Positions 1 through 64,000 of a stretch of 64,000 nt of DNA are shown piece after piece. Under the pieces are notes generated by a model. The model had not been told where the DNA came from. It made no database searches and saw only the letters and a list, made by a program, of their open reading frames with translations. Where the stretch lies: the IMG/VR virus record IMGVR_UViG_3300027996_002186, positions 186,001 through 250,000 of that record; one strand, given 5' to 3'. A program made the position numbers and the translations under genes. Position 1 is the first letter of the stretch, and every line of letters starts with the position of its first letter.

Positions 1-245
1 TTGAAAAATCAAAATCAGGAGAATGGAAAGAATATGAATCACCAGAAGCATTTAAAAATGAGACAGGTGCTTCTTTGGACGAAGAATATGTAGGTAGTAA
101 AAGTCAACAATTGTTGAATTTAATAACTGGTGCCGATGGTGAGTATGATGGTATTGATGATTATAGAGTAGGTTATATAGAATCAATTTATTTTGATGAT
201 GAGCCAACTGATATGTTAAAAAAATTATTAAGAAATTATGATTAA
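1..245 (+). CDS. hypothetical protein, 5'-truncated by window edge
   Basis: Open frame 3 from base 3 to TAA 243-245 (EKSKSGEWKEY...LLRNYD*), overlapping the next ATG. Confidence 0.7.
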   Translation, partial: EKSKSGEWKEYESPEAFKNETGASLDEEYVGSKSQQLLNLITGADGEYDGIDDYRVGYIESIYFDDEPTDMLKKLLRNYD

Positions 246-729
246 AAAGTGGAAACAATTCGTTAATGAATCAAATAGTGATTATAGTTTATTGAACTTC
301 TTTCAGGAGATGCAATCATTTCCAGCGGCGGGAGTAGATAAACAAGACATTGAAGAAGCGTCTAAACCTGTGAATAAAATGAAGACAGTTAGTAATGTTC
401 CTGAACTTCAAGGATTGTTAGATGATTGGAGTGGTGGGAAGTATGATGAAGATCCTGGATATTTAGTAAATGAATTAAGAGGTTTACTTGAGAGTAATAA
501 AATTGATGAGAATCTATCAGCAGAATTAGATAAAGAAACAATATTACATATTTTAAATTTGAAAGTTAAAGAAGGTCTAAATAAGAAAGTAAATTATGAA
601 TTATGGGATTTTGATGATGCCTACAAAGGTGTCTCTGATGGTGGTACAGTAAATGCTTATAAATCTGGTAGAAAAAAAGCTTTTAAGGAAGTTTTGGATA
701 TGATAAATGATTTTGATAAAAATAAATAA
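238..729 (+). CDS. hypothetical protein with CTS-like N-terminal leader (putative head-packaged protein)
   Basis: 163 aa ORF starting MIKKWKQFVNES. Confidence 0.75.
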   Translation: MIKKWKQFVNESNSDYSLLNFFQEMQSFPAAGVDKQDIEEASKPVNKMKTVSNVPELQGLLDDWSGGKYDEDPGYLVNELRGLLESNKIDENLSAELDKETILHILNLKVKEGLNKKVNYELWDFDDAYKGVSDGGTVNAYKSGRKKAFKEVLDMINDFDKNK

Positions 730-735
730 AGAAAG

Positions 736-1176
736 ATGATTAAAAAGTGGAGTCAATTTAACGAAAGTAAAGCAGAGAAACCAGGTGAAAATATACCGGG
801 TTCTGTTAAGGTAAATTTAACTGATGAGGATGTTAACGCATTTACAGATAACACATCTTTACAAAAATTAATTTCTGATGATAAAGTTGCATTACTTGAT
901 GGAGAAGCTTGGTATTGGGAAGATGATATGACTACTAAAGGTATTTTAGATCAATATTTAGAAATACCTGGTACTGTTGAAGAAGAACCAACTGGAGATT
1001 TAGTTAGTGAGAATTTTCAATGGTCGGATGATGAAATCAATAAATTAGAAATAGATATTCATGATGAGATTGCTAAAGGTATGACTAAGGAAGAATTTTT
1101 AGAATATTCTTCTAGTTACTCTTTTGGTATGGGTGAGGTTTTTGAAGTATTGAAAAAGTGGGCTTTTAGACCTTAA
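736..1176 (+). CDS. acidic hypothetical protein with CTS-like leader
   Basis: 146 aa ORF starting MIKKWSQFNES. Confidence 0.75.
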   Translation: MIKKWSQFNESKAEKPGENIPGSVKVNLTDEDVNAFTDNTSLQKLISDDKVALLDGEAWYWEDDMTTKGILDQYLEIPGTVEEEPTGDLVSENFQWSDDEINKLEIDIHDEIAKGMTKEEFLEYSSSYSFGMGEVFEVLKKWAFRP

Positions 1177-3060
1177 TTATCTTTTAAGATTTTCCCAAAG
1201 TATTTGATAGATATCATCTATTTTATTATACTTTATTCTAATTAAATTAATATAATTATCTTCACAGTAATTCTTCTTAATTTTATCTATTTCCCTTATC
1301 CTATTTAGTGTTTTTAATCCCCCAAACTCATCTATTGGTTCAAAATGATGTCTACCATCAAATTCTATTATTGTTCTTGTTTTTGGTAGATAATAATTAA
1401 ATATTAAACCATCTATGTTGTGGTTTTTATAATACCTTATGTCATTTTCATCTAAGAAATGTGATATATAATTCATATACTTAAATTCATCACATTTTTT
1501 ACAACCTATTCCGTAATTTAAGTGTGTATATGCCCTTTGTATAAAGGAACCGTGTATAGGACACAAAACTTCTATATGTGAGTTTATATTTTTATATTCA
1601 TTTACATTTATAATGTATTTATATTTAAAATTGTGTGTTATTTGACACTTGGATATTAGTTCATTTATTTTATTTTCTCTTGTTTTCTTATAAACTTTAA
1701 CCTTTGGTTGCTTCGCCTTTTTTGCTTCTGTGAGAGAGTAATATTCTGCTAATATATTTTCTATGTTTTTATAATCGGTGAATTTTATCCTCAATAAATC
1801 TATTTTATTATCGGTACAAAACTTATTTTTAATATTATCTCTTATTTGTGTTTCCTTTAACTTTTTGATACCACCCCATGTTTCTATTATTTCCGAGTGT
1901 TGTGGTCCATCATATTCTATACAAGAATTGAATTTGGGTATATAAAAATCAAATTTTAAGTTTTTTTTATATTCACACCCCTCAAATTCCTTTTGTGATA
2001 TAAAATTCACTTTATATTTATTTAATAATTCCCTTATTTTAATTTCACCTTTACTTTCCTTGCATATAGGACATCCTGAACCATTAATATGTTCAATTGG
2101 TCGTTTTGAGAATTGTCCGTGGAGTGGACATATTATTTCTATTTTTGATTTTTTATTTTTGAAAATTGATTTTGAATAATCATACTTATTATTAAATGTT
2201 TTATTTGATATTTTTATAAATTCATGTATATTCATTGATAATTTTTTTAATCTAGAGCATTCCGGACATCCTTTTTTGTTATGTATGTGATGTGTTGCAT
2301 TTTTTTCGAAAATGCCGTGAGATGGACATATTATTTTAACTTTATCTCTTAGTGTTTTATAGTTTACTAATTCGTAATTGTATTTATAATTATGTATTTT
2401 ATTACAACTTTCTATAAATTCATCCTTTGATATTTTTATTCTTTCTTCTGTGCATAATGTACAACATTGGCCTTTGGTTATGTGTCTTTCTGGATTTAAT
2501 ATGAACTCCCCATGTTTTTTACAGATTGCTTTTATCGGTGATTTATAATCAAATATTCCCGGCTTTGTGTATTGGTAAAGACCATGGTATATATTGTTAG
2601 ATCTTTCTATAAATTCCACAAATGTAATTTTTTGACTTTCAGATTTATTAATTATCGAGCACTTCGGGCATTTACTACCCATCATATGGTTTGATGGTGT
2701 TGGGAAAAATGATCCGTGTTCTTTACAAACAACTTCCACTTTTGTTTTGCTATCGATTAAATTGACTTTTGTGTAATCATATATGTTTCCGTGTTTCCTG
2801 TTACTTCTTTCTATAAATTCACTCTTAGTTATTTTATTCTTTGATGTTATTTTATTTGTGTAGCATTCTTTACACCCAGTTGATCCATTTAGGTGTGTGT
2901 AAACTTTTTGTTTAAATCTATTATCGTGATCCCTGCATTTTATTTCTATATAATCGTGTGATTTAACATCACCATTTATATAATATTTATAATTATAATC
3001 TTTGTGTATATTTTTAACTCTCTCTAAGAATTTTTCTTTTTCCATGTTATTATATATCAT
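1177..3060 (-). CDS. free-standing homing-endonuclease-like protein: six zinc-ribbon (DUF723-like) repeats and two PD-(D/E)XK/Vsr-like nuclease domains
   Basis: Repeats C-x2-HG-x-F...H...G-C-x2-C; nuclease motifs FDFYIP..CIEYDGPQH and FNYYLP..IIEFDGRHH; real start may be ATG 3045 (MEKEK). Confidence 0.8.
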   Translation of the reverse strand: MIYNNMEKEKFLERVKNIHKDYNYKYYINGDVKSHDYIEIKCRDHDNRFKQKVYTHLNGSTGCKECYTNKITSKNKITKSEFIERSNRKHGNIYDYTKVNLIDSKTKVEVVCKEHGSFFPTPSNHMMGSKCPKCSIINKSESQKITFVEFIERSNNIYHGLYQYTKPGIFDYKSPIKAICKKHGEFILNPERHITKGQCCTLCTEERIKISKDEFIESCNKIHNYKYNYELVNYKTLRDKVKIICPSHGIFEKNATHHIHNKKGCPECSRLKKLSMNIHEFIKISNKTFNNKYDYSKSIFKNKKSKIEIICPLHGQFSKRPIEHINGSGCPICKESKGEIKIRELLNKYKVNFISQKEFEGCEYKKNLKFDFYIPKFNSCIEYDGPQHSEIIETWGGIKKLKETQIRDNIKNKFCTDNKIDLLRIKFTDYKNIENILAEYYSLTEAKKAKQPKVKVYKKTRENKINELISKCQITHNFKYKYIINVNEYKNINSHIEVLCPIHGSFIQRAYTHLNYGIGCKKCDEFKYMNYISHFLDENDIRYYKNHNIDGLIFNYYLPKTRTIIEFDGRHHFEPIDEFGGLKTLNRIREIDKIKKNYCEDNYINLIRIKYNKIDDIYQILWENLKR

Positions 3061-3154
3061 ATAATATACTTCCCCTTTATATTTTTTCTTATATATACTT
3101 TTCTTATATAAATAATTTTTTTTTCATAAAATCTATAAATGGGGCGTGAAAATT

Positions 3155-3163
3155 TAATATATA
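3155..3163 (+). promoter_or_regulatory. putative late-promoter box TAATATATA upstream of recA/uvsX
   Basis: The same 9-mer or a close variant precedes >20 genes on both strands. Confidence 0.6.
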
Positions 3164-3194
3164 ACATAAGAAAATTAAAAATTAAAAATTTAAA

Positions 3195-4421
3195 ATGGCA
3201 AAAAAGAAAGAAGTTAAAAAATTTGAATTTAGTAAAGTAGGGGCTATATTAGATAACATCGCTAAAACTGTGCCTATTCAAATAGAAACTGAGGTAAAGG
3301 AAAGGGAGTTTATAACTACTGGTGTTTATGTGTTAGATGCTGCTTTATCTGGGAAATTATTAGAAGGTGGTATTTCTACAAATCGAATTACAGCCTTTGC
3401 TGGTGAGTCAGGGTCAGGAAAATCATTTTTGGCATATTCTGTTTGTAGAAATGCTCAAAAGAAAGGATATTCGGTTATTTATATTGATACAGAACAAGCT
3501 GTTGATTTGGAAGATATGCCTAAGTTTGGTGTTGATAGTTCTCCAGAAAAATTTAGACTTATAAGATCTAATAAAGTTGAGGATGTTAATATTCTCCTTA
3601 CCCAATTAGTTGATGAGTTGAAAGAGCAAAAGATTAATGGGTTTGAAATACCAAAGTTGTTAATAGTTTTGGATTCACTTGGTCAGATGGCATCTAATAA
3701 AGAAAAAGAAGATTTGTTGAAAGGTAATATTAAACAAGATATGACAAAGGCGAAGGCCATGGGTTCTATGTTCCGAAGTATAAACACTGATTTGGGGTAT
3801 TTGAATATTCCATTTTTAGTATGTAACCATACTTACCTAACCATGGATCTTTTTCCACGAGCAGTGCTAAAGGGTGGTAATGGATTATTATATTCTGCTT
3901 CTGTTATTGGATTTATGAGTAAGTCTAAACTAAAAACGGGTGATGAAGATGATATGGATTTAGGATCATCTGGGATTAGTGTATTGTTCAAAACACAAAA
4001 GAATAGATTAGCTAAACCTAAGAAAATCAGATTTGATATCTCATTTGCTAATGGTATGAATCCTTTTACAGGGTTAGATGCTTTTTGTAGACCAGAATAT
4101 TTTGAACAAATAGGTATTGCTAAAGGTAAAATGGAAGTGAATAAAGAAACTGGTGAAATGACATTTAAACCAGGTGGTAATAGATGGTATGTTAACCATT
4201 TGAGTAAATCAGTTAGTAAGAAACAATTATTTAGACCAGATGTATTTACAAAAGAGGTGTTAGAAGCTATGAACCCTATTGTAAATGATTATTTTAGATT
4301 CAAATCAATTGATGAAATAGAAGAAGTTGAAAAACAATTCAATGAAGTTATTGAGGATGACGCGTATGATGATACAAACGGTTTCACAGATGCGTCAGAC
4401 GCAGAAGATATTTTCAAGTAA
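3195..4421 (+). CDS. uvsX: RecA/UvsX-family recombinase
   Basis: Walker A GESGSGKS, YIDTE, Walker B LIVLDSLG, DMTKAK, NHTY, GGNG motifs of T4 UvsX/RecA. Confidence 0.92.
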   Translation: MAKKKEVKKFEFSKVGAILDNIAKTVPIQIETEVKEREFITTGVYVLDAALSGKLLEGGISTNRITAFAGESGSGKSFLAYSVCRNAQKKGYSVIYIDTEQAVDLEDMPKFGVDSSPEKFRLIRSNKVEDVNILLTQLVDELKEQKINGFEIPKLLIVLDSLGQMASNKEKEDLLKGNIKQDMTKAKAMGSMFRSINTDLGYLNIPFLVCNHTYLTMDLFPRAVLKGGNGLLYSASVIGFMSKSKLKTGDEDDMDLGSSGISVLFKTQKNRLAKPKKIRFDISFANGMNPFTGLDAFCRPEYFEQIGIAKGKMEVNKETGEMTFKPGGNRWYVNHLSKSVSKKQLFRPDVFTKEVLEAMNPIVNDYFRFKSIDEIEEVEKQFNEVIEDDAYDDTNGFTDASDAEDIFK

Positions 4422-4434
4422 ATCTTGAAAACCA

Positions 4435-4446
4435 AACCTTCGGGTT
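4435..4446 (+). other. short cUUCGg hairpin between uvsX and the Hc1-like gene
   Basis: AACC-TTCG-GGTT; no U-tract follows, so more likely a stabiliser or processing site than a terminator. Confidence 0.4.
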
Positions 4447-4465
4447 ATAAAACAAATAAATAAAT

Positions 4466-4633
4466 ATGAAGCAAGAAATTTTTGAACAATTAAAGCAATT
4501 GTGGGAAACATTTGAAGAGAGTCACAACAAACCAACTAAGAAGTCTGATGGTGATGCTCGTAAAGCTCTAGGTGAGATTAAGAAGTTAGTTACATCTTAT
4601 AGAGCGGCGTCTGTTGAAGAAGCTAAAAAATAA
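4466..4633 (+). CDS. histone H1-like Hc1-family small protein (not in ORF track)
   Basis: 55 aa MKQEIFEQLKQLWETFEESHNKPTKKSDGDARKALGEIKKLVTSYRAASVEEAKK; ARKAL-x-E-x-K-K...YR-x-x-SV pattern of Bacteroidota/Chlamydia Hc1. Confidence 0.75.
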   Translation: MKQEIFEQLKQLWETFEESHNKPTKKSDGDARKALGEIKKLVTSYRAASVEEAKK

Positions 4634-4650
4634 AAATACTAATCATCACC

Positions 4651-4878
4651 ATGTTACAGAGAAGAATAAAGGAATTGTTAGAGGAAAAAAATGTTGAAAG
4701 TGGAAACTTCCCTATGGAAAAACTATATAAAGCAGGTATGGATAATGTTAGTAATAACATTGAGTACTATTTTGACAAACAATATACTTGTGAATCAGTT
4801 TTACAGGAACTCTTTGTACGTGGTGTGATTAGTTATATTGAAAAAAGAAAAAATAATTTTCCTTATTTAGAAAAATAA
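4651..4878 (+). CDS. hypothetical protein
   Basis: 75 aa ORF. Confidence 0.55.
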   Translation: MLQRRIKELLEEKNVESGNFPMEKLYKAGMDNVSNNIEYYFDKQYTCESVLQELFVRGVISYIEKRKNNFPYLEK

Positions 4879-4911
4879 GGTGGTGGATGTTCGACTTCCA
4901 AAGTCGGTCCC

Positions 4912-4943
4912 AAAAACCCTAATCTTATGATTGGGGTTTTTTT
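4912..4943. terminator. bidirectional intrinsic terminator
   Basis: AAAAACCCTAATC-TTAT-GATTGGGGTTTTTTT between convergent genes. Confidence 0.8.
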
Positions 4944-4962
4944 ATGGATATAATTTTATTTT

Positions 4963-5433
4963 TCAAAAATCACCATAATTTACTTGAAAACATGGAATAT
5001 CGTTTGATCTCCACATTGTTACTACTTGGTCTCTATCATCAAAAACTGAAATAATTCGATTTTTAGAATCATCAGGGAAAATTGTATCTAACCAATGTTT
5101 TTTAAGATCATCATCCTTCATATATGCGAATGTATTTGATGTTGGTCTCATTTTTAGAACATCAAATGGTATGTTGTATTTATTTAACCATTGTGTCGTT
5201 GTGGCTTTTGTTGCTTTGCTTCTTCCTGAGAAGATAACGATCTTGAATCCAGCTTTGTGAAGTGTTTGTAATGTTTGAATTACTGGATCATTTGGTAAGT
5301 CTAAATCGATATTTTTCGGATCAAAGAATTGTTTGAAATCCATTTTACCGTTTGTTTTGGTGGATAGTTTTCTACGTGCATCTATGTTTGCGATAGTACC
5401 ATCGAGATCGAAAATATAAGTATCTTTTGTCAT
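4963..5433 (-). CDS. HAD phosphatase resembling the 3'-phosphatase domain of T4 polynucleotide kinase
   Basis: FDLDGT, SGR, LKMRP, FDDR, CFQV motifs. Confidence 0.85.
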   Translation of the reverse strand: MTKDTYIFDLDGTIANIDARRKLSTKTNGKMDFKQFFDPKNIDLDLPNDPVIQTLQTLHKAGFKIVIFSGRSKATKATTTQWLNKYNIPFDVLKMRPTSNTFAYMKDDDLKKHWLDTIFPDDSKNRIISVFDDRDQVVTMWRSNDIPCFQVNYGDF

Positions 5434-5451
5434 TGGTTTTTATTTAATGTA

Positions 5452-5904
5452 TTAAGCGAGAATCAATTTAAGGAAGTTATCTCTCTTTTCAGACTTTGAT
5501 AGTTTCTTAGCACAAGATGGTCCAATTCCAGTTAAGATACTAGATGGTACTGTTAGTGGTCTATTACATTTACCACATCTTCCTTCATGCCAAACTTCTA
5601 TTTTTTCAGATAGATTCTTTGATTTTAATTTTTTCACAACATATTCGAAAACTTTAACAGATTGTGAATCTTTTGTTATTAAAGATTTCTTACCGTGTCT
5701 GTAATTACCTTCTACTGCCGTTCCGATGTAAGAATAATTATCTGGTCCATTTAGAAGACTTACGAAAAACAGGTTTGAATCTTTAGCTTGTTTCACTTTG
5801 AAAGTGAATCTGTTATTAGTTTCTACATTTAAGAATGTAGTCGTTGATTTACCCGAGAAGATAAATTTAAGAGCGTCTGTGTTATTTAATTTGTGTCCTT
5901 TCAT
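5452..5904 (-). CDS. DUF6011-like zinc-binding protein
   Basis: HEGRCGKCNRPLT..SI..GIGPSCA. Confidence 0.7.
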   Translation of the reverse strand: MKGHKLNNTDALKFIFSGKSTTTFLNVETNNRFTFKVKQAKDSNLFFVSLLNGPDNYSYIGTAVEGNYRHGKKSLITKDSQSVKVFEYVVKKLKSKNLSEKIEVWHEGRCGKCNRPLTVPSSILTGIGPSCAKKLSKSEKRDNFLKLILA

Positions 5905-5929
5905 AGTTTTTATTTTGTAGTGATTAATA

Positions 5930-5940
5930 CAAATATAAGG
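5930..5940 (-). promoter_or_regulatory. host-type (Bacteroidota -7 box) early promoter CCTTATATTTG
   Basis: Exact 11-mer seen five times upstream of genes; contains TAnnTTTG. Confidence 0.75.
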
Positions 5941-5962
5941 AAATATTACTCAATGACCAAAT

Positions 5963-5971
5963 TAATATATA
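5963..5971 (+). promoter_or_regulatory. late-promoter box, 4 nt before ATG
   Basis: TAATATATA-ccgt-ATG. Confidence 0.65.
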
Positions 5972-5975
5972 CCGT

Positions 5976-6392
5976 ATGTTGAAAAAGTATAACGAGTTTC
6001 TAAAAGAAAGTGTTTATGGTGATAAAGGTATGACTTATAATGATATAAGTGATATTATGTTATACATAACTGATGAGTTTCCGGAGTTAGGATTTTCAGT
6101 AGAGAATCCATTACAATCAGGCATCATTAAAAATGATGATAAATCATTTATTATACAACTTTTTGATAAAACCATAGATTTTCCAAATGATATGCCAACA
6201 TTATATCATATAGAGCCAAAGATACACGATTTAATATATGATGTTCATTCACAACTAAGTGGATTCGGGTTAAAGGTATTTTATAGTGATTTTGGATCTA
6301 CTGATGCTTATTATGAGTTGGTTATCACTGAAATTGGTCATAAACCACAGTTTATACCGGAGAGATATGATAATGATGGTAACCCAAACTAA
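5976..6392 (+). CDS. hypothetical protein with CTS-like leader
   Basis: 138 aa starting MLKKYNEFLKES. Confidence 0.75.
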   Translation: MLKKYNEFLKESVYGDKGMTYNDISDIMLYITDEFPELGFSVENPLQSGIIKNDDKSFIIQLFDKTIDFPNDMPTLYHIEPKIHDLIYDVHSQLSGFGLKVFYSDFGSTDAYYELVITEIGHKPQFIPERYDNDGNPN

Positions 6393-6428
6393 CCAAAAGA
6401 GAGGTGGATTCGATAGATATATAATTCT

Positions 6429-7148
6429 ATGAATATAGTAGCAGTTGATCCGAGTTTAATTTCCACAGGGTTAGTGGTTTCTGATGGTGAAACATTTAAA
6501 ATATTTAATTATTGTCGCGAATCATCCGTATCTGGTAAGAAAGGTATGAAGAAGTGGTTTAAGATGGCAGAGCAATTTATAACCTATAAATATATTGAGT
6601 ATAGAGAGTTCGAAGATTACTCAGAAGGTGAGTTAACGAAATTAAAAGATTATGATAGAATTACTGATTATATTATAGATGATATCTTAGATACTATAAA
6701 TCCAGAAGAAGAAACTTTAATAGGAATTGAGGGTTATTCATTCTCAAGTACTGCTGGTGATATAATCGATTTGGTGACGTTTTCAACACTTCTAAGAAAG
6801 AAACTATTTGATAGAGTATCAGACGACATATTTGTACTTTCACCCTCTACATTGAAGTTAGAATCATGTAAATTAACATACAAACCTATTGAGAAAAAGA
6901 TTGGTGGTAAGAATCCAAGAACTGAATATATTTACAAGAATAATTGGGGAATTTCTGGTGGTAATTTTAAGAAACCTGAGATGTTAAGAGCAATTGTTGA
7001 GAATGATAACCTAAATGATTATTGGGCTACACATTGTAAGCAATCTAGTGAAGAATTATTAGCTGTTAAGAATTTACCTAAGCCTTATGAGGATTGTAAT
7101 GATGCGTATTTAATATACAAAGTATTAGAAAATAAAAAAACCACTTAA
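6429..7148 (+). CDS. RuvC-like/RNase H-fold nuclease (putative Holliday junction resolvase)
   Basis: N-terminal VAVDPSLISTG, IGIEGYSF, P-x-TLK and C-terminal D-x-x-DAY acidic motifs. Confidence 0.7.
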   Translation: MNIVAVDPSLISTGLVVSDGETFKIFNYCRESSVSGKKGMKKWFKMAEQFITYKYIEYREFEDYSEGELTKLKDYDRITDYIIDDILDTINPEEETLIGIEGYSFSSTAGDIIDLVTFSTLLRKKLFDRVSDDIFVLSPSTLKLESCKLTYKPIEKKIGGKNPRTEYIYKNNWGISGGNFKKPEMLRAIVENDNLNDYWATHCKQSSEELLAVKNLPKPYEDCNDAYLIYKVLENKKTT

Positions 7149-7162
7149 TTTAAGTGGTTTTT
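7134..7162. terminator. bidirectional intrinsic terminator
   Basis: AAAAAAACCACTTA-ATT-TAAGTGGTTTTT between convergent genes. Confidence 0.8.
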
Positions 7163-7168
7163 GTTTTA

Positions 7169-9097
7169 TTATGATTTTTTACTTATCTCATTATTTAAGT
7201 AATCAAATATTCCAGTTTTTATATCATCATTAGTTTTTCTTGAATGGCTTATCCAAGTTATTGCTTCCTCCCATTCTTTCGCTGTGAACTTCTGTGAAAG
7301 ATTTTCTTCTGATAAGAAATCTAATATATCAAGTCTAGAGTATTCAGATGCCCATTTGATAATCATATTTCTACCTCTATCATCAGATAATTTAGCTCCG
7401 TATTTAAGTAATAACTTAAATGCTCCTAAATAACTTTCTCCGATATCATCTCTTGTTTTCCAACTACCTTTACAAACTCTTCTGAATGGTAAAAAGTTAT
7501 TGAAGTTAGGATCTAATCCAGCTTTTAAACAATATTCTAAAGCATCCATATCGTGTAATATATTATTGAATACATCTCCTGTTATATCAGAGCCATTACT
7601 AACAAGTAGCTTAATCATCTCTAAGTTCTTAGCTTTTGAAATTGGAGCATCAGCTCCTTTCTTTAAGTTAGGAGATGCTCCTAATTGAAGTATAACTTTA
7701 GCCTTTTCGATATCATCTTCTTCAACAGCGTTTGACAAACACACACCATTATTCTTATTAATATTAGCACCATCTTCTTTTACAAATTTAACAATATCTT
7801 CAATTGATAATCCTTTCTCGATAATCCTTCTTTCGGCTACTTTAGCTCTTTCTCTCCTATCAACTTCTTCTTGTGTCATTGGTTTTAATTGATCCCAAAG
7901 ATTATCTTTTATTGCATATTCTTTTTGCCAATTATCCATTGTTCTTTTAAACCCACTTCCAACACTTGAATCATTCTTAGCGTGTGCTGCTCTTACTCTT
8001 TGACCTGGTTCGATTGTTACACCAACTACTGACATATTATCATGTTGTGGTATATTGAAGTTATAAACGTAATATTGTTTGTTATTATGATTTGATACAT
8101 AATTTTCCCATTGACTGTTATAATCTTTAATACAGTGTCTAGTATGTCCATTTAACATTTGATTCGCTGGGAATGATTTAACTTCTATTATAAGAATTCC
8201 ATTCTCATCAAATACTATATCAGCCCCGGCAAATCCAAATTTCTCATTACAATCATTTATTTTATCATAAAAAGCTAATATATCTGAATTTTCTGATGCT
8301 TTTAAGAAGTTTTCTGCCGCTCTGTTAAACTCACCAATGGTTTTGTAACGTTTTAATTGACCAACATATCTTTTAACTCCTTCAATTACTCTTACTTCAC
8401 CAAAGAATGATTTCCATAAACCATCTCTCTTTTCTTCATCTATTGTTCCGTCTTCCTTTTTACCCATCTCGTTAAATGCTGTGGCAATTGATGAGAATTT
8501 TTCTTTTTGTCCTTCGGCCGCTTTTTTATAATCCTTTTTAAGTTCACTAGTCAGTTTATCTACAATCTTCTTAACTTTTCTATAATCTTCTAATTGGTCA
8601 AGACCATCTACTAGAATCTCACTATTATTATCTATTTTAGTGTCTATAAAACCTACATTGAACTTTTTTGGTAATTGGTTTAATAAATTTTTGTATTCTA
8701 ATAATCTATTATACATAGACTTTATTTCTTCTAATGTAACCATTTCTACATAATACATATAAGTGAAGTTATATAAATAACCAATATTATCTTTGAGTTC
8801 TTCTCTTAACTCCAAAAATTCAGGATCTCTTTCAATCTGTTGTATTTCTTCATCCGAGATTTTCATACCTCTCATCATATATCTAAGTTCCTTTGCTTGT
8901 TCATCAGTGAAATCATTTAGTGTTAGTGATTTTTTCTCACCATGTTTCAATTGTTGTTCTAATTCACCTTTGATCAACCCCATTTCTTCAGCCGCTTTTA
9001 TTAAAAGGTGTCTCTCCTTCAAGAATTTCTTAGATTTATTTAGATCTTCGTTTATTGGCTTTTGATCCAAAAACTGATTATATTTATGTAGTTTCAT
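7169..9097 (-). CDS. ankyrin-repeat protein with CTS-like leader
   Basis: C-terminal GANIN, LGASPN, NGSDI, AGLDPN, YGAKL ankyrin-like turns; starts MKLHKYNQFLDQKPINE. Confidence 0.7.
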   Translation of the reverse strand: MKLHKYNQFLDQKPINEDLNKSKKFLKERHLLIKAAEEMGLIKGELEQQLKHGEKKSLTLNDFTDEQAKELRYMMRGMKISDEEIQQIERDPEFLELREELKDNIGYLYNFTYMYYVEMVTLEEIKSMYNRLLEYKNLLNQLPKKFNVGFIDTKIDNNSEILVDGLDQLEDYRKVKKIVDKLTSELKKDYKKAAEGQKEKFSSIATAFNEMGKKEDGTIDEEKRDGLWKSFFGEVRVIEGVKRYVGQLKRYKTIGEFNRAAENFLKASENSDILAFYDKINDCNEKFGFAGADIVFDENGILIIEVKSFPANQMLNGHTRHCIKDYNSQWENYVSNHNNKQYYVYNFNIPQHDNMSVVGVTIEPGQRVRAAHAKNDSSVGSGFKRTMDNWQKEYAIKDNLWDQLKPMTQEEVDRRERAKVAERRIIEKGLSIEDIVKFVKEDGANINKNNGVCLSNAVEEDDIEKAKVILQLGASPNLKKGADAPISKAKNLEMIKLLVSNGSDITGDVFNNILHDMDALEYCLKAGLDPNFNNFLPFRRVCKGSWKTRDDIGESYLGAFKLLLKYGAKLSDDRGRNMIIKWASEYSRLDILDFLSEENLSQKFTAKEWEEAITWISHSRKTNDDIKTGIFDYLNNEISKKS

Positions 9098-9103
9098 ATA
9101 ATT

Positions 9104-10618
9104 TTATTTTTGTTTTCTATCGTGGTGACTATGACCCTCGTTTATTCTTTCTATTTCTCTAAGATAAATTTCCTTTCCTTCTCCTAAGAATTCACTTAGC
9201 TCTTTTACTTTAGAAAAGTCTCCATCACCTTTCTTTATAGCCGCATCAAGAGCATCATCAATTAAATCTTGAATCTCTTTTTTACTTAATTGAGAGTAAT
9301 CTGATTCTCTTTCAATTGTTTTTTGTTTCATCTCATCCTCAAATGAAATATCTTTTTCTTTACTAGGTTCAATTGTATCTCCATCTTCTTCTGGTTCGTT
9401 ATAATCAGAATTAGGTAAAGCTTCGCCTAATTCATACTCATCTATTGATTTGATTATTTCTTCTACCATCTCATCAACCTTTGTTCTAGCTTCTGGGGTA
9501 CTTAAAAGAATTTTCTTAACCAATGGTAAGAACTCATCTACTGGTAAAGCGTGTAACACACCATAGAAGTGTTCTCTTATATTTGGATACTTATCAACAT
9601 CCGGAGCTTCATTAACAAAATCTCTTATATCTGATGCTAATTCTGGTCCATATCTGAACTCTTCTGCTTCATCATCCATTGTAGATGTATTTGACATAAC
9701 TAATCCAGCAGTTCTTTTATCTTCTGGTATACCAGCCGCTGCTATTAATTCATAAATACCTTTAACAGTTTCATGTAATAACATTGGGAAATCTACACCT
9801 CTTGCTTTTATAATTGGGTTACCACTTGATAACAATTCTTGTATATCCTCATCTTCGTTATCTATATCAGCGTCATCTTCTTCAAGATTCTTTAATATTT
9901 TCTTTGATAAATCTTCTTCTTCTTTTGCTTCTGGCCATTTTACTGAACATGCTCCTGCCGCTCCTTCTGGTGCTTGTTCCATCATATCACCTTTAACATC
10001 AACTGGTATTAACCAATCCATTTTATCAGCTAATTCTGTTAATCTCATCCATAGTGTGTGAGCTTCTTCACCTGGTCCTTGACCAAGAATAGCTTGTAAT
10101 TCAGTTTTAACTTCTGGCATTGCTAAAATTCTTTTGGTGTTTTTAGCTTCACCTTGTGTAATATTGTTTATAACCTTTCTTTTATCAACCTCTTTTTTAA
10201 TTTCGGGATCTTCTAATAATTGCATAGATGGTGGTTCACAATCTTCACACTCTTCATCCATAAAAGCCTTAACATCACCTGGCCTAACAATCTTAATATC
10301 TAAATCTACATTATCTAATATAGACGCATATTCTTGCATTATTATTCTTTCTGCTAATTCTTCTAAAGCATCTTCATTACCTCTAACAAACCTCATAGAT
10401 TGTCCCATGACTTCCATCATCTCTCTACCTACTTGCATTGTTTGTCTTGGAGGTCCAAATCTAGGGTTTTCCTCATTGGGTACACCTATTCTTTGACGAG
10501 CTCTACGCTCAACATCACTTAAATATTTCTTTTCATCTTTATCAGCCCCTTCTCCAGGTATACCTGAGTTACCTTTAAGAGAAACTTCTTCATTCATAAA
10601 GTCGTTAAAATTCTTCAT
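9104..10618 (-). CDS. acidic hypothetical protein with CTS-like leader and degenerate zincin-like LLHETVKG motif
   Basis: 504 aa starting MKNFNDFMNEE. Confidence 0.7.
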   Translation of the reverse strand: MKNFNDFMNEEVSLKGNSGIPGEGADKDEKKYLSDVERRARQRIGVPNEENPRFGPPRQTMQVGREMMEVMGQSMRFVRGNEDALEELAERIIMQEYASILDNVDLDIKIVRPGDVKAFMDEECEDCEPPSMQLLEDPEIKKEVDKRKVINNITQGEAKNTKRILAMPEVKTELQAILGQGPGEEAHTLWMRLTELADKMDWLIPVDVKGDMMEQAPEGAAGACSVKWPEAKEEEDLSKKILKNLEEDDADIDNEDEDIQELLSSGNPIIKARGVDFPMLLHETVKGIYELIAAAGIPEDKRTAGLVMSNTSTMDDEAEEFRYGPELASDIRDFVNEAPDVDKYPNIREHFYGVLHALPVDEFLPLVKKILLSTPEARTKVDEMVEEIIKSIDEYELGEALPNSDYNEPEEDGDTIEPSKEKDISFEDEMKQKTIERESDYSQLSKKEIQDLIDDALDAAIKKGDGDFSKVKELSEFLGEGKEIYLREIERINEGHSHHDRKQK

Positions 10619-10887
10619 TATTTATTGACATATTTTTTTATGTCTTCACCCTTATCATTAAGGAGACTCACGAATTTATTAACAACGTCTTCAACACTAG
10701 ATGTTGGAAGTTCCATTTTAGGATTAGGATTAACCGATGGTTTATCTCTCCTTATTGGTGATGGTCTACTAGGTCTTGTTCCTGGTTTAACATCTGGAGT
10801 TGTTGTTGGTGCTGGTTTAGTTTCCACTTCCTGTCCACCCATTACGAACTCTTCATTAAATTTTTCGAATTTTTTTAAAAATCTCAT
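10618..10887 (-). CDS. small Pro/Thr-rich protein with CTS-like leader
   Basis: 89 aa MRFLKKFEKFNEE...PAPTTTPDVKPGTRPSRPSP; late box at 10912-10920 (minus strand). Confidence 0.7.
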   Translation of the reverse strand: MRFLKKFEKFNEEFVMGGQEVETKPAPTTTPDVKPGTRPSRPSPIRRDKPSVNPNPKMELPTSSVEDVVNKFVSLLNDKGEDIKKYVNK

Positions 10888-10999
10888 AAGCTTAGTTATT
10901 TTTGTACATATTATATATTAAAATTATAATTCTATTTTTCGAATTCAATGAAATTTAACTGGGTTATTTAATATATACTTTATAAATTAAAAAATACGC

Positions 11000-11395
11000 A
11001 TGAAAAAATTCACTAAAGTTTTAGAAGATATTGAGAATGGTAGATTCTTCAAAGTAAATGCTGAGATAGAACTTATATTACCTGCTGAAAATGAGGGCGA
11101 GGCAGGGTATCTATCAGATTCTATATTATCATCAATTGAGTATGGTTCAAATTATCAAATAAATAACATTGATTCTACTGAAGAAAGAATTGAAGAAAAT
11201 ATGGAAATATATAAACATAAGCAAGAGATGATGGGAGATGGTAAAACACCAGAAGAAATAATAGAATTAGCTTGGAAAAATGAGTTTGGTGATGCTATAC
11301 CTGATATAGAACAGAGAATGGAATTTTATCATGATATGAGATCAGATGGATATGAGACTGAATTAATATTTAAAGCGTTAAAAGGTAAATTTTAA
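11000..11395 (+). CDS. hypothetical protein with CTS-like leader
   Basis: 131 aa MKKFTKVLED; late box 10969-10977. Confidence 0.7.
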   Translation: MKKFTKVLEDIENGRFFKVNAEIELILPAENEGEAGYLSDSILSSIEYGSNYQINNIDSTEERIEENMEIYKHKQEMMGDGKTPEEIIELAWKNEFGDAIPDIEQRMEFYHDMRSDGYETELIFKALKGKF

Positions 11396-11429
11396 TTTAA
11401 TATATAAACAAGATAAAAAATTATAGAAT

Positions 11430-11984
11430 ATGAGAAAGTTTTCAGATTTTGGTGGTAAAAGGCCAGTTAAAGCAATAAATGAGGTAGAAGAAACGGTAGA
11501 TTTGCAACCAATTAGTGGAGATGGATCTGTTACTGCTAATCTACCTGGTAATGTAATCGTACCACAAGAAAAAAATGATGATGAGATAGTTGGTACAACA
11601 GAATCTAATGATGTTTCTACTTTCTTTTCTAAGTTATTTGAAAGTAGAGAAATGGCACACGTTTATCATTTACAAGTTAGAGGTGATGAAGGTTCTTATG
11701 CTAAACATATGGCACTTGGATCTTATTATGAAGAAGTTCTTGGTATGGTTGATGATGTTATCGAGGTTTATCAAGGTCAGTATGGTATAATAGAAAACTA
11801 TGATGTTATTGACACTAGTGAAACTAAATCAAAGGAACCAGTTGCTTATTTTGAAGAATTGGGTGAATATATAAAACATGCTAAAAAATGTATATCAGAA
11901 GAAGATACTCATTTACATAGTATAATTGATGATATTGTTTGTTTGATATACAAAACACTTTATAAGTTAAAATTTAATAAGTAA
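11430..11984 (+). CDS. ferritin/Dps-like four-helix protein (DUF5856-like) with CTS-like leader
   Basis: AHVYHLQ...SYAKHMALGSYYE...D..IEVYQGQYG...YKL; late box 11398-11406. Confidence 0.7.
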   Translation: MRKFSDFGGKRPVKAINEVEETVDLQPISGDGSVTANLPGNVIVPQEKNDDEIVGTTESNDVSTFFSKLFESREMAHVYHLQVRGDEGSYAKHMALGSYYEEVLGMVDDVIEVYQGQYGIIENYDVIDTSETKSKEPVAYFEELGEYIKHAKKCISEEDTHLHSIIDDIVCLIYKTLYKLKFNK

Positions 11985-11988
11985 TATA

Positions 11989-12498
11989 TAAGAAAGTTTA
12001 ATGAAGTTGTGAACAAGGCACTTATCGTAAAGATAAAAATGGTTTGATTTTACTAAGGATTATAAAAAAAAAAAAGGTTATGGCAATAGAAATACAAGGG
12101 TTTGAAACAAGATTTGGTGATAGTTACGAAAAAGCATATGCTCGTATAGTTTCTTTAAGTATAAATTATACTAGGGAAATTGCAGAGGTTAGTATTGGGA
12201 TTTATAGAAGTGAGCTTGATAGGGAAATAGGAAAAGACCCCGTATCACTAGAAAAAAAATTAATTGAAGGTTCTCATTTTATAGAGTTTTTCAAAGAGCT
12301 TCAAGTAGATAAAATTGATGCCAGTATAAATCCAATAGCAGATATTTATAATGACCTAACTATAAGAGAGGGTAAATATAAAGGTGGAAAGAAGTTATAT
12401 GATGAGATGATAAATGATGAAGGTGAGGTAAAAGAAATTAGCAAAGATGAAAAACTAAAGGAAATAAAATGAACCATTTAAGAAAGTTTAATGAAGTT
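11989..12498 (+). repeat. 20-bp exact direct repeat TAAGAAAGTTTAATGAAGTT at 11989-12008 and 12479-12498
   Basis: Read directly; both copies encode the leader peptide RKFNEV and flank one gene. Confidence 0.85.
12080..12472 (+). CDS. hypothetical protein
   Basis: ORF-track ORF 12044-12472; ATG 12080 after an A-tract is the more plausible start. Confidence 0.7.
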   Translation: MAIEIQGFETRFGDSYEKAYARIVSLSINYTREIAEVSIGIYRSELDREIGKDPVSLEKKLIEGSHFIEFFKELQVDKIDASINPIADIYNDLTIREGKYKGGKKLYDEMINDEGEVKEISKDEKLKEIK

Positions 12499-12739
12499 TG
12501 GGAGCCTACACTTCCAAATAAATATCCAAATTCTAGTGGTGAATTACTTAGAAATGAATTCGGTGAATTCAGTAAATCTAATGAGTGAGGTTAGAGATAT
12601 AATAAATAAAGTTGCTAAATTGGAAAAAACAGAAAGCGTAACAAGATATTTAGATGAATTACATAAATATTATAAAACGTTAGATAATGTTCCAGCAAAC
12701 TTAATGAATGGTAATATTAAATACAACTCAATTGATTAA
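12469..12739 (+). pseudogene. probably frameshifted CTS-leader gene (or two tiny ORFs)
   Basis: ATG 12469 gives MNHLRKFNEVWEP...SKSNE* (stop 12588); a coding-like frame (SEVRDIINKVAK...) continues in +1 to 12739. Confidence 0.5.
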
Positions 12740-12741
12740 AC

Positions 12742-12771
12742 AAAAAACCCAACTTAATCAGTTGGGTTTTT
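12742..12771. terminator. bidirectional intrinsic terminator
   Basis: AAAAAACCCAAC-TTAATCA-GTTGGGTTTTT. Confidence 0.75.
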
Positions 12772-12957
12772 AATTTTAAATATATTTTCTATTTTAGATT
12801 TCCTTATTAAATTTATAGTTCTTATAAAATATCTAGACTTGATAGATAACCTTGGTGTAAAGTTAGAATTAGAAATAGATTGTACTGTTTCTATTGGTAT
12901 ATAAGGCACCCAAACTAAACCTGATTGTAGTGAATTACTTGTTTTCTTACCCGTCAT
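12754..12957 (-). CDS. small protein containing a C-terminal-region fragment of gp23-type major capsid protein
   Basis: GLVWVPYIPIETVQSISNSNFTPRLSIKSRY aligns ungapped with T4 gp23 GIYYAPYVALTPLRGSDPKNFQPVMGFKTRY (recalled sequence). Confidence 0.65.
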   Translation of the reverse strand: MTGKKTSNSLQSGLVWVPYIPIETVQSISNSNFTPRLSIKSRYFIRTINLIRKSKIENIFKIKNPTD

Positions 12958-12978
12958 ATAAATTATATGATGTTTTGA

Positions 12979-13296
12979 TTATTTGTTTTCAGTATATAAA
13001 TACTTCCTTCCTTCATCATTATAATCCATTAGATTATTTATAACTGTATCAACTTTGTCTAAGCTATCATCCAATTCCTTTTTAATTATCTGTAATGCCG
13101 ATATAGAATCATCTATTTGGTCATTTCCTTTCTTTGATTGGTTTTTATAGTTATTTAGTTCGTTTATATAAGATTCGATTTTTTTATTCTTATCTTCTAT
13201 TGTAGAAGTAAATCCTCTCAAATCCTCTATTATCTCACCAACCCTTGCTGTTGATATGTCTATCTCTTCGTTTTCAAAAACTTTCTTAATTTTCAT
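12979..13296 (-). CDS. coiled-coil protein with CTS-like leader
   Basis: 105 aa MKIKKVFENE; heptad pattern. Confidence 0.7.
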   Translation of the reverse strand: MKIKKVFENEEIDISTARVGEIIEDLRGFTSTIEDKNKKIESYINELNNYKNQSKKGNDQIDDSISALQIIKKELDDSLDKVDTVINNLMDYNDEGRKYLYTENK

Positions 13297-13316
13297 ATGA
13301 TTGTATTTTTAATATT

Positions 13317-13330
13317 TAATATATATATTA
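13317..13330. promoter_or_regulatory. palindromic back-to-back late boxes serving divergent genes
   Basis: TAATATATATATTA is a perfect palindrome containing TAATATATA on both strands. Confidence 0.65.
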
Positions 13331-13333
13331 ATT

Positions 13334-14023
13334 ATGAAGAAGAGGAATAAGCTTATTTTAGAGTTTACTGAATTTAATTTGCAAAGATTTGGTGCTGAGT
13401 CTGCTGGTGGTACTGGTGTGCCAATGACTGATAATCCACAATTATCTTTGGATGCTTTTGATAAACACCAAAGTGGTGTTAGACAAGCTATGTCTAGAAT
13501 TGATGATATTCTTCATAACTTAAAAGGAACTAGTGCTTATTCTACATTAAGATCTAAATTAGCTTTAGAAGACCAAGATATAAAAAATATTAAAATACAA
13601 AGAATAATTAAATCTAATTCTGTTCATTATGATGTTTATTTGTCAATAATCATTGATGATATAGAATATTGGGGTACGATTCTTAACATAACTGGATTAG
13701 ATCCTAAATTTGAATCAGAAGTATTCAAAGACTTTGATTTATATCAACCAAAAGAATGGACTATTAAGATAAAAGGTTTAGTTATTAAAACATTAAAAGC
13801 TTGGTTAAAGCCTGATCCAGGTATGTATAAACTTATAAATAATGAAGTTATATGTTATTCAGTTGATACTGGTAAACAATTAAGAATGGAAAAAGGTATT
13901 GAGATTGAATTAGTTAGATCTCATGATGATAAAATCATTGTAAGACATGATAATGAATCTTATAATCTAGTTGGTGATAACTTTATCTACTTTAACTATT
14001 GGTTTGATCCAGTTGAAGATTAA
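13334..14023 (+). CDS. hypothetical protein (CTS-like leader)
   Basis: 229 aa MKKRNKLILEFTEFN. Confidence 0.75.
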   Translation: MKKRNKLILEFTEFNLQRFGAESAGGTGVPMTDNPQLSLDAFDKHQSGVRQAMSRIDDILHNLKGTSAYSTLRSKLALEDQDIKNIKIQRIIKSNSVHYDVYLSIIIDDIEYWGTILNITGLDPKFESEVFKDFDLYQPKEWTIKIKGLVIKTLKAWLKPDPGMYKLINNEVICYSVDTGKQLRMEKGIEIELVRSHDDKIIVRHDNESYNLVGDNFIYFNYWFDPVED

Positions 14024-15589
14024 TCAACTAAGTTTATCCTCTATTGACTTTAATCTAATATCTAACTCTTTTATTGATTCAGAAACTAATGCATACCATT
14101 CAGTTGGAAATTCTAATGATTTAACTTTATCATCATTAACAATTTTTTTAATTTCCGGATCTTGAGACTTTCTTTCCGTCACCCAATTTGGAAAGTGTGT
14201 TTGTACATCATCAGCTAAAAACCCTACGTCCTTTTTACCACTTATTTTCCAATTGAATTCAACAGCTTGTAACTTTTTAAGTTTATCTAGTGAGTTTGAT
14301 ATAGACTTTATATTAGTTTTAAGTCTTTTGTCAGATGTTCCTAACCAACTTCCACCACCACCCCCTTTTGATGCTGACCCATCCTGGTAAAAACTAAAGG
14401 CTCCAGTGTAATTTGCACTTCCATTATTACCATCTACTCTGATAGTGGTAAAATCAGCAGAATGTCTATAAATATAGGTGTGTGCTGGTGCAACCGGTGT
14501 GATAATTAAAGGATCATTTGCCGGTACAGTACTTCGACCAAGAATATCAATACCACCTTGTGAATTAGTGGTGCTACCACCTGTTCCTGTATATAACCAC
14601 CAATCCGCCTTTACTGTTGTTGTGGATCTAATAGCACCACTTGTGAAAAGATTGCCGTAAACATTATATGTTGAAGTACCACCGGCGATGGCGAGATGTC
14701 TCCCTGAGACTGTTGATGGAGAGGTCCCAATTCCTATATTACCAACAAAATATGCGCTTCTATTATTAGAGGCTGCGGTAACAAAGAGAGGCCATGCACT
14801 GAATTCGTCCCCTTTTATATAGAGTCCGTAAGCACCAACAGCAGCACCCCCAAGGGCAAAACCAACACCGACTCCCTTCATAAAGTTTCCCTTACCTTCC
14901 ACTCTGAGATTTTGAGTGTTGGGTGTAAATACTAACCCAGCATTAGTTCTTACATCATCGTAACCATCGCTATCTGAATTTATAAAAAGTATCCGTCTGT
15001 CGGTACTGGTCGTTCCATCATCCGAGTGATATATATTATCCGAATTTATACTATCTCCAACCGATAGTGTGTTTTGATTTACCCAAATCGGATTTGATCC
15101 TCCTGCTTGTAATACCTGTCCCGAAGATCCATTAGGTAAGTAACTTAATGCTAATGTACCAGAAGTTATATTACTAGCATTTAGTTGAGTTATAAAAGTT
15201 CCTTCACCATAAAACCCACCAGATCCATCTGATTGTATATCACCATTAACGTGAAGTGTTTTTATGGGTGATATGCCTATACCAACATTACTACCAACGA
15301 TCTGAATAATACTATCATCTAATACATTACCACCTCCAATGAATTTTGGTATGAATCCTGGAGTACCGCTACCTGCAATACCACTAGATGCTTCAGTTTC
15401 AAATGTTGTTCCATTCCATACATATGGTACTCCACTAACTCCATCGTTTAAATCCCATACACGCATACCTGCGTATTTATAAGGTAAATCATCCTTGTCT
15501 GTATAAAATTGACTAGGCCCAACAACTAATCTGTTATCGATGGCGTCTGCCACATTTACTTGAAAATTATCTATTATTTGTATTGCCAT
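14024..15589 (-). CDS. tail fibre/spike with C-terminal peptidase S74 intramolecular chaperone
   Basis: NVGIG repeats, Gly/Ser/Thr-rich body, SDKRLKTNI...F-x-WK...GFLA, terminal coiled coil. Confidence 0.85.
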   Translation of the reverse strand: MAIQIIDNFQVNVADAIDNRLVVGPSQFYTDKDDLPYKYAGMRVWDLNDGVSGVPYVWNGTTFETEASSGIAGSGTPGFIPKFIGGGNVLDDSIIQIVGSNVGIGISPIKTLHVNGDIQSDGSGGFYGEGTFITQLNASNITSGTLALSYLPNGSSGQVLQAGGSNPIWVNQNTLSVGDSINSDNIYHSDDGTTSTDRRILFINSDSDGYDDVRTNAGLVFTPNTQNLRVEGKGNFMKGVGVGFALGGAAVGAYGLYIKGDEFSAWPLFVTAASNNRSAYFVGNIGIGTSPSTVSGRHLAIAGGTSTYNVYGNLFTSGAIRSTTTVKADWWLYTGTGGSTTNSQGGIDILGRSTVPANDPLIITPVAPAHTYIYRHSADFTTIRVDGNNGSANYTGAFSFYQDGSASKGGGGGSWLGTSDKRLKTNIKSISNSLDKLKKLQAVEFNWKISGKKDVGFLADDVQTHFPNWVTERKSQDPEIKKIVNDDKVKSLEFPTEWYALVSESIKELDIRLKSIEDKLS

Positions 15590-15607
15590 GTTCTATATAT
15601 AAATTTT

Positions 15608-17125
15608 TTAATATTTGAATTGGTAATTTACCGATGGTGGTCCAATTTGTGGAGCCCCATTCCATTGATAAACATAAAATTCTTTTGCTGCCCATAATCC
15701 TGTTGGTGATGATAAAACTATTGGTGTGTATGAGAATGATCCTGATGATGTATTCCCATACTCATCATATATATTTGATAATGTTCCATAATCAGAATCA
15801 TATATAAAATATAAATTACCAATCCCATTAATATCAATTATCTTATCACCCATTGATTCTGTTAATTTTGATAACCCAGCTAATCCAATACTATTCATTG
15901 TTAAATTTGTACTAAATCCATGAAAATATGGATAAATACCTGTAATCTGAGTACTTGCTGATGCTGTGTTTAATCCATCACCGACAGTAATTTTAAATTC
16001 TGTACTCACTGGTAGTATTGGTGATATAACAACACCACTTGAACTACCAGTTATTGTTTCATAAGAATTACTTACGATTGCTGGATAAGCCCCAGGTATC
16101 ATATTACTTAATCCGGTTATTGATGTATTTAATGTTTTCTTATTAATTGTATATTGTATTGAGGGTGATGGATAAGTACCAACTTCAGCATAACCAACTG
16201 AATAAACACCTGTTATTTCTATACTACAAGATGGTGGTAAATAATCATATATTATTCTTCTTAAACCCTCTGATAAAGGCATATTATTAAAAGTATCACC
16301 GTAGTTTATATCTCCTATTTCAACCGGACACATTCTGTCATCAGCAAATTCTAAAGAATAACCATTGAGACCCGCTGAAGTTACGTTTGTTGGTGTTCCA
16401 TAAATATCTAATTGTGATCCAGTATTTCCTATATAGTTTAAATCTGGTAATTTTATAAAATCCCAAATTAATTCACCATCCTCCATAATAAGAATCTTTT
16501 CATTAGAGGCTGATAAACCACTCTCATCGGATGTTGGGAATATTATATTATTTACTATAACACTTCCAGTATATCCACTACCAATCAAACTACCTTGTAT
16601 GTTTACATCACCAAATGATGGATTTATTATGTCTAATGACAGTGATTGTGTAGTTCCTGATACTATTTGACTTTGTATATAAGGAGCTTTTGTGTGTAGT
16701 GATAAATTTGTACCAGCTATTATAGCAACTCTTGTTGATGTTTGACTTTTTGTATCTATTTTTGTATTATAAAGAAATATATCAACATCACTTGTTAATA
16801 AAGTATCATTCATTATATTATCAAATTCATTATATGAATAAGTTCCAGAAAATGCTCTTTTACCTAAATAAATTTTTCTTTTAATATCTCTTTCACTTGG
16901 GTTGATAGCATCTAATCCAACATAAGATACCGTACCACCTGGAACCGTTGTTTGTTTAAATGGTACACTTGACCACAAAGACAAAATAGCATCTCTTATA
17001 TCCAAAGGGTTTACTAATTTATCCTCGTTATCCTCAAGCTTTAATAAGATATCATCCAAGTAATCTTGTACTGGATAACTTATCGCTTCAGTTGGTAAAC
17101 CTGTATTTACACTGAATGTCATCAT
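15608..17125 (-). CDS. putative virion structural protein (paralog of 17128-18762)
   Basis: 505 aa, beta-rich; shared blocks P.D.RDA..W, DIK..I..GKR.F, DIFLYNTK. Confidence 0.7.
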   Translation of the reverse strand: MMTFSVNTGLPTEAISYPVQDYLDDILLKLEDNEDKLVNPLDIRDAILSLWSSVPFKQTTVPGGTVSYVGLDAINPSERDIKRKIYLGKRAFSGTYSYNEFDNIMNDTLLTSDVDIFLYNTKIDTKSQTSTRVAIIAGTNLSLHTKAPYIQSQIVSGTTQSLSLDIINPSFGDVNIQGSLIGSGYTGSVIVNNIIFPTSDESGLSASNEKILIMEDGELIWDFIKLPDLNYIGNTGSQLDIYGTPTNVTSAGLNGYSLEFADDRMCPVEIGDINYGDTFNNMPLSEGLRRIIYDYLPPSCSIEITGVYSVGYAEVGTYPSPSIQYTINKKTLNTSITGLSNMIPGAYPAIVSNSYETITGSSSGVVISPILPVSTEFKITVGDGLNTASASTQITGIYPYFHGFSTNLTMNSIGLAGLSKLTESMGDKIIDINGIGNLYFIYDSDYGTLSNIYDEYGNTSSGSFSYTPIVLSSPTGLWAAKEFYVYQWNGAPQIGPPSVNYQFKY

Positions 17126-17127
17126 AA

Positions 17128-18762
17128 TTAAAATATAAATTCAAATTGTCCAACTCCAACATAACTTGATGTAGCTGTTGTTCTCCACACTTTAAATGGT
17201 CCTGTATAATCAGGATGTGTTATACTAGAACTTGTAAATATGGAATAGGTTGGTGATGTATAATTATATATTTCGAATCCACTTGGATCTTTGATATACT
17301 TTATATCTGTTGGGTATGTTCCTGGGTATATGAAATATACATATCCATTCCCACTATAAGGAACCTTATATGAGTGTGAAACTCCCATGTAAGGTTCTAT
17401 CAATTTTGGTGAACCTGTTGTTACTGTTTTTAATTCAGCTCCGTTTGTTGCTATTGTTGAATCATAATCGTAAAATATTGGATTTATGAAACTTATAGTT
17501 TCTGTTGAACTGAATGAATATCCTCCTGGGAAAGAACCTCTAAGTGTTGGTGGTGTTCCTGATATAGAATTATATGAAATTGATGGTACTTCTGCGTTTG
17601 AAACGTAAAGTGTAAATTCCATATCACCACTCACACTATATGTAGCATGATTAAATGTTGAATATGTTGAACTTCCGGGTATATCACTAAAAGTTGATCC
17701 ATATCCATCTCCGTTGAATGATGTTACTAATGTGTTAGATATATCTTCTCTAAATTGAAAATCCCTAACTAACTCATTATCATCTCTAGCATATGTTGTT
17801 ATTGACCAATCAAATTCTAAAGAAGGTGTTGTTCCAGCTTCAGCATATGTTGTTCCTGTTGTTGGGTTGATAATGCTTAGTTCTAAAACTGGTTCTATAT
17901 AAGGATAAAGTATTTGTCTTATAACTTCACTCATTGGCCAATCTTGACCAGCGAATGATCCAGTCAAAAATGTTGCTCCTTGTGTTATACCACCAATTGT
18001 TACTGGTACTACATTCTCATCAACAAACTCTAAAGAATATCCATTTAAAAGAACAGGACTTCCATAAATATTAGTTGGTAATCCAGGTGTTCCTATATCA
18101 GATATTGTAACAGTCGAATCATCCCATTTCAACGAACCATATGGGTAAGTACCAAAGTATCTTAAAATCTTACCATTTGAAGCATTAGTTGATGTTTCGG
18201 TTGCAGTTGGAAATACAATTCCATTAATTGCTACCCTTCCAACTGTTGAGAAAATATTAATATCACCACCGAATAAAGATGGGTTTGTTATATTTAGATC
18301 AAGTGCATCATCCGTTGGGTTTAATACTGATTCTAAATAAGGTGCGAATGTGTGTAGTGTTGAATTTGTTCCCGCTAATATCGCAACCTTTGTTGAACTT
18401 TGTGTTAGTGAATCTGATTTTGTGTTGTAAAGAAATATATCAGCATCTGAACTATTCATAAGAGAACTATTCATTATGTCTAAATTACCAAAACTTCTTT
18501 TACCTATTAATATTCTTTGTTTTATATCTCTATTTTCTGGATTACCAGAATCAATACCAATATATTCTTCTGTTGAGTAAGTTGCTCCCGTTGTAACTCT
18601 AAAAGATGAATTAGCCCAAGTTGTTAAGAAAGCATCTCTAACATCCCTAGGTGATATTAACTTTTGTGTATTATTAGGTAAATCTCCTAATACGGTAAAA
18701 ATGTCTGTTTTTCTTGTAGATTCAGTTACTTGACCTACGTTTATACTATAAGTAGAAGGCAT
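17128..18762 (-). CDS. putative virion structural protein (paralog of 15608-17125)
   Basis: 544 aa, Ser/Thr/Gly-rich; late box 18783-18791 (minus). Confidence 0.7.
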   Translation of the reverse strand: MPSTYSINVGQVTESTRKTDIFTVLGDLPNNTQKLISPRDVRDAFLTTWANSSFRVTTGATYSTEEYIGIDSGNPENRDIKQRILIGKRSFGNLDIMNSSLMNSSDADIFLYNTKSDSLTQSSTKVAILAGTNSTLHTFAPYLESVLNPTDDALDLNITNPSLFGGDINIFSTVGRVAINGIVFPTATETSTNASNGKILRYFGTYPYGSLKWDDSTVTISDIGTPGLPTNIYGSPVLLNGYSLEFVDENVVPVTIGGITQGATFLTGSFAGQDWPMSEVIRQILYPYIEPVLELSIINPTTGTTYAEAGTTPSLEFDWSITTYARDDNELVRDFQFREDISNTLVTSFNGDGYGSTFSDIPGSSTYSTFNHATYSVSGDMEFTLYVSNAEVPSISYNSISGTPPTLRGSFPGGYSFSSTETISFINPIFYDYDSTIATNGAELKTVTTGSPKLIEPYMGVSHSYKVPYSGNGYVYFIYPGTYPTDIKYIKDPSGFEIYNYTSPTYSIFTSSSITHPDYTGPFKVWRTTATSSYVGVGQFEFIF

Positions 18763-18810
18763 CGATATAATTACTTTTTATGTATATATTAAAAAGTGAT
18801 ACTAGGTAAT

Positions 18811-18839
18811 AAAAAATCCGATAATTACTTATCGGATTT
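18811..18839 (-). terminator. intrinsic terminator
   Basis: AAAAAATCCGATAA-TTAC-TTATCGGATTT; U-tract on minus strand. Confidence 0.7.
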
Positions 18840-18885
18840 AAATATAATTTTGATTCTATGTTTTTGGGTTGGATTTAGTAAAGAA

Positions 18886-19287
18886 TTAATCAAATAAGAA
18901 ATCTAGTTTAATTAAGTCTTTAACCTTAGCCGTTTTCAATTCTAAATCTTCGAATTTGATTTTATCAAAGTTAACTTCGTTTTCAATTGACATTAATTCG
19001 TTCATTTCTTTTGAAAATTTTTCTACATTAGTTATATTAACAGCATCTTCAACAATATTACCTGATTCATCCTTTGGTCTGATAGTATTACCCTCTGAAT
19101 CTTTTTCAACATACTTTTCTAAAATCTTTTTCTCAGTTGTTAATTTATCTTCAACGATAGAAGAAATTTCTTTTATTATTCTTGTTAATCTAAATGCTGC
19201 TGTAGCATTTATATCAAATTCGATTAAGCTGTTTAAAGCTTCGATCGTTTCGTTATTTAATTCTGAGTTTTTTACAATGATTGACAT
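18886..19287 (-). CDS. hypothetical protein
   Basis: 133 aa helical, acidic ORF. Confidence 0.7.
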   Translation of the reverse strand: MSIIVKNSELNNETIEALNSLIEFDINATAAFRLTRIIKEISSIVEDKLTTEKKILEKYVEKDSEGNTIRPKDESGNIVEDAVNITNVEKFSKEMNELMSIENEVNFDKIKFEDLELKTAKVKDLIKLDFLFD

Positions 19288-19314
19288 AATTATTACTTTA
19301 TATTTTGTTTTATA

Positions 19315-20025
19315 TTATTCTACTTTGATATTGTTTAATCTTTCTTCGATTATTTTGAAATATTCTTCATCCTTTTCTATCATAATATACTTTCTATCTG
19401 ATAAGATACATGCGTGAGCTGTGGTTCCAGTTCCAGCAAAAGTATCCAATACCAAGTCTCCAGGGTTTGAATGTTTCTCTATTAAATCTTTTATTAATCT
19501 TAATGGTTTTTGTGTTGGGTGTTTATATCTTTCTTTACCATGACATATTGGATAACTATAAAGACCATTATCATACTTAGAGTTAAATGTTGGTTTACCA
19601 CCTTTCACAAAACTAAAAAAGTATTCATTTGCGTTAGATAAGTAATTTACTTTTGAATTTATCGGCACGGGGTTTGTTTTTGTCCAGCAAGAAACTCTTT
19701 TTTGTTTAAATTTATATTTATCAGCAGATTCTTTTATTTCATTTGCCTTCCAAATATCATAAAATGTTAATAAGGTTCCGCCTTTTCTCAGAATTCTATA
19801 ATACTCTTTTAGTAAAATATCCCAATTTAATTCTTCTTTATCCCAATCCCCAAAGTCAATTGATATATTTCCATATTTAGAAACTAATTCCTTTGATGTA
19901 TTCTCTGAATAATTTTTAAAATTAGAATCTCTTGATATGAGATAAGGTGGATCTATTAGTATTAAATCTACTGAATTACTTTTTATCTTCGAGAGTTCCA
20001 CTATACAATCACCAAAAATCAACAT
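19315..20025 (-). CDS. N6-adenine/N4-cytosine DNA methyltransferase (beta class)
   Basis: DPPY followed by HPTQKP and DTFAGTGTT. Confidence 0.92.
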   Translation of the reverse strand: MLIFGDCIVELSKIKSNSVDLILIDPPYLISRDSNFKNYSENTSKELVSKYGNISIDFGDWDKEELNWDILLKEYYRILRKGGTLLTFYDIWKANEIKESADKYKFKQKRVSCWTKTNPVPINSKVNYLSNANEYFFSFVKGGKPTFNSKYDNGLYSYPICHGKERYKHPTQKPLRLIKDLIEKHSNPGDLVLDTFAGTGTTAHACILSDRKYIMIEKDEEYFKIIEERLNNIKVE

Positions 20026-20088
20026 AAATTATATATTAACCTACATGAACTTCCTAAAATAAATATATAAGAAAAATAACTATTAGAT

Positions 20089-20859
20089 ATGAGTTTAATC
20101 GGACTAGTTAAAAATCTACTTAATTTACAAAAAAAGTTAGATCCTTGTATATTACCTTCACAAGGATTATTTTATAAAAGCGACTTTGAAATTTGGATAA
20201 AAAAAGCTGATGTAGAAGATATTGTAGCGTATGAGTATAACTTCGTTAAAGACGATCTTGGTGTCATTATACACAAAGTTAAGAACTTAGTAGGGAAGAA
20301 TATTATACTTTCTTATGGGTATTCTTTTAATGATATTAAAAGTATTGATATCATATTTCTGTTTCTGGAAATAGTTAAATTCACTAAGGGTGAGTCTATA
20401 AAATTATCTTATGTTGATGAAGAAACTGGACATGATGATGTTATAGAGTTTGGTCATAATAATTTCAATTATTTTAATATTGATAATGATTTAATGAAAT
20501 TTTATGATAAAGTTACACAGGAATTTATTATAAATGGGTATAAGTACTCTTTACCATCGATTGGAGTTGAGAATAGCTTAACTAACTTTTTAATATCTAA
20601 ATCTGATAGTCCTAATGCTGTTGAGTATAATAATTATTTTTATGATTTTACATATTTCTTGGGTGATAAAACACAATTATCATTTGATGAGATAGATAAC
20701 CTCATACAGATATTTAATTATGATATAGAAAAAGTTGAATTAAGTAAAATTAATAAAATAATGAAAACGTTTATGCCTATTCAAAGTTATTCACTTACTA
20801 AGAATGGTAGGGTTATTGAAATTAGTTCTAAGATAGATTTAGAAAAAATTTGGAAATAA
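20089..20859 (+). CDS. possible baseplate hub assembly protein (gp26/gp51-like)
   Basis: LPSQGLFY N-terminal motif typical of T4-like hub proteins; weak. Confidence 0.4.
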   Translation: MSLIGLVKNLLNLQKKLDPCILPSQGLFYKSDFEIWIKKADVEDIVAYEYNFVKDDLGVIIHKVKNLVGKNIILSYGYSFNDIKSIDIIFLFLEIVKFTKGESIKLSYVDEETGHDDVIEFGHNNFNYFNIDNDLMKFYDKVTQEFIINGYKYSLPSIGVENSLTNFLISKSDSPNAVEYNNYFYDFTYFLGDKTQLSFDEIDNLIQIFNYDIEKVELSKINKIMKTFMPIQSYSLTKNGRVIEISSKIDLEKIWK

Positions 20860-20874
20860 TTTAATATATACTTT

Positions 20875-21711
20875 ATGAATATTCTTAATTGGGAACTATT
20901 TTTAGAAGAACTTGTTGGTGAAAAGCCAATATATGATTTACAATCTTATATTGATGGTATGAGTTTATCTATGCAAGATAAGCTTTTCTTTGTTGATAAG
21001 CTTAATTTTGATACTATTGTTGATTTTGGGTGCGGTGATGGTACTTTTTTAGAAAGTATAATGAAATCAAATCCAAATGTTAAAATAATAGGATATGATT
21101 TAGACGAGACAATGTTATCAAAAGCTAGAACTAGATTAGGTAATAGAGCTTTTCTAACAAGTGATTGGGATGAAGCTACTAGTATGATATTACATTCTAA
21201 GAACCCATTATTAAACCTTAGTTCTGTTATACATGAAGTTTATTCATATTCATTAGGTAATGTTATTAAGAAATTTTGGGAAGAACAAGTTTTTGGTGGT
21301 TATTTTAAATGGATAACTATAAGAGATATGATACCATCACTTGAGATTGGTAGAGAAGAAATAAATATGTTCAAAGATGATGTTAAGAAAGTTAGAAATA
21401 AATGTGATAAATTCTATTTAAAATCTTTTGAGGAAAGATGGGGTGATATAAATGATAATTATAAAGTATTTATACATTACTTATTAAAGTATAGATATAC
21501 CGATAATTGGGAGAGAGAGGTAAATGAAGATTACTTACCTGTTTCATTAGAAACTGTTAAGACTAAGATACCAAGTAGTTATAAAATTGTTTATGAGCAA
21601 GATTTTCTTTTAGATTTCTTAAAAAGGCAAGTGAAAAAAGATTTCAATGTTCACTTAACACACTCAACACATACTAAAATGATCATACAAAATAAGAATT
21701 TCAAGAGATGA
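20875..21711 (+). CDS. class I SAM-dependent methyltransferase with CTS-like leader
   Basis: IVDFGCGDG, GYDLDETML, SSVIHE; TAATATATA-cttt-ATG. Confidence 0.8.
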   Translation: MNILNWELFLEELVGEKPIYDLQSYIDGMSLSMQDKLFFVDKLNFDTIVDFGCGDGTFLESIMKSNPNVKIIGYDLDETMLSKARTRLGNRAFLTSDWDEATSMILHSKNPLLNLSSVIHEVYSYSLGNVIKKFWEEQVFGGYFKWITIRDMIPSLEIGREEINMFKDDVKKVRNKCDKFYLKSFEERWGDINDNYKVFIHYLLKYRYTDNWEREVNEDYLPVSLETVKTKIPSSYKIVYEQDFLLDFLKRQVKKDFNVHLTHSTHTKMIIQNKNFKR

Positions 21712-22442
21712 GAATAAAGAAGTGGGATAATTTCCAAATTATAAACGAATCTTTTTCTAGATCTAATGAGTATTCTGATTTTTTATCAGATAACGCATTA
21801 TCTGATGATTTTTTCACTGATAGTCTTAGAGAGGTTATTGATATGAGTAATTGTAGTGTGAGTGTTCATAAAATGATAAGTGATCCAAAGGGGTTATTCG
21901 TAAAAGAATTTACAGATGGTGTAGAGTATAAGATAAAGTATATGATACTTATTGTTTTTAAACAAAAGCCTGATCACACATTCGATGAGTTTTCTGGTAT
22001 TGTTGATGATTTATCCGTAGTTAGAATGTCTATTCAGGAGATGATTGATAGGTCTGGTGAATTAGAATTAAACCATAATAAAGTTCTAGTTGAGCCTATT
22101 TCAAGTAAAAACAGTTCTGGTGATGCTTCTCATACAACATTTTATATACACTTCCTTGGTGAGGATATTAGTGATAAGCTTAAAGATTATTATCAGAGAT
22201 GGGACACATCTATTGGAGATGAATACCGAAAAATGATGAAAAAGTTAAGAGATTTTTATAAAACACATGATATAGATTTTGATGATGTTTATGATACCAT
22301 GGACGATGATGATAACATAAATATTGGTGTTTTCCCACCAAATGAAGAATTACATCACGTAGCTACTTATCATAAGAATACTAATAAGTATAATATTTAT
22401 CACGATGAGTTAAAAGATTCCTTAAAATCATTTGAAGGATGA
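21708..22442 (+). CDS. hypothetical protein with CTS-like leader
   Basis: 244 aa MRIKKWDNFQIINES. Confidence 0.75.
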   Translation: MRIKKWDNFQIINESFSRSNEYSDFLSDNALSDDFFTDSLREVIDMSNCSVSVHKMISDPKGLFVKEFTDGVEYKIKYMILIVFKQKPDHTFDEFSGIVDDLSVVRMSIQEMIDRSGELELNHNKVLVEPISSKNSSGDASHTTFYIHFLGEDISDKLKDYYQRWDTSIGDEYRKMMKKLRDFYKTHDIDFDDVYDTMDDDDNINIGVFPPNEELHHVATYHKNTNKYNIYHDELKDSLKSFEG

Positions 22443-22516
22443 AATATTTAAAGAAATATAACGAATCATTACGTCAACGTTTTTCAAAAACAATACAATT
22501 AATTTTCATTAAATAA
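22439..22516 (+). pseudogene. 25-codon stub: CTS leader with no body
   Basis: MKYLKKYNESLRQRFSKTIQLIFIK*; first 30 nt nearly identical to the start of 47814. Confidence 0.5.
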
Positions 22517-22536
22517 AGTAGTATAGTGTAAATTAT

Positions 22537-22547
22537 CCTTATATTTG
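22537..22547 (+). promoter_or_regulatory. early promoter CCTTATATTTG
   Basis: Exact 11-mer, 5 nt before ATG 22553. Confidence 0.75.
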
Positions 22548-22552
22548 CATTA

Positions 22553-23152
22553 ATGAAATACGAAAAACAAAATATTTACTTTATATCAGATTTCCATGTT
22601 GGTCACAAAAACGTGTTAAAATTTGATGGTCGTCCTTTTCAGGACACAGAGGAAATGCACACTGAGTTAATCAAAAGATGGAATTCAGTAATCGAAGACG
22701 ATGATATTGTTTATTACTTAGGTGATTTAGCATTTTGTCGAGACGAACTAGCTCAATGGTTCATACATTCACTAAAAGGAAAAATACATTTTATAATGGG
22801 TAATCACGACAAACTTAAAAAAATACGTAAGTATGGTCGTTGGGAAGAAATCTATGAATATGGAACAGAAATCTTTATTAAAGATGAAGATTTGAAATCT
22901 ACTCGTGGTATGAACGGATATCAACAAATTATAATGACACATTATCCAATTTTAAGTTGGAACAGAGCACATTATGGTAGTTGGCATTTACACGGTCATT
23001 GTCATGGAAGTTTAATGAAGTCTAACCAAGATTATTACAAAAGAAAGGTAATAGATGTTGGTTGTAACGTAATAGATTATACACCAGCTTCTTATGAAGA
23101 AATAAAAGGTGTAATGCTTAAAAAGGATATTATATCAGTTGATCATCACTAA
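22553..23152 (+). CDS. calcineurin-like metallophosphoesterase
   Basis: SDFHVGH, LGD, GNHD, HYP, LHGHCH, DVG. Confidence 0.9.
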   Translation: MKYEKQNIYFISDFHVGHKNVLKFDGRPFQDTEEMHTELIKRWNSVIEDDDIVYYLGDLAFCRDELAQWFIHSLKGKIHFIMGNHDKLKKIRKYGRWEEIYEYGTEIFIKDEDLKSTRGMNGYQQIIMTHYPILSWNRAHYGSWHLHGHCHGSLMKSNQDYYKRKVIDVGCNVIDYTPASYEEIKGVMLKKDIISVDHH

Positions 23153-23340
23153 TGAGAAGTTTACAAACCGAATTAAAACACTTAAAAATGTTAATAAACT
23201 CAACATATTCAACTGGAACAAGAGATGGATATTTTGATGATGTCTATGATAGAATTAATGATAGAATTAAAGCTGTAAAATACAAAATATACAAAATTCA
23301 AAAACGAAAAAGTAAAATAAATAAATTATATGGAAGATAG
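23152..23340 (+). CDS. small hypothetical protein (RKSKINKL motif)
   Basis: 62 aa, translationally coupled on both sides. Confidence 0.65.
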   Translation: MRSLQTELKHLKMLINSTYSTGTRDGYFDDVYDRINDRIKAVKYKIYKIQKRKSKINKLYGR

Positions 23341-23662
23341 GTGGGATGTACAAAAAGTGTTTTGTATAAAAGCATATAAAACACTTAAACTTACTAGTGG
23401 TTACTCTATAAAAGGTAGAGGTAACTTAACATATAATGCTGACCCAGAAGTTGGTGGTAAAAAGGGCCACGGATATGGTATAGAAGATGATATGTTTGGG
23501 TATGATCCTGATAATGTTAATTGGTGGAAATTACCACATAATAAAAGAGTGAAAATGTACTACTTTACTGAAAGTGAAATGAGTGAATACTTTATCACTG
23601 ATAGTGAAAACTATAAGATATATTTAAGAGATCAAAAAATTAATAGTGTTATAAATGATTGA
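23330..23662 (+). CDS. hypothetical protein (C-terminal RDQKINSVI motif)
   Basis: 110 aa. Confidence 0.7.
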   Translation: MEDRWDVQKVFCIKAYKTLKLTSGYSIKGRGNLTYNADPEVGGKKGHGYGIEDDMFGYDPDNVNWWKLPHNKRVKMYYFTESEMSEYFITDSENYKIYLRDQKINSVIND

Positions 23663-24272
23663 TATTTTTGGAATAAAACCATTAGACTTAAACAACGTTG
23701 TTTGTCACTCAGGAGGTGCTCAAGGTTCTGATACTTATTGGGAAAATATAGGAGAAGAATTTGGTGTTAAAACAAAAGCTTATTCATATAAAACAAAATA
23801 TCACGAATCTAAAAATAAGGTGGAAATATCAGAAGAAGATTATAAAGAAGGTATTATAGAAGTAAAAAAGGCAAATAAGTTTCTTAATAGATATGGTATA
23901 AGTAAGTATATGAATATGCTTGCCCGTAATTGGTCACAGGTAAAATATTCTGATGAAATATTCGCGATTGGTTATATTGTGAAAGTAGGAAAGAAAAATA
24001 TTAAAGGATATTATAATAGAGGTAAATTTGATATGGTTGATGGTGGTACTGGATATGCTGTTCAGATGGCTATAAATAATCAAAAACCGGTTTATGTTTA
24101 TGACCAAAAGGTAGATGAATGGTTTAGGTGGTCTTATTCTTCTTTGAGTTTTATACAGATGAAGGATAGTCCAAAAATAAAATTTCAAAATTTTGCTGGT
24201 ATTGGAACACGACAAATTAGTAAAAATGGTATAGAAGTTATAACAGAAATTTATAATAAAACATTTATATGA
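23655..24272 (+). CDS. SLOG/DprA-like nucleotide-binding protein
   Basis: HSGGAQGSD, ARN, DGGTGYAV, FAGIGTR. Confidence 0.65.
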   Translation: MIDIFGIKPLDLNNVVCHSGGAQGSDTYWENIGEEFGVKTKAYSYKTKYHESKNKVEISEEDYKEGIIEVKKANKFLNRYGISKYMNMLARNWSQVKYSDEIFAIGYIVKVGKKNIKGYYNRGKFDMVDGGTGYAVQMAINNQKPVYVYDQKVDEWFRWSYSSLSFIQMKDSPKIKFQNFAGIGTRQISKNGIEVITEIYNKTFI

Positions 24273-24667
24273 GAATAAGTTTTGATTTTGATGGTACGCT
24301 AGAAGATGAATTCGGTGGAGTACCAGTTAATGAACAAAAGTTGGAGATTCAGTCTCTAGCTAAAAGATATATTAGTGAAGGTCATGATGTAATGATATTA
24401 ACTAAAAGATATGGACCTGAGAATGATTATGATAGATTGAAAAATGAGCATTTAGAAGTTTATAACTTAGCAAAAGAATTGGGTATAGAAAAGGTTTATT
24501 TTACCAATCGGGAAATGAAATTTTCACATATAATTATATTACAGATTGATAGACATTTTGAAAATGATGATTATGAGGTAAATTTAATAAATAAAGTTTG
24601 TGTCGAAAGGGGACATAATTGTTTGGTTGTGCCTGTTGAGGAACAAAATTGGAGAGAATTATTATGA
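24269..24667 (+). CDS. HAD-superfamily hydrolase
   Basis: ISFDFDGTL, ILTKR, HFEND. Confidence 0.7.
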   Translation: MRISFDFDGTLEDEFGGVPVNEQKLEIQSLAKRYISEGHDVMILTKRYGPENDYDRLKNEHLEVYNLAKELGIEKVYFTNREMKFSHIIILQIDRHFENDDYEVNLINKVCVERGHNCLVVPVEEQNWRELL

Positions 24668-25260
24668 AAAGGAGAGAGGATTTAGTCAGATTCATAAGAA
24701 GGTCCCAAACCTTTATATCAATTATGTTATTTTTTGGTGTGTTTTTATTTTGCTGGGATATTACCGGATTTGAATTAACAGAGATACAATTATCTAAATG
24801 GGGAGAAACAGGATCAATTGTTGAGAGAATTTGGAATGGTGTAATTTGTTTACTATCCATTTCTATATTTCTAAATACACATTTCTATATAAAGCATAAT
24901 AAAAGGATTAAGTATAAGAATGTGTCACACATAATGTTTTCATTTGTTTCATTTGTTTTATTTATGGTTGGATTCTTTAATGTTGATTATTATTTTTTAC
25001 ATAATTTTGGAGCTTATCTATACTTCTTTACATTTCCGTTTTTTATATTTTTGTTTGCTCATATACATAGAAAATCATTAAAATACCAAGATTGGATCCA
25101 CCACATGATATTATCTATATGTATGATGGTATTTCCTTTGATATTCTTATCATTTTTCAATGGTATGGCTATTTCGGAGATTGCTCATACAATATTTGTA
25201 GTTTTGTGGAACTTTAAAATAGCTTTTAAGAGAATATTACCTCATAACAGAAGTATTTAA
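24664..25260 (+). CDS. multi-pass membrane protein (DUF998-like)
   Basis: About 6 hydrophobic segments; LSKWG; H-x-x-GA; ATG 24664 overlaps upstream stop. Confidence 0.65.
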   Translation: MKRREDLVRFIRRSQTFISIMLFFGVFLFCWDITGFELTEIQLSKWGETGSIVERIWNGVICLLSISIFLNTHFYIKHNKRIKYKNVSHIMFSFVSFVLFMVGFFNVDYYFLHNFGAYLYFFTFPFFIFLFAHIHRKSLKYQDWIHHMILSICMMVFPLIFLSFFNGMAISEIAHTIFVVLWNFKIAFKRILPHNRSI

Positions 25261-25272
25261 GAGATTCGAAGA

Positions 25273-25299
25273 TAAACATTTTATTGTATTAATATATAA
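25273..25299 (+). promoter_or_regulatory. TAAAC-N17-TATAA promoter overlapping a late box
   Basis: TAAAC 25273-77, TATAA 25295-99; TAATATATA 25290-98 lies 4 nt before ATG. Confidence 0.6.
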
Positions 25300-25302
25300 G
25301 TA

Positions 25303-25782
25303 ATGAATAAATTTAGTGAAATGATAAACGAAAGTAATTCATCCAAAATTAAATTGGGTATCGATGTTCATGGTGTTATAGATGCCATGCCGGAGTTTTT
25401 TGCATTCATGACAGATGCTTTTGTAAAAAATGGAGGTGAAGTGCATATAATTACTGGTGGATCTTGGACTGATGAAATGAAATCAGAAATCGATTCTTAT
25501 GGTATTAAATACACACACGTTTTTTCTGTTTATGATTTTCTTGTTAAAGGTGATTCTTTAGTTACTGGTGAGATTGAATTTCCTGATGGAACTATACAAA
25601 GTAAGTTTCGTAATGAAGATTGGGATGTGGTTAAAGCTAATTATTGTAGAGATAATGGTATAACTTTACACTTGGATGATACTATATCTTATAATGAATT
25701 CTTTACCACACCATTTGCTAGGTTCTGGAGTCATTCTGGTCAAAAGAAGAAGCCACATAAAGATGTTAGACATATGAACTAA
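25303..25782 (+). CDS. HAD-like protein with CTS-like leader
   Basis: MNKFSEMINES; LGIDVHGVID, IITGG, K, HLDD. Confidence 0.7.
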   Translation: MNKFSEMINESNSSKIKLGIDVHGVIDAMPEFFAFMTDAFVKNGGEVHIITGGSWTDEMKSEIDSYGIKYTHVFSVYDFLVKGDSLVTGEIEFPDGTIQSKFRNEDWDVVKANYCRDNGITLHLDDTISYNEFFTTPFARFWSHSGQKKKPHKDVRHMN

Positions 25783-25806
25783 ACATTTAATGTTTAAAGA
25801 GTATAA
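25780..25806 (+). promoter_or_regulatory. TAAAC-N17-TATAA promoter
   Basis: Exact 17-nt spacing shared by six plus-strand sites. Confidence 0.6.
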
Positions 25807-25858
25807 TTATTAAATTATACTTTTTTTATGCACAAAAAACCCGAATTTTCTATAAAAG

Positions 25859-26242
25859 ATGGCGATAACGAAAAACAAAATACAATTAATGGATAATACT
25901 TTATCTCTAGAGTTAGAGTTAGAGTTAGACTATTATTGTTATTATTGGAATTATTACTATGAAGATTATGATTATGATTGGGAAGATGAAAGAGAACCTT
26001 GTTGGCGATATTTAGAAACTCCTAACATTACTTATAATATAATAGAGACTAGAGGAAATGCTAAGTATTTTAGAAGAAATGTTATGGATATTGGTAAGAT
26101 GATAGATATGGATACTATATATACAAAGGAAAAAATGAGAGAAAGAAAGATAGATCAAATACTTGGATTACTTCCAGATTATGTTAATAACCCAACACTT
26201 GGTGATTTTTTCCACAAAAAAGAAATAAATTATGAAGATTGA
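25859..26242 (+). CDS. hypothetical protein, Tyr/Asp-rich tract and RERKIDQIL motif
   Basis: 127 aa; GAGTTA x3 microrepeat encodes LELELEL. Confidence 0.65.
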   Translation: MAITKNKIQLMDNTLSLELELELDYYCYYWNYYYEDYDYDWEDEREPCWRYLETPNITYNIIETRGNAKYFRRNVMDIGKMIDMDTIYTKEKMRERKIDQILGLLPDYVNNPTLGDFFHKKEINYED

Positions 26243-27485
26243 AATATACAATGGTGATTGGAAAGTGGATTATATAAATAATAACCCAAATAAGATATTT
26301 GTTTTTTGTGATAATAATGCTAGAATAGGTAAAGTTGGTCAATCTATTATAAGAGATTTATCTAACAGTATGGGTATAAGAACTAAAAAGGGGCCAAGTA
26401 ATAAAAGTGTATCTTTTTATAAAGACTCTGAGTATGAAAAAAATTGTAAAAATATATTAGAAGATATTCTAGATATAAAGGAAGAATCATTAAAAGGCTC
26501 TACTATTGTTTTTTCTGATGTTGGTTATGGTGGATTATTATCTTCTTTGAATAAAAAAGCACCCAAAACTTTTAAATATCTTTGTCAATCATTGAAAGAC
26601 CATTTTAACTTTGATAATGAGAAGGGTAAAAAATGGAATAAAATACCAGGACATGATGAAATAACAAGAGGTGTTTATGTTTCTTTAGATAATACAAATA
26701 AAGATATTTTACAACCAGTTAATAACAGTTATTTTAAACCAGAGTTTTTGGAAAAGGGATTAAATACGACTTTTGATTTAATTAAAACAGAAAATAAAGT
26801 ATCCTTTACATCCTCTAAAGAATATAAAAATGATGATGTTATCATATTCACATTTAGTGGTAAAGAACATATAGTTTGTAGAGTTATTTGTTCTTATAGT
26901 ATGGAACTTACTCTTAAAGATTATAAATGGTATTCATTTGAAGGATTTGATAATAGTTTTAGTATAGCTGGTCCTGATCCTGTTTTAAACAGTAAACAAG
27001 ATGGTTATAAATACCAAACACACTTTCAATTTATTTGTACATTAAATGATAAGGGTAATATGGTATTTAAGAATGATATTTTTTCTAATGAAATTAAAAG
27101 AGAAATAAAAGATAATAAGGAGTTGAAAAATGAAGAAAATGTAAAAGTAGTTCATATAAAAAAAGAAAATGAGAAAATGAGTGTTAGTAATGAAGAAATA
27201 TTTAAGGTTCTTAAAAGTATTGAATCTAAACTTGAGAAAAGAAAATTTAAGAATATATTCAAGAAAAAAACATTAGATGAGTTAGTTCAAGAACTTGGTG
27301 ATGTTTTGAAAATCGATAAAATCGAAAGTGGACTTTCGAGTAATAAATATCAAATAGAAATAAGGGATATTATCGAACCGATAGTTGATGGTGGTTCTAT
27401 ATTTTATGTGGTTGATTTCAATGAGGGATTTTTCCGAAATAAAATTGATGTTATAATGAAATTGAATACATCAGTTATTAGTTAA
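26232..27485 (+). CDS. hypothetical protein with macro-domain-related N-terminus
   Basis: IFVFCDN..R.G..GQ..IR...N..GI.TK motif; 417 aa. Confidence 0.55.
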   Translation: MKIEIYNGDWKVDYINNNPNKIFVFCDNNARIGKVGQSIIRDLSNSMGIRTKKGPSNKSVSFYKDSEYEKNCKNILEDILDIKEESLKGSTIVFSDVGYGGLLSSLNKKAPKTFKYLCQSLKDHFNFDNEKGKKWNKIPGHDEITRGVYVSLDNTNKDILQPVNNSYFKPEFLEKGLNTTFDLIKTENKVSFTSSKEYKNDDVIIFTFSGKEHIVCRVICSYSMELTLKDYKWYSFEGFDNSFSIAGPDPVLNSKQDGYKYQTHFQFICTLNDKGNMVFKNDIFSNEIKREIKDNKELKNEENVKVVHIKKENEKMSVSNEEIFKVLKSIESKLEKRKFKNIFKKKTLDELVQELGDVLKIDKIESGLSSNKYQIEIRDIIEPIVDGGSIFYVVDFNEGFFRNKIDVIMKLNTSVIS

Positions 27486-27498
27486 TTCGATAATTTTT

Positions 27499-27509
27499 CC
27501 TTATATTTG
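27499..27509 (+). promoter_or_regulatory. early promoter CCTTATATTTG
   Basis: Exact 11-mer upstream of micro-ORF and tRNA. Confidence 0.75.
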
Positions 27510-27533
27510 TTATCTAATTAAAACAATTAAGAT

Positions 27534-27713
27534 ATGTATATAGAATCAATTATAAATGACTACGCTGAAAGAAGTGATGTTGATGCTTCTAGTTTCCAAT
27601 TTCTTATAACAATGTCAGAAGATTATAAGAACCAGATTGAGATGGATACAATCAACAAAGATGGGTTAGTGGATATTAATTCTGATAACGAAGTAAACGA
27701 TTTACCCTTTTAA
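27534..27713 (+). CDS. 59-aa acidic protein ending in SSB-like tail NDLPF (not in ORF track)
   Basis: MYIESIINDYAERSDVDASSFQFLITMSEDYKNQIEMDTINKDGLVDINSDNEVNDLPF*. Confidence 0.7.
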   Translation: MYIESIINDYAERSDVDASSFQFLITMSEDYKNQIEMDTINKDGLVDINSDNEVNDLPF

Positions 27714-27718
27714 TATAA

Positions 27719-27789
27719 GGTCGGGTGGCCGAGTGAATAGGTGGAGACCTGCAAAGTCTTTTACGGTGGTTGAAATCCATCCCCGACCT
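27719..27789 (+). tRNA. tRNA-Cys(GCA)
   Basis: Acceptor GGTCGGG/CCCGACC, anticodon arm GAGAC-CTGCAAA-GTCTT, T arm GGTGG-TTGAAAT-CCATC, discriminator U; CCA not encoded. Confidence 0.9.
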
Positions 27790-27836
27790 CTAATTTTCCT
27801 TTTTAAGTCTATTGAGTTGTTTAATTGATATATTTT

Positions 27837-27847
27837 CCTTATATTTG
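27837..27847 (+). promoter_or_regulatory. early promoter CCTTATATTTG
   Basis: Exact 11-mer, 4 nt before ATG 27852. Confidence 0.75.
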
Positions 27848-27851
27848 TTTT

Positions 27852-28490
27852 ATGGCAAGATACAACACTTATAGATATATTTACCCACCCCGTCCAAAGA
27901 ACGCTATACCAACAACTGACTTGGATTTCTGGGATGGTGGTTCCTTATTAGCTCAACCTAAATTTAATGGTTCAAATTGTGTTATCTTCACCAATGGTGT
28001 TGATAGTATGGTTATGAATAGACATAATCAAAGGTTGACAAACTTTAGATTAACACCAAATGAAATTAAAGATATTTATCGGGGTAATGGTGATTGGATG
28101 GTTATTAACGGAGAGTATATGAATAAGAGTAAGAAAGATGAAACTAAAAAAGTTTTCAATCATAAATTTGTTATATTTGATATTCTTACATTTGGTGGTG
28201 AATATTTAGTTGGTCAAACTTTCTCACAGAGAGTTGAATTACTTGACAATATTTATGGTAAGATTGAGTGTGAAAAAGATTATGTTTATAAAGTAACTGA
28301 TAATGTTTATCGAGTTAAATCATATGATGATGGATTTCTTGATTTATTTAATACATTAACCCCAATCGATATGATAGAAGGTCTTGTTATGAAACGTAAG
28401 AATGCCAAACTTGAAATCGGTGTTAATGAACTTAACAATGTCAAGAGTCAGATTAAATGTCGTAAAGTTACTAAGAATTATAAATTCTAA
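27852..28490 (+). CDS. ATP-dependent ligase adenylation domain (no OB domain)
   Basis: Motif I QPKFNG, III INGEYM, IIIa FDIL, IV EGLVMK, V KCRK. Confidence 0.8.
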   Translation: MARYNTYRYIYPPRPKNAIPTTDLDFWDGGSLLAQPKFNGSNCVIFTNGVDSMVMNRHNQRLTNFRLTPNEIKDIYRGNGDWMVINGEYMNKSKKDETKKVFNHKFVIFDILTFGGEYLVGQTFSQRVELLDNIYGKIECEKDYVYKVTDNVYRVKSYDDGFLDLFNTLTPIDMIEGLVMKRKNAKLEIGVNELNNVKSQIKCRKVTKNYKF

Positions 28491-28530
28491 ATTAGTAACT
28501 TAATATATAATAAAAACTCATAATAAATTA

Positions 28531-29100
28531 ATGGAAAAGTTTTCAAAGTTAAAGTCGAAAGATGAATTCGGGGGTAAAAAGGATAAAATTATCTATAATG
28601 ATGATTACTTCAAAATTATTGAATATGAGGATTGGCATATTATTCAAGAAAGAGATGCTGTTGTTTGTATTCCTTATTTAATTGAAAGTAATCAATTTAT
28701 TATTCGTTATGAATATATACCACCTTTTAAATATGTTGATGGTCAAGAGTATCATATAACTGTTATAAGTGGTGGTATTGAAGACGGTGAGACTACTGAA
28801 AGAGCTTTAGTAAGAGAATTAGAAGAAGAAGCTGGTATTGTTTTAAGAGAAGATTATCAATTAGAAGAAATGAAGCCTTTATTTATTAGTAAAGCACATA
28901 CTAATAAATACAGACCATTTATAATTCCATTAAATGAGGGAGATTATCATGAAGTTATCGCTAAGGGTGATGGTTCGAAAGCTGAGGAACTCAGTAAGTC
29001 TGTTAAAGTTGATGCTAAATATATTGATTCGATGAATACTTCTGATTTAATAACTGATTATATGTTACTTAAATTGAAAGAATATCTTAGTGGTCTTTAA
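28531..29100 (+). CDS. Nudix hydrolase
   Basis: Nudix box GGIEDGETTERALVRELEEEAG; late box 28501-28509. Confidence 0.9.
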   Translation: MEKFSKLKSKDEFGGKKDKIIYNDDYFKIIEYEDWHIIQERDAVVCIPYLIESNQFIIRYEYIPPFKYVDGQEYHITVISGGIEDGETTERALVRELEEEAGIVLREDYQLEEMKPLFISKAHTNKYRPFIIPLNEGDYHEVIAKGDGSKAEELSKSVKVDAKYIDSMNTSDLITDYMLLKLKEYLSGL

Positions 29101-30442
29101 GATAATTATCTAATAGATGTTTTATATCTGAATTTATACCTTTACTATCCGCACTTCCATAATCTGGTATTCTAGGATTTAAAGTTTCATTAAACCATTG
29201 TTGTCCACACCATTCATCCCATAAATTTCTTATTGATGATTCTCTGAATAAATCATCTGAATCAAAGTCATCCATCCATTTAGAATCAAATTCAACTTCA
29301 TAATAAGTTATACTTTGTGTGTAACCTGATGAATTATGTTTTGATTTAACCCAAGTATCTATATCAACTTTTTGATAGTCAAATTCTTCATCAACCTTAT
29401 AATCAAAGGAACTTAATATACTGTTATATGTCTCATCAACGTGTGCTCCCATTTCCCAATCGGCTGCTATCTGTTTAGCTTCTTGTGATATTTCTATATC
29501 CTTTGATAATTCATCTATCGACCTATAAAATCTTTCCTTTAGTAAAAATTCAATAAGCTCATCTTCTGATGATATATTTTCAAATCCATTTGACATATGT
29601 GGCCAATCAAAATTATCTAATACTTCTTGAAATCCACCATATTCTTTAATAATTGACTTAACCATTAAAACTTCATTTTCTTTATCTAATGTATATTGGA
29701 AAAATGATTGTGTGTCTGGTATATAATAATGTGACTCATAATGATCCCACATATTCTCAGTACCACCAACTAGTGTATCTTTATAATCATCATTTCTATT
29801 TAATAGACAATCAGCCATGTCTTCCAAATCAACGTGTATATAAACACCACCTGATTTATCTTCTTTGTCATAAGCAAGTCCATAATAATCAGCAACTTGT
29901 TTCTGTGTTAATTCAACAGTATTTTTTTGTTTAACAAACAAAGCTATGTATTCTTTAGCTTCTAATTGTTCTGAATGTTTAAAAAATATTTCTCCTTTTT
30001 GGTTTCTCGATTCATCCTTTCCTATCCATAAACCACCTTTTAATTGAATGTTGTTTATGTCTAATCGACCATCCTCATCATGTATTGTTATTTCCCCATC
30101 AACCTTCTCCTTAATTATATCATGTGCGAAAATAACAGAATCAGTTACATCAACACTAGAAGTATCTCTACCGGTTTCTATTAATATCCAATAAGCTGGT
30201 CTAATATCATCACCAGGTATTACTTTTTCTGTGAAAACTTGACTAGTGGTTGTTTTGTTAACTTTATAGTTATATGATTCTTCTTCATTAACAAACCCAA
30301 ATGTTACTGTTGTTAAATAATTCTCATCATCTAAATCTATTAGAAATTCTCGTATATCATCTTCGTCTAACTTCCAGAACTTACCATCGTCTATATCTTC
30401 TTTTATAGACTCTCTTATGAACTTCCAATACTTTTTAATCAT
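29087..30442 (-). CDS. acidic hypothetical protein with CTS-like leader
   Basis: 451 aa MIKKYWKFIRES; TTATATATA-cact-ATG. Confidence 0.75.
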   Translation of the reverse strand: MIKKYWKFIRESIKEDIDDGKFWKLDEDDIREFLIDLDDENYLTTVTFGFVNEEESYNYKVNKTTTSQVFTEKVIPGDDIRPAYWILIETGRDTSSVDVTDSVIFAHDIIKEKVDGEITIHDEDGRLDINNIQLKGGLWIGKDESRNQKGEIFFKHSEQLEAKEYIALFVKQKNTVELTQKQVADYYGLAYDKEDKSGGVYIHVDLEDMADCLLNRNDDYKDTLVGGTENMWDHYESHYYIPDTQSFFQYTLDKENEVLMVKSIIKEYGGFQEVLDNFDWPHMSNGFENISSEDELIEFLLKERFYRSIDELSKDIEISQEAKQIAADWEMGAHVDETYNSILSSFDYKVDEEFDYQKVDIDTWVKSKHNSSGYTQSITYYEVEFDSKWMDDFDSDDLFRESSIRNLWDEWCGQQWFNETLNPRIPDYGSADSKGINSDIKHLLDNYLKDH

Positions 30443-30453
30443 AGTGTATATAT

Positions 30454-30482
30454 AAAAAAAAGAGAGTCATTTAGACTCTCTT
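30454..30482 (-). terminator. intrinsic terminator overlapping the next late box
   Basis: AAAAAAAAGAGAGTC-ATTTA-GACTCTCTT. Confidence 0.7.
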
Positions 30483-30507
30483 AATTAACTGTTCGTATTT
30501 TTACTTA

Positions 30508-31476
30508 TTATATTTTAGATAGTAGTTCTAATTTTTTTGACGAGAATTCCTCATCGGTTAATATACCGGCTGTGTGTAATTCAGAAAGCTTTCTGATTAA
30601 GTCAATAACCTCATCAGATTCGCTTGGTTTCGTTTTTTTCTTAACTTTCTTAATATCAAGTGGTTTAACACTTTCTGGTAAAATCTCAATAATTGTTGAT
30701 GAGATATAATTAGTTTCAAAGTCTATATCTACCTCTGTGAATTTTTGAGAAGAGGATGATCCCTTTTCAACTCTACCAGTTTCATGTTTCATGTTGAAAT
30801 TACTGTTTGATGAACAAAGCATAGAGTTGTTATTAAACCCACTATCATAAACAGCATTTAGTGAAGTTAAATCTACACTTCCGGTATTTGTCACAAAAGC
30901 ATTTACAGATCCGTAAGTTGTTGTTGATGTTGAACCTCCATCAAAGTTACCAGTTGTGGTTGTTCCACAAGTTCCTAATGTTGTGGCTCCGCTATTGAAA
31001 TATATTCTATTTGGTTCCCACCAAGGATTATAACCTGGGTAATATGTAGGATACCATCTTTCAACGATAACTTTATCAAATCTACTTCTCCAGTTGTTAA
31101 TAGTAACAACATCTTCTTTATAAAAGAAAACTTCTAATAAACCATTGTTTTTAGTTGATTGTATTGATTGTAGATTAGTTTCAACTTCGTATGTGTTAAA
31201 TATGAATTTCTTTTTATCATCAACAAAACAATCAAGATAAAATCTTTGACCTGGTTTAATTACTAATCCTGTTTTTGAGATTGATTGACCATTTAATTTG
31301 ATGTCAGCTAAGACACATTCCGTAAGTGGATTAAATAGTTCGATTTCGAATTCGTCTCCATCATTTAAGAAGACTTTTCCTTTTTTAATTGATTTTCTAC
31401 CCTTATCTTTGGGTGAAACAATCCATGCGTTTGGTATAACATGGATATCCGTAGTTTTTGCTACCATAGTATTCAT
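30508..31476 (-). CDS. hypothetical protein with C-terminal SHOCT domain
   Basis: LIRKLSELHTAGILTDEEFSSKKLELL. Confidence 0.75.
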   Translation of the reverse strand: MNTMVAKTTDIHVIPNAWIVSPKDKGRKSIKKGKVFLNDGDEFEIELFNPLTECVLADIKLNGQSISKTGLVIKPGQRFYLDCFVDDKKKFIFNTYEVETNLQSIQSTKNNGLLEVFFYKEDVVTINNWRSRFDKVIVERWYPTYYPGYNPWWEPNRIYFNSGATTLGTCGTTTTGNFDGGSTSTTTYGSVNAFVTNTGSVDLTSLNAVYDSGFNNNSMLCSSNSNFNMKHETGRVEKGSSSSQKFTEVDIDFETNYISSTIIEILPESVKPLDIKKVKKKTKPSESDEVIDLIRKLSELHTAGILTDEEFSSKKLELLSKI

Positions 31477-31600
31477 TTTTATTTATATACCTATATCTTT
31501 AATTCTTTTAAAAATCTCGAAGATACCCTAAAGATACCCGACATAAGTTAGCGAACAGCTAAGATTATATAGTAAAAAGTTAGGTTTTCCATTAAAAAAT

Positions 31601-31611
31601 CCTTATATTTG
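31601..31611 (+). promoter_or_regulatory. early promoter CCTTATATTTG
   Basis: Exact 11-mer. Confidence 0.75.
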
Positions 31612-31634
31612 TATATAACTAATAAAATAATAAC

Positions 31635-32768
31635 ATGAACGAAGTAAAAGATTTTGTATTTGAAACATTTTTAAGACTGACATCCAAGACAGTTCCTTAT
31701 GGATTTGAGGATAAGTTTATGGCTGAGGTTAAGAATCTATTCCCTAGTGATATTGAACAAGATGCTCATGGAAACTACTTCTATAAGATAGGTGAATCAA
31801 GAACTATTTTTGCTTCACACTTAGATACGGTTTCAAAAGATTATGTTGCAGTTACTCACGTATTAGATGGTGACTTAATAAGAACAGATGGTAAAACAAC
31901 ACTTGGTGCTGATGATAAAGCTGGTACTACGGTTATGCTTTGGATGATTAAAAATCAAGTTCCAGGACTTTATTACTTTTTCATTGGAGAAGAAGTAGGA
32001 TGTATTGGTTCAGGATTAGCTTCACAGAAAGAAGATTTCAAAGACTATGATAGAATACTTTCATTTGATAGAAGAGGTACAGGATCAATTATAACACACC
32101 AATCTTGTGGTCGTTCTTGTTCAGATTCTTTCGCAGATGCTTTGTGTGGTGAATTTAACTTCTTAGGACTAGATTACTCTAAAGATTCTGGTGGTGTTTA
32201 TACTGATTCTGCTGAATTTGCTGATGATATCCAAGAATGTACAAACGTATCTGTTGGGTATTACAAAGAACACACAACCAATGAGCACCAAGATATCACA
32301 CACTTAACAGCATTAGCTGAAGCTTGTGTTCAAGTTGATTGGGAAGGATTACCAACGAAAAGAAATCCTAATATTTACGAGCCAAAGCCATATAGTGGTT
32401 ATGGTTATGGAACTAGTTCAAGTAAAACTTATAGCACTTATGATGATTGGTATGATGAAGATTATATTGATGGATGGGATTCATTCAAAAGTCAAAATAA
32501 ATCACATAAGTCGAGAAAAAAAGAAACATCAAGAATGTATTATGATGGATCTAATGGGTTAGTTGAAATGACTACTAAAAATGATGAATTTGATGAAGAA
32601 CAATATAACAAACTAACAGGTGGTGATAAATACAGTTGGGTTCTAGATAAATTTTTAGAAAAGGAATTAACAATAGATGGTCTAGAAATTATCGGCGAAC
32701 AGTATTTAGATTTAAATACTCAGTATGATAGATATTTCTATGAATACTTACAAGAACAAGTGGTGTAA
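31635..32768 (+). CDS. M28/M20-family zinc peptidase
   Basis: SHLDTV, LGADDKAG, GEEVGCIGS, FDRRG, YTDS, EHT. Confidence 0.88.
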   Translation: MNEVKDFVFETFLRLTSKTVPYGFEDKFMAEVKNLFPSDIEQDAHGNYFYKIGESRTIFASHLDTVSKDYVAVTHVLDGDLIRTDGKTTLGADDKAGTTVMLWMIKNQVPGLYYFFIGEEVGCIGSGLASQKEDFKDYDRILSFDRRGTGSIITHQSCGRSCSDSFADALCGEFNFLGLDYSKDSGGVYTDSAEFADDIQECTNVSVGYYKEHTTNEHQDITHLTALAEACVQVDWEGLPTKRNPNIYEPKPYSGYGYGTSSSKTYSTYDDWYDEDYIDGWDSFKSQNKSHKSRKKETSRMYYDGSNGLVEMTTKNDEFDEEQYNKLTGGDKYSWVLDKFLEKELTIDGLEIIGEQYLDLNTQYDRYFYEYLQEQVV

Positions 32769-32984
32769 TTAAATTCGAGCGTTATCGATGATATCGCTTG
32801 TCTTTATTGTTTCATCCGGAGCATTAAAAATTTTAGACTGAGATATATTATGTGTTATTTTGAAAGATCTACTTGATACCTTTTCAAGTATTTTTACTGG
32901 TGTAATCATATCATTATACCAATATTCAATTAATACTATATCTCCTTCTTTATAAAACGATTTATATTCATTTAAAAATTTCAT
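32769..32984 (-). CDS. small beta-barrel-like hypothetical protein
   Basis: 71 aa; TAATATATA-gtat-ATG. Confidence 0.7.
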   Translation of the reverse strand: MKFLNEYKSFYKEGDIVLIEYWYNDMITPVKILEKVSSRSFKITHNISQSKIFNAPDETIKTSDIIDNARI

Positions 32985-32996
32985 ATACTATATATT

Positions 32997-33983
32997 ATGT
33001 TTGGTAGACTCTTTTTTGACAACGAAATAACTAACTTCTTACAAGTTAGTTCAAATAACAAAATTTCAATGATAATGCTTAATGGTAGTCAGGGGGCTAT
33101 TATAGAAGTTGGTAATTTTATTCGTAGGGATAGAAGTAAAATTGATGTTGTATCATTTATTCCAATTAAAAAGATTGATTTTGATGCTGATAAGCTCGGT
33201 TGGGATGATGTTGATAATCTTATGATACAATCTACAAATAGAATAAATGTTAAAATTGGTAGATTTCTGAGAAAATTTTTATCAAGCCAATCAATTGTTG
33301 ATTTTGGTATATCTGATAAAGATATTGAAGATTTTGTTAACCTTTTCAAATCATATTTCACTCCTGATAAAAATAAGTTACAAATAACTGATGGTGTCGA
33401 TATATTAAAATGGTATTTAGAAGATAATTATGCAACTACTTGTGGTAATCGAAGTGGTAGTCTTTGGAAGTCTTGTATGAGACAAAGCGAAAGAAATAAG
33501 TATATGGTTCTTTATACAAAAAATATTTCATTGGTGAAGATGTTAATATTCTTAACAGACGATGGTAAATTAAGAGCCAGAGCACTTTTGTGGGAAAATG
33601 TTGTTGATAAATATGGTAATTCTTATAAAGTGATGGATAGAATTTATTCTATTTATGACCACGATATGTTCTTATTTAAGGGTTGGGCCAAAGAAAATGG
33701 TTATATAACTAAATTAGAACAAAGTGCTAAATCAGAAGTATTGTTTGATGTGAATGGACAACCTACTACTTTAGAATTAAGAATTAAATTAAATAATTGG
33801 GAAATGAACGATTATCCTTATTTAGATACATTTAAGTATTTTGATTTATATGGTGGTTGGTTATCAAATACTGTGAATTTCAGATATCAGTATAAACTAG
33901 TACAGTGTGATGGTTGTGTTGAGAGACAAAGTGAAGAAGAAGAGTATAATGAAGAAGAATATGACGAAGGAGAGGATTGGTAA
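32997..33983 (+). CDS. hypothetical phage protein (SCM...RALLW...MDRIY type)
   Basis: 328 aa with acidic tail. Confidence 0.7.
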   Translation: MFGRLFFDNEITNFLQVSSNNKISMIMLNGSQGAIIEVGNFIRRDRSKIDVVSFIPIKKIDFDADKLGWDDVDNLMIQSTNRINVKIGRFLRKFLSSQSIVDFGISDKDIEDFVNLFKSYFTPDKNKLQITDGVDILKWYLEDNYATTCGNRSGSLWKSCMRQSERNKYMVLYTKNISLVKMLIFLTDDGKLRARALLWENVVDKYGNSYKVMDRIYSIYDHDMFLFKGWAKENGYITKLEQSAKSEVLFDVNGQPTTLELRIKLNNWEMNDYPYLDTFKYFDLYGGWLSNTVNFRYQYKLVQCDGCVERQSEEEEYNEEEYDEGEDW

Positions 33984-33988
33984 TCAAG

Positions 33989-35830
33989 TTAGATATTTGG
34001 ATTATCCGCTCGATATTTATCATATCTGTTAGCAATTTCAATTAAGAACTTATTTCTAACAATATCATTATTATTAAACTCGAATAAATTCAATTTATCC
34101 ATACCCGTTACCATTCCGATAAAATCTAGATATCCAGAATCTTTCTTCCTAACATCATATTGTGATGTATCTCCCATCATAACAGCTTTTGACTCTCTGC
34201 CTAATCGAGTTACCCACAACATTAATTTTTTAACAGATGCGTTTTGACACTCATCTAATAACATTACACAGTTATCATACGTTGATCCTCTCATGTAAGC
34301 TAGTGGCTCAAATATAATTTCTTCTGATGCGAATAAAAAATCTGTTTGTTGTCTTCCTATTATCTTTACGAATGTGTTGTAGTATGATCTTTTATATGGG
34401 TCTAACTTTTCCTGCATATCACCTGGTAAGAATCCTAAATTTTCACCACTTTCTTGTACCGGTTTTGTTATTATTATTCTTTCTACTTTCTTATCTGCTA
34501 GTAAGGCTAATGCCGTATAACACGTTGTGAATGTGTTGTGTGTAACAATATAATTATTGGTTAAATATAAGTGTGTAGGATGATCTACTTTTATACATTG
34601 AGCTTCTTTAACACCAATAAGACTCGCTGATACTATATACCTACATGGTTTGTATTTAGTCTTAGGTATAACTCGGTCAAATTTTCTCCTTAATGAAAAA
34701 GGATTTATATCTGGATTCATTTTAATTGTTAAATTATATGATGTTCTTCCTTGTTTCACCACACCTTTGTGTGTGTAATTTTCATTTCTTGGTGTTTGAT
34801 CTGTGGATATACCACCCAATGATTGTACCAATTCCTTTACATCTTCTATTAATTCCTTTGAGGTTGAGCAAAAGCTAACGTATGTACCATCTTTTGATAC
34901 CGTACCATCTGTATCCATTAACCCTCTTAACATAGATATTCTATTATCAACACTGTTATACTTATAACAATCTGGTATAAATTTTTCATATGATAATTTA
35001 CCCCATATTCCAATTTTTTTAAGATATTGTTTTAATTTATTCTCCCTTGTTGTTTTTTCCTTAACTAAGGCAAAGTCATAACCTCCTCTATCAGATACAC
35101 TTATATCATCATCTAATAAGTTTGTTATTTTTTCGATAATTTCAGAATCCGCTGTGCTAAATCCAACATGGTGTCTCAAACAACCATCACCTATTAAACA
35201 ACCCAATATATATGGATCAATTTCCAATTCTCTTTCAGTAAAATTTACAGGTGATGTAATTGGTATTGTGTGGTTTATTCTACCACGATTTGTATAAAGA
35301 GTGTCTATTATTTCACTGGTTGTTTTTGTGGATCCACTTTTTGGTGATTTATACCTATTCCTAACACCATTTACTGTTTTTGTCCATTCCCTATTATTTC
35401 TATCAGATTCAGTTTGTGTATTCCATAAATGATCGGAACAGCATTCCACTTTTGATCCATCAGAAAATGTTAATTCCCATATTTCCTTTTCACCTTGTGG
35501 GAAAACACCGGTCACTATCGTTGAGTTGCCATCCACAGACATGACCCTATCACCAATTTCCAAATCACCCATTTTTACCCATCCATCGGGTGTTAGTATT
35601 GGTGAATCTAGTGGCTGTGCCTTTGATGTACCAGCTGGGCCGTGAACGGCTGTTAATATACTGTTTCTTATTCCTTTATATAATAAGTGTTGTTTTGGTG
35701 TTAATTCTACTCTAGACTTATTAAATTCAGCTTTTGTTAATGAATTCTTCTTTCTTGATATTTTCTGAAATTCATAATCTTTTATTCCGGTTTTTACTTC
35801 TTCATTTTGATCTTGTTTTCTTCTACTCAT
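33989..35830 (-). CDS. phoH: PhoH-family ATPase containing an intein
   Basis: GPAGTSK|T P-loop, LGFLPGD, LAYMRG, LDECQN, GDTSQ, DIVRN. Confidence 0.9.
   Translation of the reverse strand: MSRRKQDQNEEVKTGIKDYEFQKISRKKNSLTKAEFNKSRVELTPKQHLLYKGIRNSILTAVHGPAGTSKAQPLDSPILTPDGWVKMGDLEIGDRVMSVDGNSTIVTGVFPQGEKEIWELTFSDGSKVECCSDHLWNTQTESDRNNREWTKTVNGVRNRYKSPKSGSTKTTSEIIDTLYTNRGRINHTIPITSPVNFTERELEIDPYILGCLIGDGCLRHHVGFSTADSEIIEKITNLLDDDISVSDRGGYDFALVKEKTTRENKLKQYLKKIGIWGKLSYEKFIPDCYKYNSVDNRISMLRGLMDTDGTVSKDGTYVSFCSTSKELIEDVKELVQSLGGISTDQTPRNENYTHKGVVKQGRTSYNLTIKMNPDINPFSLRRKFDRVIPKTKYKPCRYIVSASLIGVKEAQCIKVDHPTHLYLTNNYIVTHNTFTTCYTALALLADKKVERIIITKPVQESGENLGFLPGDMQEKLDPYKRSYYNTFVKIIGRQQTDFLFASEEIIFEPLAYMRGSTYDNCVMLLDECQNASVKKLMLWVTRLGRESKAVMMGDTSQYDVRKKDSGYLDFIGMVTGMDKLNLFEFNNNDIVRNKFLIEIANRYDKYRADNPNI
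34535..35620 (-). mobile_element. class 3 intein (362 aa) with LAGLIDADG homing endonuclease, in the PhoH P-loop
   Basis: Starts AQPLD, block B DHLW, block F AQCIKV, ends VTHN/T; LGCLIGDG and LRGLMDTDG motifs. Confidence 0.88.
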
Positions 35831-35936
35831 TCAGTAAATTAATTTTTTGGTATATACTAATATATATCTTATTCTATTATATCTCTTTAAGAACTCAAAA
35901 TTTTTAATATATATACCGAAAAAATATATTTTTGTA

Positions 35937-36152
35937 GTGAAGAGTAAAGACGATTTAATATATGAATTGATTTTCAGTGAAGAAATTAATTATAAGGTTG
36001 ATATATCTGAGTATATACTTGATATTTATCAATATGAAGAATTTGTTTCTGATATGAAATCAGTTTTAAAAAAATCGAAAGTAAAAATAGTTGATAGTCA
36101 AGTTAAACTTGATAGTAAGACAGCTATTTGGGAATTAAAAGTAAAAAAGTAA
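35937..36152 (+). CDS. small hypothetical protein
   Basis: GTG start downstream of late box 35905-35913; the ORF-track upstream extension is probably non-coding. Confidence 0.55.
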   Translation: MKSKDDLIYELIFSEEINYKVDISEYILDIYQYEEFVSDMKSVLKKSKVKIVDSQVKLDSKTAIWELKVKK

Positions 36153-36153
36153 T

Positions 36154-39100
36154 ATGTGGATATTCGATAATGATTATAATAAATGGTCTTCTAGTGGTGA
36201 TAATTTAGTTAAGAGTGAGTTTGATTACTTAAAACAAGAGTTATCATCTGTTAGATTCTATTCTAAGTGTTTGAGTGGTGCTGCATACTTACCTATGAAT
36301 AATATAAACAATATATATGATATATTAGGTGAATATAAGCCTAGAAACTGGTATATTGGTTTGGGTGGATCACCTTATAGTAATTCACTTATACCACCAC
36401 AAAATGCTGTTGAAATAACTAATGATTCATCATATGATTATTATACTAAATATTTATCTGAATATGGATTAACATTAAAAAACCTATTCACACCAAATAG
36501 ATTAATAAGTGATTCTATTAATAACTACATATATGTTGATGTTACCACAACAACTCAAATATTTGATTTATATGATCCTGTTATTAATAGGGTTATTGAT
36601 GGTACTAGACTTTTAGATGGTCATAGAATTTTAATAAAAGATCAAAAAACAACAGAAGTTTTACCAAATACGACTAACCCAGATGATTATTTCAGTGGTA
36701 ATTATACAGAAATTCAAAATTTCGGTACAACAATACAATATGAATATTATAGTAATGAAAATGGTATTTATAAATATGAAAATTTTTTATTATCAAAAGA
36801 ATCTGATTTAGATGATTATGAAGATTGTGTTAGGTTTAGTATTATTGCTAAGTTAGGTGCTAATAACAGAGAAAAGCAATTTCATTTATCTAGATTATTA
36901 AATGGATATTATCCAACATCCTCATTGGATCAACCAATGGAATTCATCGAAAAACATAATTGGTTACTAAGAAACAGAGTTGATTATAATAATTTATTTG
37001 AGATAAACTATTATGACGTTATAAAACATGGCGAACAATCTTATGAGATTGGTGGTATTACTTATAGTATACCAGAAAGAACTATATCTGTTGGTGAGTT
37101 TGGTGTTATACTAAATAACCAAGAGAATGTCTCTAATATTATTAGTAATAAGTATAAAGTTAATTTAAGAAGTATTTCACAAACATCTAAATATTATTGG
37201 ATTTGTGGTGATGGTGGTGTTTTATTGAAAGTTAGGAAACATGATTTTAATGTTGAGAGAATTGAAGTTGAAAACTTAACAACATCCAATTTAAAATCTG
37301 TTTCATTTTTTGATAATTTGAGAGGTGCTGTTGTCGGTGATTTAAATACTATTTTAGTTACAAATGATTCTGGATTTCATTGGGAAGTTATTAAAATACC
37401 AGACTTCGATACTTATTATTATAATAAGGTTATTTTTTATGACCCTAATAAGTTTTTCATAGGTGGTAATGTTGGTGTGTTTATTGAGTTTATAAAAGAT
37501 TTATCTGGATGGACAGCTTATAGAAGAAGAATATCTAGATTCATAGATGGATCAACACCACAAAACACAAGTGGTGAGGATGAGTATTTACTAGTTGATA
37601 ATATTAATGATATGTTATATACAAACATAGATACCTGGGGATTAACACATTCTCATAATTACGGTAGTCAATCGATTTCTGTTGATAAAGAATTGTTATT
37701 TATAGTTACTGATGATAGTAAATTTATAGTACACGATATTAATAATTCAATTCCCGACTATGATTTTCTTTATTTAGATTTTAGATCAAATGATATTGAA
37801 TTACATGAATATGGTGATATTAGAAATATATCTCGGAGAGAAGGAACTAATGATTTTTATTTTACTGGTATAAATGATATTAATATCGAAAGTGGTTTAT
37901 TTTCCTTCAATATTAATCTTTTTAGTGAAATTGGTGTTGAACATAATAACGATATTGAATACTCAAATACAATAACAACAACCGCTTCAGCTACATTTGA
38001 ATCAAATTTATATTCGAATAATACTTTCGATTATTTAGGTGATGAAATGATTTTATGTGGAAATGAATCTTTATTGAGAAGTTCAACTTATAGTACTACA
38101 TTTAATTTTGAAATTCTTGATGAGAATTTTGAGTCGAGGCTAAAGTCTAAGATGTTATTTTTGGATTATGATATGGGTTCTAAGCTAAATTTCTTCACAG
38201 ATGATGGTCAATATAGATTACCGAATTCCTTATCATTCCCGGCTGATTTATTTTCATCAACTTCTTCTATATCGCTTAGTTCGTTAGTTTATGGTGCTAC
38301 ATCACCTAGCTTTATGACACAATCAGAAGTTAGTTGGTTTGATTATTGGTCAGATAGGTATAAAACATTTGAATTTTATTCTACTGGGTTACCATTGGAT
38401 GAATCAACAAAAGTTTTATTATCCTCAGATTTTTCATATTCACCAACTCAATCAGAATTAATCATATCCTCAATAACAGATACTTTTTCTGATATAGAAA
38501 ATTTAGCTCCTAATATTTATAATAGAAGTCTTGGTAGATTTAATGGTGCTGGTATGACTGCTATATCAGCCCCATCATCATCATATGATTTATATTTATA
38601 TGATTATTTAATGGTTGCTAAAGTAGCAGATGATTATGAGGTTGTGGTTGGTGATGCTTTTGGATTAGAAAGTAATGTTGTTAATTCTGAATTTGTTGTT
38701 AATAAGATTGCTGAATTTGGTGGTGATAAATATTTATATATGTTTAGTGAGTTTAATCAAAACATTATAACCGAATTATCAACTACTACATATTCCGTGA
38801 CTCTGACAAATCTGAATAAATATTCTGATGTTGATGAGTTACAGGAAAGATTTAACACACATCCTATATCAAATGGTTATGAGTTAATACGTGGTTCATC
38901 AGTTAATAATGGGGTTTTGATGGACTTTGAGTTTGGAACAACAGCATCTTATATAAATTGGGTTGTTGATAACAACTTGGAATTCGACCCGATTTTCGGG
39001 GGTCGACCTGATGTGGCTAAAACATTAAACCAAAATACAACATATATAATAGAATCACCTGAGGTTGAGGGTGTTGATCTCGTATCCTTTTTATATAATT

Positions 39101-41871
39101 ACAGTAATGGAACTTTTGGTAGTTATGTATCTGGTACATATTCTAGTATAACGGTACAAGGTTTATCTGGTGTGACTTGGGTGGATATCGCCCTATTAAA
39201 TATACCTCTTATTAACTTAGTAGGGTGGGTTTCTTATAATATACCAGTAACATTTGGTTATAAAAAATTTAGATTTGTTTTACATCAGGGTTTTGTTCAG
39301 ACGACCATTCCTATCGGAAATCCTTCACAAAAGATTTATATAGATGATATTAAATTATCATCATCTACCAATTTAATTATAGATGGCAATAGTTATGGTA
39401 TAATAACCGATGATTCCGTCCCTAGTAATTTAACAATTAATCCTAAATTTAATAATTTAACATCGTATTATAATTTAGCTACAAACGTTATTACTAGTTC
39501 TGCTAGTTCTTACCTTTCTGGGGATTATCACACAATGTCATATACTGATGGATTCTTGAAATTCGGATATACACCTACTTACAATTTACTTGATTATTTA
39601 GAATCAATGAATGATATTGGTGATCCAAGTCCAGCATTCTATGGTGATAAAGAATATTATGCAATGCCTGATTATAGAGGAATTCCTTTACCTGGTATAA
39701 CTACGATAACTGATAGTGATGCTTATGTTGATTATAATGGTATAACATATTCAAATACTGCTGGTAATAAAATTTCATTTGGTGTAGATCTAAAACTAGA
39801 ATGGGAAAGTGTATTTATTAATACATTTGTTGATGTTAATCTATATGATTCAGCTACTTATTCCACTCCTTCATCAACAACAGAAAGATTGTTGGTTATG
39901 AAAAAATACTTTAATGAAGCGGATAATGTTTATGTTATTGAGTTTCATAAAAAACTAAATCTTGATTTAGGAACACCTCTTTATTTTGTTGATATAATAT
40001 CAAGAAGAAAACTCCACCAAATAAGTAGTGATCTACAAGAACTTAATAATATACAGAGGGGTAGATTGGAAACATCTGATGGTATATTCATAGGATCTTC
40101 TTTTGATAATTATGAAAGAGAATTAAACTTTAAGATACCGACAGATTCTTATGCTAAAGTAATGTTATCTGATGCTGAAACTATACAAGAGTTGAGTGCT
40201 ATATTTTATATTGATTATAAGAATGAGTTATCTATGAATATGACAAGATTAGAAAGAGAGTATAATATACCTATCCTAACGACCTCAAATTTTGGTGGGA
40301 ATTTATTTATTTCTTGTACAGAAAAGCACGATCTTAAAACAGGTGAGGGTATTGTTTTAGACTTTAATGGTGGTACTGGTTCTTCACAAGAATTAAATCA
40401 ACAATATTATGGATTCCACCCGGTTATTGTTGTAAATCAATACAACTTTTATCTAGATATTCCTTATGGTACAACTCCTTTAGTTGGTAATGACACTGGA
40501 TTTGTTAAATACACTAAAAAGGATCCTTTCTTGAATTATCAACCAGTTGATATAATAGATGTGGGTGTTGATAAAAAAGGTAAAAGGTCAATTGAATTAT
40601 CTATTGATAACGTAAAATTGACTAATGATGTTTATAGATTATCTGGTGTTGATTTTAGTAAATATAGATTTAGATTGGTTGATGGGTTAAATGTTGAACA
40701 ACTTGCAATTCAATTTCCTTGGATACTTGAAGCTGAGATATCAGAAGCTGTTTTGGGATTAGGAGGTGAAGGTGAGTTAGTTTGGTACTCAGGAACTTGG
40801 GAATGTGGTAGATGGTTTGGTGGTACTTGGTACTCAGGAACTTGGTTATCAGGAGATTGGTATGATGGTACTTGGTATTCTAAGAATATCAAAGATAATT
40901 ATATTTCTGTTGAAGTTGATGAAAAATCATCTGATATATCACAATCAACTTGGTTTGGTGGTAGGTGGTATGATGGTACTTGGGATAATGGTTTATGGGT
41001 AAATGGTAGATGGTATGATGGTACTTGGAACGGTGGGAATTGGTTTAAGGGTATTTGGAACGATGGTACTTGGAACGATGGAGTTTTTGGTGGAGGTGTT
41101 TGGATCCTTGGAATATGGAATAATGGTATATTTAACACTGATAACGAACCGGCTTACTGGTTAGATGGTGAATGGTTTGGTGGTGATTTTGAGAATGGTA
41201 TGTGGTATAATGGACTATTCGAAGCTAAAAATGATGAATCTAGGTTTGGTGTTAATGCTTATAATAGTAGAACAGCTACTTGGCATGCTGGTAATTGGGT
41301 TAGTGGTAGTTTCCATTCTAAATTAAATTTAAATGATGATGGTGAGTATGATGTATCCGATTCACATAATCTGAGTATTTGGAAAACAGGATCTTGGTTT
41401 AGTGGTGATTTCTATGGTGGTATAGCTTATAACATGGATTTTAAATCCGGAATTTGGCATGGTGGTATATTAGAAGATATTCAAGTTATTGGGTTTGGTT
41501 TTGATGCTGTTGGTGAAAATTATTTTACACTGAATGGTATTTTCAAATTTAATATAGGTGATGAGTTTAATATTATTGATAATCAAATAGGGAATTCTTA
41601 TTCTGTTGATTTTGGAAGTAATTCTGATCCTGGTAAGTATACCGTATTATATACAAATGAAGATAATGATAATAAATGGACAAAAGTTTATGTTGATAGA
41701 ACTATGACTTATAATCTTAATGCTCCTGTTGACTTAGGGTTAAGATTGGTTAGTAGGTTTAGATTCGTTAATTGGAAATCAGGTATATGGACAAATGGTA
41801 TATTAGATAGTGGATTATGGGAAGGTGGACTTTGGTATAATGGTGTTTTTGGTGATGCTACTTGGATGTAA
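36154..41871 (+). CDS. giant putative virion protein with YCF48/BNR-like propeller repeats and C-terminal W-x-x-G-x repeats
   Basis: 1905 aa; VGEFGVIL, CGDGGVLL, VGDLNTILVTNDSGFHW; GTWYSGTWLSGDWYDGTW tracts. Confidence 0.75.
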   Translation: MWIFDNDYNKWSSSGDNLVKSEFDYLKQELSSVRFYSKCLSGAAYLPMNNINNIYDILGEYKPRNWYIGLGGSPYSNSLIPPQNAVEITNDSSYDYYTKYLSEYGLTLKNLFTPNRLISDSINNYIYVDVTTTTQIFDLYDPVINRVIDGTRLLDGHRILIKDQKTTEVLPNTTNPDDYFSGNYTEIQNFGTTIQYEYYSNENGIYKYENFLLSKESDLDDYEDCVRFSIIAKLGANNREKQFHLSRLLNGYYPTSSLDQPMEFIEKHNWLLRNRVDYNNLFEINYYDVIKHGEQSYEIGGITYSIPERTISVGEFGVILNNQENVSNIISNKYKVNLRSISQTSKYYWICGDGGVLLKVRKHDFNVERIEVENLTTSNLKSVSFFDNLRGAVVGDLNTILVTNDSGFHWEVIKIPDFDTYYYNKVIFYDPNKFFIGGNVGVFIEFIKDLSGWTAYRRRISRFIDGSTPQNTSGEDEYLLVDNINDMLYTNIDTWGLTHSHNYGSQSISVDKELLFIVTDDSKFIVHDINNSIPDYDFLYLDFRSNDIELHEYGDIRNISRREGTNDFYFTGINDINIESGLFSFNINLFSEIGVEHNNDIEYSNTITTTASATFESNLYSNNTFDYLGDEMILCGNESLLRSSTYSTTFNFEILDENFESRLKSKMLFLDYDMGSKLNFFTDDGQYRLPNSLSFPADLFSSTSSISLSSLVYGATSPSFMTQSEVSWFDYWSDRYKTFEFYSTGLPLDESTKVLLSSDFSYSPTQSELIISSITDTFSDIENLAPNIYNRSLGRFNGAGMTAISAPSSSYDLYLYDYLMVAKVADDYEVVVGDAFGLESNVVNSEFVVNKIAEFGGDKYLYMFSEFNQNIITELSTTTYSVTLTNLNKYSDVDELQERFNTHPISNGYELIRGSSVNNGVLMDFEFGTTASYINWVVDNNLEFDPIFGGRPDVAKTLNQNTTYIIESPEVEGVDLVSFLYNYSNGTFGSYVSGTYSSITVQGLSGVTWVDIALLNIPLINLVGWVSYNIPVTFGYKKFRFVLHQGFVQTTIPIGNPSQKIYIDDIKLSSSTNLIIDGNSYGIITDDSVPSNLTINPKFNNLTSYYNLATNVITSSASSYLSGDYHTMSYTDGFLKFGYTPTYNLLDYLESMNDIGDPSPAFYGDKEYYAMPDYRGIPLPGITTITDSDAYVDYNGITYSNTAGNKISFGVDLKLEWESVFINTFVDVNLYDSATYSTPSSTTERLLVMKKYFNEADNVYVIEFHKKLNLDLGTPLYFVDIISRRKLHQISSDLQELNNIQRGRLETSDGIFIGSSFDNYERELNFKIPTDSYAKVMLSDAETIQELSAIFYIDYKNELSMNMTRLEREYNIPILTTSNFGGNLFISCTEKHDLKTGEGIVLDFNGGTGSSQELNQQYYGFHPVIVVNQYNFYLDIPYGTTPLVGNDTGFVKYTKKDPFLNYQPVDIIDVGVDKKGKRSIELSIDNVKLTNDVYRLSGVDFSKYRFRLVDGLNVEQLAIQFPWILEAEISEAVLGLGGEGELVWYSGTWECGRWFGGTWYSGTWLSGDWYDGTWYSKNIKDNYISVEVDEKSSDISQSTWFGGRWYDGTWDNGLWVNGRWYDGTWNGGNWFKGIWNDGTWNDGVFGGGVWILGIWNNGIFNTDNEPAYWLDGEWFGGDFENGMWYNGLFEAKNDESRFGVNAYNSRTATWHAGNWVSGSFHSKLNLNDDGEYDVSDSHNLSIWKTGSWFSGDFYGGIAYNMDFKSGIWHGGILEDIQVIGFGFDAVGENYFTLNGIFKFNIGDEFNIIDNQIGNSYSVDFGSNSDPGKYTVLYTNEDNDNKWTKVYVDRTMTYNLNAPVDLGLRLVSRFRFVNWKSGIWTNGILDSGLWEGGLWYNGVFGDATWM

Positions 41872-41899
41872 TTTGATTTGATAAATTAATATATAGATT

Positions 41900-42274
41900 A
41901 TGATTAAAAAATATTTACAGTATATAAAAGAAGCTGATGAAATTCAATCAGAACCAGATTCATCTAAATTTGAAGATGTTAAAGATGAGGTTAAATCAAT
42001 GATTGAGAAAACTATCGAACAAAGTGGAGGTGAATTTTCTTCTTTTGTTGATTCCTTTATCAAAAATCCAGAAGATGTTAAAATAGAAGGATTTATAAAT
42101 GATTCTGATGTTTATGAATTTTATTTGAAATGGAGAAATGATATTGATGAAATCTTAAATGATATTAAATTCTTTGGAGAAACTCCTACTGAAATAAATG
42201 CATTTGGGTTATATGAATATGTTATTAAGGGAACCGAGAATTCTATGAATGAAATTGTGAAAATGTTATCATAA
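41900..42274 (+). CDS. hypothetical protein with CTS-like leader
   Basis: MIKKYLQYIKEA; TAATATATA-gatt-ATG. Confidence 0.75.
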   Translation: MIKKYLQYIKEADEIQSEPDSSKFEDVKDEVKSMIEKTIEQSGGEFSSFVDSFIKNPEDVKIEGFINDSDVYEFYLKWRNDIDEILNDIKFFGETPTEINAFGLYEYVIKGTENSMNEIVKMLS

Positions 42275-42277
42275 AAC

Positions 42278-42406
42278 ATGAATGAACAAGAATGTACTTG
42301 TGATTGTGAAGAATGTGTAAAGAATAATTGCGAAGATTGTGATTGTCCTGGTTGTGATTGTCCTGGTTGTGATTGTTCTATGAAATTTGAATTAGGTTAT
42401 GATTAA
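42278..42406 (+). CDS. metallothionein-like Cys-rich peptide (not in ORF track)
   Basis: 42 aa MNEQECTCDCEECVKNNCEDCDCPGCDCPGCDCSMKFELGYD, 11 Cys. Confidence 0.6.
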   Translation: MNEQECTCDCEECVKNNCEDCDCPGCDCPGCDCSMKFELGYD

Positions 42407-42823
42407 ATAACTAACCAAATCCATATGTAAATGATAGTGGTTTATTATTAATAATAAATAAATCACTATTCTAAATATTAAAAATATCATTGATATTATC
42501 TTACCAATTATCGTGTATTGAATTTTACCGAAAATAACTTTAAGCATTATAGATGTTATTAACAGGAATAGGAATATAATCCAATTGTTTGTTAACAAAC
42601 CAAATAATACCCATAAAAGTTCGATACCAGATAATAAATTTCGATTTGTGTGTAGGTTTAAGTCTTTTTTACTTCTAAAATCATTTGATTTAGGAGATTC
42701 TCCTGACAATTCTTTGAATTTAATAAACCATTCTTTAACAAAAGAAATTTTCTTAAACTGTATAAGAGCCACCACACAAGATAATAAAATCAATATACCG
42801 AAACCATAAAAAATATAACCCAT
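42392..42823 (-). CDS. membrane protein
   Basis: 143 aa with 3-4 hydrophobic segments; late box 42844-42852 (minus). Confidence 0.7.
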   Translation of the reverse strand: MGYIFYGFGILILLSCVVALIQFKKISFVKEWFIKFKELSGESPKSNDFRSKKDLNLHTNRNLLSGIELLWVLFGLLTNNWIIFLFLLITSIMLKVIFGKIQYTIIGKIISMIFLIFRIVIYLLLIINHYHLHMDLVSYLIIT

Positions 42824-42922
42824 TGTCTAATTATTTTAATTTATATATATTATTACCCTTTTTGTTTTTATAGAAGCCGAGAATAAATATATATAGTATA
42901 ACTTAAAAAAAAATTAAAGTAA

Positions 42923-45619
42923 ATGGCATCTACTCCACTTTATAAGTCTCTTAAACCGAACGGAACATCATTTTATGCTTTTCCGGGAGCGGCCGAGGAC
43001 ATATCAGCAGCATATCAAAATACAAATTATAAAATGTATTTCAGTAAATATACTTTGGTAAATTTACCAAAGCAGAATGTTAATGCTGGTACACAATCAA
43101 AACCAATCTATTTTGACTTTGAGAATTCTTTTGAGGGTTCTGTAAACGCAACACCACCATCTAATTATTCTGATGCTATGATTGAATCTTTGAGAAACTA
43201 TGTTGCCAACCAAGAAGTTGTTATTAGAGAGAGTAGATTAAATAACACTAAATATTATTATGATACAAATGCCTTAGAAACAACTTCTGAGAAGTTATTC
43301 TTTAAGTGGGCAAAGAAATTAAATATTATTGACTTTGAACCTGCTATACCAGAGGATGAGTATTTTAGTAATTTACAAGAATTTCAATCGAGAAATATTA
43401 ACTTAGATGATTATTTTCCTGAATTTTTATGGAAAGAAAGAGAAGTAACTAATTGGAATACGAGAATTTTTGAACAAACTGGATCAACTGATCCATCTTT
43501 TTATGGTAAATTAGAAATTGAGTTTGGTGGGACTACTAATTTCAGAGTTGGTGATATTACTAATATATCTAATGTTAGTAATAATACGATATATAATGTC
43601 CCAGGACTTGTTGGTTCGAATTCAGTAGATGGTATAAATACGACAGTGCTTTCTATTGTTCCATCAAGTGCTACACAAGGTCAGCGAATTATATTCGATA
43701 TCGACACAGTTCTTGGTGCTACTCCTGAGTCATCGGGTAAAGCGAAATTAGTTTATAGTAGATTGGTTCAATATATTGGTGAGGTTAATGGTATTAGTAA
43801 TGTTCAAGAAGCCAATAGAAGTTATACAGAAGTTTATGCTAATATTCCTGATCATACGGGACAAACACCTGATGTTCTTTTTAGAACTCTGACTGATGTT
43901 AATTATAAACCAAATTTAACATTTCCGATTTTACCAAGTCAATATCAACCAGAAATACAAGGAGGTGAGATATTTAACTCTCCTATTGTTAGTACACCTC
44001 AAAATTATCCAGGTTCTTACTTTGGTCAGTTTGATACTTTAGATTTTACATATGAAACTGCTCCCGGTGATAGTATTAGAAGAAGCGGTAATTATTATGG
44101 TGTTAAAGGTGATGTAAATAATCCTGTTGTTAATGGTTCTACAATTGATGGTGTCACATTGGACTTTAATACAAGTCACTATGTTAAGATGAATATACCA
44201 AATAGAGTTGTTACAAACTTTGATCAGTTTAATGCCCTTGAGGTAAATAATAATCCACCTAAGAGTTTTGAGTATAATGCTATATTATGGTATTATACTG
44301 TTGAGGATTCTGATGGTAACTCTAAAAGTAATTTATATGGTATTTCATTTTTAGACCACCCAAATAATAATCTAAAAACAGAAGAAATAAGTTTAAGATT
44401 TCCAACTATTAAAAAGTTGGTTTCTGATGGTGAGCAAGATGGTACATCTTATTCTTATAACCTTAACCTTAACTTTAATATAATTAATGAAAATACGATT
44501 GATGCTTATAACCCAGAAGCTATAAATTCTTTATTTAGTATGAATTTATTTAATGATGCTATGAAAAGGTTAGCATCTACTAATGATAGTTTCATTAATA
44601 TTATAGCAGAACACTCTGTGATATCAGAAGAATTGAGAAATATAAAAGGTTTAGTATATACACAGACTGATTTAACTGTATTAAATACTAGAATGAATAA
44701 TCTTGAGAATTTAATAAGACTTTATTCAGCAAACCAAATGAGTACTAGTGAAAGTATTGAGGTTAATATATTACCTGGATCACCGCCACAGATTTTTTTG
44801 GATAGCATTGATCCATTATATAGTAGGGTTGATAATTACAAAGCGACTGACTTATATAATGCTCAAGGTATTATACCTATAAATATTTCTGTACCAAAGA
44901 ATAAAAGTTTTTTAATTAATTTCATTAATAATGATGAAGTAGAACTTGAATTAGATAATAATGACAAATTAACTTTTATTTTAGATAAAGATCTATATAT
45001 TAATCAATCGGTTGATATTTTAATTACACCGAGTGAATTTTCTTCTCAGAATAAGAAGATTGATATTTTTATGGAAAGTGATATAGGATCAAATGATGGT
45101 ACAACAACAGAGATTTTATTAATTGGTGATATTGATTTACCAGTTTTTTATAATACATCAACACAATTACCTAATTCGGCTTCTCTATGGAAAGATTTTA
45201 GATTTGATATTGATTTTGAACAACCTATTAATCTAATAACGGGTGCTAGACTTGAAGTTCCGTTTTCTGGTAATACTACAATAATTGAAAACTCTTTAAA
45301 AGTTGGTAGTACATTACAAATGAATAACTTCTATGTTGGTACATCTTCTATTTTTGATTTTTCAGGTCAGTATAAAATTGATTCTGTTGGTGGTGGTACT
45401 AGTTCTTATATAATCTTTGATATTAGTGATAATGATGATTTAGTTTCTTATGGATTATCATCATCATTGCCATTAGAGATACACGGAACATCATCAACAT
45501 CCTTATCAAACATACCTTATTTTTCTTTGAATAAAGGTGTTAAAATAAATGTTACCAGAGTTAGTAACTCAGCTATATTAAACGAAAGGTATATTTTACA
45601 ACTCGATGACATTATATAA
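42923..45619 (+). CDS. large putative virion structural protein
   Basis: 898 aa, beta-rich with central coiled coil; late-type box upstream. Confidence 0.7.
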   Translation: MASTPLYKSLKPNGTSFYAFPGAAEDISAAYQNTNYKMYFSKYTLVNLPKQNVNAGTQSKPIYFDFENSFEGSVNATPPSNYSDAMIESLRNYVANQEVVIRESRLNNTKYYYDTNALETTSEKLFFKWAKKLNIIDFEPAIPEDEYFSNLQEFQSRNINLDDYFPEFLWKEREVTNWNTRIFEQTGSTDPSFYGKLEIEFGGTTNFRVGDITNISNVSNNTIYNVPGLVGSNSVDGINTTVLSIVPSSATQGQRIIFDIDTVLGATPESSGKAKLVYSRLVQYIGEVNGISNVQEANRSYTEVYANIPDHTGQTPDVLFRTLTDVNYKPNLTFPILPSQYQPEIQGGEIFNSPIVSTPQNYPGSYFGQFDTLDFTYETAPGDSIRRSGNYYGVKGDVNNPVVNGSTIDGVTLDFNTSHYVKMNIPNRVVTNFDQFNALEVNNNPPKSFEYNAILWYYTVEDSDGNSKSNLYGISFLDHPNNNLKTEEISLRFPTIKKLVSDGEQDGTSYSYNLNLNFNIINENTIDAYNPEAINSLFSMNLFNDAMKRLASTNDSFINIIAEHSVISEELRNIKGLVYTQTDLTVLNTRMNNLENLIRLYSANQMSTSESIEVNILPGSPPQIFLDSIDPLYSRVDNYKATDLYNAQGIIPINISVPKNKSFLINFINNDEVELELDNNDKLTFILDKDLYINQSVDILITPSEFSSQNKKIDIFMESDIGSNDGTTTEILLIGDIDLPVFYNTSTQLPNSASLWKDFRFDIDFEQPINLITGARLEVPFSGNTTIIENSLKVGSTLQMNNFYVGTSSIFDFSGQYKIDSVGGGTSSYIIFDISDNDDLVSYGLSSSLPLEIHGTSSTSLSNIPYFSLNKGVKINVTRVSNSAILNERYILQLDDII

Positions 45620-45660
45620 CTTTCAAATTTTAATATATAATTAAAATAAAAAATTGTTAT

Positions 45661-46821
45661 ATGGGTGTTTGTGGACAATCATTATTTGGTAGTGGTAGTA
45701 ACTATATAAAAGTATCAAATGGATCATTCGTTGCTATTGAGGGATCAAATACAGCCGAGAATTTAATTCTATCTAATTTGAGAATGCCTTATAAGCAATT
45801 ATTAAAAGGTAGAGTTTTATTAAAAATTGGTCAAAAAGATTACTTATTAAACCATTTAGGTTTAGGAGATAACGCAACATTTTTAGCTATTAAAGTAACC
45901 TATGATCCTAAATCTGTAATTGAAGAAGATAATTATGTTGAGTGGTCTTTTTATGATGATGTTTCTAGAGTTAATTCAATGGCTCAGTTATTAGTATTAA
46001 CTGGTAATTCAAGTAATAGGATACCACAATTATTCTTAACAAATCCAAATAGTAAATACCCAGTAACACTTGATGTTATGGTTGCTGTTATTGATGATAA
46101 TTCATTCTTTGATTATAGCCCTGTTGTTTATTTTACACCATTAGTAACATTAGAAAATGCTGTTTATTTAGGACCTTATAATACATCACTTGGTACCAAC
46201 TTTGGTGCAACTATATCAAGTATTAATGATTTTATTGGATATGATATTGATAGTTTAAGAACTGAAATTGTAGACCATGTTGTTGAGTCAAATGGTTTGA
46301 TATTGAGTACCACTAGTAGTAATTATTTGTTGTATGATTATGATACTAATCCAATTAGTTCATTTACATTATCTGGTACATATTCTATGAAATTTGATAT
46401 AACAGATTCTTTAAATAACTCAATTAATGTTGCTGATAATGTTGTTATAGAATACAACACAATATACACACCTGTTGTTTATTTCACACCCGATGTTTAC
46501 TTACCTGGATCAACAGCTTCACCATTTAATACTTTACAAGGTGCTACATTTGGGGCTACAGTTTCATTAACTATGTCTAGTTATGGTGGTACGGTTAGTT
46601 CATTGGATATGGCTGGTGTTTTAGTTGACCATGTTGAAGAAGCTAATGGTGTTACTTTCTCAGCTACGGGTAGTAACTACATATTATATGATTATTCAAG
46701 TTTGGTTATAAGTGGTATAACATCATCAGGAACATATTCATTAGGATTTAATATAACAGATTCTTTTGGAACACTTGATCCAAATAACATCGTAAATATA
46801 TCATTCACAGGATTATTATGA
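45661..46821 (+). CDS. putative structural protein with two tandem ~120-aa Ig-like repeats
   Basis: PVVYFTP...FGAT...VDHV.E.NG...NY.LYDY...SGTYS..F.ITDS occurs twice; late box 45631-45639. Confidence 0.7.
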   Translation: MGVCGQSLFGSGSNYIKVSNGSFVAIEGSNTAENLILSNLRMPYKQLLKGRVLLKIGQKDYLLNHLGLGDNATFLAIKVTYDPKSVIEEDNYVEWSFYDDVSRVNSMAQLLVLTGNSSNRIPQLFLTNPNSKYPVTLDVMVAVIDDNSFFDYSPVVYFTPLVTLENAVYLGPYNTSLGTNFGATISSINDFIGYDIDSLRTEIVDHVVESNGLILSTTSSNYLLYDYDTNPISSFTLSGTYSMKFDITDSLNNSINVADNVVIEYNTIYTPVVYFTPDVYLPGSTASPFNTLQGATFGATVSLTMSSYGGTVSSLDMAGVLVDHVEEANGVTFSATGSNYILYDYSSLVISGITSSGTYSLGFNITDSFGTLDPNNIVNISFTGLL

Positions 46822-47810
46822 TAATTAAAAAGTACATACAATTTATAAAAGAAAGCTCAGAGGATTTTAAATCACTAGGTGAGTGGATTGAATCTATATC
46901 TGATGATGAGTATGTTATGAACATCGTAAATAGATATTTAGGTGATATTGGTTCAGATATAGAATTATCAAATGCTATTAATTTATTAGATGAGGTAGAA
47001 CAATCTGATATAAAATCACAAGTACAAGATTATTTACAAAATGGTCTTGTTGAGATAGAACCACAAGTTTTAACATCTACTGATATTGAAGATTTGAGTG
47101 AGAGTTTGGAATTAATGCCTGCTCCGGTTATACAACAAGAAATAAGTGTTGCTGGTAAAGGTGTATTTTCATCTTTCCTTAAATCATTAACTGCTCTCGG
47201 TAGAAAAGAATCTAGTCCTGATTATGAGAATTGTCCAAAAGATTTCTTGATTTATTACAATTATGAAAATTTAAATACTAATGATGTTAAAATAATATTT
47301 AGTCGATTCAAATCACTTTTAAGGTATTCTGATAAGATTGATTATAGTAAGAATGAAATAAATCTTTACTTCGGTATCAAATGTGATGGTCAATTTGAAT
47401 ATGGTATATCTTATGATAATTTACTTCCAATTGGTCAATTTAAGTTATCAATCTCAAGTATTAAGTGGTTAGTTCAACAACAATCAAAATCAGCACAATC
47501 CATTAAAAAGGAATTAGTTAATCTAACATACAATGATATATTATTACTTGGTAAGATTAAAATGGATATGGTAGATTTTAACCCTGGTTATCATGAAAAG
47601 AGATCTTATCCTACTATAAATGATAGAGTTATATCTTTTGGGTATTATGGTGTCGGTAAATGGGATAATGGTAAATTAGATGAAGGTGAGTATATGAATA
47701 TTAAAAATAATTTTACTACTTGGGTAATTTCTAAGAAATGGGGTGGTAAAGTGTTGGTGAGTGTTAAACCACAATCATTTTGGTTATACATACATATAAA
47801 ATTGAAATAA
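46818..47810 (+). CDS. hypothetical protein with CTS-like leader
   Basis: 330 aa MIIKKYIQFIKES. Confidence 0.75.
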   Translation: MIIKKYIQFIKESSEDFKSLGEWIESISDDEYVMNIVNRYLGDIGSDIELSNAINLLDEVEQSDIKSQVQDYLQNGLVEIEPQVLTSTDIEDLSESLELMPAPVIQQEISVAGKGVFSSFLKSLTALGRKESSPDYENCPKDFLIYYNYENLNTNDVKIIFSRFKSLLRYSDKIDYSKNEINLYFGIKCDGQFEYGISYDNLLPIGQFKLSISSIKWLVQQQSKSAQSIKKELVNLTYNDILLLGKIKMDMVDFNPGYHEKRSYPTINDRVISFGYYGVGKWDNGKLDEGEYMNIKNNFTTWVISKKWGGKVLVSVKPQSFWLYIHIKLK

Positions 47811-47813
47811 GAT

Positions 47814-48107
47814 ATGAAATATTTAAGAAAATATAACGAGTCAAACGAACAAGAGCAAGATTTAGATTTTGTTTTAGCTAAGATAAAAGAAGAGTTTACT
47901 ATTGATAAGGTTAAAGAATCTTATGAAAAAGAAATGCTTGAATGGGCAGATGATTACACTACAAGTGGTAATGGTGAGGCACAAGACATTATATTAGAAC
48001 AGATGATTGGGTGGTTCGAATCAAACCATTCTGAGCTTACAGATGAAGTATCTAAAGAAGTTTATAATAAATTACAAGAAGAATACGAATTCCTAAACAT
48101 TGGTTAA
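47814..48107 (+). CDS. acidic hypothetical protein with CTS-like leader
   Basis: 97 aa MKYLRKYNES. Confidence 0.75.
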   Translation: MKYLRKYNESNEQEQDLDFVLAKIKEEFTIDKVKESYEKEMLEWADDYTTSGNGEAQDIILEQMIGWFESNHSELTDEVSKEVYNKLQEEYEFLNIG

Positions 48108-48120
48108 TAATTTTCTATAA
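48094..48120 (+). promoter_or_regulatory. TAAAC-N17-TATAA promoter
   Basis: TAAAC 48094-98, TATAA 48116-20. Confidence 0.6.
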
Positions 48121-48139
48121 TAAGAAAATATTAATTTAA

Positions 48140-48631
48140 ATGACTCAAAGCTCTAAAGAAGAATTACTTCAAAAATGGGCACCTATTATCGATTCAATGG
48201 GTGTTACTGGTTCAAAAGCAGATTGGATGTCACAATATGTTGAAATGCACTCTATTAATGAGAATCAAATATCATCAACTCAATCCAATTTTAATTTAAC
48301 ACTATTACCTATAGCTAAAAGAGTTTTTGCTAAAACGGTTAGTTTAGATTTGGTAGATGTTAATCCTATTGGTGGTGGAAACTCATCTAATGAGATGAAA
48401 GAAATAAGATCTGATATTAAAATTGAAAATCGTGATAGAAAAATAGATTCTATTACAGAAGATAAATGTTTTGATGAAATGAAAGTCGAAGACCACCCTA
48501 AATATAAAGAACAACAAATGCCTAAGAGTAATTTATTTTATTTGGATTATCAATATGGTGGTGGTACATCTAGTAACACACATAAAAAGACTAGAAGAAG
48601 TAAAAAGAAAAAGAAAAATGAAAAAGTTTAA
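48140..48631 (+). CDS. truncated N-terminal paralog of gp23-type major capsid protein with an insertion
   Basis: MTQSSKEELLQKWAPIID resembles T4 gp23 MTIKTKAELLNKWKPLLE; LLPIAKRVFAKTVSLDLVDVNPI...LFYLDYQYG resembles the gp23 VRR...DICGVQPM...VFALRAVYG region. Confidence 0.7.
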   Translation: MTQSSKEELLQKWAPIIDSMGVTGSKADWMSQYVEMHSINENQISSTQSNFNLTLLPIAKRVFAKTVSLDLVDVNPIGGGNSSNEMKEIRSDIKIENRDRKIDSITEDKCFDEMKVEDHPKYKEQQMPKSNLFYLDYQYGGGTSSNTHKKTRRSKKKKKNEKV

Positions 48632-48839
48632 TAAACTTAAAATAGAAAGGGATTATTGGTTTCCTAACCGAGTTAATACATATTCTAGAAAAAGGAGTAT
48701 TGCTAAAATATTTGATTTTGAATATGAGGACCTTTTATTATCCAATCCACAAGTCCTTTGGGGTAGTAATACTGCTCAACCCAGAAGAACATTTACAATA
48801 CCAGTTGGTGAAAAGAGCAAAAAAAACTATGTTGGGTAG
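48618..48839 (+). CDS. small hypothetical protein (RKRSIAKIF motif)
   Basis: ATG 48618 in frame with ORF-track ORF 48555-48839. Confidence 0.55.
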   Translation: MKKFNKLKIERDYWFPNRVNTYSRKRSIAKIFDFEYEDLLLSNPQVLWGSNTAQPRRTFTIPVGEKSKKNYVG

Positions 48840-48901
48840 TATAAAATCCTTATTGAGAAAATATAAATAAAAGGTAATCATGTGAGTATAATATATACTC
48901 T

Positions 48902-49231
48902 ATGATTAAAATTTACTTGATATGTGCTGAAATTGGTGGTGAAAAACTTCACAAGATAGGATACACAAAACGTACTATTGAGCAAAGAATAAAGGAATTT
49001 AAGACAGGTAACGCTTCTGAATTTTATATTGTTGATTCATTTGAATCAAAGTGGGGTACGATGGTTGAAGCTCAGTTACACAAAATTTTTAGAGATAAAA
49101 AGGTTAATGGTGAGTGGTTTGATTTAGATGAAGATGATATACTAAAGTTTAGAGAAATGTGTAAACAAATAGATAATAATCTAGAAGTTGTTTCACAGGG
49201 CAACTACTATTTAGAAAAAGGTAAGTTTTAA
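48902..49231 (+). CDS. GIY-YIG/T5orf172 (Mug113-like) domain protein
   Basis: IYLI...HKIGYT...RIKE...E..LH..F...NGEWF. Confidence 0.85.
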   Translation: MIKIYLICAEIGGEKLHKIGYTKRTIEQRIKEFKTGNASEFYIVDSFESKWGTMVEAQLHKIFRDKKVNGEWFDLDEDDILKFREMCKQIDNNLEVVSQGNYYLEKGKF

Positions 49232-49255
49232 ACTTTTTAGAATTAAAAAATATAA
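49229..49255 (+). promoter_or_regulatory. TAAAC-N17-TATAA promoter
   Basis: TAAAC 49229-33, TATAA 49251-55. Confidence 0.6.
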
Positions 49256-49270
49256 AAATAAAATATTGTT

Positions 49271-49543
49271 ATGGTATCAGTAAAAGAAAATAGTATTAGA
49301 GAGTACATATCTAATATAGACTTCAAAAGAGATGATTGGGGACTTGCTCAAATAAAAGAAGATATGAGAAAATTCTTAGGAGAAGAACCTGGTATTGATG
49401 TTGTTTATAAAAAAGATGTTATGATTAATGAAGTTACTGGTGATGCACATGAATTCAAAGGTATTAAGAGTGTATCAGTAATATTTTTTGATACTGATGA
49501 TAAGTTTAAGAAACTAGAATTTCTAATAGATGATAAAATATGA
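49271..49543 (+). CDS. hypothetical protein
   Basis: 90 aa. Confidence 0.7.
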   Translation: MVSVKENSIREYISNIDFKRDDWGLAQIKEDMRKFLGEEPGIDVVYKKDVMINEVTGDAHEFKGIKSVSVIFFDTDDKFKKLEFLIDDKI

Positions 49544-49752
49544 ATTATTCAAACTATTATTTAGATTTAGAAAAGGTTGGTGAATTAAAAACACAAAGTG
49601 ATAAAGATAAAATACACAGTTATTATACTGATATGTTACATTCTGCTCATGATAAAAGAGAAGAAGTGGCTAAATCTATTTTTAATACATTATTTAATAA
49701 TAAGTATTTGAAAGAAGTTCGCGATGAGAAAATTGAACAAATATTATCTTGA
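49540..49752 (+). CDS. small hypothetical protein (C-terminal RDEKIEQIL motif)
   Basis: 70 aa, ATGA overlap. Confidence 0.7.
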   Translation: MNYSNYYLDLEKVGELKTQSDKDKIHSYYTDMLHSAHDKREEVAKSIFNTLFNNKYLKEVRDEKIEQILS

Positions 49753-50060
49753 TGGAAATAAAAGCTGATATATTAGAATACTTAGGTAAGTTTGATGAGG
49801 GTATCATTGTACTACTTACATTATCATATGATGATGAATACTATGAATGTACTTTATACTATAAAGATAAATTAGTAGCTTTAACACCCGAAGAAAGATT
49901 AGAAGAAAAACTTGGATCAGTTATAGAAGACTGGGAAGGTTATAATGATTTAATGATGGATATACTTAAAAGAGTAGTTCCTTATGATGAAATGATTGGT
50001 AGGTGTGATGAGATTGATATGTCTCAATATGGAATCGTATTAGATAATAAATCAGAATAA
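49749..50060 (+). CDS. hypothetical protein
   Basis: 103 aa acidic. Confidence 0.7.
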   Translation: MMEIKADILEYLGKFDEGIIVLLTLSYDDEYYECTLYYKDKLVALTPEERLEEKLGSVIEDWEGYNDLMMDILKRVVPYDEMIGRCDEIDMSQYGIVLDNKSE

Positions 50061-50063
50061 CAA

Positions 50064-50090
50064 TAAACTTACATTACAAAAATGATATAA
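50064..50090 (+). promoter_or_regulatory. TAAAC-N17-TATAA promoter
   Basis: TAAAC 50064-68, TATAA 50086-90. Confidence 0.6.
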
Positions 50091-50111
50091 ATAAAAAATA
50101 ATCATATTTGA

Positions 50112-51815
50112 ATGCTTATAAGTGAAATAGGAATTAGGGGTTATAAATCATTTGGAAACAATGAACAAGTCTTAAAATTAAATACGGAAAGAGGTGAATT
50201 ACTACTTCTTGTCGGTAACAACGGTAATGGTAAATCTTCATTACTAGAATCTTTTGAATACGTACTTTATGGTAAAGTAAAGTCAGGTAAAACAAAGAAA
50301 TGGCACAAGTTGTCAACACTACCAAATAGAATAAACGGAGAACTTCTTAATAGAATAAAATTTGTTGCTAATGGAACAGAGGTTGAAGTTAAACGTGGTA
50401 TATCACCAGGTATCTTAGAATTAACCGAAAATGGTGTTGTTAATGAAAGAGCTGGTAAATCAAACATAGACGATCATATAGAAAAGTATATTGGGTTAGA
50501 TATTGAGACATTTAAGTCCTTTATATCAATGTCTATTAATGATTTCAAAAACTTTATATCATTAACTAATGAAGAAAAGAAATTATTACTTGATAAATTA
50601 TTTAATCTTGAAGTTATTAATGTACTCAATGGTATATTAAAGGATATCAATAAAAATAATAAAGTTAGATTAGCTTCTTTGGATTCTGAGATAAGAACAT
50701 TAGAAGAATCGATTGATTCTATTAAGAGGTCAGTTGCTAAGGCTATTGAAAGAGAGAAAGAAGATCTTCAACAAGAGATAGATGTTTTAATTAAAGAAAT
50801 GAACTCTAAGAAAGGAGATTACAAGTTATTAAAAGAAAAAGTTGAGAAGATAAAGGGTAAAGAGAAAATTTTAACCAAAGAAATGGATACTGAGAAAAGT
50901 CAGTATAGTAATACAAAGAATGATATTAAGAATGTTCAGAGGGAAATAGACCTTTATGATTCTGGTAAATGTCCTACTTGTTCAACTGATTTCAAATCAA
51001 CACATTTTGCTGATTTGAGAACTTCTTTATTGGAGAAGAAACAAGGATTTGATGATATTAAACTTGAAATCGAAGAAAATATTAAAAGTGTTAAGGCTAA
51101 ACAAGTTAAATTGAAAGAAATAGCTGATGGTACAACAACATCATTTAACGATTTATCTTACTTACTACGTAATTATAAAACTAAGATTGATGAATTATCA
51201 AGAAAGCAGGGTAGGGAGATTGGTAAAGAATCTATTAATGTACAAGAGTTTCAAAAAACAATTGAAGAGTTAGAAGAAAAGAAAGGTTTTAGCCACGATA
51301 ATATCTCTATTAGTAAAGAAAAGGAACTTTATTATAAAGAGTTGAATCGCATATTTGGTGAGGATGGTGTTAAGAAAGCAATTATCGCTGGTATTATTAA
51401 ACCAATAAACCATTTCATAAAAGAGAATGTTAAAACAATGGGGTTACCATTTGATGTTCAGTTAGACGAAACGTTTACTGCTGAGATTAAAATGTTAGGT
51501 GTTCCCATTGAACATGATTCATTATCAACTGGTGAAACTAAAAAGATAAATATTGCTATTTTGATAGCTTATTTGAAATTGATACGAACTAAGAAACATA
51601 TCAATATACTCTTCTTAGATGAAGTATTTGCCTCTATTGATATAGAGGGAATAGATTCTATATTGGGTCTCTTAAAATCATTCGCAAACGACTATAATAT
51701 CAATATATTTGTTGTTCATCACGCAATTTTAAGTCAGGAGATGTTTGATAGAATTATTAAAATAAATAAAGATATTTTTTCATCTGTTGAAGAGGTGGTT
51801 TATGAGTATGTCTAA
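50112..51815 (+). CDS. SbcC/Rad50-like recombination endonuclease subunit (T4 gp46)
   Basis: GNNGNGKSS Walker A, coiled coil, CPTC zinc hook, LSTGE signature, LFLDE Walker B. Confidence 0.92.
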   Translation: MLISEIGIRGYKSFGNNEQVLKLNTERGELLLLVGNNGNGKSSLLESFEYVLYGKVKSGKTKKWHKLSTLPNRINGELLNRIKFVANGTEVEVKRGISPGILELTENGVVNERAGKSNIDDHIEKYIGLDIETFKSFISMSINDFKNFISLTNEEKKLLLDKLFNLEVINVLNGILKDINKNNKVRLASLDSEIRTLEESIDSIKRSVAKAIEREKEDLQQEIDVLIKEMNSKKGDYKLLKEKVEKIKGKEKILTKEMDTEKSQYSNTKNDIKNVQREIDLYDSGKCPTCSTDFKSTHFADLRTSLLEKKQGFDDIKLEIEENIKSVKAKQVKLKEIADGTTTSFNDLSYLLRNYKTKIDELSRKQGREIGKESINVQEFQKTIEELEEKKGFSHDNISISKEKELYYKELNRIFGEDGVKKAIIAGIIKPINHFIKENVKTMGLPFDVQLDETFTAEIKMLGVPIEHDSLSTGETKKINIAILIAYLKLIRTKKHINILFLDEVFASIDIEGIDSILGLLKSFANDYNINIFVVHHAILSQEMFDRIIKINKDIFSSVEEVVYEYV

Positions 51816-51868
51816 TGAAAAAGCTACAAATTCATGAAATAAAACTAAAACAATTAGGTATAAATTAA
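51815..51868 (+). CDS. possible 17-aa micro-ORF MKKLQIHEIKLKQLGIN
   Basis: TAATG overlap with gp46 stop; consists almost entirely of the recurrent motif. Confidence 0.3.
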   Translation: MKKLQIHEIKLKQLGIN

Positions 51869-51926
51869 TACATATAAGTATGATGAACGAAAATCAATTC
51901 TTAGGGATATAAAATAAAAATGTATT

Positions 51927-52121
51927 ATGTTAATAATAAAGGTTAAAGAGGGTGAGAAGATTGAAAGAGCTCTGAAAAGGTATAAAAATAAACACCGAAA
52001 AACGAAAGTTATGAATGAAGTTAGAGATAGAAAAAACTTCAAGAAAAAAAGTGTTAAGCGTAGAGAAGAAAAGAATAAAGCTATTTATATACAAAAGATT
52101 AAAGATAACGAAAAGGATTAA
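51927..52121 (+). CDS. rpsU: ribosomal protein bS21
   Basis: MLIIKVKEGEKIERALKRYK.K......EVRDRKNFKKKSVKRRE, Bacteroidota-type. Confidence 0.9.
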   Translation: MLIIKVKEGEKIERALKRYKNKHRKTKVMNEVRDRKNFKKKSVKRREEKNKAIYIQKIKDNEKD

Positions 52122-52555
52122 TGGGTTTTAATAAAAGATATATTAGAAAGGAAATGATACTTGAGAATGTTAGTAACATTAATTTTATATGTAAGTTGGT
52201 TAATGCTGATGCTTTAATAATTGATACTTGGTCAAGTAATTTTTATGATAATTTTAATTTCAAGTGCGTAAAATATAATAAAATACGAGAAGTTATTAAA
52301 AAGGATATAATATTTAATTCACATCATAATAATGTTTTAAATCATGAAAATTACAAAGAACTATTTAATTTATCAAATGTTCTTTTAAATCTTAAAACAG
52401 ATCCATCCTGGGTTGATGTTTTATTAACTGGTGATATTTTAAATGAAATTGATACTGATTTTATGAAGAAAAAGGATACACCAAAAGAAATAACTGGTAG
52501 ATTCGATGAGTTGGTAAAATATCACATCAAACTAATAGAGGAATATTATGGATAA
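52121..52555 (+). CDS. hypothetical protein
   Basis: 144 aa MGFNKRYI, coupled to rpsU. Confidence 0.7.
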   Translation: MGFNKRYIRKEMILENVSNINFICKLVNADALIIDTWSSNFYDNFNFKCVKYNKIREVIKKDIIFNSHHNNVLNHENYKELFNLSNVLLNLKTDPSWVDVLLTGDILNEIDTDFMKKKDTPKEITGRFDELVKYHIKLIEEYYG

Positions 52556-54323
52556 GAATAAAAACTACTATGATATACTTGGTGTTACTCATGATTCTGA
52601 TAACAATCAAATAAAAAAAGCTTATTATAAATTATCATTTACACACCATCCTGATAAAGGTGGTGATGCTATTATATTTGGTGAAATGACAGAAGCTTAT
52701 GATGTTCTTTGTGATGATGAAAAAATACGAGAAGAATATGATTGTAAAAGTAGATATGGTAAATGTTATGATGAATATTATGAATTATTTGATATCAATG
52801 TAGATTTTTCATATGATGATGGTAAAGAACAATTAGAGAAATTCAAAAGAAATGAAATAAATAACATTCAAATTGAAGTTGATGAAACATTTGATGGTAA
52901 AATTGAATATGTTAGATGGGTTAAGTGTAAACCTTGTGATGGTAGTGGAAAAGATATGTCGGGGAAAATACTTATTCGTGACTTAGAAGGTAATATTGTG
53001 AAAACATTTGATGCTGAGGATGGTTGTGATTTCTGTTTTGATGGGTATAATAATGTAATAACTGAAAATGGTCCAAAATTTATAAAAGATGTTAAATTGG
53101 GTGATTTCGTTCTATCCAGTAATAATAATTACTACGAAGTTGTAAACTTAATGAATAGGGATTATAGTGGTAACTTATATGATATTAATGTTTGTGGTAT
53201 TAATGTTGTTGGTGTTACTCCTAATCATAAATTTAATATTGTTAGATTTAAAAGAAATAAACAGGGTAGGGTTAATATAAATAATTATGATATATTGGAA
53301 TCATCAGTTGATGAAGTAACAACTGATGATTTTGTTTTATACCAAACACGTAAATATAAACCAAAATCAAAAATAATTCTAGAAAAAACAATAAATAGAG
53401 ATTTATCTGAAATACTAATAGATGATAACTTTGTTAAATTTATAGCTTGTTATATTACCGAGGGTAATACAAGAGATGATAGAGTTGTTGTTATAACAAT
53501 GCACATAGAAAAGGATAAACATTTGGTTGATTTTATAAAGCATTATATGGAGTCTATTGGTAATACCATTAAATGTTTTCAAAATGATTCCTGGGGTGAT
53601 AAGGTTATAAAAATTGAAATTTTTAATTCGCAATTATCAAAATTTTTAAAGAAATTTTGTGGCCATAGAGCTGAAAATAAATTTATAAATAATGATATAC
53701 TAGGTGCATCAGATCAGTCATTGCTAGAAACTCTATTATTGTGTGATGGATATCATAAGAAAAATTTAAGAACATATACAACTGTTTCTGAAAAATTAGG
53801 TAACCAAGTATTACACTTAGCTCTTGGATTAGGCCATAATGCTTCGATATCAAGGTATAAATCATATGTTGATAAACATGATGTTAATCACCAAGCTTGT
53901 TATAGAGTTTATATAACTTTTGTTGGAGATTTGACAAAAGTGGGTATTTATAATAAAAAAATAAAGGAAGGTACTTGTCTAAAAGTTAAGAGTATTAATA
54001 AGAGAGAAGTTTTAAATAATAAAGTATATAATATAACAGTTGATAAAACACATAAATATACTATTGATGGATTACTTGTTAATAACTGTGAGGGTACTGG
54101 TAAAAGCTATGATGGTTCAGATTGTTCATTTTGTGTTGGTCAAGGAAAAGTTGGATTAAAACCTTGTGATAAATGTGAAGGTAATGGTAGAACAATGGGT
54201 AATCAAAAATTGTCAGGTATTAAACTTACTGATGATGAAACTAAATTAGATACTATGGGTCATTTTTCTAAGAATGGTGTAGGATACTTACTTTTAGTGA
54301 AAAAAATCAAAAATAATTCATAA
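52548..54323 (+). CDS. dnaJ: DnaJ-like co-chaperone (J domain plus four CxxCxGxG motifs) containing an intein
   Basis: YYDILGV...IKKAY...HPDK; CKPCDGSG, CDF|CEGTG, CSFCVGQG, CDKCEGNG. Confidence 0.85.
   Translation: MDKNKNYYDILGVTHDSDNNQIKKAYYKLSFTHHPDKGGDAIIFGEMTEAYDVLCDDEKIREEYDCKSRYGKCYDEYYELFDINVDFSYDDGKEQLEKFKRNEINNIQIEVDETFDGKIEYVRWVKCKPCDGSGKDMSGKILIRDLEGNIVKTFDAEDGCDFCFDGYNNVITENGPKFIKDVKLGDFVLSSNNNYYEVVNLMNRDYSGNLYDINVCGINVVGVTPNHKFNIVRFKRNKQGRVNINNYDILESSVDEVTTDDFVLYQTRKYKPKSKIILEKTINRDLSEILIDDNFVKFIACYITEGNTRDDRVVVITMHIEKDKHLVDFIKHYMESIGNTIKCFQNDSWGDKVIKIEIFNSQLSKFLKKFCGHRAENKFINNDILGASDQSLLETLLLCDGYHKKNLRTYTTVSEKLGNQVLHLALGLGHNASISRYKSYVDKHDVNHQACYRVYITFVGDLTKVGIYNKKIKEGTCLKVKSINKREVLNNKVYNITVDKTHKYTIDGLLVNNCEGTGKSYDGSDCSFCVGQGKVGLKPCDKCEGNGRTMGNQKLSGIKLTDDETKLDTMGHFSKNGVGYLLLVKKIKNNS
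53034..54086 (+). mobile_element. intein (351 aa) with LAGLIDADG endonuclease, inserted in the DnaJ zinc finger
   Basis: Starts CFDG..V.TENG...IKDVKLGD.V, block B VTPNHKF, ends VYNITV...Y...GLLVNN/C; IACYITEG and LLLCDG motifs. Confidence 0.88.
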
Positions 54324-54405
54324 GTCTATATTCGTCTGTGTCTCAGATTCACCAGAGTAAAGAGTTATCAATATCCGGAATTTAGTTAAATTATTTAAAG
54401 TTCAC

Positions 54406-55068
54406 TTATCCTATAATCTTGTCTCTGTTTGAACACCACCAATCAATATCCGTATCTATGAATATATTTGCATTGATAGGAGCTCCTTGAAATAGCTTAT
54501 GATTCTGATTTGACTGTCTCATTTTAGGGTGAAATTCTCTCCCTGCATGGAAACATATCTTTACCAAGTTAGTACCAACCGCTTCAACTTCATTTCGTTT
54601 CCAAAAATCTGAATCCAGTTCTGTGTATTTGAATGAAAAACTCGGCTGGCGAATGGAATCGGGTGTTCTGGTATCATTCTTCTTTTTTGAATTAAACCTG
54701 ATCATATCAGTTTTTTCGCGTTCAATACCTCCTTGTACCGAATACATTTCATGTGTTATTACCTCAATGTGTTTAGGTTTCCATGAAATATCTACAAGAA
54801 GTTTATGCTGATTCAGTGCCTTCTCGTATAAAACATTCATCGTACTTTCCAACTCTTCTATATTTTCATAATGTCCATAAAGATACAAATCTACATCCCA
54901 CGTATGCCAATCAAATAAACATTTACCATATATGTAAAGGTCGAATTTATCCAGGATATCAGTATTTTCACGGATATCGATCAAGTAATTTTTTAACCTA
55001 TCATAGGTAGGTCTTAACCATGGTGTGGTAGTTTCTACTGACCCTATCTTATAATGAAATTTCCCCAT
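54406..55068 (-). CDS. possible Pol-beta-superfamily nucleotidyltransferase
   Basis: LYIYGKC...TWDVDL...LLVDI pattern (hG.../DxD/D). Confidence 0.5.
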   Translation of the reverse strand: MGKFHYKIGSVETTTPWLRPTYDRLKNYLIDIRENTDILDKFDLYIYGKCLFDWHTWDVDLYLYGHYENIEELESTMNVLYEKALNQHKLLVDISWKPKHIEVITHEMYSVQGGIEREKTDMIRFNSKKKNDTRTPDSIRQPSFSFKYTELDSDFWKRNEVEAVGTNLVKICFHAGREFHPKMRQSNQNHKLFQGAPINANIFIDTDIDWWCSNRDKIIG

Positions 55069-55092
55069 ATTTATGTTTTTAATCTATTTTTA

Positions 55093-58000
55093 TCAAGAAC
55101 CTCCGCCACCACCACCTGATGATTCTCCATCATTATTATCACTTGGATCATTGTATGATGATTCTGTTGATAAACTATCCAAACCAATAACGATATTATC
55201 GATAAAGCTGAATTGATTATCTTCATAATCTATAAATGGTGCTACTCCTTGAAAGGGAATTTGTACAGCTTTGTTTATATAATCATCAGTTATGTATTTG
55301 AAAAAAGGAGCTTTATCTATCTCATAGAATTTGATATTATCCATAGATGTTGTTAAATCACCATTAGCTAGTAATAAAATATTTAAATCTCTTCTATTGA
55401 AGAAATATTCATACTTTCTTGTTTTATTTGTTTGTATGTGATTTACAAATTCTTGATCTGGGAAAGCTTTATATGGTACTACAGCAGCAACATCTAAAGT
55501 ATTTAATAAATAAATACTTGGTTTTTCTCCATCATAAACATTAAGAGGATTTTGTGGATTACCACCTCCGGTTAACCCCTCAAAGGATAATAAATCAAAT
55601 TCAACCATTGAATATCTTTTCTTTTCAATAGTAACATTTGTATTATTTAGTTTGAAACTACCAGAAGCTGAACCAGAACCAGTTTCTTTTATAATATCTA
55701 TTTGGAATGATTCAGTTGAATCATTCCTTTCTAACATAAGTTCATTTTCCGATAATCCGGATGATAAACTATATGTCCATCCATCATTTATAAAGGTACC
55801 TAATCCACCATTAAAGTTCCTGGTTTGATAACCAAAAGGAAAAGATGGTCCTGTAGCAGAGCTAAATGGATCATTAAATTCTGAGAAGTCACCCAAGAAA
55901 TCTTCATAAATTTCATATTTAGTACCTAGTGAATAAATAGTATTTCTTAAATTATAACTATTTCTAAAAGATGATTTACTATCAAGAACATCTTCTGTTA
56001 TGTGTCCGTATAAATTATTCTGTGAGTATTTCCCAAACCCAAACTCATATATAGTTTGACTTCTTCCTAGGTTGGTAGCTGATTCATCCAACCACTTAAC
56101 ATCAATCCACGAATTATAGCTATAAACGGATTCTAAATTAGATGTTTCTAGAACAGTACTCGGAGCAACATTATTATCAATAAAATCAAAGTTTTGTATA
56201 ACTGCAGTTCCGGTTCTACTACTAACTAGACCACCTTCTGATGTAGAAGAGGCTCCAAATTGTTTATCAATCACAATCATATAATCATCAACAACAGCAA
56301 TAACATTTGATTCTCCATTGTAGTGTATATTAAAATTTTGGTCATCCATATTAATATTAACTTTATCACCAACCACAAATCCATGTGCTGTTGCTCCAAA
56401 TGTTAACCCTAGTGTGTTTGGTGAGGTTTCTTGCCACCAATAAGTATCAACAAAACTAGATTCATGGTAGTTCCCGTAGAAGTGACCACCATCATACCTA
56501 CCGTCTATCCAGTGTGTGTTATACATTTCTGTTATATATGGAAATCCTTTAAATAGTCCGTTATTCCAAATACCTTCAAAATACCCATTTAAGAAACCAC
56601 CATTCAACCAAACATTTTTTGTTATTTTTATCTTATGGTTATCAGAATCTTTTTCAATTCTTCTAAGCGGAAATGTATTATTAAAATCAACAACAATACT
56701 ATTATCAAATCCTCCTTCACCAACTATGTTAACAAATAATACAGTGAAGTAATTTGTCATTAACTTTCTATTTTCATTAATATCTATACCAACTATATTT
56801 CCTATTGACACTTTATCACCAACTTTAAAGTATGATACTACCTCTTTTCTTCCGGATATTTTTATCCTCCATCTTATATTTGTTGTATTCATCATCTTTG
56901 ATATTTCTACATCATCGAATTCTTGAACATCACCATCAACTCGCCAACCACTATTCCAAACACCATTTTCCCAAATACCTTGTTTGAATATCCCATTTCC
57001 TACTTTAGCTTTTAATGAATTAAGATTTATAATATTACCATATAAATTTGAAAAATATCCAGGGAATCCAGTTGCTCCAAATAACTCAGATAATGTTACA
57101 CCAGTTCCCGGAGGAACCGATGCTGAAAAGGTCAATACTTCATGTAATGTATTTTCATTAACAACATTAACGCTATAAGTCGCATCATATGAACCACCAA
57201 TAACACAAAGTTCTGTTGGTTCTTCATATAAATCTGTTTCTGTGAATAAAAATTGTTCATTGTTATCATTTTCTTGGTATGCGCCATCTATTGAAAAATT
57301 ACTCAATAGTATCGATGTCGAATAGGCCCAATCACCACTTTGAGTAAACCCATCATTATTACCCCTAAATAGGAGATATTGATTTCCTTTTAAACCAAAA
57401 TATTTATAATTACCATCAGCGTCTATTTTACCCAAAAATTGACCACCACTCAATATATTCTCAAAATCTGTGATGTTATTAGTTTTTAAATTATCTCCCA
57501 AACTATCAATTAAATACATATCAACATATGAATCATCACTAAATCCAGCATCAGCATCAAATGATATATTAAATGATGCGTATGGTATAAACCTTGATAT
57601 ATAGTTACTTGATGTGAATCCAGTTAAGCATGGTTGATAGGGTAAAGGAATCTGTTCATCTATTCCGAGGTAAGTAAAAATGAAATAACCCGGGTAGTAT
57701 CCGTAAGGTAATCTATCTGAGTAAGCATCCTGTCCGTCAAAGTCTACCGGAATACCATCTGGTGGTGCAGATATGAATTCAATTGGTCTTTGTGGTTGAA
57801 ATCTAAAACTATCATTAGTAAAATCATATTTCCACCCAGCTGAATATATTTCATCAGCCTCACCAACATCACCTTGGTTGGAACTCAAAGCCCACCCTTG
57901 TACAAACCAGTCCATTTCTACCACTTTGAATTCTTTAATGGTTGCTGTTCCATAATAATTGGGAAATGCTGCAGATCCAAATTCATCAAAACTAGATTCG

Positions 58001-58578
58001 TAGGTTACAAGATCGGGTCTTCCGAGAGGCGATCGATAAGCATTTGTTGTTGTATTACCAGGACTGTTAGAATTGACATCTACAATATTTTGGGGGTTTA
58101 TAATGTTACTTGGACTAGAGAAATATTGTAACGTAACGTCACCCTCACTCAATGGTCTGCTATCCTTTCTCCAATCTTCTGGAAAATTAAATGGTGGAAA
58201 GAATGGTAACTCCGCAAGTGTGTGTGTTTTATATTCAAAATATCCAGTGTTCGGTTGAAGTATTGATAAATTTCCTGTGGTGTCGAAAGCCCAAGGTGTC
58301 AGTATTTTTAGATATCTATTGCTAGATAAATTATCTATTCCAGAAGGAACTCCCCCGCCACCTCTGGATGTGAAAGCATTAACCTTTGTTAAAAATAAGT
58401 AATTTTTATTAGAATTATACGTTGTAGCGCCATTAGTTTCGGGCCAAAAAAGCATTTTCCGTACAGGTAGATTAGTTGCTCCATTATTTAGTGTGGTCAT
58501 ACCCGTGCCGTTATCATCCCAAAATCGACCTGTAAATGGAGGAATGTTATTGTTAAGAAATTCTGTTTGCCATGCCAT
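55093..58578 (-). CDS. large putative virion protein with W-x-x-G-x repeats
   Basis: 1161 aa; GIWENGVWNSGW, WLNGGFLNGYFEGIWNNG; TAATATATA-gttt-ATG. Confidence 0.7.
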   Translation of the reverse strand: MAWQTEFLNNNIPPFTGRFWDDNGTGMTTLNNGATNLPVRKMLFWPETNGATTYNSNKNYLFLTKVNAFTSRGGGGVPSGIDNLSSNRYLKILTPWAFDTTGNLSILQPNTGYFEYKTHTLAELPFFPPFNFPEDWRKDSRPLSEGDVTLQYFSSPSNIINPQNIVDVNSNSPGNTTTNAYRSPLGRPDLVTYESSFDEFGSAAFPNYYGTATIKEFKVVEMDWFVQGWALSSNQGDVGEADEIYSAGWKYDFTNDSFRFQPQRPIEFISAPPDGIPVDFDGQDAYSDRLPYGYYPGYFIFTYLGIDEQIPLPYQPCLTGFTSSNYISRFIPYASFNISFDADAGFSDDSYVDMYLIDSLGDNLKTNNITDFENILSGGQFLGKIDADGNYKYFGLKGNQYLLFRGNNDGFTQSGDWAYSTSILLSNFSIDGAYQENDNNEQFLFTETDLYEEPTELCVIGGSYDATYSVNVVNENTLHEVLTFSASVPPGTGVTLSELFGATGFPGYFSNLYGNIINLNSLKAKVGNGIFKQGIWENGVWNSGWRVDGDVQEFDDVEISKMMNTTNIRWRIKISGRKEVVSYFKVGDKVSIGNIVGIDINENRKLMTNYFTVLFVNIVGEGGFDNSIVVDFNNTFPLRRIEKDSDNHKIKITKNVWLNGGFLNGYFEGIWNNGLFKGFPYITEMYNTHWIDGRYDGGHFYGNYHESSFVDTYWWQETSPNTLGLTFGATAHGFVVGDKVNINMDDQNFNIHYNGESNVIAVVDDYMIVIDKQFGASSTSEGGLVSSRTGTAVIQNFDFIDNNVAPSTVLETSNLESVYSYNSWIDVKWLDESATNLGRSQTIYEFGFGKYSQNNLYGHITEDVLDSKSSFRNSYNLRNTIYSLGTKYEIYEDFLGDFSEFNDPFSSATGPSFPFGYQTRNFNGGLGTFINDGWTYSLSSGLSENELMLERNDSTESFQIDIIKETGSGSASGSFKLNNTNVTIEKKRYSMVEFDLLSFEGLTGGGNPQNPLNVYDGEKPSIYLLNTLDVAAVVPYKAFPDQEFVNHIQTNKTRKYEYFFNRRDLNILLLANGDLTTSMDNIKFYEIDKAPFFKYITDDYINKAVQIPFQGVAPFIDYEDNQFSFIDNIVIGLDSLSTESSYNDPSDNNDGESSGGGGGGS

Positions 58579-58697
58579 AAACTATATATTAATTATATAC
58601 TTCCTTTTGTGTAAAAATACTTACGAATATTCACCGCTATATTCCGTGATGTTACTTTATCGATTCAGTCAAAAACTTGAAGCTTACTTCATGTTCA

Positions 58698-61600
58698 TCA
58701 CTTGTTCAGCTCATTAATATCCACACATCCTCTACAAGATGGGTTTGATGCAACACCTTCCTCATAACAAATAACCCCGAGATCTAGTGATCTAAATATA
58801 TTCCAAGTGTGCATAGATGATGTACCAGTACAATTCATAACTCTATATAATATTTGCTTATTGAATGGATCAGTAACACACCCATCAAATTTGAAATAAG
58901 AACCTTGCCAGTTACCATTTCTCCAAGTACCATCTTCCCAACAGATATTATAAGCATTCATATAGTTAGAAATACCATCTCTCCAAACCATACCAAATCC
59001 AGTACCAGATAACCATCTACCTTGATTCCACTGTGATATATAAAAGTCACTATCATCAAATTTACCATTATACCAAACACAAGAACCACTTCCAGTTGTT
59101 AAATCATCATTTAAGTTAAATGATTTACCATCTTCTCCATAAAAAGGGGCATAAAAGTCCTCGGATCCTATTTGATCTATTAAATCATCTCCACTTGGAC
59201 CATAAATCATTTGTCCTTGAAGTGCTATAAAAGTCATAGAATTAGAAGAAGTGGCAGTTGAAATTACTTCTCCTAAAAATGAAGGGTTGTTATTTTGACT
59301 AAATGTTCCTCCAGCTATCCAATTATCAGTTAGATAAGATCCTACCACAGTAATGGGTACTGATGGATAACCATTAGGTACTTTATTATATCTAATTACC
59401 CATGGATTGAAAGAACTTGATTTAAATGTTCCTGCATCGAATCCACCATCTAACCAAACACTTTCTTTAAATTCTCCTGATGGGTGACTAAATGTTCCAC
59501 TAATCCAAAGTGCATTTTCAAATGTTGCTCTTTTTAGGCTTATTCTTTTGATAGCTCTTTCTTTAACAGAGTATATCTTTTTATCCTTTATAAACTTATC
59601 TTTAATATTTGTGAAATATCCAGTATTCCATTTACCATAATATGATTGTGTATAAGACTCTACGAAGTTATACGCATTTGATACTGTCATACCATCAACT
59701 TTATACCCACCAACAGCAGGATATGTAGATGATCCTTTGAATTTACCAGCTGTTAATATTCCATCATTCCAATATCTACCAACAAATTCACCACCATTAA
59801 ACTCTCCTGAGTACCAAATTGAATTTGTTGCTAAATTCGCATTTCCAAATTCACCACCGTTAAATACACCATCTTCCCAACCATAATCTGTTTGTGTTGT
59901 TGATCCTGCTAATGTCCATCCATATCCTGATATAAATTGTCCACCATTAAATATTCCGTTTTCCCACTTCCCATTTGTTACAAATTGTCCATCATTAAAT
60001 GTTCCATCTTTCCAGGTAGCCGTGTGTGAAGGGGTAGTTTGTAAAATATCACATCCAAACACACCACCGTTAAATACACCATCTTCCCAAACGATATTCT
60101 TATCATCTGTCATTGTCAAACTTGTGTCTATTGCGTATAGTGTTGCGTTTTCAACTGTTGTGTAACTAACTGTTCCGTTATAAACTAATGTGTCTGTTGT
60201 TGATGTAGTTAAATCACCAATAAAACCACCATTTATAACACCATCATAGAATTTAGAGTAATAAAATAGACCACCATTAAACTTACCCATTTCCCAATCA
60301 CTCTTATGAAATTCACCCTTTTCAAATGTTCCATTTTGCCAAGAATTTCTATTATTGAATATAAATTCATCTGTTATTCCATCCTTATAATACGATTTTA
60401 TATTTTCATTATAATGAAATTCATTATATATTGTTGGGTTAGCATCAAACGTTCTGGATTCATAAAATGTTCCATTTTTTAAAGTTCCATCAATCCATCT
60501 ACTTCTTTTTATAACACCATTTTTCAGTGTAGATCCATTCCATATCAATGAATCTCCCAACACATTTACCCAATCATCTGTTCCGTCAACTACATGAGAA
60601 TTCATGTAAAGACCCTTCGATAGAATATTAGAGTTATCCCTAAATAGTGAATCGGATATAACTAAGCTTCTTATTTTCTCTAAATCCGTGAAATCTTTAT
60701 CTTCTACATCAAAAGAATCATTTTCTATAAATGATCCTTTTATATAAGTTCTTCTGAATAAACCAGATTTTATCTTAGATTTGTCAAATCTAGATTTGTG
60801 TATATATCCATATCTATTATATGCTCTACCAGTATTAAATAACCCACCATCTAATAATGTAGATAATACACTATATGTTCCAGTAATTACTTCTTCCAAT
60901 TCTAATGTACTAAAAGTGGAACCTGGTGAATTAGATAATATTTTATATGTATCTGGTAATGTGGTAACAGAACCGGTTGTTGATAAAACAGTAACTTCTG
61001 AGTTAACACCACCATCGTTAATTGTGATTAAATCACCAATCTGATATCCTATACCTGATGTACTTACAGTCGCACTTAAAACTTCACCATTTGTTATAGT
61101 TGCTACAATTACGGATGCGGTTGGTGTAGCACCTGGTATTTCAAGAATATCACCAATTTGATATCCTATCCCACCATTAGATATTGTTGCTGATATAACT
61201 ACATTACTGAGCACTGTGTAATCCAACGTAGCTCCTGATCCAAGTCCACCAGTAATAGGGATATTAGAATAAGGACCATCACCATAATTACCACCAGGAG
61301 TTAGGTTATTTATAGATAAAATAGTACCAATTGTATCTGGTGTATAATCAACTGTTAAATTCACACCCGACCCACCTATTGTTGATACATTAGTATTGGA
61401 TTGTGTATAACCAGAACCAGAAGCACTTATCATAAATGATGTTACTTTACCTGTTGTGTCATAATCTACATTATTTAAGAACACGATATCTCCTACACCC
61501 ATACATCCCTCTAATGCCTCCGGATATTGAGAATTATAAGTAGTTGTTGCTGTTAATATAGAACTAAATGTTGATATACTTAAATTATAATAACCACCTT

Positions 61601-63776
61601 CTGTTGTGGGTGTCGTAATATTAATATCATTATTGTAATCAATATGTCTACCACTATTCCAATTTGATGTTTCAAATAAACCACTTTCAAATTCAGAATC
61701 TACAATATAAGCTTTTGAGAAATCTATATTATTTCCTAATAATGGTGGTATGTTAATAAAACCTCCATTATATTGTGGTACAGTAGGTATATCTGATAAC
61801 GTGATATCAGAACTTCTGTTAAAATCTTTAGCAACATCAGTAGGACCTGATGGGCTATGTATATCATAAATTGAAACAACAACATCAATTGAATATCCCT
61901 TTTTAGAATTTTCATCCACTACATCAGTGTAACTTCCTGGAGTGCCGTTAACAGATGTATATCTCCATTCATTATCTCCCGGAGTTGATAAAAACACTGA
62001 ATATTCTATGCCTCTTTTATAAAAAGAATGTGCTGCTACTGCAATAGGTTGTGTAATAGCCGTGGTTGTATAACCATCAATATACCTTGTCCATGATCCA
62101 ACTCTGAATTTATCATCAAAGAATTTAATAACATCTTTTGAATTATCATTTATTTTAATTCCTTTGATATAAAATGAATCTTTTAATTTTAACCTTTCAA
62201 AATCACTTCTACTAAGATAAAATTTATAAACTTTGTGTGATATTTCTCTTGAACTAAATGTACCACCAGATTTATATTCGGAAATGTTAAACTCATCATA
62301 ATCCAATATTTTAATTATTTCATCACTAAGATAATTTGAATTCTTTATAACTGATTTACCATAATTGGAGTTAACTGACTTTATGTTATTAAACATTGTA
62401 TTTGTTGATCTAGATGTTTTAACTTCTGAATTATTAACAAAGGCATCTTCGAACCGACAATTCTCAAAGAATGCTTTATTTACTGTATTATTATACTTTT
62501 GTGTTATTCCTAGTTGTTTGTTGATATATCGTAAAATATGACTTTCGACAATTGAATATGTTAATGATATATCACCACCAATATTTGTATTTATGAAATT
62601 TCCGTTATTAACAACAGATTTTTTGATTTCAGAATCAATTATATAATTAAACCCTTTGTTATTATTATCTGGTTTGTTTACCTTTTGGTAAGGTATTCCA
62701 TATTCATCAAGCTCAGATAAATAACTTTCTGGTAATGTATATTTAGAATCAAATGTACCATCTTCCCATTCAGTATTTAATAATGTTCCATTGTACCAAG
62801 AACCTTTTCCTTCCCATTTTATTTTCTCATCTTGTCTACCATAAACTCCTGTGTTCCAATCTCCTTTAAAATTACCATTCCTAAAATTACCCTTAGTTAA
62901 CAAAGATTGATTATATAAAATATTAATTATCCATTCTGATTGTGTACCTGGTACAGCATCGTGCTCTGGTGCCGTTCCCCACTCATAAGTAAATCCTTCT
63001 TTGAATTCAAATGATTTACCCCCAAAACTATGACTAAATGTATCATTTAATATTCTAACCTTGTTATTATTTGTGTATGTTGGTGAAAGTGCATAAGAAA
63101 ATGAACCAGACATAAACTCAGTTGTTATATTAGTCCATCCATCTATGTCATCTCTAACAAAAAATCCTGGACTACCAACTAAACCATCATTCTGACCCCA
63201 AGAAGTTAGTGGATCCCAATTTTGTTCTGTATAAATTATACTATTTTGATAGTAATTATATTTGTAATCAAAACTACCTTCTCTAGTTGTTATCTCTCTA
63301 TTAACATTTAAGAAATCTTCTTTTGTTTTAACGTTACGAACTTTTATAAATTGGTCTAAATCATCATCTTGCCAAACCGGAACACCTATATAATCAATAT
63401 CTAAAACAACTTGGCAATTATCAATGAATATAACTTTATAACCATCCCTACCTTTCTTATATTTATCTAATTTTATTAATAAATCATTGTCATAATTACC
63501 GTTAAGTATAAATACTCTATCACCAACTTTTAATCCAGAATTTACCTCAGTATAAAACAAGGTTTTTCTTATACCACCTATTATATAAGGCTCTACCCAA
63601 TTTAATAATCTTGGTGAAAAGGGTTTATCTGATTGATAATCTAAGCTTTTGAGAGGATCAACACCAACCAATTTTATATTATCACCAGCAGATTTTAAAT
63701 CCTCTGATGATATTAATCTAGGTTTGGTGGAAATTAATTTCCCAATATTTTTAGATAAAGATGAAAATGATGCCAT
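58698..63776 (-). CDS. giant putative baseplate/tail protein with W/F-x-x-G-x repeats and GxGY..GD repeats
   Basis: 1692 aa; WEDGVFNGG repeats; GIGYQIGD twice. Confidence 0.7.
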   Translation of the reverse strand: MASFSSLSKNIGKLISTKPRLISSEDLKSAGDNIKLVGVDPLKSLDYQSDKPFSPRLLNWVEPYIIGGIRKTLFYTEVNSGLKVGDRVFILNGNYDNDLLIKLDKYKKGRDGYKVIFIDNCQVVLDIDYIGVPVWQDDDLDQFIKVRNVKTKEDFLNVNREITTREGSFDYKYNYYQNSIIYTEQNWDPLTSWGQNDGLVGSPGFFVRDDIDGWTNITTEFMSGSFSYALSPTYTNNNKVRILNDTFSHSFGGKSFEFKEGFTYEWGTAPEHDAVPGTQSEWIINILYNQSLLTKGNFRNGNFKGDWNTGVYGRQDEKIKWEGKGSWYNGTLLNTEWEDGTFDSKYTLPESYLSELDEYGIPYQKVNKPDNNNKGFNYIIDSEIKKSVVNNGNFINTNIGGDISLTYSIVESHILRYINKQLGITQKYNNTVNKAFFENCRFEDAFVNNSEVKTSRSTNTMFNNIKSVNSNYGKSVIKNSNYLSDEIIKILDYDEFNISEYKSGGTFSSREISHKVYKFYLSRSDFERLKLKDSFYIKGIKINDNSKDVIKFFDDKFRVGSWTRYIDGYTTTAITQPIAVAAHSFYKRGIEYSVFLSTPGDNEWRYTSVNGTPGSYTDVVDENSKKGYSIDVVVSIYDIHSPSGPTDVAKDFNRSSDITLSDIPTVPQYNGGFINIPPLLGNNIDFSKAYIVDSEFESGLFETSNWNSGRHIDYNNDINITTPTTEGGYYNLSISTFSSILTATTTYNSQYPEALEGCMGVGDIVFLNNVDYDTTGKVTSFMISASGSGYTQSNTNVSTIGGSGVNLTVDYTPDTIGTILSINNLTPGGNYGDGPYSNIPITGGLGSGATLDYTVLSNVVISATISNGGIGYQIGDILEIPGATPTASVIVATITNGEVLSATVSTSGIGYQIGDLITINDGGVNSEVTVLSTTGSVTTLPDTYKILSNSPGSTFSTLELEEVITGTYSVLSTLLDGGLFNTGRAYNRYGYIHKSRFDKSKIKSGLFRRTYIKGSFIENDSFDVEDKDFTDLEKIRSLVISDSLFRDNSNILSKGLYMNSHVVDGTDDWVNVLGDSLIWNGSTLKNGVIKRSRWIDGTLKNGTFYESRTFDANPTIYNEFHYNENIKSYYKDGITDEFIFNNRNSWQNGTFEKGEFHKSDWEMGKFNGGLFYYSKFYDGVINGGFIGDLTTSTTDTLVYNGTVSYTTVENATLYAIDTSLTMTDDKNIVWEDGVFNGGVFGCDILQTTPSHTATWKDGTFNDGQFVTNGKWENGIFNGGQFISGYGWTLAGSTTQTDYGWEDGVFNGGEFGNANLATNSIWYSGEFNGGEFVGRYWNDGILTAGKFKGSSTYPAVGGYKVDGMTVSNAYNFVESYTQSYYGKWNTGYFTNIKDKFIKDKKIYSVKERAIKRISLKRATFENALWISGTFSHPSGEFKESVWLDGGFDAGTFKSSSFNPWVIRYNKVPNGYPSVPITVVGSYLTDNWIAGGTFSQNNNPSFLGEVISTATSSNSMTFIALQGQMIYGPSGDDLIDQIGSEDFYAPFYGEDGKSFNLNDDLTTGSGSCVWYNGKFDDSDFYISQWNQGRWLSGTGFGMVWRDGISNYMNAYNICWEDGTWRNGNWQGSYFKFDGCVTDPFNKQILYRVMNCTGTSSMHTWNIFRSLDLGVICYEEGVASNPSCRGCVDINELNK

Positions 63777-63833
63777 TAATAGTTTGCAAACTTTTTAGTA
63801 TATATAAATTTGTTAATAGTTTCTATAAGGTAT

Positions 63834-63860
63834 TAAACATTTTTACCTATATTTGTATAA
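63834..63860 (+). promoter_or_regulatory. composite promoter: TAAAC-N17-TATAA enclosing TATATTTG
   Basis: TAAAC 63834-38, CCTATATTTG 63846-55, TATAA 63856-60. Confidence 0.6.
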
Positions 63861-63865
63861 ATAAT

Positions 63866-64000
63866 ATGAAAAAGAAAATTTTAGTATTTACAGGAGCCGG
63901 AGTTTCGGCGGAGAGTGGGGTGGAAACATTTCGTGATACCAATGGATTATGGTGTAATCATAAGATAGAAGATGTGGCTACTCCTGATGGTTGGAAAAAA
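63866..64000 (+). CDS. cobB: Sir2/CobB NAD-dependent deacylase, 3'-truncated by window edge
   Basis: MKKKILVFTGAGVSAESGVETFRDTNGLW...EDVATP. Confidence 0.9.
   Translation, partial: MKKKILVFTGAGVSAESGVETFRDTNGLWCNHKIEDVATPDGWKK

What the first reader, a model, noticed from the sequence alone, without database searches (positions are those of the whole stretch)
238..48107. About 20 proteins share a T4-CTS-like N-terminal leader, predicting a large head-packaged cargo set that includes enzymes
Seen: M-x(1-3)-K-K-[FWY]-x-x-F-x-[NK]-E-S-type starts at 238, 736, 5976, 9097, 10618, 10887, 11000, 11430, 12469, 13296, 13334, 20875, 21708, 22439, 25303, 30442, 32984, 41900, 46818 and 47814. Most lie directly behind, or in an operon behind, the late box, and the protein bodies are unrelated. 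Established: T4 internal proteins carry a ~10-aa capsid targeting sequence (MKTYQEFIAE type) removed by the prohead protease after (I/L)-x-E. Inference: a SAM methyltransferase, a ferritin-like protein, a HAD and an ankyrin protein are packaged and injected with the DNA.
Basis: partly seen in the sequence, partly recalled or inferred. Interest (0 to 1): 0.7.

Follow-up and report, generated by a model that had tools for sequence, protein, structure and literature searches.

The report
Capsid-targeting-like leader on many megaphage proteins
About one gene in nine of this 483-kb uncultured "megaphage" starts with the same 11-13-residue peptide, which closely resembles the phage T4 tag that loads proteins into the capsid and is then cut off, so these giant phages may ship dozens of different proteins, some of them enzymes, into the host with their DNA; this rests on sequence analysis only.

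Summary
The window lies in a 483,262-bp IMG/VR phage of the clade holding the largest known phages (462-735 kb). A leader M-[IL]-K-K-[YWF]-x-x-F-[ILV]-x-E-S, with variants MK[YH]LKK[FY]NE[SE] and MKYIKxYKIFES, heads 67 of 621 called genes at >=8 bits. The same threshold gives 0 of 299 in an equally AT-rich T4-like control phage and 1 of 2,332 internal Met positions. The SAM methyltransferase is unsupported; the DUF5856, "HAD" and ankyrin proteins score weakly or moderately. Selection acts on the peptide, the protein bodies are unrelated, and the leader is conserved in orthologues and absent from cellular genomes.

The T4-like reading is well supported indirectly. The phage has a gp23-type capsid protein and a gp21-type prohead protease fused to a scaffold. 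That scaffold carries 11 tandem copies of YSEYIAE|N, the same pattern as the leader and as T4's YQEFIAE|A. A leader HMM from the 462-kb relative ranks T4 IPIII and IPII first and second. Packaging, cleavage and injection remain untested. I rate it a new variant of a known kind.

The parts
1..245 (+). 3' part of a leader gene whose start (MKYLRKFNEELES) lies 162 bases upstream of the window (genome 185838)
   Evidence: 16.1 bits with the second leader HMM
238..729 (+). Leader protein, 163 aa, MIKKWKQFVNE|S; no Pfam family
   Evidence: 27.1 and 24.5 bits; Pfam none
736..1176 (+). Leader protein, 146 aa, MIKKWSQFNE|S
   Evidence: 24.3 and 22.0 bits; the orthologue in the 634-kb phage keeps the leader; many IMG/VR orthologues
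5976..6392 (+). Leader protein, 138 aa, MLKKYNEFLKE|S; TTAATATATA box ends 4 nt before the ATG
   Evidence: 25.3 and 26.2 bits
7169..9097 (-). 642-aa protein with a moderate leader, MKLHKYNQFLDQ; marginal ankyrin match
   Evidence: 9.2 bits; Ank_2 25.5 bits, below the 27.3 cut-off
9104..10618 (-). 504-aa protein with a borderline leader, MKNFNDFMNE|E, conserved in the 634-kb orthologue
   Evidence: 5.3-6.6 bits; orthologue starts MKNFKDFMNEE
10618..10887 (-). Leader protein, 89 aa, MRFLKKFEKFNE|E
   Evidence: 19.2 bits; 634-kb orthologue 19.2 bits
12469..12588 (+). Orphan leader: a 39-codon ORF, MNHLRKFNEVWE..., with no protein body
   Evidence: 9.3 and 13.4 bits; the ORF ends after 39 codons
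12754..12957 (-). 67-aa ORF resembling capsid protein residues 511-556 (fragment-like paralogue)
   Evidence: PF07068 33 bits; BLAST 5e-6
22439..22516 (+). Orphan leader: a 25-codon ORF, MKYLKKYNESLRQ..., upstream of a Metallophos gene; this stretch is missing from the 634-kb relative
   Evidence: 12.8 and 15.2 bits; alignment to the relative begins only at window position 22529
25303..25782 (+).
   Evidence: 6.0-6.4 bits; no Pfam family at E<0.01
29087..30442 (-). Leader protein, 451 aa, MIKKYWKFIRE|S; box ends 4 nt before the ATG
   Evidence: 24.5 bits; orthologues at 42-69% identity keep the leader; no Pfam or Atlas lead
41900..42274 (+). Leader protein, 124 aa, MIKKYLQYIKE|A, followed by an acidic linker
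   Evidence: 23.4 bits; orthologues
46818..47810 (+). Leader protein, 330 aa, MIIKKYIQFIKE|S
   Evidence: 24.5 bits; six IMG/VR orthologues keep the leader
47814..48107 (+). Leader protein of the second variant, 97 aa, MKYLRKYNE|S
   Evidence: 11.7 and 16.9 bits
48140..48631 (+). 163-aa paralogue of the capsid protein's N-terminal propeptide and N-arm. It keeps the WMSQYVEMHSINE|N site, so it probably uses the capsid protein's own route into the prohead
   Evidence: BLAST to capsid protein residues 8-112, E=2e-13

Best explanation
The leader is a short N-terminal propeptide of the T4 capsid-targeting-sequence (CTS) type.

It reads as an amphipathic helix: hydrophobic residue, K-K, aromatic, x-x, F, I/L/V, x, E, then S/N/A/E. 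This copies one unit of the phage's own scaffold repeat (NIAYSEYIAE|NLDK) and the end of the major capsid protein's propeptide (EYAEFHSINE|N).

I propose that it brings the attached protein into the scaffold core of the assembling prohead. There the gp21-type protease, which is fused to the scaffold, would cut after the conserved Glu, as it cuts scaffold and capsid protein. The mature protein would stay in the head and leave with the DNA.

Shown here: the motif, its enrichment and conservation, selection at the peptide level, the presence of a T4-type capsid protein and protease, the shared hydrophobic-x-E pattern, and the statistical likeness to the T4 IPII/IPIII CTS.

Inferred: binding to the scaffold, cleavage, retention in the head and injection.
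For: 1. Enrichment and specificity.
- 67 of 621 gene starts score >=8 bits. The controls give 0 of 299 in PTm1 (same GC) and 1 of 2,332 internal Met positions.
- A strict DNA pattern gives 10 hits in this genome, 5, 4, 1 and 6 in four relatives of 634-735 kb, and 0 for the reversed pattern.
- The related pattern finds 21 IMG/VR loci, all relatives of this clade, against 1 hit in 596 Gb of cellular genomes.

2. Selection on the peptide.
- Ser uses both TCN and AGY codons, and Lys uses AAA and AAG about equally.
- In 32 orthologue pairs the leader is 79% identical against 73.5% for the body, with equal synonymous divergence.

3. Unrelated bodies. In the enzymes the leader is an extension ahead of the catalytic domain.

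4. T4-type head machinery.
- PF07068 capsid protein, 81 bits.
- A profile of the clade's protease domains hits T4 gp21 (PDB 5jbl) at E=6.7e-8. The clade's invariant His72 and Ser127 align to the two mutated catalytic positions of that entry.

5. Shared cleavage-type motif.
- Capsid protein: conserved ...INE|N at residue 44, placed like T4's LTE65|A.
- Protease-scaffold junction: VLNE|S, aligned to T4 ITE|S.
- Scaffold: 11-14 tandem Y-S-E-Y-I-A-E|N repeats. The scaffold is the top protein for the regex [FYW]..[FYW][ILVMF].E, with 11 of the 58 internal hits.

6. The 84-aa protein at genome 41158 aligns MRYLRTYKKFTEN|AYVAAST with capsid protein WMSEYAEFHSINEN|AYANASN.

7. An HMM built only from the 462-kb relative's leaders (consensus MKYIKEYEEFLNES) scores T4 IPIII at 14.9 bits and IPII at 13.9. 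These are ranks 1 and 2 of 69, and the next best score is 4.9.

8. The T4 CTS and the 10-20-residue propeptides of IPs, gp24 and Alt are established (PMC5694885, PMC9958956).

9. Leader genes are enriched for the box that also precedes the head genes: 51% against 28%, p=2e-4.
Against: - There are no virion, proteomic or transcript data, and the phage is uncultured.
- 11-14% of all genes is far more than any known packaged set. T4 has fewer than ten such proteins.
- Leader proteins are acidic (median pI 4.86 against 5.40), unlike the basic T4 internal proteins (basicity from my own knowledge).
- Some leader proteins have T4 counterparts that work in the cytoplasm (my own knowledge): the RNA ligase, a CCA-adding-type enzyme, and the only PF00959 lysozyme in the genome, which could be the endolysin.
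- This genome's own leader HMM scores the T4 CTS at only 2-4 bits. The link to T4 runs through the 462-kb relative.
- The hydrophobic-x-E pattern carries little information.
- That leader and scaffold repeat occur together is a single clade-level event.
- About half of the leader genes have no late box within 60 nt.
Confidence: 0.6

Rival explanations
1. The leader is a cleavage or recognition tag for the prohead protease, or for another phage factor, but not a packaging signal. It could be a timing switch that activates or removes proteins late in infection, or a tag for transient core components that are degraded and never injected.
For: It shares the hydrophobic-x-E pattern with scaffold repeats, which in T4 are degraded to peptides (PMC9958956). 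Some tagged enzymes look cytoplasmic. The proteins are acidic, like the T4 core proteins gp67 and gp68 (the acidic gp67 sequence is).
Against: In T4 the protease becomes active only inside the completed prohead (PMC9958956), so cleavage implies being inside. About 70 unrelated folded bodies, including 400-670-aa enzymes, are unlikely to be disposable scaffold.
Confidence: 0.15
2. The leader serves another purpose of the peptide that has nothing to do with the head: a clade-specific N-terminal helix for oligomerisation, for membrane or compartment localisation, for chaperone or degradation control, or for recognition by a translational regulator.
For: No direct evidence ties the tagged proteins to the virion. 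The set is very large and spread over the whole genome. The fold-together test of protease and leader gave no answer.
Against: This reading does not explain the invariant Glu followed by a small or polar residue. It does not explain the identity of pattern with the scaffold repeat and the capsid propeptide end, or the exact swap seen in the 84-aa protein. It does not explain the match of the 462-kb leaders to the T4 CTS. The peptide is not hydrophobic enough for a Sec, Tat or lipoprotein signal, and it is absent from cellular genomes.
Confidence: 0.15
3. The conservation is at the nucleic-acid level. The start region of nearly leaderless late mRNAs (box ending 4 nt before the ATG, A-rich codons) is constrained for transcription or translation initiation, or serves as a recombination site for cassette exchange. 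The peptide would be a by-product.
For: 34-48% of leader genes have the box at -18 to -9, against 12% of other genes. Lys-Lys is A-rich. Orphan leaders at 12469 and 22439, and a 31/33-nt match between leader-coding stretches of different loci, suggest that recombination at leaders does occur.
Against: Synonymous sites vary freely: both Ser codon families are used, AAA and AAG are about equal, and Leu uses TTA, TTG and CTA. The aromatic position changes the middle codon base (TAT, TGG, TTT). Synonymous divergence in leaders equals that of the bodies. Half of the leader genes lack the box. The most highly expressed late genes (capsid protein, portal candidate) lack the leader.
Confidence: 0.05
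4. It is a chance or compositional artefact of an AT-rich genome, where Lys, Asn, Ile, Phe, Tyr and Glu are common.
For: GC is 29.6%. MKK-type starts are common in AT-rich phages.
Against: PTm1, with the same GC, gives 0 of 299 at >=8 bits. Internal Met positions of the same genome give 1 of 2,332. The reversed DNA pattern gives 0 hits in eight genomes.
Confidence: 0.01

Closest known systems
Phage T4 capsid targeting sequence (CTS) of internal proteins IPII and IPIII (MKTYQEFIAE|A), and the 6-20-residue N-terminal propeptides of IPI, gp24 and Alt removed by gp21
   Same: It is N-terminal and about 10-13 residues long. The pattern is aromatic-x-E/Q-F-I/L-x-E followed by Ala or Ser. It sits on otherwise unrelated proteins. 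The phage has a gp23-type capsid protein and a gp21-type protease. The 462-kb relative's leader HMM scores IPIII and IPII at 14.9 and 13.9 bits, top two of 69. T4 sequences come from NC_000866.
   Different: There are 67-85 carriers per genome instead of a handful. The preceding residues are Lys-Lys rather than Lys-Thr, and there are three sub-variants. The cargo is acidic and includes enzymes. The scaffold is fused to the protease and carries 11-14 tandem copies of the same motif. Targeting and cleavage are untested here.
Polymorphic internal-protein loci of T-even phages: diverse anti-restriction proteins sharing only the CTS (Virol J 2010, PMC3012670)
   Same: One conserved address peptide sits on a diverse, fast-turning-over set of proteins. 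Orphan leaders at 12469 and 22439 hint at cassette turnover.
   Different: Here the genes are dispersed over the whole 483-kb genome rather than held in a few loci. No anti-restriction function has been shown.
Head 'ejection' and inner-body proteins of phiKZ-like giant phages (phiKZ, SPN3US), processed by the S80 protease at [S/A/G]-x-E
   Same: Dozens of head-internal proteins are cut after Glu by a gp21-related protease and are partly injected (PMC5694885).
   Different: Those propeptides are mostly long (over 100 residues) and share no common leader. It is a different phage lineage and a different protease subfamily.
Phage P1 DarB N-terminal 30-residue packaging signal
   Same: An N-terminal peptide is sufficient to send a protein to the capsid (PMC9024508).
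   Different: There is no sequence likeness. Only one or a few proteins carry it. P1 is not a T4-type system.

Membership tests
T4-type capsid targeting sequence / prohead-protease propeptide | Short N-terminal peptide (about 6-20 residues) at the very start of the protein | tested here: met
   The motif starts at the first ATG. 19 of 24 core matches lie within the first 7 residues, and the conserved Glu sits at residue 10-13.
T4-type capsid targeting sequence / prohead-protease propeptide | Ends in the gp21 cleavage pattern, hydrophobic(L/I)-x-E followed by a small residue | tested here: met
   [ILVF]-x-E-[SNAE] is seen in the leader alignments. The same pattern occurs in the capsid protein (INE|N), the protease junction (LNE|S) and the scaffold repeats (IAE|N).
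T4-type capsid targeting sequence / prohead-protease propeptide | Sequence likeness to the experimentally defined CTS of IPII and IPIII | tested here: inconclusive
   This genome's own leader HMMs give T4 IPIII only 2.4-4.8 bits. The HMM from the 462-kb relative's leaders gives 14.9 and 13.9 bits, ranks 1-2 of 69. The link is therefore transitive.
T4-type capsid targeting sequence / prohead-protease propeptide | Sufficient to bring a protein into the prohead core | not testable with these tools
   This needs a leader-reporter packaging assay. The fold-together test of protease and leader gave no answer.
T4-type capsid targeting sequence / prohead-protease propeptide | Removed by the prohead protease during maturation | not testable with these tools
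   This needs N-terminal mapping of virion proteins or an in-vitro cleavage assay.
Peptidase S77 (T4 gp21 prohead protease), for the partner enzyme at genome 135766-137907 | Homology to gp21 with the catalytic His and Ser conserved | tested here: met
   The clade profile hits PDB 5jbl_A at E=6.7e-8. His72 (GExxHP) and Ser127/128 (SSRxxG) are invariant and aligned with T4. The Pfam PF03420 match alone is weak (19.6 bits, below the cut-off).
T4 gp23-type major capsid protein, genome 137993-139723 | PF07068 match above the cut-off, plus an N-terminal propeptide with a Glu cleavage site | tested here: met
   81.5 bits. WMSEYAEFH[SQ]INE|N is conserved in five relatives. The cleavage itself is inferred from T4's E65|A66.

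The most novel reading that the evidence does not exclude
The largest known phages (462-735 kb, probably infecting Bacteroidota) load their capsids with some 60-80 different leader-tagged proteins, about a ninth of their coding repertoire. Each is addressed by a peptide that mimics one unit of the tandem-repeat scaffold and is clipped off by the scaffold-fused protease. The cargo includes RNA-repair enzymes (Rnl1-type ligase, CCA-adding-type enzyme), a 2H-phosphoesterase/exonuclease related to anti-CBASS Acb1, a DHH phosphoesterase and a lysozyme. Together these would form a pre-made takeover and counter-defence kit delivered with the DNA.
Probability: 0.35. Interest if true: 0.85.

Novelty: new variant of a known kind. 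Interest (0 to 1): 0.66.

Why it matters
If the leader works as in T4, a simple sequence rule would predict the head-internal and injected proteome of a whole clade of uncultured megaphages. That proteome cannot currently be measured. It would be about ten times larger than T4's and would contain enzymes with plausible counter-defence roles. This would help explain what part of the extra coding capacity and capsid volume of giant phages is for.

The rule also gives a list of about 70 mostly unknown proteins per genome to screen for anti-defence or host-takeover activity. The scaffold built of tandem copies of the address motif suggests a concrete, testable docking mechanism for CTS peptides. 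How CTS peptides dock is, to my knowledge, not settled even in T4.

I found no mention of this leader in the megaphage and jumbo-phage papers I searched.

Tried and rejected
- Complex prediction of the protease domain (residues 1-200) with the first 35 residues of the protein at 736-1176 gave 'no answer' (score 0.00). It is evidence neither way.
- phmmer of the full protease-scaffold against the PDB found only a designed coiled coil. The profile search was needed to reach T4 gp21.
- The protein-atlas search on the 451-aa and 330-aa leader proteins gave no usable lead.
- Pfam on about 45 leader proteins gave no family for most of them.
- I expected the leader to co-vary with the scaffold repeat across genomes. 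The strict DNA pattern suggested that the 462-kb phage lacks the leader, but the HMM showed it has its own variant. That test therefore does not discriminate.
- Depletion of Bacteroidota-type early promoters (TTATATTTG) among leader genes was 0 of 67 against 14 of 511, which is not significant.
- No PTm1 homologue of any leader protein was found, apart from one weak 43-residue match, so PTm1's virion data cannot be transferred.
- The 'cultivated megaphage' paper concerns phage G, which does not appear among this phage's relatives.
- Compositional artefact and nucleotide-level signal were considered and rejected; see the rival explanations.


Full report
**Where the window lies.** The window is bases 186,001-250,000 of a single 483,262-bp IMG/VR virus record with 29.6% GC and a CheckV completeness of 98%. 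Its capsid protein is 78% and 73% identical to those of the uncultured huge phages LR745206.1 (634 kb) and LR756502.1 (642 kb). It is 52-53% identical to those of LR756504 (636 kb) and LR756501 (735 kb), and 36% to LR756500 (462 kb). It is about 29% identical to the Lak phages and 24-28% to the cultured Bacteroidota phages PTm1, pT24, MaF61 and MA9V. Several window genes are preceded by a Bacteroidota-type promoter, CCTTATATTTG, and Shine-Dalgarno sequences are not evident by eye upstream of the starts. This fits a Bacteroidota host, but the host is not established.

**The observation.** Translating the 20 listed starts shows the motif directly.
- Genome-wide, the core regex [KR]K[FWY]..[FY].{1,2}E occurs 24 times in 149,184 residues of a greedy ORF set. 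Nineteen lie in the first 7 residues.
- A 15-position HMM built from 21 seeds, then rebuilt from 78 hits in this genome and the 634-kb relative, has the consensus M-K-M-I-K-K-Y-N-E-F-I-E-E-S.
- That HMM scores 67 of 621 gene starts at >=8 bits and 85 at >=6 bits. The 634-kb phage gives 80 of 916 at >=8 bits.
- The controls are low. PTm1, with the same GC, gives 0 of 299 at >=8 bits and 1 of 299 at >=6. Internal in-frame Met positions of this genome give 1 and 3 of 2,332.
- There are three sub-variants: M[IL]KK[YWF]xxF[ILV]xES, MK[YH]LKK[FY]NE[SE] and MKYIK[PST]YKIFES.
- A strict DNA pattern finds 10 copies here, and 5, 4, 1 and 6 in the 634-, 642-, 636- and 735-kb phages. The reversed control pattern finds none in any genome.
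- A related strict pattern finds 21 loci in IMG/VR. All have 24-34% GC, and all but one short locus encode homologues of this phage's proteins at about 47-66% identity. The same pattern finds only one hit in 596 Gb of bacterial and archaeal genomes.
- The 462-kb phage has its own version, MKYIKEYEEFLNES, on 23 of 530 genes in the 400 kb I read.

- Seven starts are strong: 238, 736, 5976, 10887-, 30442-, 41900 and 46818.
- Four are clear: 47814, 9097-, 22439 and 12469. The last two head ORFs of only 25 and 39 codons.
- Two are borderline: 25303 and 10618-.
- Two are possible at best: 11430 and 21708.
- Five are not supported: 11000, 13296-, 13334, 20875 and 32984-.

- The SAM methyltransferase at 20875 is real by Pfam, but its start, MNILNWELFLEE, scores only 3.4-4.5 bits.
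- The protein at 11430 is a DUF5856 member with 4.5-5.3 bits.
- The protein at 25303 has no Pfam match.
- The ankyrin match at 9097- is below Pfam's cut-off.

**What kind of signal it is.**
- Codons within the leader vary freely. Ser is TCA, TCT, AGT or AGC. Lys is AAA or AAG in nearly equal numbers. Leu is TTA, TTG or CTA. The aromatic position is TAT, TGG, TTT or TAC.
- In 32 orthologue pairs with the 634-kb phage, the leader is 79% identical at the protein level against 73.5% for the rest. Identical residues differ in codon equally often, 32% against 31%. Selection therefore acts on the peptide.
- 54 of 72 leader genes have reciprocal best hits in the 634-kb phage. The pattern is kept while the x positions change.
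- Orthologues at 35-70% identity in IMG/VR contigs also keep the leader.
- After removal of the first 16 residues, only one trio of leader proteins is related by BLAST.
- The major late proteins (capsid protein, portal candidate, protease-scaffold) lack the leader. It is therefore not a general feature of highly expressed genes.

**The head machinery.**
- Genome 137993-139723 encodes a PF07068 (Gp23) capsid protein, 81.5 bits.
- Directly upstream, 135766-137907 encodes a 713-aa protein whose first ~200 residues align with T4 gp21. The GExxHP His and the SSRxxG Ser are invariant.
- A profile of seven clade sequences, built without T4, hits PDB 5jbl (T4 prohead core protease) at E=6.7e-8. The clade's His and Ser align to the two positions that read Ala in that entry and His and Ser in wild-type gp21.
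- In PTm1 the homologous gene is annotated as 'prohead core scaffolding protein and protease'.

**The shared motif.** Four observations tie the leader to this machinery.
1. The capsid protein's N-terminus carries WMSEYAEFH[SQ]INE|N, near-identical in the 483-, 634- and 642-kb phages and conserved with substitutions in the 636-, 735- and 462-kb phages. The Glu is residue 44, about 41 residues before the first conserved block. T4's Glu65 lies about 33 residues before the corresponding block. The T4 sequence comes, and removal of T4's 65 N-terminal residues is documented in PMC9958956.
2. The protease domain ends in a conserved V-L-N-E|S-L-G that aligns with T4 E-I-T-E|S. Its N-terminus, PVLIVE|N, aligns with T4 PQLLIE|T.
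3. Residues ~285-440 of the same protein are 11 tandem 14-residue repeats, NIAYSEYIAENLDK. The 634-, 642- and 636-kb phages also have 11, the 735-kb phage has 14, the 462-kb phage has degenerate repeats, and PTm1 has a different repeat. Y-S-E-Y-I-A-E|N follows the same pattern as the leader Y-N-E-F-I-K-E|S and the T4 CTS Y-Q-E-F-I-A-E|A. The regex [FYW]..[FYW][ILVMF].E has 24 N-terminal and 58 internal matches in the proteome, and 11 of the internal ones are in this one protein.
4. An 84-aa protein (genome 41158-41412) aligns to the capsid protein so that its leader, MRYLRTYKKFTEN, overlays WMSEYAEFHSINEN. Its next residues, AYVAAST...VVAAQPGSL, overlay AYANASN...VVAAQPNSL (tblastn E=1.6e-4). 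The leader therefore stands exactly where the capsid propeptide ends.

**Likeness to T4.**
- The T4 N-termini were read from NC_000866: IPII and IPIII start MKTYQEFIAE|A, IPI starts MKTFKEF..., gp24 starts MAKINELLRE|S, and gp22 starts MLKEQLIAE|A.
- This genome's leader HMMs align YQEFIAE to Y-k-q-F-i-e-E but score only 2-5 bits.
- An HMM made only from the 462-kb phage's leaders scores IPIII at 14.9 bits and IPII at 13.9. These are first and second of 69 T4 ORF N-termini in a 50-kb stretch, and the next best scores 4.9.
- The literature establishes that the CTS directs IPs, and foreign proteins fused to it, into the T4 core. It also establishes that gp21 removes 10-20-residue propeptides from IPs, gp24 and Alt (PMC5694885, PMC9958956, PMC3012670).

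**Expression.**
- The box [AT]ATATATA lies 25-35 nt upstream of the portal candidate, the protease-scaffold and the capsid genes.
- It lies within 60 nt of 51% of leader genes against 28% of others (p=2e-4).
- In 34-48% of leader genes it ends only about 4 nt before the ATG, against 12% of others. That suggests nearly leaderless late mRNAs.
- That the box is a late promoter is an inference from its position before the head genes and its likeness to T4's TATAAATA (the latter from my own knowledge).

**The cargo.** Most leader proteins have no Pfam family. The convincing leaders with domains all lie outside the window:

| Genome position | Size | Pfam result |
|---|---|---|
| 358129 | 421 aa | Rnl1-type RNA ligase |
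| 398540 | 400 aa | PolyA_pol head domain, as in CCA-adding enzymes |
| 344043-345353(-) | 436 aa | 2H phosphoesterase, with a weaker Acb1 match, plus RNase_T |
| 48648-50660(-) | 670 aa | weak, below-cut-off DHH and winged-helix matches |
| 139798 | 129 aa | NFACT-R_1 protein, right after the capsid gene |
| 3483-4313 | 276 aa | the only PF00959 lysozyme in the genome |

In each case the domain starts 23-130 residues in, so the leader is an appended extension. Leader proteins are more acidic than the rest (median pI 4.86 against 5.40, p=2e-5).

**Judgement.** The best explanation is a T4-type address-and-cleavage propeptide that has expanded to 11-14% of the genes in this clade. The likely docking mechanism is mimicry of the scaffold repeat. 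I put this at about 0.6. The gap is that nothing shows the proteins are in particles or are cut. The size of the set, the acidity of the cargo and the cytoplasmic-looking enzymes are reasons for caution.

The rivals are ranked as follows:
- a protease or other tag without packaging, 0.15;
- another peptide function, 0.15;
- a nucleic-acid-level signal, 0.05;
- a compositional artefact, about 0.01.

The concept is known from T4. The scale, the clade, the repeat scaffold and the enzyme cargo are new, and they do not appear in the papers I could search.

Noticed in passing
window 48140-48631 (+), 12754-12957 (-); genome 144179-144931, 41158-41412, 435797-436351 (-), 335553-335759: Small ORFs each resemble a different part of the major capsid protein: the propeptide plus N-arm, residues 439-546, 511-556, 30-85 and 330-370. 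They may be a dispersed or fragmented capsid paralogue (a vertex-protein remnant?) or small head proteins that reuse capsid segments.
   Followed up: partly
window 12469-12588 and 22439-22516: Two good leaders head ORFs of only 39 and 25 codons. The second sits in a stretch missing from the 634-kb relative. Its coding DNA matches a leader at another locus of that relative in 31 of 33 bases. This hints at gene-cassette turnover by recombination at leaders.
   Followed up: partly
genome 135766-137907 (outside the window): The prohead protease is fused to a scaffold with 11 tandem 14-residue repeats, NIAYSEYIAENLDK, followed by a very acidic low-complexity stretch. Relatives of 634-735 kb have 11-14 repeats.
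   Followed up: yes
window, upstream of 5452-5904 (-), 22553, 27534, 27852 and 31635: A CCTTATATTTG motif matches the Bacteroidota -7 promoter type (TAnnTTTG). It probably marks early genes read by the host polymerase and points to a Bacteroidota host.
   Followed up: partly
window 5962-5971, 30447-30456 and 41886-41895; many other sites in the genome: The TTAATATATA / TTTATATATA box often ends only 4 nt before the ATG, which implies nearly leaderless mRNAs. Before the head genes the same box lies 25-35 nt upstream.
   Followed up: partly
window 33989-35830 (-): A PhoH-like ATPase carries a LAGLIDADG / Hom_end insert (residues ~290-371), which looks intein-like. The 634-kb relative matches only 41% of the protein.
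   Followed up: no
window 1177-3060 (-): A 627-aa protein combines DUF723, a treble-clef zinc finger (DUF4379), DUF2726 and DUF559 matches. It looks like a composite homing-endonuclease or Vsr-like nuclease.
   Followed up: no
window 14024-15589 (-): A 521-aa protein with a C-terminal Peptidase_S74 (intramolecular chaperone of endosialidase) domain is a likely tail fibre or spike. The neighbouring ORFs of 505 and 544 aa are probably tail proteins too.
   Followed up: no
PTm1 (AP019524.1), e.g. 139854-141695: The cultured relative PTm1 lacks the megaphage leader. It has a handful of N-termini ending I-x-E-[SN]-F (MKLFETINESF, MKELIKHIQESF, MSTSNLYNTIQENF), which may be its own short propeptides.
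   Followed up: partly
window 36154-41871 (+) and genome 147250-153117: Two very large proteins (1,905 and 1,955 aa) have an internal leader-like motif near residues 66-97 (TKKFQLFNE, YYTKYLSE). This could be an internal cleavage site of a longer propeptide.
   Followed up: no

Follow-up and report, generated by a model that had tools for sequence, protein, structure and literature searches.

Short targeting motifs shared by otherwise dissimilar proteins are already known for secretion, organelle import, encapsulin loading and proteolysis. The capsid targeting sequence (CTS) of phage T4 is common to unrelated phage proteins and addresses them to one viral structure; this signal of about 10 residues lies at the N terminus of a few late proteins, and the prohead protease cuts it off at L/I-x-E. 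Encapsulin cargo-loading peptides, which are extended and have a Gly/Ser/Leu-rich consensus of the LTVGSL type, and the C-terminal coat-binding helix of the P22 scaffolding protein both dock on an HK97-fold shell, the P22 contact depending on basic residues. Clp tags, such as ssrA, the ClpX C-motifs (e.g., RRKKAI of MuA) and the ClpX-binding tail of SspB, are short C-terminal signals on unrelated proteins with one AAA+ reader, and ClpC normally works through its N-domain and adaptors. RxLR of oomycetes and PEXEL of Plasmodium are each a single short motif that is the sole conserved part of fast-evolving, unrelated small parasite proteins, located N-terminally after a signal peptide and serving export from eukaryotic parasites. 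Membrane helices of the MinD/FtsA type are basic/aromatic and loose in sequence, without conserved acidic residues.

The tag described here, from a huge phage with a 483-kb genome, can be set against each of these systems. In contrast to the T4 CTS, it is C-terminal, has no adjacent protease site, occurs on ~50 proteins and is scarce behind promoters of the class that serves the capsid gene. With promoter class standing in for timing, none of the marks of a CTS (N-terminal position, adjoining L/I-x-E site, late head-module carriers) applies to it. It shares its C-terminal position with the encapsulin peptides and the P22 helix, and its basic residues with the P22 contact, and this phage encodes a minimal HK97-fold protein; however, the sequence of the tag does not follow the Gly/Ser/Leu-rich encapsulin consensus, and here the HK97 paralogue is itself tagged. 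As with Clp tags, the signal lies at or near the C terminus of unrelated proteins and a dedicated AAA+ unfoldase of the ClpC type is present alongside it (not a phylogenetically independent co-occurrence), with a tag-like protein encoded immediately 5' of clpC, but the sequences are unlike, the tag is helical, ends in polar residues and is sometimes internal, and the phage ClpC, unlike the usual enzyme, lacks the N-domain. The likeness to RxLR and PEXEL is one of logic only. With MinD/FtsA-type helices the tag has in common a C-terminal amphipathic helix but not the composition, having a conserved acidic position 2 and an invariant Arg1. Our literature search found no report of a bacterial virus in which about 8% of the genes encode one and the same C-terminal tag.

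A first-pass annotation of the window (bases 186001-250000 of one 483,262-bp contig; 64,000 nucleotides) had noted the motif on about ten proteins. All 11 of the peptide strings that it listed are present in the ORFs named, and the motif proved to be much stronger than had been claimed. In a genome-wide set of 645 genes obtained by greedy calling, the strict pattern R[DEK].K[IL]..[IL] matched 42 times, compared with 3.5 +/- 1.9 matches in per-protein shuffles, and 0 of 500 shuffles reached 42. Column-permuted controls (300 patterns) gave a mean of 4.0 matches, and the sole high-scoring permuted pattern (24 matches) covered the same sites as the motif. No more than 12 residues followed the motif in 33 of the 42 strict matches, against 4.8 under uniform placement (p ~ 1e-23). 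With a position-specific scoring matrix (PSSM) thresholded at a 0.1% per-protein false-positive rate, we found 49 bearers among the 645 genes (0.65 expected), 40 of them with the motif 12 residues or fewer from the C terminus. The earlier count was therefore a large underestimate, there being about 49 bearers in this genome and 57 in that of the related huge phage LR745206; in this phage and its relatives alike, about one protein in thirteen (about 8%) is a bearer.

The consensus, [hydrophobic]-R-[DE]-x-K-[IL]-[NDK]-x-[IL]-[LFI], spans ~10 residues, with an invariant Arg1, conserved Asp/Glu at position 2 and Asn/Asp at position 6, and hydrophobic positions 5, 8 and 9 on one helix face. It is followed by a polar tail of 0 to 11 residues, usually 1 to 8 (40 bearers), and a few conserved bearers (g275193, g132825 and 48140-48631) carry it internally or near the N terminus. 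An odd/even bias in tail length seen in this genome (29 versus 9) was not reproduced in LR745206 (28 versus 18). The motif is a protein-level feature, because it is frame-specific (42 matches in the coding frame, as against 7 and 0 in the two remaining sense frames and 6 on the antisense strand) and because its Arg residues are drawn from both codon families (AGA, AGG, CGT, CGA and CGC); Ile and Leu are encoded by ATH, CTN and TTA. Conservation regardless of frame and codon, as expected of a nucleotide element, was not seen, and no conserved sequence was found downstream of the motif. A nascent-peptide or translational-coupling signal is unlikely, given that the distance to the stop codon is variable and that an opposite-strand gene follows 7 of 40 bearers.

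Table 1. Tag bearers, relics and internal matches in the window (window coordinates)
Feature	Coordinates	Strand	Motif	Motif position	Residues after motif	PSSM score	Assessment
Internal match in 627-aa multi-domain HNH/homing endonuclease (gene 1177-3060)	1654..1680	(-)	RENKINELI	1654-1680	158		Probably coincidental, not a member
Bearer, 67 aa	12754..12957	(-)	RKSKIENIF	12778-12804	7	18.8	Solid
Bearer, 62 aa	23152..23340	(+)	RKSKINKL(Y)	23305-23331	2	6.9	Matches strict pattern; see text
Bearer, 110 aa	23330..23662	(+)	RDQKINSVI	23627-23653	2		Solid
Bearer relic, upstream open frame absent	25248..25292	(+)	QKYLRDSKINILLY-stop				Missed by first-pass annotation
Bearer, 127 aa	25859..26242	(+)	RERKIDQIL	26138-26164	25	25	Solid
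Internal match in LAGLIDADG intein of PhoH gene (33989-35830)	35021..35047	(-)	RENKLKQYL	35021-35047		20.8	Probably coincidental; missed by first-pass annotation
Tag-like internal motif, 163-aa protein	48140..48631	(+)	RDRKIDSIT	48431-48457	57		Solid
Bearer, 70 aa	49540..49752	(+)	RDEKIEQIL	49720-49746	1	25	Solid
17-codon relic	51815..51868	(+)	IHEIKLKQLGI				Surviving 3' end of gene

Within the window (Table 1), six of the 11 instances first listed are solid and one is a gene relic, while one is a probably coincidental internal match and three were rejected, namely KDEKLKEI at 12044 (no Arg; PSSM 1.6), RKRSIAKIF at 48555 (PSSM 6.5) and RDNFLKLIL at 5452 (the tail of a DUF6011-family protein, without the Lys); in all, three to five of those listed fall outside the set. 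The body of the 67-aa bearer resembles residues 511-556 of the phage's own major capsid protein (tblastn; Pfam Gp23, 3.5e-8), and its orthologue in LR745206 retains RKRKIENIF. The 62-aa bearer scores under the PSSM threshold and is judged solid via its positional counterpart only (LR745206 265897-266055, ending RKSKIKNI). The strict pattern misses the 110-aa bearer because position 8 is Val; the LR745206 orthologue (70% identity) ends YLRDRKINSIIND. Between the 127-aa protein and its LR745206 orthologue the tag is identical and the remainder 51% identical, and the orthologue of the 70-aa bearer has RDEKIDQIL. The motif of the 163-aa protein is likewise identical in LR745206, and small homologues occur in other records of the clade. 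The first ~80 residues of this protein are similar to the leader and N-arm of the major capsid protein (residues 8-112 of the latter; E 1e-11), which contradicts the earlier statement that the motif is missing from leader-bearing proteins. The internal match in the endonuclease overlaps, as judged by eye, the first helix of a repeated module (helix, then a C-P-x-H-G treble clef), and the PhoH protein of LR745206 has no intein.

The relic at 25248 matches the C terminus KKYLRDSKIKDILGY of a 117-aa LR745206 protein, whose body is replaced in this genome by a hydrophobic 203-aa ORF. The counterpart of the relic at 51815 is a 99-aa LR745206 protein with a UVR motif, ending IREIKLKQLGIK; 10 of 11 residues are identical to that C terminus, the invariant Arg having become His, and nothing of the rest of the 99-aa protein was found within the window. 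The two relics suggest a route by which new small genes arise in these genomes, the tag-coding end being retained while the body before it is exchanged. The idea that the motif and stop codon represent an insertion breaking genes such as the capsid gene was rejected because a cluster of bearers at 368-375 kb of the genome has unrelated complete genes (dCMP deaminase, a NusG-like protein and an RNase H-like protein) between its members.

Comparison of the 49 trimmed bearer bodies gave only 3 marginal BLAST pairs and hence no single paralogous family; the view that the motif sits on unrelated proteins was borne out; no similarity between the proteins could be detected upstream of it. The majority of bearers are orphans 60 to 250 aa long, nearly all of the bodies lack a Pfam or PHROG family, and they did not differ from other small proteins in charge, hydropathy or composition. 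In G000/LR745206 orthologues the tag is 77% identical, compared with 53% for the remaining protein, and in one family with 25-59% overall identity, 4 of 9 invariant columns are tag residues. Judged by these comparisons, the motif is kept by purifying selection while the rest of the protein drifts, and it therefore looks like a shared address label. A terminal alpha-helix was predicted in both of the bearers modelled, a 73-aa protein (residues 60-72) and the HK97 paralogue (residues 227-245), which have different folds. The latter, a minimal HK97-fold capsid-protein paralogue near the capsid gene, has a confidently modelled extra terminal helix bearing the tag, whereas its homologues in MA9V-1 and PTm1 (outgroup) end without it; in at least one case, the tag was added to a pre-existing fold. 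PDB sequence searches with a capsid-like bearer and the capsid protein returned nothing useful, and ESM Atlas look-alikes of two larger bearers gave no usable lead.

The promoter context of the bearers differs from that of other genes. In this genome 7 of 44 bearers lie in operons with a phage-type promoter, as against 49% of other genes (p = 1.5e-5), and in LR745206 the figures are 6 of 48 and 42% (p = 2e-5); operons with a host-type TAnnTTTG promoter hold 22 of 48 bearers in LR745206 and 24% of its other genes (p = 0.003), the classes being simple word matches whose timing is assigned by analogy. Because the bearers avoid the phage-type promoter, which precedes the capsid gene, and favour the host-type one in LR745206, they are, by that analogy, probably early genes.

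The motif is confined to one clade of huge phages, comprising LR745206 and IMG/VR records of 67 to 476 kb, whose hosts are probably Bacteroidota. Profile searches returned 37 matches in the phage's own genome, 57 in LR745206 and 15 to 35 in the other IMG/VR records, and none in PTm1, MA9V-1, Lak-B6, T4 or two control records. The cleaved N-terminal piece of T4 gp23 does contain EYKDEKIAQAF, which scores only 1.6 against the profile and was taken as chance. Five Bacteroidota genomes gave 0 or 1 match each, and the motif therefore arose in the viruses and was not taken over from a host signal.

We consider it likely that the helix is a common recognition tag for one trans-acting partner. Of the original proposal, a portable tag addressing one shared partner, the portable tag has held up, in that the motif acts at the protein level, is selectively conserved and was added to an existing fold at least once. 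Our tentative candidate for the partner, which we rate as possible but below an even chance, is the phage's own N-domain-less ClpC unfoldase, for which the tag would be a recognition or degradation signal. A portable C-terminal amphipathic helix placed on about 8% of the proteins, mostly in early-type operons, would tether or deliver early proteins to ClpC, which may pair with phage or host ClpP via its VGF ClpP-docking loop, and these proteins would be remodelled or cleared once ClpC, expressed from a phage-type promoter, accumulates. The phage does encode a ClpC-type double AAA+ protein with a VGF loop and no N-domain, with a phage-type promoter immediately 5' of the gene, and the UVR motif of two tagged mini-proteins resembles the one in the middle domain of ClpC. 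Immediately 5' of clpC, each of the 8 genomes examined has a gene for a protein of 117-143 aa that terminates in a variant of the tag, RR[ED]xI[LI]xx[IV]L; this protein's want of the otherwise near-invariant Lys counts against ClpC as the partner. The N-domain-less ClpC occurs in 8 of 9 motif-positive and 0 of 6 motif-negative records, which is not independent evidence because all of the positive records belong to one clade sharing hundreds of genes, within which Hsp70 is equally widespread. Several "complete" IMG/VR records lack even a capsid gene and are thus partial, which limits such presence/absence comparisons for ClpP, the HK97 paralogue and Hsp70.

Three further observations count against ClpC: a structured helix that is sometimes internal or N-proximal is atypical of a degron recognized at the pore, the polar last residues are unlike those of ssrA-type tags, and a degradation tag on a capsid-protein paralogue would be odd. 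A more elaborate proposal, which we hold to be quite unlikely, is that the phage has its own addressing system for the whole proteome, in which one C-terminal helix hands ~fifty early proteins, several of them mimicking pieces of self-assembling proteins, to the phage ClpC(-ClpP), either to time the lifetime of the early proteome or because the proteins are "bait plus tag" adaptors that drag bound proteins of the host or of rival phages to destruction. The self-assembling proteins in question are the capsid protein, RecA/UvsX and the ClpC middle domain.

Other partners can be envisaged. Tagged early host-takeover factors might anchor to one host structure, such as RNA polymerase, the nucleoid, the divisome or the membrane surface. 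Small orphan proteins with the promoter preferences described above are what early takeover genes typically encode, the conserved face combines Arg/Lys with Ile/Leu in the manner of docking helices, and the viral origin of the motif agrees with this; yet a single site would have to serve about fifty different competing proteins, simple membrane binding is disfavoured by the acidic position 2 and by Asn/Asp at position 6, and a hydrophobic segment is present in only 3 of 40 bearers. We regard host docking as somewhat unlikely.

The helix might instead bind the shell or scaffold, loading small proteins into the head and fixing a vertex-like HK97 paralogue. The tag is indeed present on this complete minimal paralogue near the capsid gene, on the 73-aa family encoded beside it and, as the motif or a variant, on every small protein resembling the body of the major capsid protein. 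However, bearers are strongly depleted in the phage-type promoter operons that serve the capsid gene, a prohead-protease site (L/I-x-E) just precedes the tag in ~4 of 40 bearers against ~7 by chance (hand count), and the paralogue was not found in several motif-rich records, which are possibly partial. Capsid addressing is in our estimate unlikely, and the suggestion in the first-pass annotation of a second addressing route parallel to the leader has lost ground because bearers avoid the promoter class driving the capsid gene.

Equally, there may be no common partner, the helix serving self-association or completing a fold (by dimerising or by packing on the protein's own beta-sheet) and having spread through recombination at the ends of genes. 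The model of the 73-aa protein has a small beta-sheet ahead of the helix, and a fold search with it found no significant match, the nearest being sheet-plus-C-terminal-helix domains; the confident helix in the HK97 paralogue and the exchange of gene bodies in the two relics also fit. Against this, invariant exposed Arg, Asp/Glu and Lys on unrelated folds are hard to explain by packing, and a stable coiled coil would need more than nine residues. We give this explanation the same low standing as capsid addressing.

Very unlikely, in our view, is a client tag for the phage's own Hsp70/DnaJ chaperones. The phage encodes both, with a host-type promoter before Hsp70 and two co-oriented bearers immediately 5' of dnaJ, and motif-rich records have Hsp70, but Lak-B6 has Hsp70 without the motif. 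The preference of DnaK is for extended hydrophobic cores with basic flanks and against acidic residues, to which a helical tag with a conserved Asp/Glu does not conform. Finally, chance in a K-, I-, L-, D- and N-rich proteome of a 29% G+C genome (or K/I/E/N-rich sequence generally), or a promoter, terminator or recombination site within gene ends, is refuted by the shuffle, permutation, frame, codon and orthologue tests: the motif is twelve times as common as shuffles and permuted patterns predict, its signal is restricted to the coding frame, codons vary synonymously and across the six-fold families, orthologues keep the motif and the downstream sequence is not conserved.

If confirmed as a common recognition tag, the helix would give immediate access to dozens of orphan proteins encoded by uncultured huge phages, since one peptide could be used to fish for their common partner, and it may offer a compact, transferable tag for engineering.

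The recurrent R-[DEK]-x-K-[IL]-x-x-[IL] helix had been noted in the first-pass annotation as eleven peptide strings and proposed there to be a docking or targeting tag for one shared partner. All eleven strings were present where they had been placed. A greedy longest-ORF rule, under which start codons may be wrong and gene ends are unaffected, gave 645 genes that together cover 94% of the genome. The strict pattern R[DEK].K[IL]..[IL] gave 42 matches genome-wide, compared with 3.5 ± 1.9 in per-protein shuffles, and none of 500 shuffles reached 42. As a control for the post hoc choice of pattern, 300 patterns built by permuting its eight columns gave 4.0 ± 2.4 matches, the sole outlier (24) being a near-copy that matched the same sites. 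No more than 12 residues separated the match from the C-terminus in 33 of the 42 cases, where 4.8 were expected (p ~1e-23). A position-specific matrix, iterated from the strict sites with a threshold of 0.1% false positives per shuffled protein, identified 49 bearers (0.65 expected), 40 of them with a C-terminal tag. The consensus was [hydrophobic]-R-[DE]-x-K-[IL]-[NDK]-x-[IL]-[LFI], followed by 0 to 11 mostly polar residues, and the median length of bearers was 112 aa, versus 165 aa for all genes. A chance origin of the motif was thus excluded. The sequence EYKDEKIAQAF, in the N-terminal piece that is cleaved from T4 gp23 (residues 49 to 59, L054), is superficially tag-like and was treated as a chance match, with a profile score of only 1.6.

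A nucleotide-level element was likewise excluded. On six-frame translation, the coding frame contained 42 strict matches, the two remaining sense frames 7 and 0, and the antisense strand 6. The invariant Arg was encoded by AGA, AGG, CGT, CGA, and CGC and the Ile/Leu positions by ATH, CTN, and TTA. We found no conserved sequence downstream of the bearers' stop codons, and a same-strand gene came next after 33 of 40 bearers, often with an overlap of 4 to 17 nt. The evidence points to selection of the motif as protein, not as nucleic acid.

The window belongs to a single contig of 483,262 bp (G+C, ~29%) whose IMG/VR record carries an estimated completeness of 98%; CheckV completeness is unreliable for these huge phages, the capsid gene being missing from records rated 91 to 94% complete. 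The closest record in the phage collection was that of an uncultured phage, LR745206 (634,780 bp), which was ~80% identical in nucleotide sequence across one-quarter of a 10-kb probe and shared 78% identity in the major capsid protein. Remoter capsid relatives were found in the Prevotella Lak megaphages (30%), Tenacibaculum phage PTm1 (28%), and Chryseobacterium phage MA9V-1 (24%). Because the phage Hsp70 is 63 to 69% identical to Bacteroidota DnaK and a Bacteroidota-type promoter word, TAnnTTTG, stands just before the start codon in many intergenic regions, we infer that the host is probably a member of the Bacteroidota. The Hsp70 of Lak-B6 lies in two separate open frames (profile positions 1 to 195 and 196 to 599) with ~1.5 kb between them, which could reflect an insertion, an intron, or an effect of an alternative genetic code.

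Analyzed gene by gene over the first 393 kb of its 635 kb, LR745206 contained 55 strict matches (3.0 expected), 42 of them C-terminal, and 63 IMG/VR loci around capsid genes of 69 to 100% identity yielded 56 matrix matches among 1,458 genes (1.5 expected). When IMG/VR was scanned for a single exact codon spelling of the tag, 50 of 65 matches in loci homologous to our genome were in frame at an ORF end, versus 7 of 57 elsewhere, and the records behind those loci held 35 (476 kb), 18 (385 kb), 26 (313 kb), 24 (281 kb), 15 (165 kb), and 15 (67 kb) profile matches. Applied to whole records, a 13-column tag profile found 37 matches in our genome and 57 in LR745206, none in PTm1, MA9V-1, Lak-B6, or T4, and 0 or 1 in each of five Bacteroidota genomes; two complete unrelated IMG/VR records had no tag matches. 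We conclude that the tag characterizes one sizeable clade of huge phages, not AT-rich phages generally or the host phylum.

For 22 bearers, an orthologue was present within the first 393 kb of LR745206; between these orthologues, identity was 77% over the nine positions of the tag, compared with 53% for the remainder of the protein, and R1, K4, [IL]5, and [IL]8 were retained. In the family of a 250-aa bearer with an HK97 fold, the ending L-R-D-x-K-I-[ND]-x-[ILV]-L persisted even at 25 to 35% identity to the query, and four of the nine invariant alignment columns were tag residues; a 73-aa family showed the same pattern. Since the major capsid protein is 72 to 87% identical across the same genomes, it follows that the bearers are fast-evolving and the tag is not. 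A 151-aa protein encoded beside the portal gene keeps the motif-like sequence YKREIKLNxLL at residues 33 to 43 throughout the clade, ~100 residues before its C-terminus, which may represent the tag helix employed in an N-proximal position.

BLAST comparison of the 49 bodies stripped of the motif gave just three marginal pairs, and Pfam and PHROGs assigned no family to nearly all bearers. By the tests available, the bearers are not related to one another. Two families were modelled, both from alignments of clade homologues. The 73-aa family was predicted to form a small beta-domain and then a terminal helix (residues 60 to 72) that is the tag, and a fold search with this model returned no significant match. 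The 250-aa protein was predicted to adopt the HK97 fold in minimal but complete form (pLDDT 85), with T4 gp23/gp24 and encapsulins as its best fold matches (E ~1e-6), and to have an additional terminal helix (residues 227 to 245) that bears the tag. Its gene lies 4.5 kb downstream of the major capsid gene, and the protein may be a vertex protein. Because its homologues in MA9V-1 (MA9V1_157) and PTm1 (ORF-116) stop without the terminal helix and both genomes are motif-free, the tag is here demonstrably a later addition to an older protein.

Several bearers resemble diverged parts (30 to 35% identity) of larger phage proteins. Six are related to the major capsid protein, two of which are encoded inside the window; one is akin to the P-loop core of the RecA/UvsX-like protein at window 3195-4421, one to the UVR motif found in the middle domain of ClpC, and two to a 1055-aa protein without known function. 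Such a match was found for 7 of 41 small bearers, versus 25 of 427 other small proteins (p = 0.015).

Tagged genes, relics, and other features, in window or whole-contig (genome) coordinates
Feature	Coordinates	Strand	Remarks
Bearer	window 12754-12957		resembles major capsid protein residues 511-556
Bearer	window 48140-48631		resembles major capsid protein residues 8-112
158-aa tagged protein	genome 168710-169186		resembles only P-loop core of RecA/UvsX-like recombinase
RecA/UvsX-like recombinase	window 3195-4421	+	
HK97-fold paralogue, 250 aa	genome 144179-144931		L088:16187-16936; outside window
73-aa family	genome 144915		
151-aa protein	genome 132825-133280	-	
Hsp70	genome 360461-362341		outside window
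DnaJ	genome 352898-353989		outside window
ClpC	genome 315339-317453		outside window
ClpP paralogue	genome 68605-69276		outside window
ClpP paralogue	genome 36628-37386		outside window
Protease-scaffold fusion	genome 135766-137907		outside window
Relic of 117-codon gene	window 25248-25292		
Relic of 99-aa protein gene	window 51815-51868		
PhoH-like ATPase	window 33989-35830	-	
HNH/homing endonuclease, 627 aa	window 1177-3060	-	
tRNA-Cys (GCA)	window 27719-27790	+	
Lak-B6 Hsp70	MK250025.1, 396810-400110		

Two gene relics in the window retain ends of 11 to 14 codons, the full genes being kept in LR745206. One, QKYLRDSKINILLY-stop, is the sole remnant of a gene with 117 codons in LR745206; the other, listed in the first-pass annotation as a 17-codon ORF, corresponds to the final 11 codons for a 99-aa UVR-motif protein and has His in place of the invariant Arg. 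Genes seem to be replaced up to a breakpoint immediately before the tag-coding end, and, judging from these remnants, bodies evidently get replaced while that end stays, which hints at a possible route of the tag onto unrelated bodies. Elsewhere in the window, the PhoH-like ATPase gene is split by a LAGLIDADG intein (about residues 55 to 430), the LR745206 protein (251 aa, 89% identical) being intein-free, and a multi-module HNH/homing endonuclease carries repeated DUF723, treble-clef, and DUF559-like units, its LR745206 relative having only 353 aa.

Two promoter-like words predominate between genes across the genome, an example region being window 3090-3194, ahead of the gene at 3195. The phage-type word, TTAATATATA[AC], precedes ~130 start codons by 5 to 25 nt, among them those of the capsid operon, uvsX, and clpC, and the host-type TAnnTTTG lies 4 to 8 nt upstream of ATG, a spacing that would imply near-leaderless mRNAs. 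With promoter classes assigned by word matches, phage-type operons contained 7 of 44 bearers in our genome, versus 49% of other genes (p = 1.5e-5), and 6 of 48 in LR745206, versus 42% (p = 2e-5); in LR745206, bearers were enriched in host-type operons (22 of 48, versus 24% of other genes; p = 0.003). Because phage-type operons are avoided and, in LR745206, host-type operons favored, the bearers can be read as mostly expressed early, by analogy with other phages.

Among the proteostasis proteins encoded by the phage, ClpC is a 704-aa double AAA+ protein that has a UVR middle domain, lacks the N-domain, and carries a VGF loop for ClpP docking. We tentatively favor it as the predicted partner that recognizes the tag, because the tag is C-terminal, UVR mini-proteins occur among the bearers, early-type bearers fit a clpC gene behind a phage-type promoter, and a tag-like protein is conserved in the clpC operon: in each of the eight genomes examined, clpC is immediately preceded by a gene for a 117- to 143-aa protein, of 140 aa in our phage, that ends in a tag variant having Ile, Leu, Val, or Arg in place of Lys4. 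Eight of nine motif-positive records encoded N-domain-less ClpC and none of six negative ones did, a co-occurrence that is not independent, as all positive records come from one clade. It also counts against ClpC that the tag is a structured helix, in some cases internal, that its last residues are polar, and that a degradation tag would sit awkwardly on a capsid paralogue. Docking of the tag on a host hub instead is unlikely in our judgment. That it addresses proteins to the capsid would suit the HK97 paralogue and the capsid-like mini-proteins among the bearers, but the promoter data are contrary and protease sites are lacking, making this improbable; we give equally little weight to a structural or self-associating helix that has no partner. 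A client signal for Hsp70/DnaJ seems very improbable.

The T4 capsid targeting sequence, encapsulin cargo peptides, Clp tags, and the RxLR/PEXEL motifs of eukaryotic parasites likewise equip numerous unrelated proteins with a single short motif. The phage tag described here belongs to none of these systems, because it fails their defining features in position, sequence, or context, and our literature search found no description of such a tag for phages. That the motif serves these phages as a shared recognition tag is, in our view, well supported.

What the first reader, a model, noticed from the sequence alone, without database searches (positions are those of the whole stretch)
5963..58591. 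Late box sits exactly 4 nt before ATG in ten genes: predicted leaderless late mRNAs
Seen: T(A/T)ATATATA-N4-ATG at starts 5976, 20875, 25303, 41900, 48902 (+) and 15589, 20025, 30442, 32984, 58578 (-). N5 variants occur at 6429 and 3045. Most other genes with the box have A-rich leaders of roughly 20-30 nt (13334 has 8 nt). Established: the T4 late box TATAAATA lies about 5 nt upstream of the start site. Inference: the fixed spacing puts the TSS on or next to the A of ATG, so many late mRNAs would be leaderless. The other two promoter classes show the same geometry (22553, 27852, 12957, 63866), suggesting a genome-wide translation strategy in a phage that also encodes bS21.
Basis: partly seen in the sequence, partly recalled or inferred. 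Interest (0 to 1): 0.68.

Follow-up and report, generated by a model that had tools for sequence, protein, structure and literature searches.

The report
Phage promoter box abutting start codons
A 483-kb marine phage that probably infects Flavobacteriaceae places its own promoter box (TAATATATA) exactly 4-6 bases before the ATG of about 75 genes, so these genes are probably made as leaderless mRNAs, a design rare in the host phylum; no RNA 5' end has been mapped.

Summary
All ten T[AT]ATATATA-N4-ATG sites exist.

In the whole 483-kb phage:
- 204 of 235 boxes lie in the 7% of the genome that is non-coding.
- An ATG follows at a gap of 4, 5 or 6 nt 44, 28 and 11 times, against about 5 expected (P = 2e-28 for gap 4).
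- A second mode lies at 16-31 nt, and gaps of 9-15 nt are almost absent.

Evidence that the box is a phage-specific promoter core:
- Four related 634-735-kb phages carry the same box at the same distance.
- All 12 ortholog comparisons keep the box and a 4-5 nt gap while the gap letters change.
- The phage's host-type promoters (-33 TTTG / -7 TATATTTG) show the same two modes. In Flavobacterium the start site lies 4-5 nt after that element.
- In leadered genes an A-rich patch sits at box+5 to +7, where the A of ATG sits in the short class.
- Some boxes abut terminators. Others overlap back to back between divergent start codons only 17-32 bp apart.

The short class is therefore most likely leaderless (confidence about 0.7). 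This was not shown directly, because the only RNA run gave uninformative contigs. The "late" label and the bS21 link remain unproven. Thermus phages are the closest known analogue.

The parts
5963..5971 (+). Box TAATATATA, 4 nt before the ATG at 5976 (138-aa ORF, no family match); short class
20862..20870 (+). Box, 4 nt before the ATG at 20875 (278-aa SAM-methyltransferase-like); the LR745206 ortholog keeps the box and a 4-nt gap
25290..25298 (+). Box, 4 nt before the ATG at 25303 (159 aa); both orthologs keep the box and a 4-nt gap with different gap letters
41887..41895 (+). Box, 4 nt before the ATG at 41900 (124 aa); both orthologs keep a 4-nt gap (letters gatt / gact / gata)
48889..48897 (+). 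Box, 4 nt before the ATG at 48902 (109 aa, T5orf172/MUG113 domain); ortholog gaps are 4 and 5 nt
15594..15602 (-). Box TTATATATA, 4 nt before the ATG at 15589 (521-aa tail-fibre protein with Peptidase_S74 chaperone domain)
20030..20038 (-). Box, 4 nt before the ATG at 20025 (236-aa N6/N4 DNA methylase). It lies in a 63-bp divergent intergenic region shared with gene 20089 (+). The ortholog gap is 5 nt.
30447..30455 (-). Box TTATATATA, 4 nt before the ATG at 30442 (451 aa). The T-run of an upstream terminator-like hairpin runs directly into the box.
32989..32997 (-). Box, 4 nt before the ATG at 32984 (71 aa). It lies in and beyond a 12-bp divergent intergenic region and overlaps the ATG of gene 32997 (+).
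58583..58591 (-). Box, 4 nt before the ATG at 58578 (1161-aa ORF, no family match)
3155..3163 (+). Box of the leadered class, 31 nt before the ATG at 3195 (UvsX/RecA-like recombinase)
10969..10977 (+). Leadered-class box, 22 nt before the ATG at 11000
11398..11406 (+). Leadered-class box, 23 nt before the ATG at 11430 (Dps-like, DUF5856)
18783..18791 (-). Leadered-class box, 20 nt before the ATG at 18762 (544 aa); the ortholog also has a 20-nt gap
28501..28509 (+). Leadered-class box, 21 nt before the ATG at 28531 (NUDIX hydrolase)
45631..45639 (+). Leadered-class box, 21 nt before the ATG at 45661 (386 aa)
63799..63807 (-). Leadered-class box, 22 nt before the ATG at 63776 (1692-aa ORF)
42844..42852 (-). 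Leadered-class box, 20 nt before the ATG at 42823 (143 aa)
13322..13330 (-). Leadered-class box, 25 nt before the ATG at 13296. It partly overlaps the + strand box at 13317-13325, which serves gene 13334 (gap 8, or 6 if shifted).
35905..35913 (+). Leadered-class box, 24 nt before a GTG that opens a small ORF of about 72 codons (about 35938-36152)
22540..22547 (+). Host-type (Bacteroidota sigma-A) -7 element TATATTTG, 5 nt before the ATG at 22553 (metallophosphoesterase)
27840..27847 (+). Host-type -7 element TATATTTG, 4 nt before the ATG at 27852 (DNA-ligase-like). Ortholog gaps are 3 nt in LR745206 and 19 nt in LR756502.
51927..52121 (+). Phage bS21 gene (64 aa), closest to bS21 of marine Flavobacteriaceae. 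It has neither a box nor a host -7 element directly upstream.

Best explanation
T[AT]ATATATA is the -10/-7-like core of a phage-specific promoter class in a 483-kb marine phage of the Mahaphage group, whose host is most likely a marine Flavobacteriaceae.

The box has no -33/-35 partner. It is probably read by host RNA polymerase core carrying a phage-encoded sigma. Candidates are a short gp55-like 'late sigma' ORF and two ECF-type sigmas. Transcription would start at an A 5-7 nt past the box.

In about 40% of these promoters (74 exact cases genome-wide, 10 in the window) that A is the A of the ATG. These mRNAs would be leaderless, with a 0-2 nt leader, and would need 5'-AUG-dependent initiation. 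In the other promoters the start site is followed by a 14-25 nt A-rich leader without a Shine-Dalgarno sequence, which is the normal Bacteroidota type.

The phage's host-type promoters follow the same either/or design.

Shown: the motif, its position and its spacing; conservation of the spacing; similar geometry to host promoters; the sigma genes. Inferred: the exact start site, which sigma reads the box, the timing of expression, and the mode of translation.
For: 1. Promoter-like placement. 204 of 235 boxes lie in the 7.3% of the genome that is non-coding and are oriented toward genes. 78 of 153 box genes sit at divergent junctions, against 182 of 627 for all genes.
2. Bimodal spacing: 41, 23 and 10 genes at gaps of 4, 5 and 6 nt, about 73 at 16-31 nt, and 2 at 9-15 nt.
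3. Reference geometry. In F. johnsoniae the -7 element lies at -12..-5 with 4-5 nt to the start site (PMC6847099). The phage's own 36 full host-type promoters (-33 TTG(G) plus TATATTTG) show the same two modes: 15 at 3-6 nt and 21 at 15-35 nt.
4. In the 76 leadered box genes, A is enriched at box+5, +6 and +7 (58, 55 and 56 of 76, against 39 at +4 and 37 at +8). These are the positions of the A of ATG in the short class.
5. The base before the ATG is T in 78% of gap-4 genes and never G. This fits the pyrimidine(-1)/purine(+1) preference of bacterial polymerase.
6. Conservation. The same box and distance occur in LR745206 (45 sites, control 2), LR756502 (50, control 0), LR756504 (30, control 0) and LR756501 (27, control 4). 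In 12 of 12 ortholog comparisons for 8 window genes the exact box and a 4-5 nt gap are kept while the gap letters differ. Leadered orthologs drift by 0-8 nt.
7. No room for a leader. Divergent start codons 17, 25 and 32 bp apart each have a box, and the boxes overlap. Seven short-class boxes are fused to the T-run of a terminator-like hairpin.
8. Start codons at gaps 4-6 are ATG 76, GTG 4, TTG 0.
9. The box is phage-specific. Box-N4-5-ATG occurs 72 times against 5 in the control in the phage. Three Flavobacteriaceae genomes have 2-11 against 3-6.
10. Sigma genes. There are two ECF-type sigmas and a 121-aa match to PHROG 234 'late sigma transcription factor' (E = 2e-7). No RNA polymerase beta, beta-prime or T7-type hit was found.
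11. Host. bS21 is 60-72% identical to marine Flavobacteriaceae bS21. Only 8 of 629 genes have an SD-like motif. The related genomes were predicted to infect Bacteroidetes (PMC7162821).
Against: - No 5' end has been mapped. The single metatranscriptome run gave only six 151-338 nt contigs inside three genes, and none reached a start.
- 41 of 77 short-class genes have a same-strand upstream neighbour at a median of 48 bp. They could also, or mainly, be translated from read-through polycistronic RNA in which the box is simply part of an AT-rich spacer.
- Leaderless mRNAs are rare in the host phylum: 5.5% in F. psychrophilum and 3.7% with a UTR under 10 nt in B. thetaiotaomicron. Efficient leaderless translation in these hosts is therefore unproven.
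- Which register of the 9-mer corresponds to -12..-5 is uncertain by 1 nt, so 1-2 nt leaders are as likely as none.
- The sigma that reads the box is unknown. The gp55-like ORF is short and the match is modest.
- Divergent phage RNA polymerases can escape Pfam.
- My gene calls use ATG-only starts from a simple codon-usage caller.
Confidence: 0.7

Rival explanations
1. The box is a real promoter, but short-class genes are translated mainly from longer transcripts (read-through from upstream genes, or additional upstream start sites). Leaderless RNAs would then be a minor or poorly translated species, and the tight spacing would reflect genome compaction with a promoter packed against the next ORF.
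For: 41 of 77 short-class genes have a same-strand upstream neighbour, with a median intergenic distance of 48 bp. Host-phylum leaderless mRNAs are rare. Coding density is 93%.
Against: Packing alone would not give a sharp 4-5 nt mode conserved in 12 of 12 orthologs, or an almost empty 9-15 nt zone. 36 short-class genes are at divergent junctions, some with only 12-32 bp between start codons. Seven are directly behind terminator-like hairpins. Start codons are 95% ATG.
Confidence: 0.15
2. The box is transcribed and acts in the RNA. It could be a non-SD ribosome-binding or enhancer element, an operator for a translational repressor, or a cleavage site for an endoribonuclease that trims RNAs to near-leaderless form. 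The true promoters would lie further upstream.
For: In Bacteroidota, A/T-rich motifs at short fixed distances from starts are translation signals present before most genes (GeneMarkS-2 group B, PMC6028130). The box is AT-only and lies next to the AUG in 74 genes.
Against: The same 9-mer sits 16-31 nt from the start in as many genes. It is enriched at divergent junctions. It overlaps its own mirror copy in 17-25 bp intergenic regions, where no upstream promoter fits. It follows terminator T-runs. It occupies the same position as the phage's bona fide host-type -7 elements. It is an alternating TA motif, not the A-rich TAAAAA-type signal seen before the other genes.
Confidence: 0.08
3. The box is the promoter of a phage-encoded non-canonical RNA polymerase that was not detected by profile searches. 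Its start site would have a different offset, for example inside or right after the box, which gives 4-9 nt leaders rather than none.
For: Jumbo-phage polymerases are very divergent. Four ORFs of 898-1905 aa in the window have no family match.
Against: No beta, beta-prime or T7-type domain was found genome-wide, while three sigma-family ORFs are present. The geometry is identical to that of the host-type sigma-A promoters in the same genome. The A patch lies at box+5 to +7.
Confidence: 0.05
4. Chance or a composition artefact of a 30% GC genome.
For: ATATATA-like strings are common in AT-rich DNA.
Against: P = 2e-28 at gap 4. Reversed-pattern controls give 1 against 34 and 5 against 72. The box is 12-fold concentrated in non-coding DNA. 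The pattern is conserved in four other genomes.
Confidence: 0.01

Closest known systems
Leaderless transcripts of Thermus phages phiYS40 and Lalka27a
   Same: These are lytic phages in which most mapped transcripts begin with the A or G of the start codon. They are driven by phage-class promoters read by a modified host polymerase (bioRxiv 10.64898/2026.04.20.719267).
   Different: Their host phylum (Deinococcus-Thermus) is itself rich in leaderless genes (PMC12340547, PMC6028130). Here the host phylum has about 4-6% leaderless mRNAs. Only about 40% of promoter-proximal genes have the leaderless design, and the rest have A-rich leaders. The promoter consensus differs. Nothing has been mapped experimentally here.
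Bacteroidota sigma-A promoter (-33 TTTG / -7 TAnnTTTG)
   Same: The position relative to the start site is the same: element at -12..-5, with 4-5 nt to +1 (PMC6847099). The box shares A-11, T-8 and T-6. The phage also carries 36 full promoters of this type with the same two spacing modes.
   Different: The box has A instead of the near-invariant T-7 and G-5. It has no -33 TTTG. It is not enriched before ATG in Flavobacteriaceae genomes.
T4 late promoter TATAAATA read by gp55 with gp33 and the sliding clamp
   Same: Both are single 8-9 bp AT-only boxes near -10 without a -35 element. A gp55-family ORF is present (PHROG 234). A tail-fibre gene is under the box.
   Different: The sequence differs, and TATAAATA itself shows no positional peak. 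From general knowledge, T4 late mRNAs are leadered and carry SD sequences. gp33 and a clamp were not found (uninformative because the control was silent). Box-driven genes are not restricted to late functions.
Promoter-adjacent (leaderless) genes of Actinobacteria and Deinococcus-Thermus (GeneMarkS-2 group C)
   Same: The inference logic and anatomy are the same: a Pribnow-type box at a fixed short distance from the start of first-in-operon genes, coexisting with leadered genes (PMC6028130; PMC12340547).
   Different: In those genomes the gap is 6-8 nt after TATAAT, read by the housekeeping sigma, in cellular genomes. Here the gap is 4-6 nt after a phage-specific box, in a virus of a phylum classed as group B (non-SD, leadered).
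Jumbo phages with mapped start sites (phiKZ, AR9)
   Same: They are very large phages with their own AT-rich promoter classes.
   Different: phiKZ has no leaderless transcript (PMC8244752). AR9 5' UTRs are 26-491 nt (PMC5312081). Both use phage multisubunit polymerases, which were not detected here.

Membership tests
Leaderless (promoter-adjacent) genes | A -10-type promoter box at a fixed short distance upstream of the start codon | tested here: met
   74 genes have the exact box 4-6 nt before the ATG. P = 2e-28 at gap 4.
Leaderless (promoter-adjacent) genes | Primary transcript 5' end at, or within a few nt of, the start codon | not testable with these tools
   The only RNA run held contigs inside genes, and none reached a start. 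No raw-read run was available.
Leaderless (promoter-adjacent) genes | Two-mode leader-length distribution (none, or long enough for 30S binding), with few leaders of about 5-12 nt | tested here: met
   Box-to-start distances are 4-6 nt (74 genes) and 16-31 nt (about 73), with only 2 at 9-15 nt. The host-type promoters show the same pattern.
Leaderless (promoter-adjacent) genes | Start codon almost always AUG | tested here: met
   ATG 76, GTG 4, TTG 0 at gaps 4-6 with ORFs of at least 60 codons. GTG starts were seen in leadered cases.
T4-type late promoter / gp55 system | A single AT-rich box near -10 with no -35 element | tested here: met
   No upstream position exceeds about 0.5 bit apart from a weak A-tract about 17 nt 5' of the box. 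The host-type set shows a clear -33 TTG(G).
T4-type late promoter / gp55 system | Consensus TATAAATA | tested here: not met
   The consensus here is T[AT]ATATATA. TATAAATA has no positional peak before starts.
T4-type late promoter / gp55 system | A gp55-family sigma is encoded | tested here: inconclusive
   A 121-aa ORF (genome 126163-126528) matches PHROG 234 'late sigma transcription factor' with E = 2e-7, covering profile positions 10-123 of 181. The genomic match runs on through 3 TAA stops.
T4-type late promoter / gp55 system | gp33 co-activator and gp45-type sliding clamp | tested here: inconclusive
   Pfam DNA_PPF gave no hit, but the control genomes were also silent. gp33 was not searched.
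T4-type late promoter / gp55 system | Drives late (virion) genes specifically | tested here: inconclusive
   The tail fibre is box-driven, but so are UvsX-like, DNA methylase, NUDIX and Dps-like genes. No expression timing data exist.
Bacteroidota sigma-A promoter | -7 element TAHHTTTG with near-invariant T-7 and G-5 | tested here: not met
   The box has A at both positions. A separate set of 36 promoters in this genome does meet the feature.
Bacteroidota sigma-A promoter | -33 TTTG about 19-21 bp upstream | tested here: not met
   It is absent from box promoters and present in the TATATTTG set.

The most novel reading that the evidence does not exclude
The clade that contains the largest known phage genomes (483-735 kb, Bacteroidota hosts) runs a dual translation programme. 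Roughly one gene in six to eight, and about 40% of promoter-proximal genes, would be expressed as truly leaderless mRNA in hosts that hardly use this mode. The phage-encoded bS21 would retune host ribosomes to favour these SD-less and leaderless phage messages over host mRNAs.
Probability: 0.12. Interest if true: 0.85.

Novelty: new member of a known kind. Interest (0 to 1): 0.55.

Why it matters
- It supplies a concrete, testable promoter consensus and start-site prediction for an uncultured clade that includes the largest phage genomes known. In the papers I could search, neither a promoter nor leaderless expression has been described for this clade.
- If start sites coincide with the ATG, these phages rely heavily on leaderless initiation in a phylum where it is rare. 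This bears on how SD-less Bacteroidota ribosomes select mRNAs and on why such phages carry bS21.
- The box corrects start-codon calls. For example, it favours 3045 over 3060 for the gene at 1177-3060, and a GTG start for the small ORF at about 35938.
- It could guide the design of expression cassettes for Flavobacteriia.

Tried and rejected
- **RNA evidence.** One run search and one lay of 6000 letters (window 14901-20900, runs X20 and X1) were used. X20 gave six contigs of 151-338 nt at 100% identity, inside genes 17128-18762, 18886-19287 and 20089-20859. There were no ends at starts and no strand or level information. This says nothing on start sites and does not prove transcription.
- **Single-protein locus searches in viral contigs** found only another contig of the same phage. 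Orthologs were taken instead from LR745206 and LR756502.
- **Literature.** I found no paper with this box as a phage promoter. Neither the bS21-phage paper nor the huge-phage paper analyses promoters or leaderless expression. The phiYS40 primary paper is not held and is cited through a later preprint.
- **Phage RNA polymerase.** No Rpb2_6, Rpb1_2 or T7-type hit was found. The T7-type control was silent, so that result is weak.
- **IF3 and IF1.** No hits.
- **Sliding clamp DNA_PPF.** No hit, with a silent control.
- **Third promoter class.** TATAAATA and TATAAT show no distance peak. De novo k-mers before the remaining genes are only A-rich leader words.
- **A(+4) as a leaderless signal.** It is 71-90% in the short class, 43% in leadered box genes and 63% in box-less genes. 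This is not discriminating.
- **Rfam.** Only the tRNA was found.
- **Not used.** The large protein searches, structure prediction and complex prediction were not used, because no claim needed them.

Full report
**What the window is.** The 64-kb window is bases 186001-250000 of a 483,262-bp virus record (29.6% GC, estimated 98% complete). About half of a 24-kb stretch of it aligns at about 80% nucleotide identity to LR745206 (634 kb), and a small part at 74% to LR756502 (642 kb). These belong to the set of largest known phage genomes, placed in the 'Mahaphage' clade with predicted Bacteroidetes hosts (PMC7162821). Near-identical DNA occurs in seawater, marine and brine metagenomes from at least 15 studies. 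The phage's bS21 (window 51927-52121) is 60-72% identical to bS21 of marine Flavobacteriaceae such as Winogradskyella, Tenacibaculum and Mangrovimonas. Only 8 of 629 predicted genes have a GGAG/GAGG motif before the start. The genome also carries 36 complete Bacteroidota-type promoters. A marine flavobacterial host is therefore the working assumption.

**Observation check.** All ten T[AT]ATATATA-N4-ATG sites are present at the stated coordinates, and each ATG opens an ORF of 71-1161 codons. The window has 28 boxes. Ten have a 4-nt gap and about eleven lie 20-31 nt before a gene start. Two of the latter only become clear once a spurious short ATG is ignored (box 10912-10920 serves the start at 10887, 24 nt away) or a GTG start is allowed (box 35905-35913).

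Genome-wide there are 235 boxes, and 204 of them lie in the 7.3% of the genome that is non-coding. An ATG follows at gaps of 4, 5 and 6 nt in 44, 28 and 11 cases, against 4.9 expected (P = 2e-28, 2e-13, 0.01). With a simple codon-usage gene caller (629 genes), 176 genes have a box within 100 nt. The distances are 41, 23 and 10 genes at 4, 5 and 6 nt, about 73 at 16-31 nt, and only 2 at 9-15 nt. Allowing one mismatch in the box, or counting the host-type element, 119 of 629 genes have a promoter core at the short distance.

**Why the box is a promoter core.**
- It is concentrated in intergenic DNA and points toward genes.
- 78 of 153 box genes are first genes at divergent junctions, against 29% of all genes.
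- It is specific to the phage. Box-N4-5-ATG occurs 72 times against 5 for the reversed control in the phage. Three Flavobacteriaceae genomes have 2-11 against 3-6.
- The 9-mer resembles the Bacteroidota -7 element. In the register that puts the last base at -5, it shares A-11, T-8 and T-6 with TAHHTTTG. It has A where T-7 and G-5 are nearly invariant in the host element (PMC6847099).
- It lacks the -33 TTTG that is plainly visible in the phage's 36 TATATTTG promoters.
- A different sigma is therefore expected. The genome encodes two ECF-type sigma factors of about 200 aa and a 121-aa ORF matching PHROG 234 'late sigma transcription factor', the gp55 kind.
- No polymerase beta, beta-prime or T7-type domain was found.

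**Where transcription probably starts.** No 5' end could be mapped, but five indirect lines agree.
1. In Flavobacterium johnsoniae the -7 element is followed by 4 or 5 nt and then the start site (PMC6847099).
2. The phage's own host-type promoters show the same two spacing modes as the box: 15 at 3-6 nt and 21 at 15-35 nt. A occupies the fifth base after the element in 26 of 36.
3. In the 76 leadered box genes, A is enriched at exactly box+5, +6 and +7 (58, 55 and 56 of 76), flanked by 39 and 37. In the short class, the A of ATG sits at those same three positions (41, 23 and 10 genes).
4. The base before the ATG is T in 78% of gap-4 genes and never G. This fits a pyrimidine(-1)/purine(+1) start.
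5. There is no room for a leader in several places. Divergent start codons 17, 25 and 32 bp apart each have a box, and the two mirror boxes overlap. In the window, genes 32984 (-) and 32997 (+) are 12 bp apart. Seven short-class boxes are fused to the T-run of a GC-containing hairpin that looks like the terminator of the upstream gene, among them window gene 29087-30442.

**Evolutionary constraint.** Exact TAATATATA-N4-ATG occurs 45 times in LR745206 and 50 times in LR756502, with controls of 2 and 0. With N4-5 it occurs 30 and 27 times in LR756504 (636 kb) and LR756501 (735 kb), with controls of 0 and 4. The 735-kb genome prefers a 5-nt gap beginning with G. For eight window short-class genes with orthologs (protein identity 60-97%), all 12 comparisons keep an exact box and a gap of 4 or 5 nt, while the gap letters differ (for example gatt / gact / gata). 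Leadered orthologs keep the box in 7 of 11 comparisons, with the distance drifting by 0-8 nt. One host-type promoter switches class between orthologs: 27852 has gaps of 4, 3 and 19 nt.

**Translation.**
- Start codons at gaps 4-6 are ATG 76, GTG 4, TTG 0. GTG starts were seen behind leaders.
- Leaders of the long class are A-rich with almost no G. The remaining genes are preceded by A-rich words such as AAAATAA. This is the known non-SD signal of Flavobacteria (PMC6028130).
- The near-empty 9-15 nt zone fits the idea that an mRNA is either 5'-AUG-initiated or has a leader long enough for 30S loading.
- The contrast with the host phylum is the interesting point. Leaderless mRNAs are 5.5% in F. 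psychrophilum (PMC9723704), 3.7% below 10 nt in B. thetaiotaomicron with a modal UTR of 23 nt (PMC7366714), and at most 13% with leaders of 10 nt or less in F. johnsoniae.
- By the same crude pattern count, TAHHTTTG-N4-5-ATG is only 1.2-1.3 times its control in three Flavobacteriaceae genomes, but 2.7 times in the phage.

**What is not supported.**
- *The 'late' label.* Box-driven genes in the window include a tail fibre. They also include a UvsX/RecA-like recombinase, an N6/N4 DNA methylase, a SAM methyltransferase, a NUDIX hydrolase, a Dps-like protein and a T5orf172-domain protein. Host-type promoters drive a metallophosphoesterase, a ligase-like protein and a DUF6011 protein. A two-stage programme (host sigma-A first, then a phage sigma) is plausible, but the timing is unknown.
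- *A third promoter class.* No third class with this geometry was found.
- *The bS21 link.* The gene itself has neither promoter element directly upstream. The bS21-phage literature does not address leaders. In E. coli it is bS21-lacking ribosomes that are reported to accommodate leaderless mRNA better (PMC10491246). No IF1 or IF3 gene was found.

**Direct RNA test attempted.** The one RNA run holding this DNA (X20, a marine metatranscriptome kept as contigs) gave six pieces of 151-338 nt inside three genes of window 14901-20900. None touched a start or a box. This neither supports nor refutes the model.

**Comparison with known systems.**
- The anatomy and inference match promoter-adjacent leaderless genes of Actinobacteria and Deinococcus-Thermus (PMC6028130, PMC12340547).
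- Among phages, they match Thermus phages phiYS40 and Lalka27a, where most mapped transcripts start with the initiator codon (bioRxiv 10.64898/2026.04.20.719267).
- Other jumbo phages with mapped starts have no leaderless RNAs: phiKZ and AR9.
- The case here differs in three ways: the host phylum, the promoter consensus, and the even mix of leaderless and leadered designs under one box.
- I file it as a new member of a known kind. The prediction is strong and the clade is notable, but no mechanism is yet shown to be new.

**Verdict.** The promoter identity has confidence of about 0.9. Leaderless expression of the short class has confidence of about 0.7. The late timing and the bS21 coupling are unproven.

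Noticed in passing
genome 20017-20043, 121975-122008, 409940-409958 (outside the window); window 32984-32997: Divergent gene pairs whose start codons are only 12-32 bp apart. Two mirror-image boxes overlap through the ATATATA palindrome, which makes minimal bidirectional promoters. The two polymerases could not bind at the same time.
   Followed up: partly
window 30447-30500 (-); genome 114469, 120987, 139798, 295925, 358129, 359433: Terminator-like hairpins whose T-run forms the 5' flank of the box (...TTTTTTATATATA-N4-6-ATG). Terminator, promoter and start codon are packed into about 45 nt.
   Followed up: partly
window 27719-27790 (+): A tRNA-Cys (GCA) gene lying between two host-type TATATTTG promoters (27502-27509 and 27840-27847).
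   Followed up: no
window 36154-41871 (+), 58698-63776 (-), 55093-58578 (-), 42923-45619 (+): Four very large ORFs (1905, 1692, 1161 and 898 aa) with no PHROG match, and no Pfam match for the two tested (1161 and 898 aa). They are conserved in LR745206 and LR756502 and may be virion proteins.
   Followed up: no
window 1177-3060 (-): A 627-aa protein with repeated HNH/homing-endonuclease-like domains (PHROG 559, E = 7e-122). The first ATG (3060) lies upstream of a near-box (TGATATATA). The ATG at 3045, 5 nt after the box, is the more likely start.
   Followed up: partly
window 35938-36152 (+): A small ORF of about 72 codons that starts with GTG, 24 nt after box 35905-35913. ATG-only gene calling missed it. 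A second box at 35858-35866 lies 38 nt upstream of the first.
   Followed up: partly
window 33989-35830 (-): A 613-aa protein combining an N-terminal ATPase that matches terminase-large, primase and helicase-loader families with a C-terminal PhoH-like domain.
   Followed up: no
genome 126157-126582 (+), outside the window: The gp55-like 'late sigma' match covers a 121-aa ORF, but the profile alignment continues through three TAA stops. The gene may be truncated or split, or the extension may be noise in AT-rich DNA.
   Followed up: no
LR756501.1 (735 kb), whole record: In the largest genome the short-class spacing is almost always 5 nt, with G directly after the box (TAATATATAG-N4-ATG). This suggests a slightly extended box or a shifted register in that lineage.
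   Followed up: no
window 50112-51815 (+) and 3195-4421 (+): An SbcC-like nuclease subunit and a UvsX/RecA-like recombinase. The recombinase is behind tandem boxes at 3089-3097 and 3155-3163.
   Followed up: no
window 10901-20900: Near-identical DNA (0.66-0.99 of sampled words) was found in seawater, marine and brine metagenomes from at least 15 studies. The phage appears to be widespread in the ocean.
   Followed up: no
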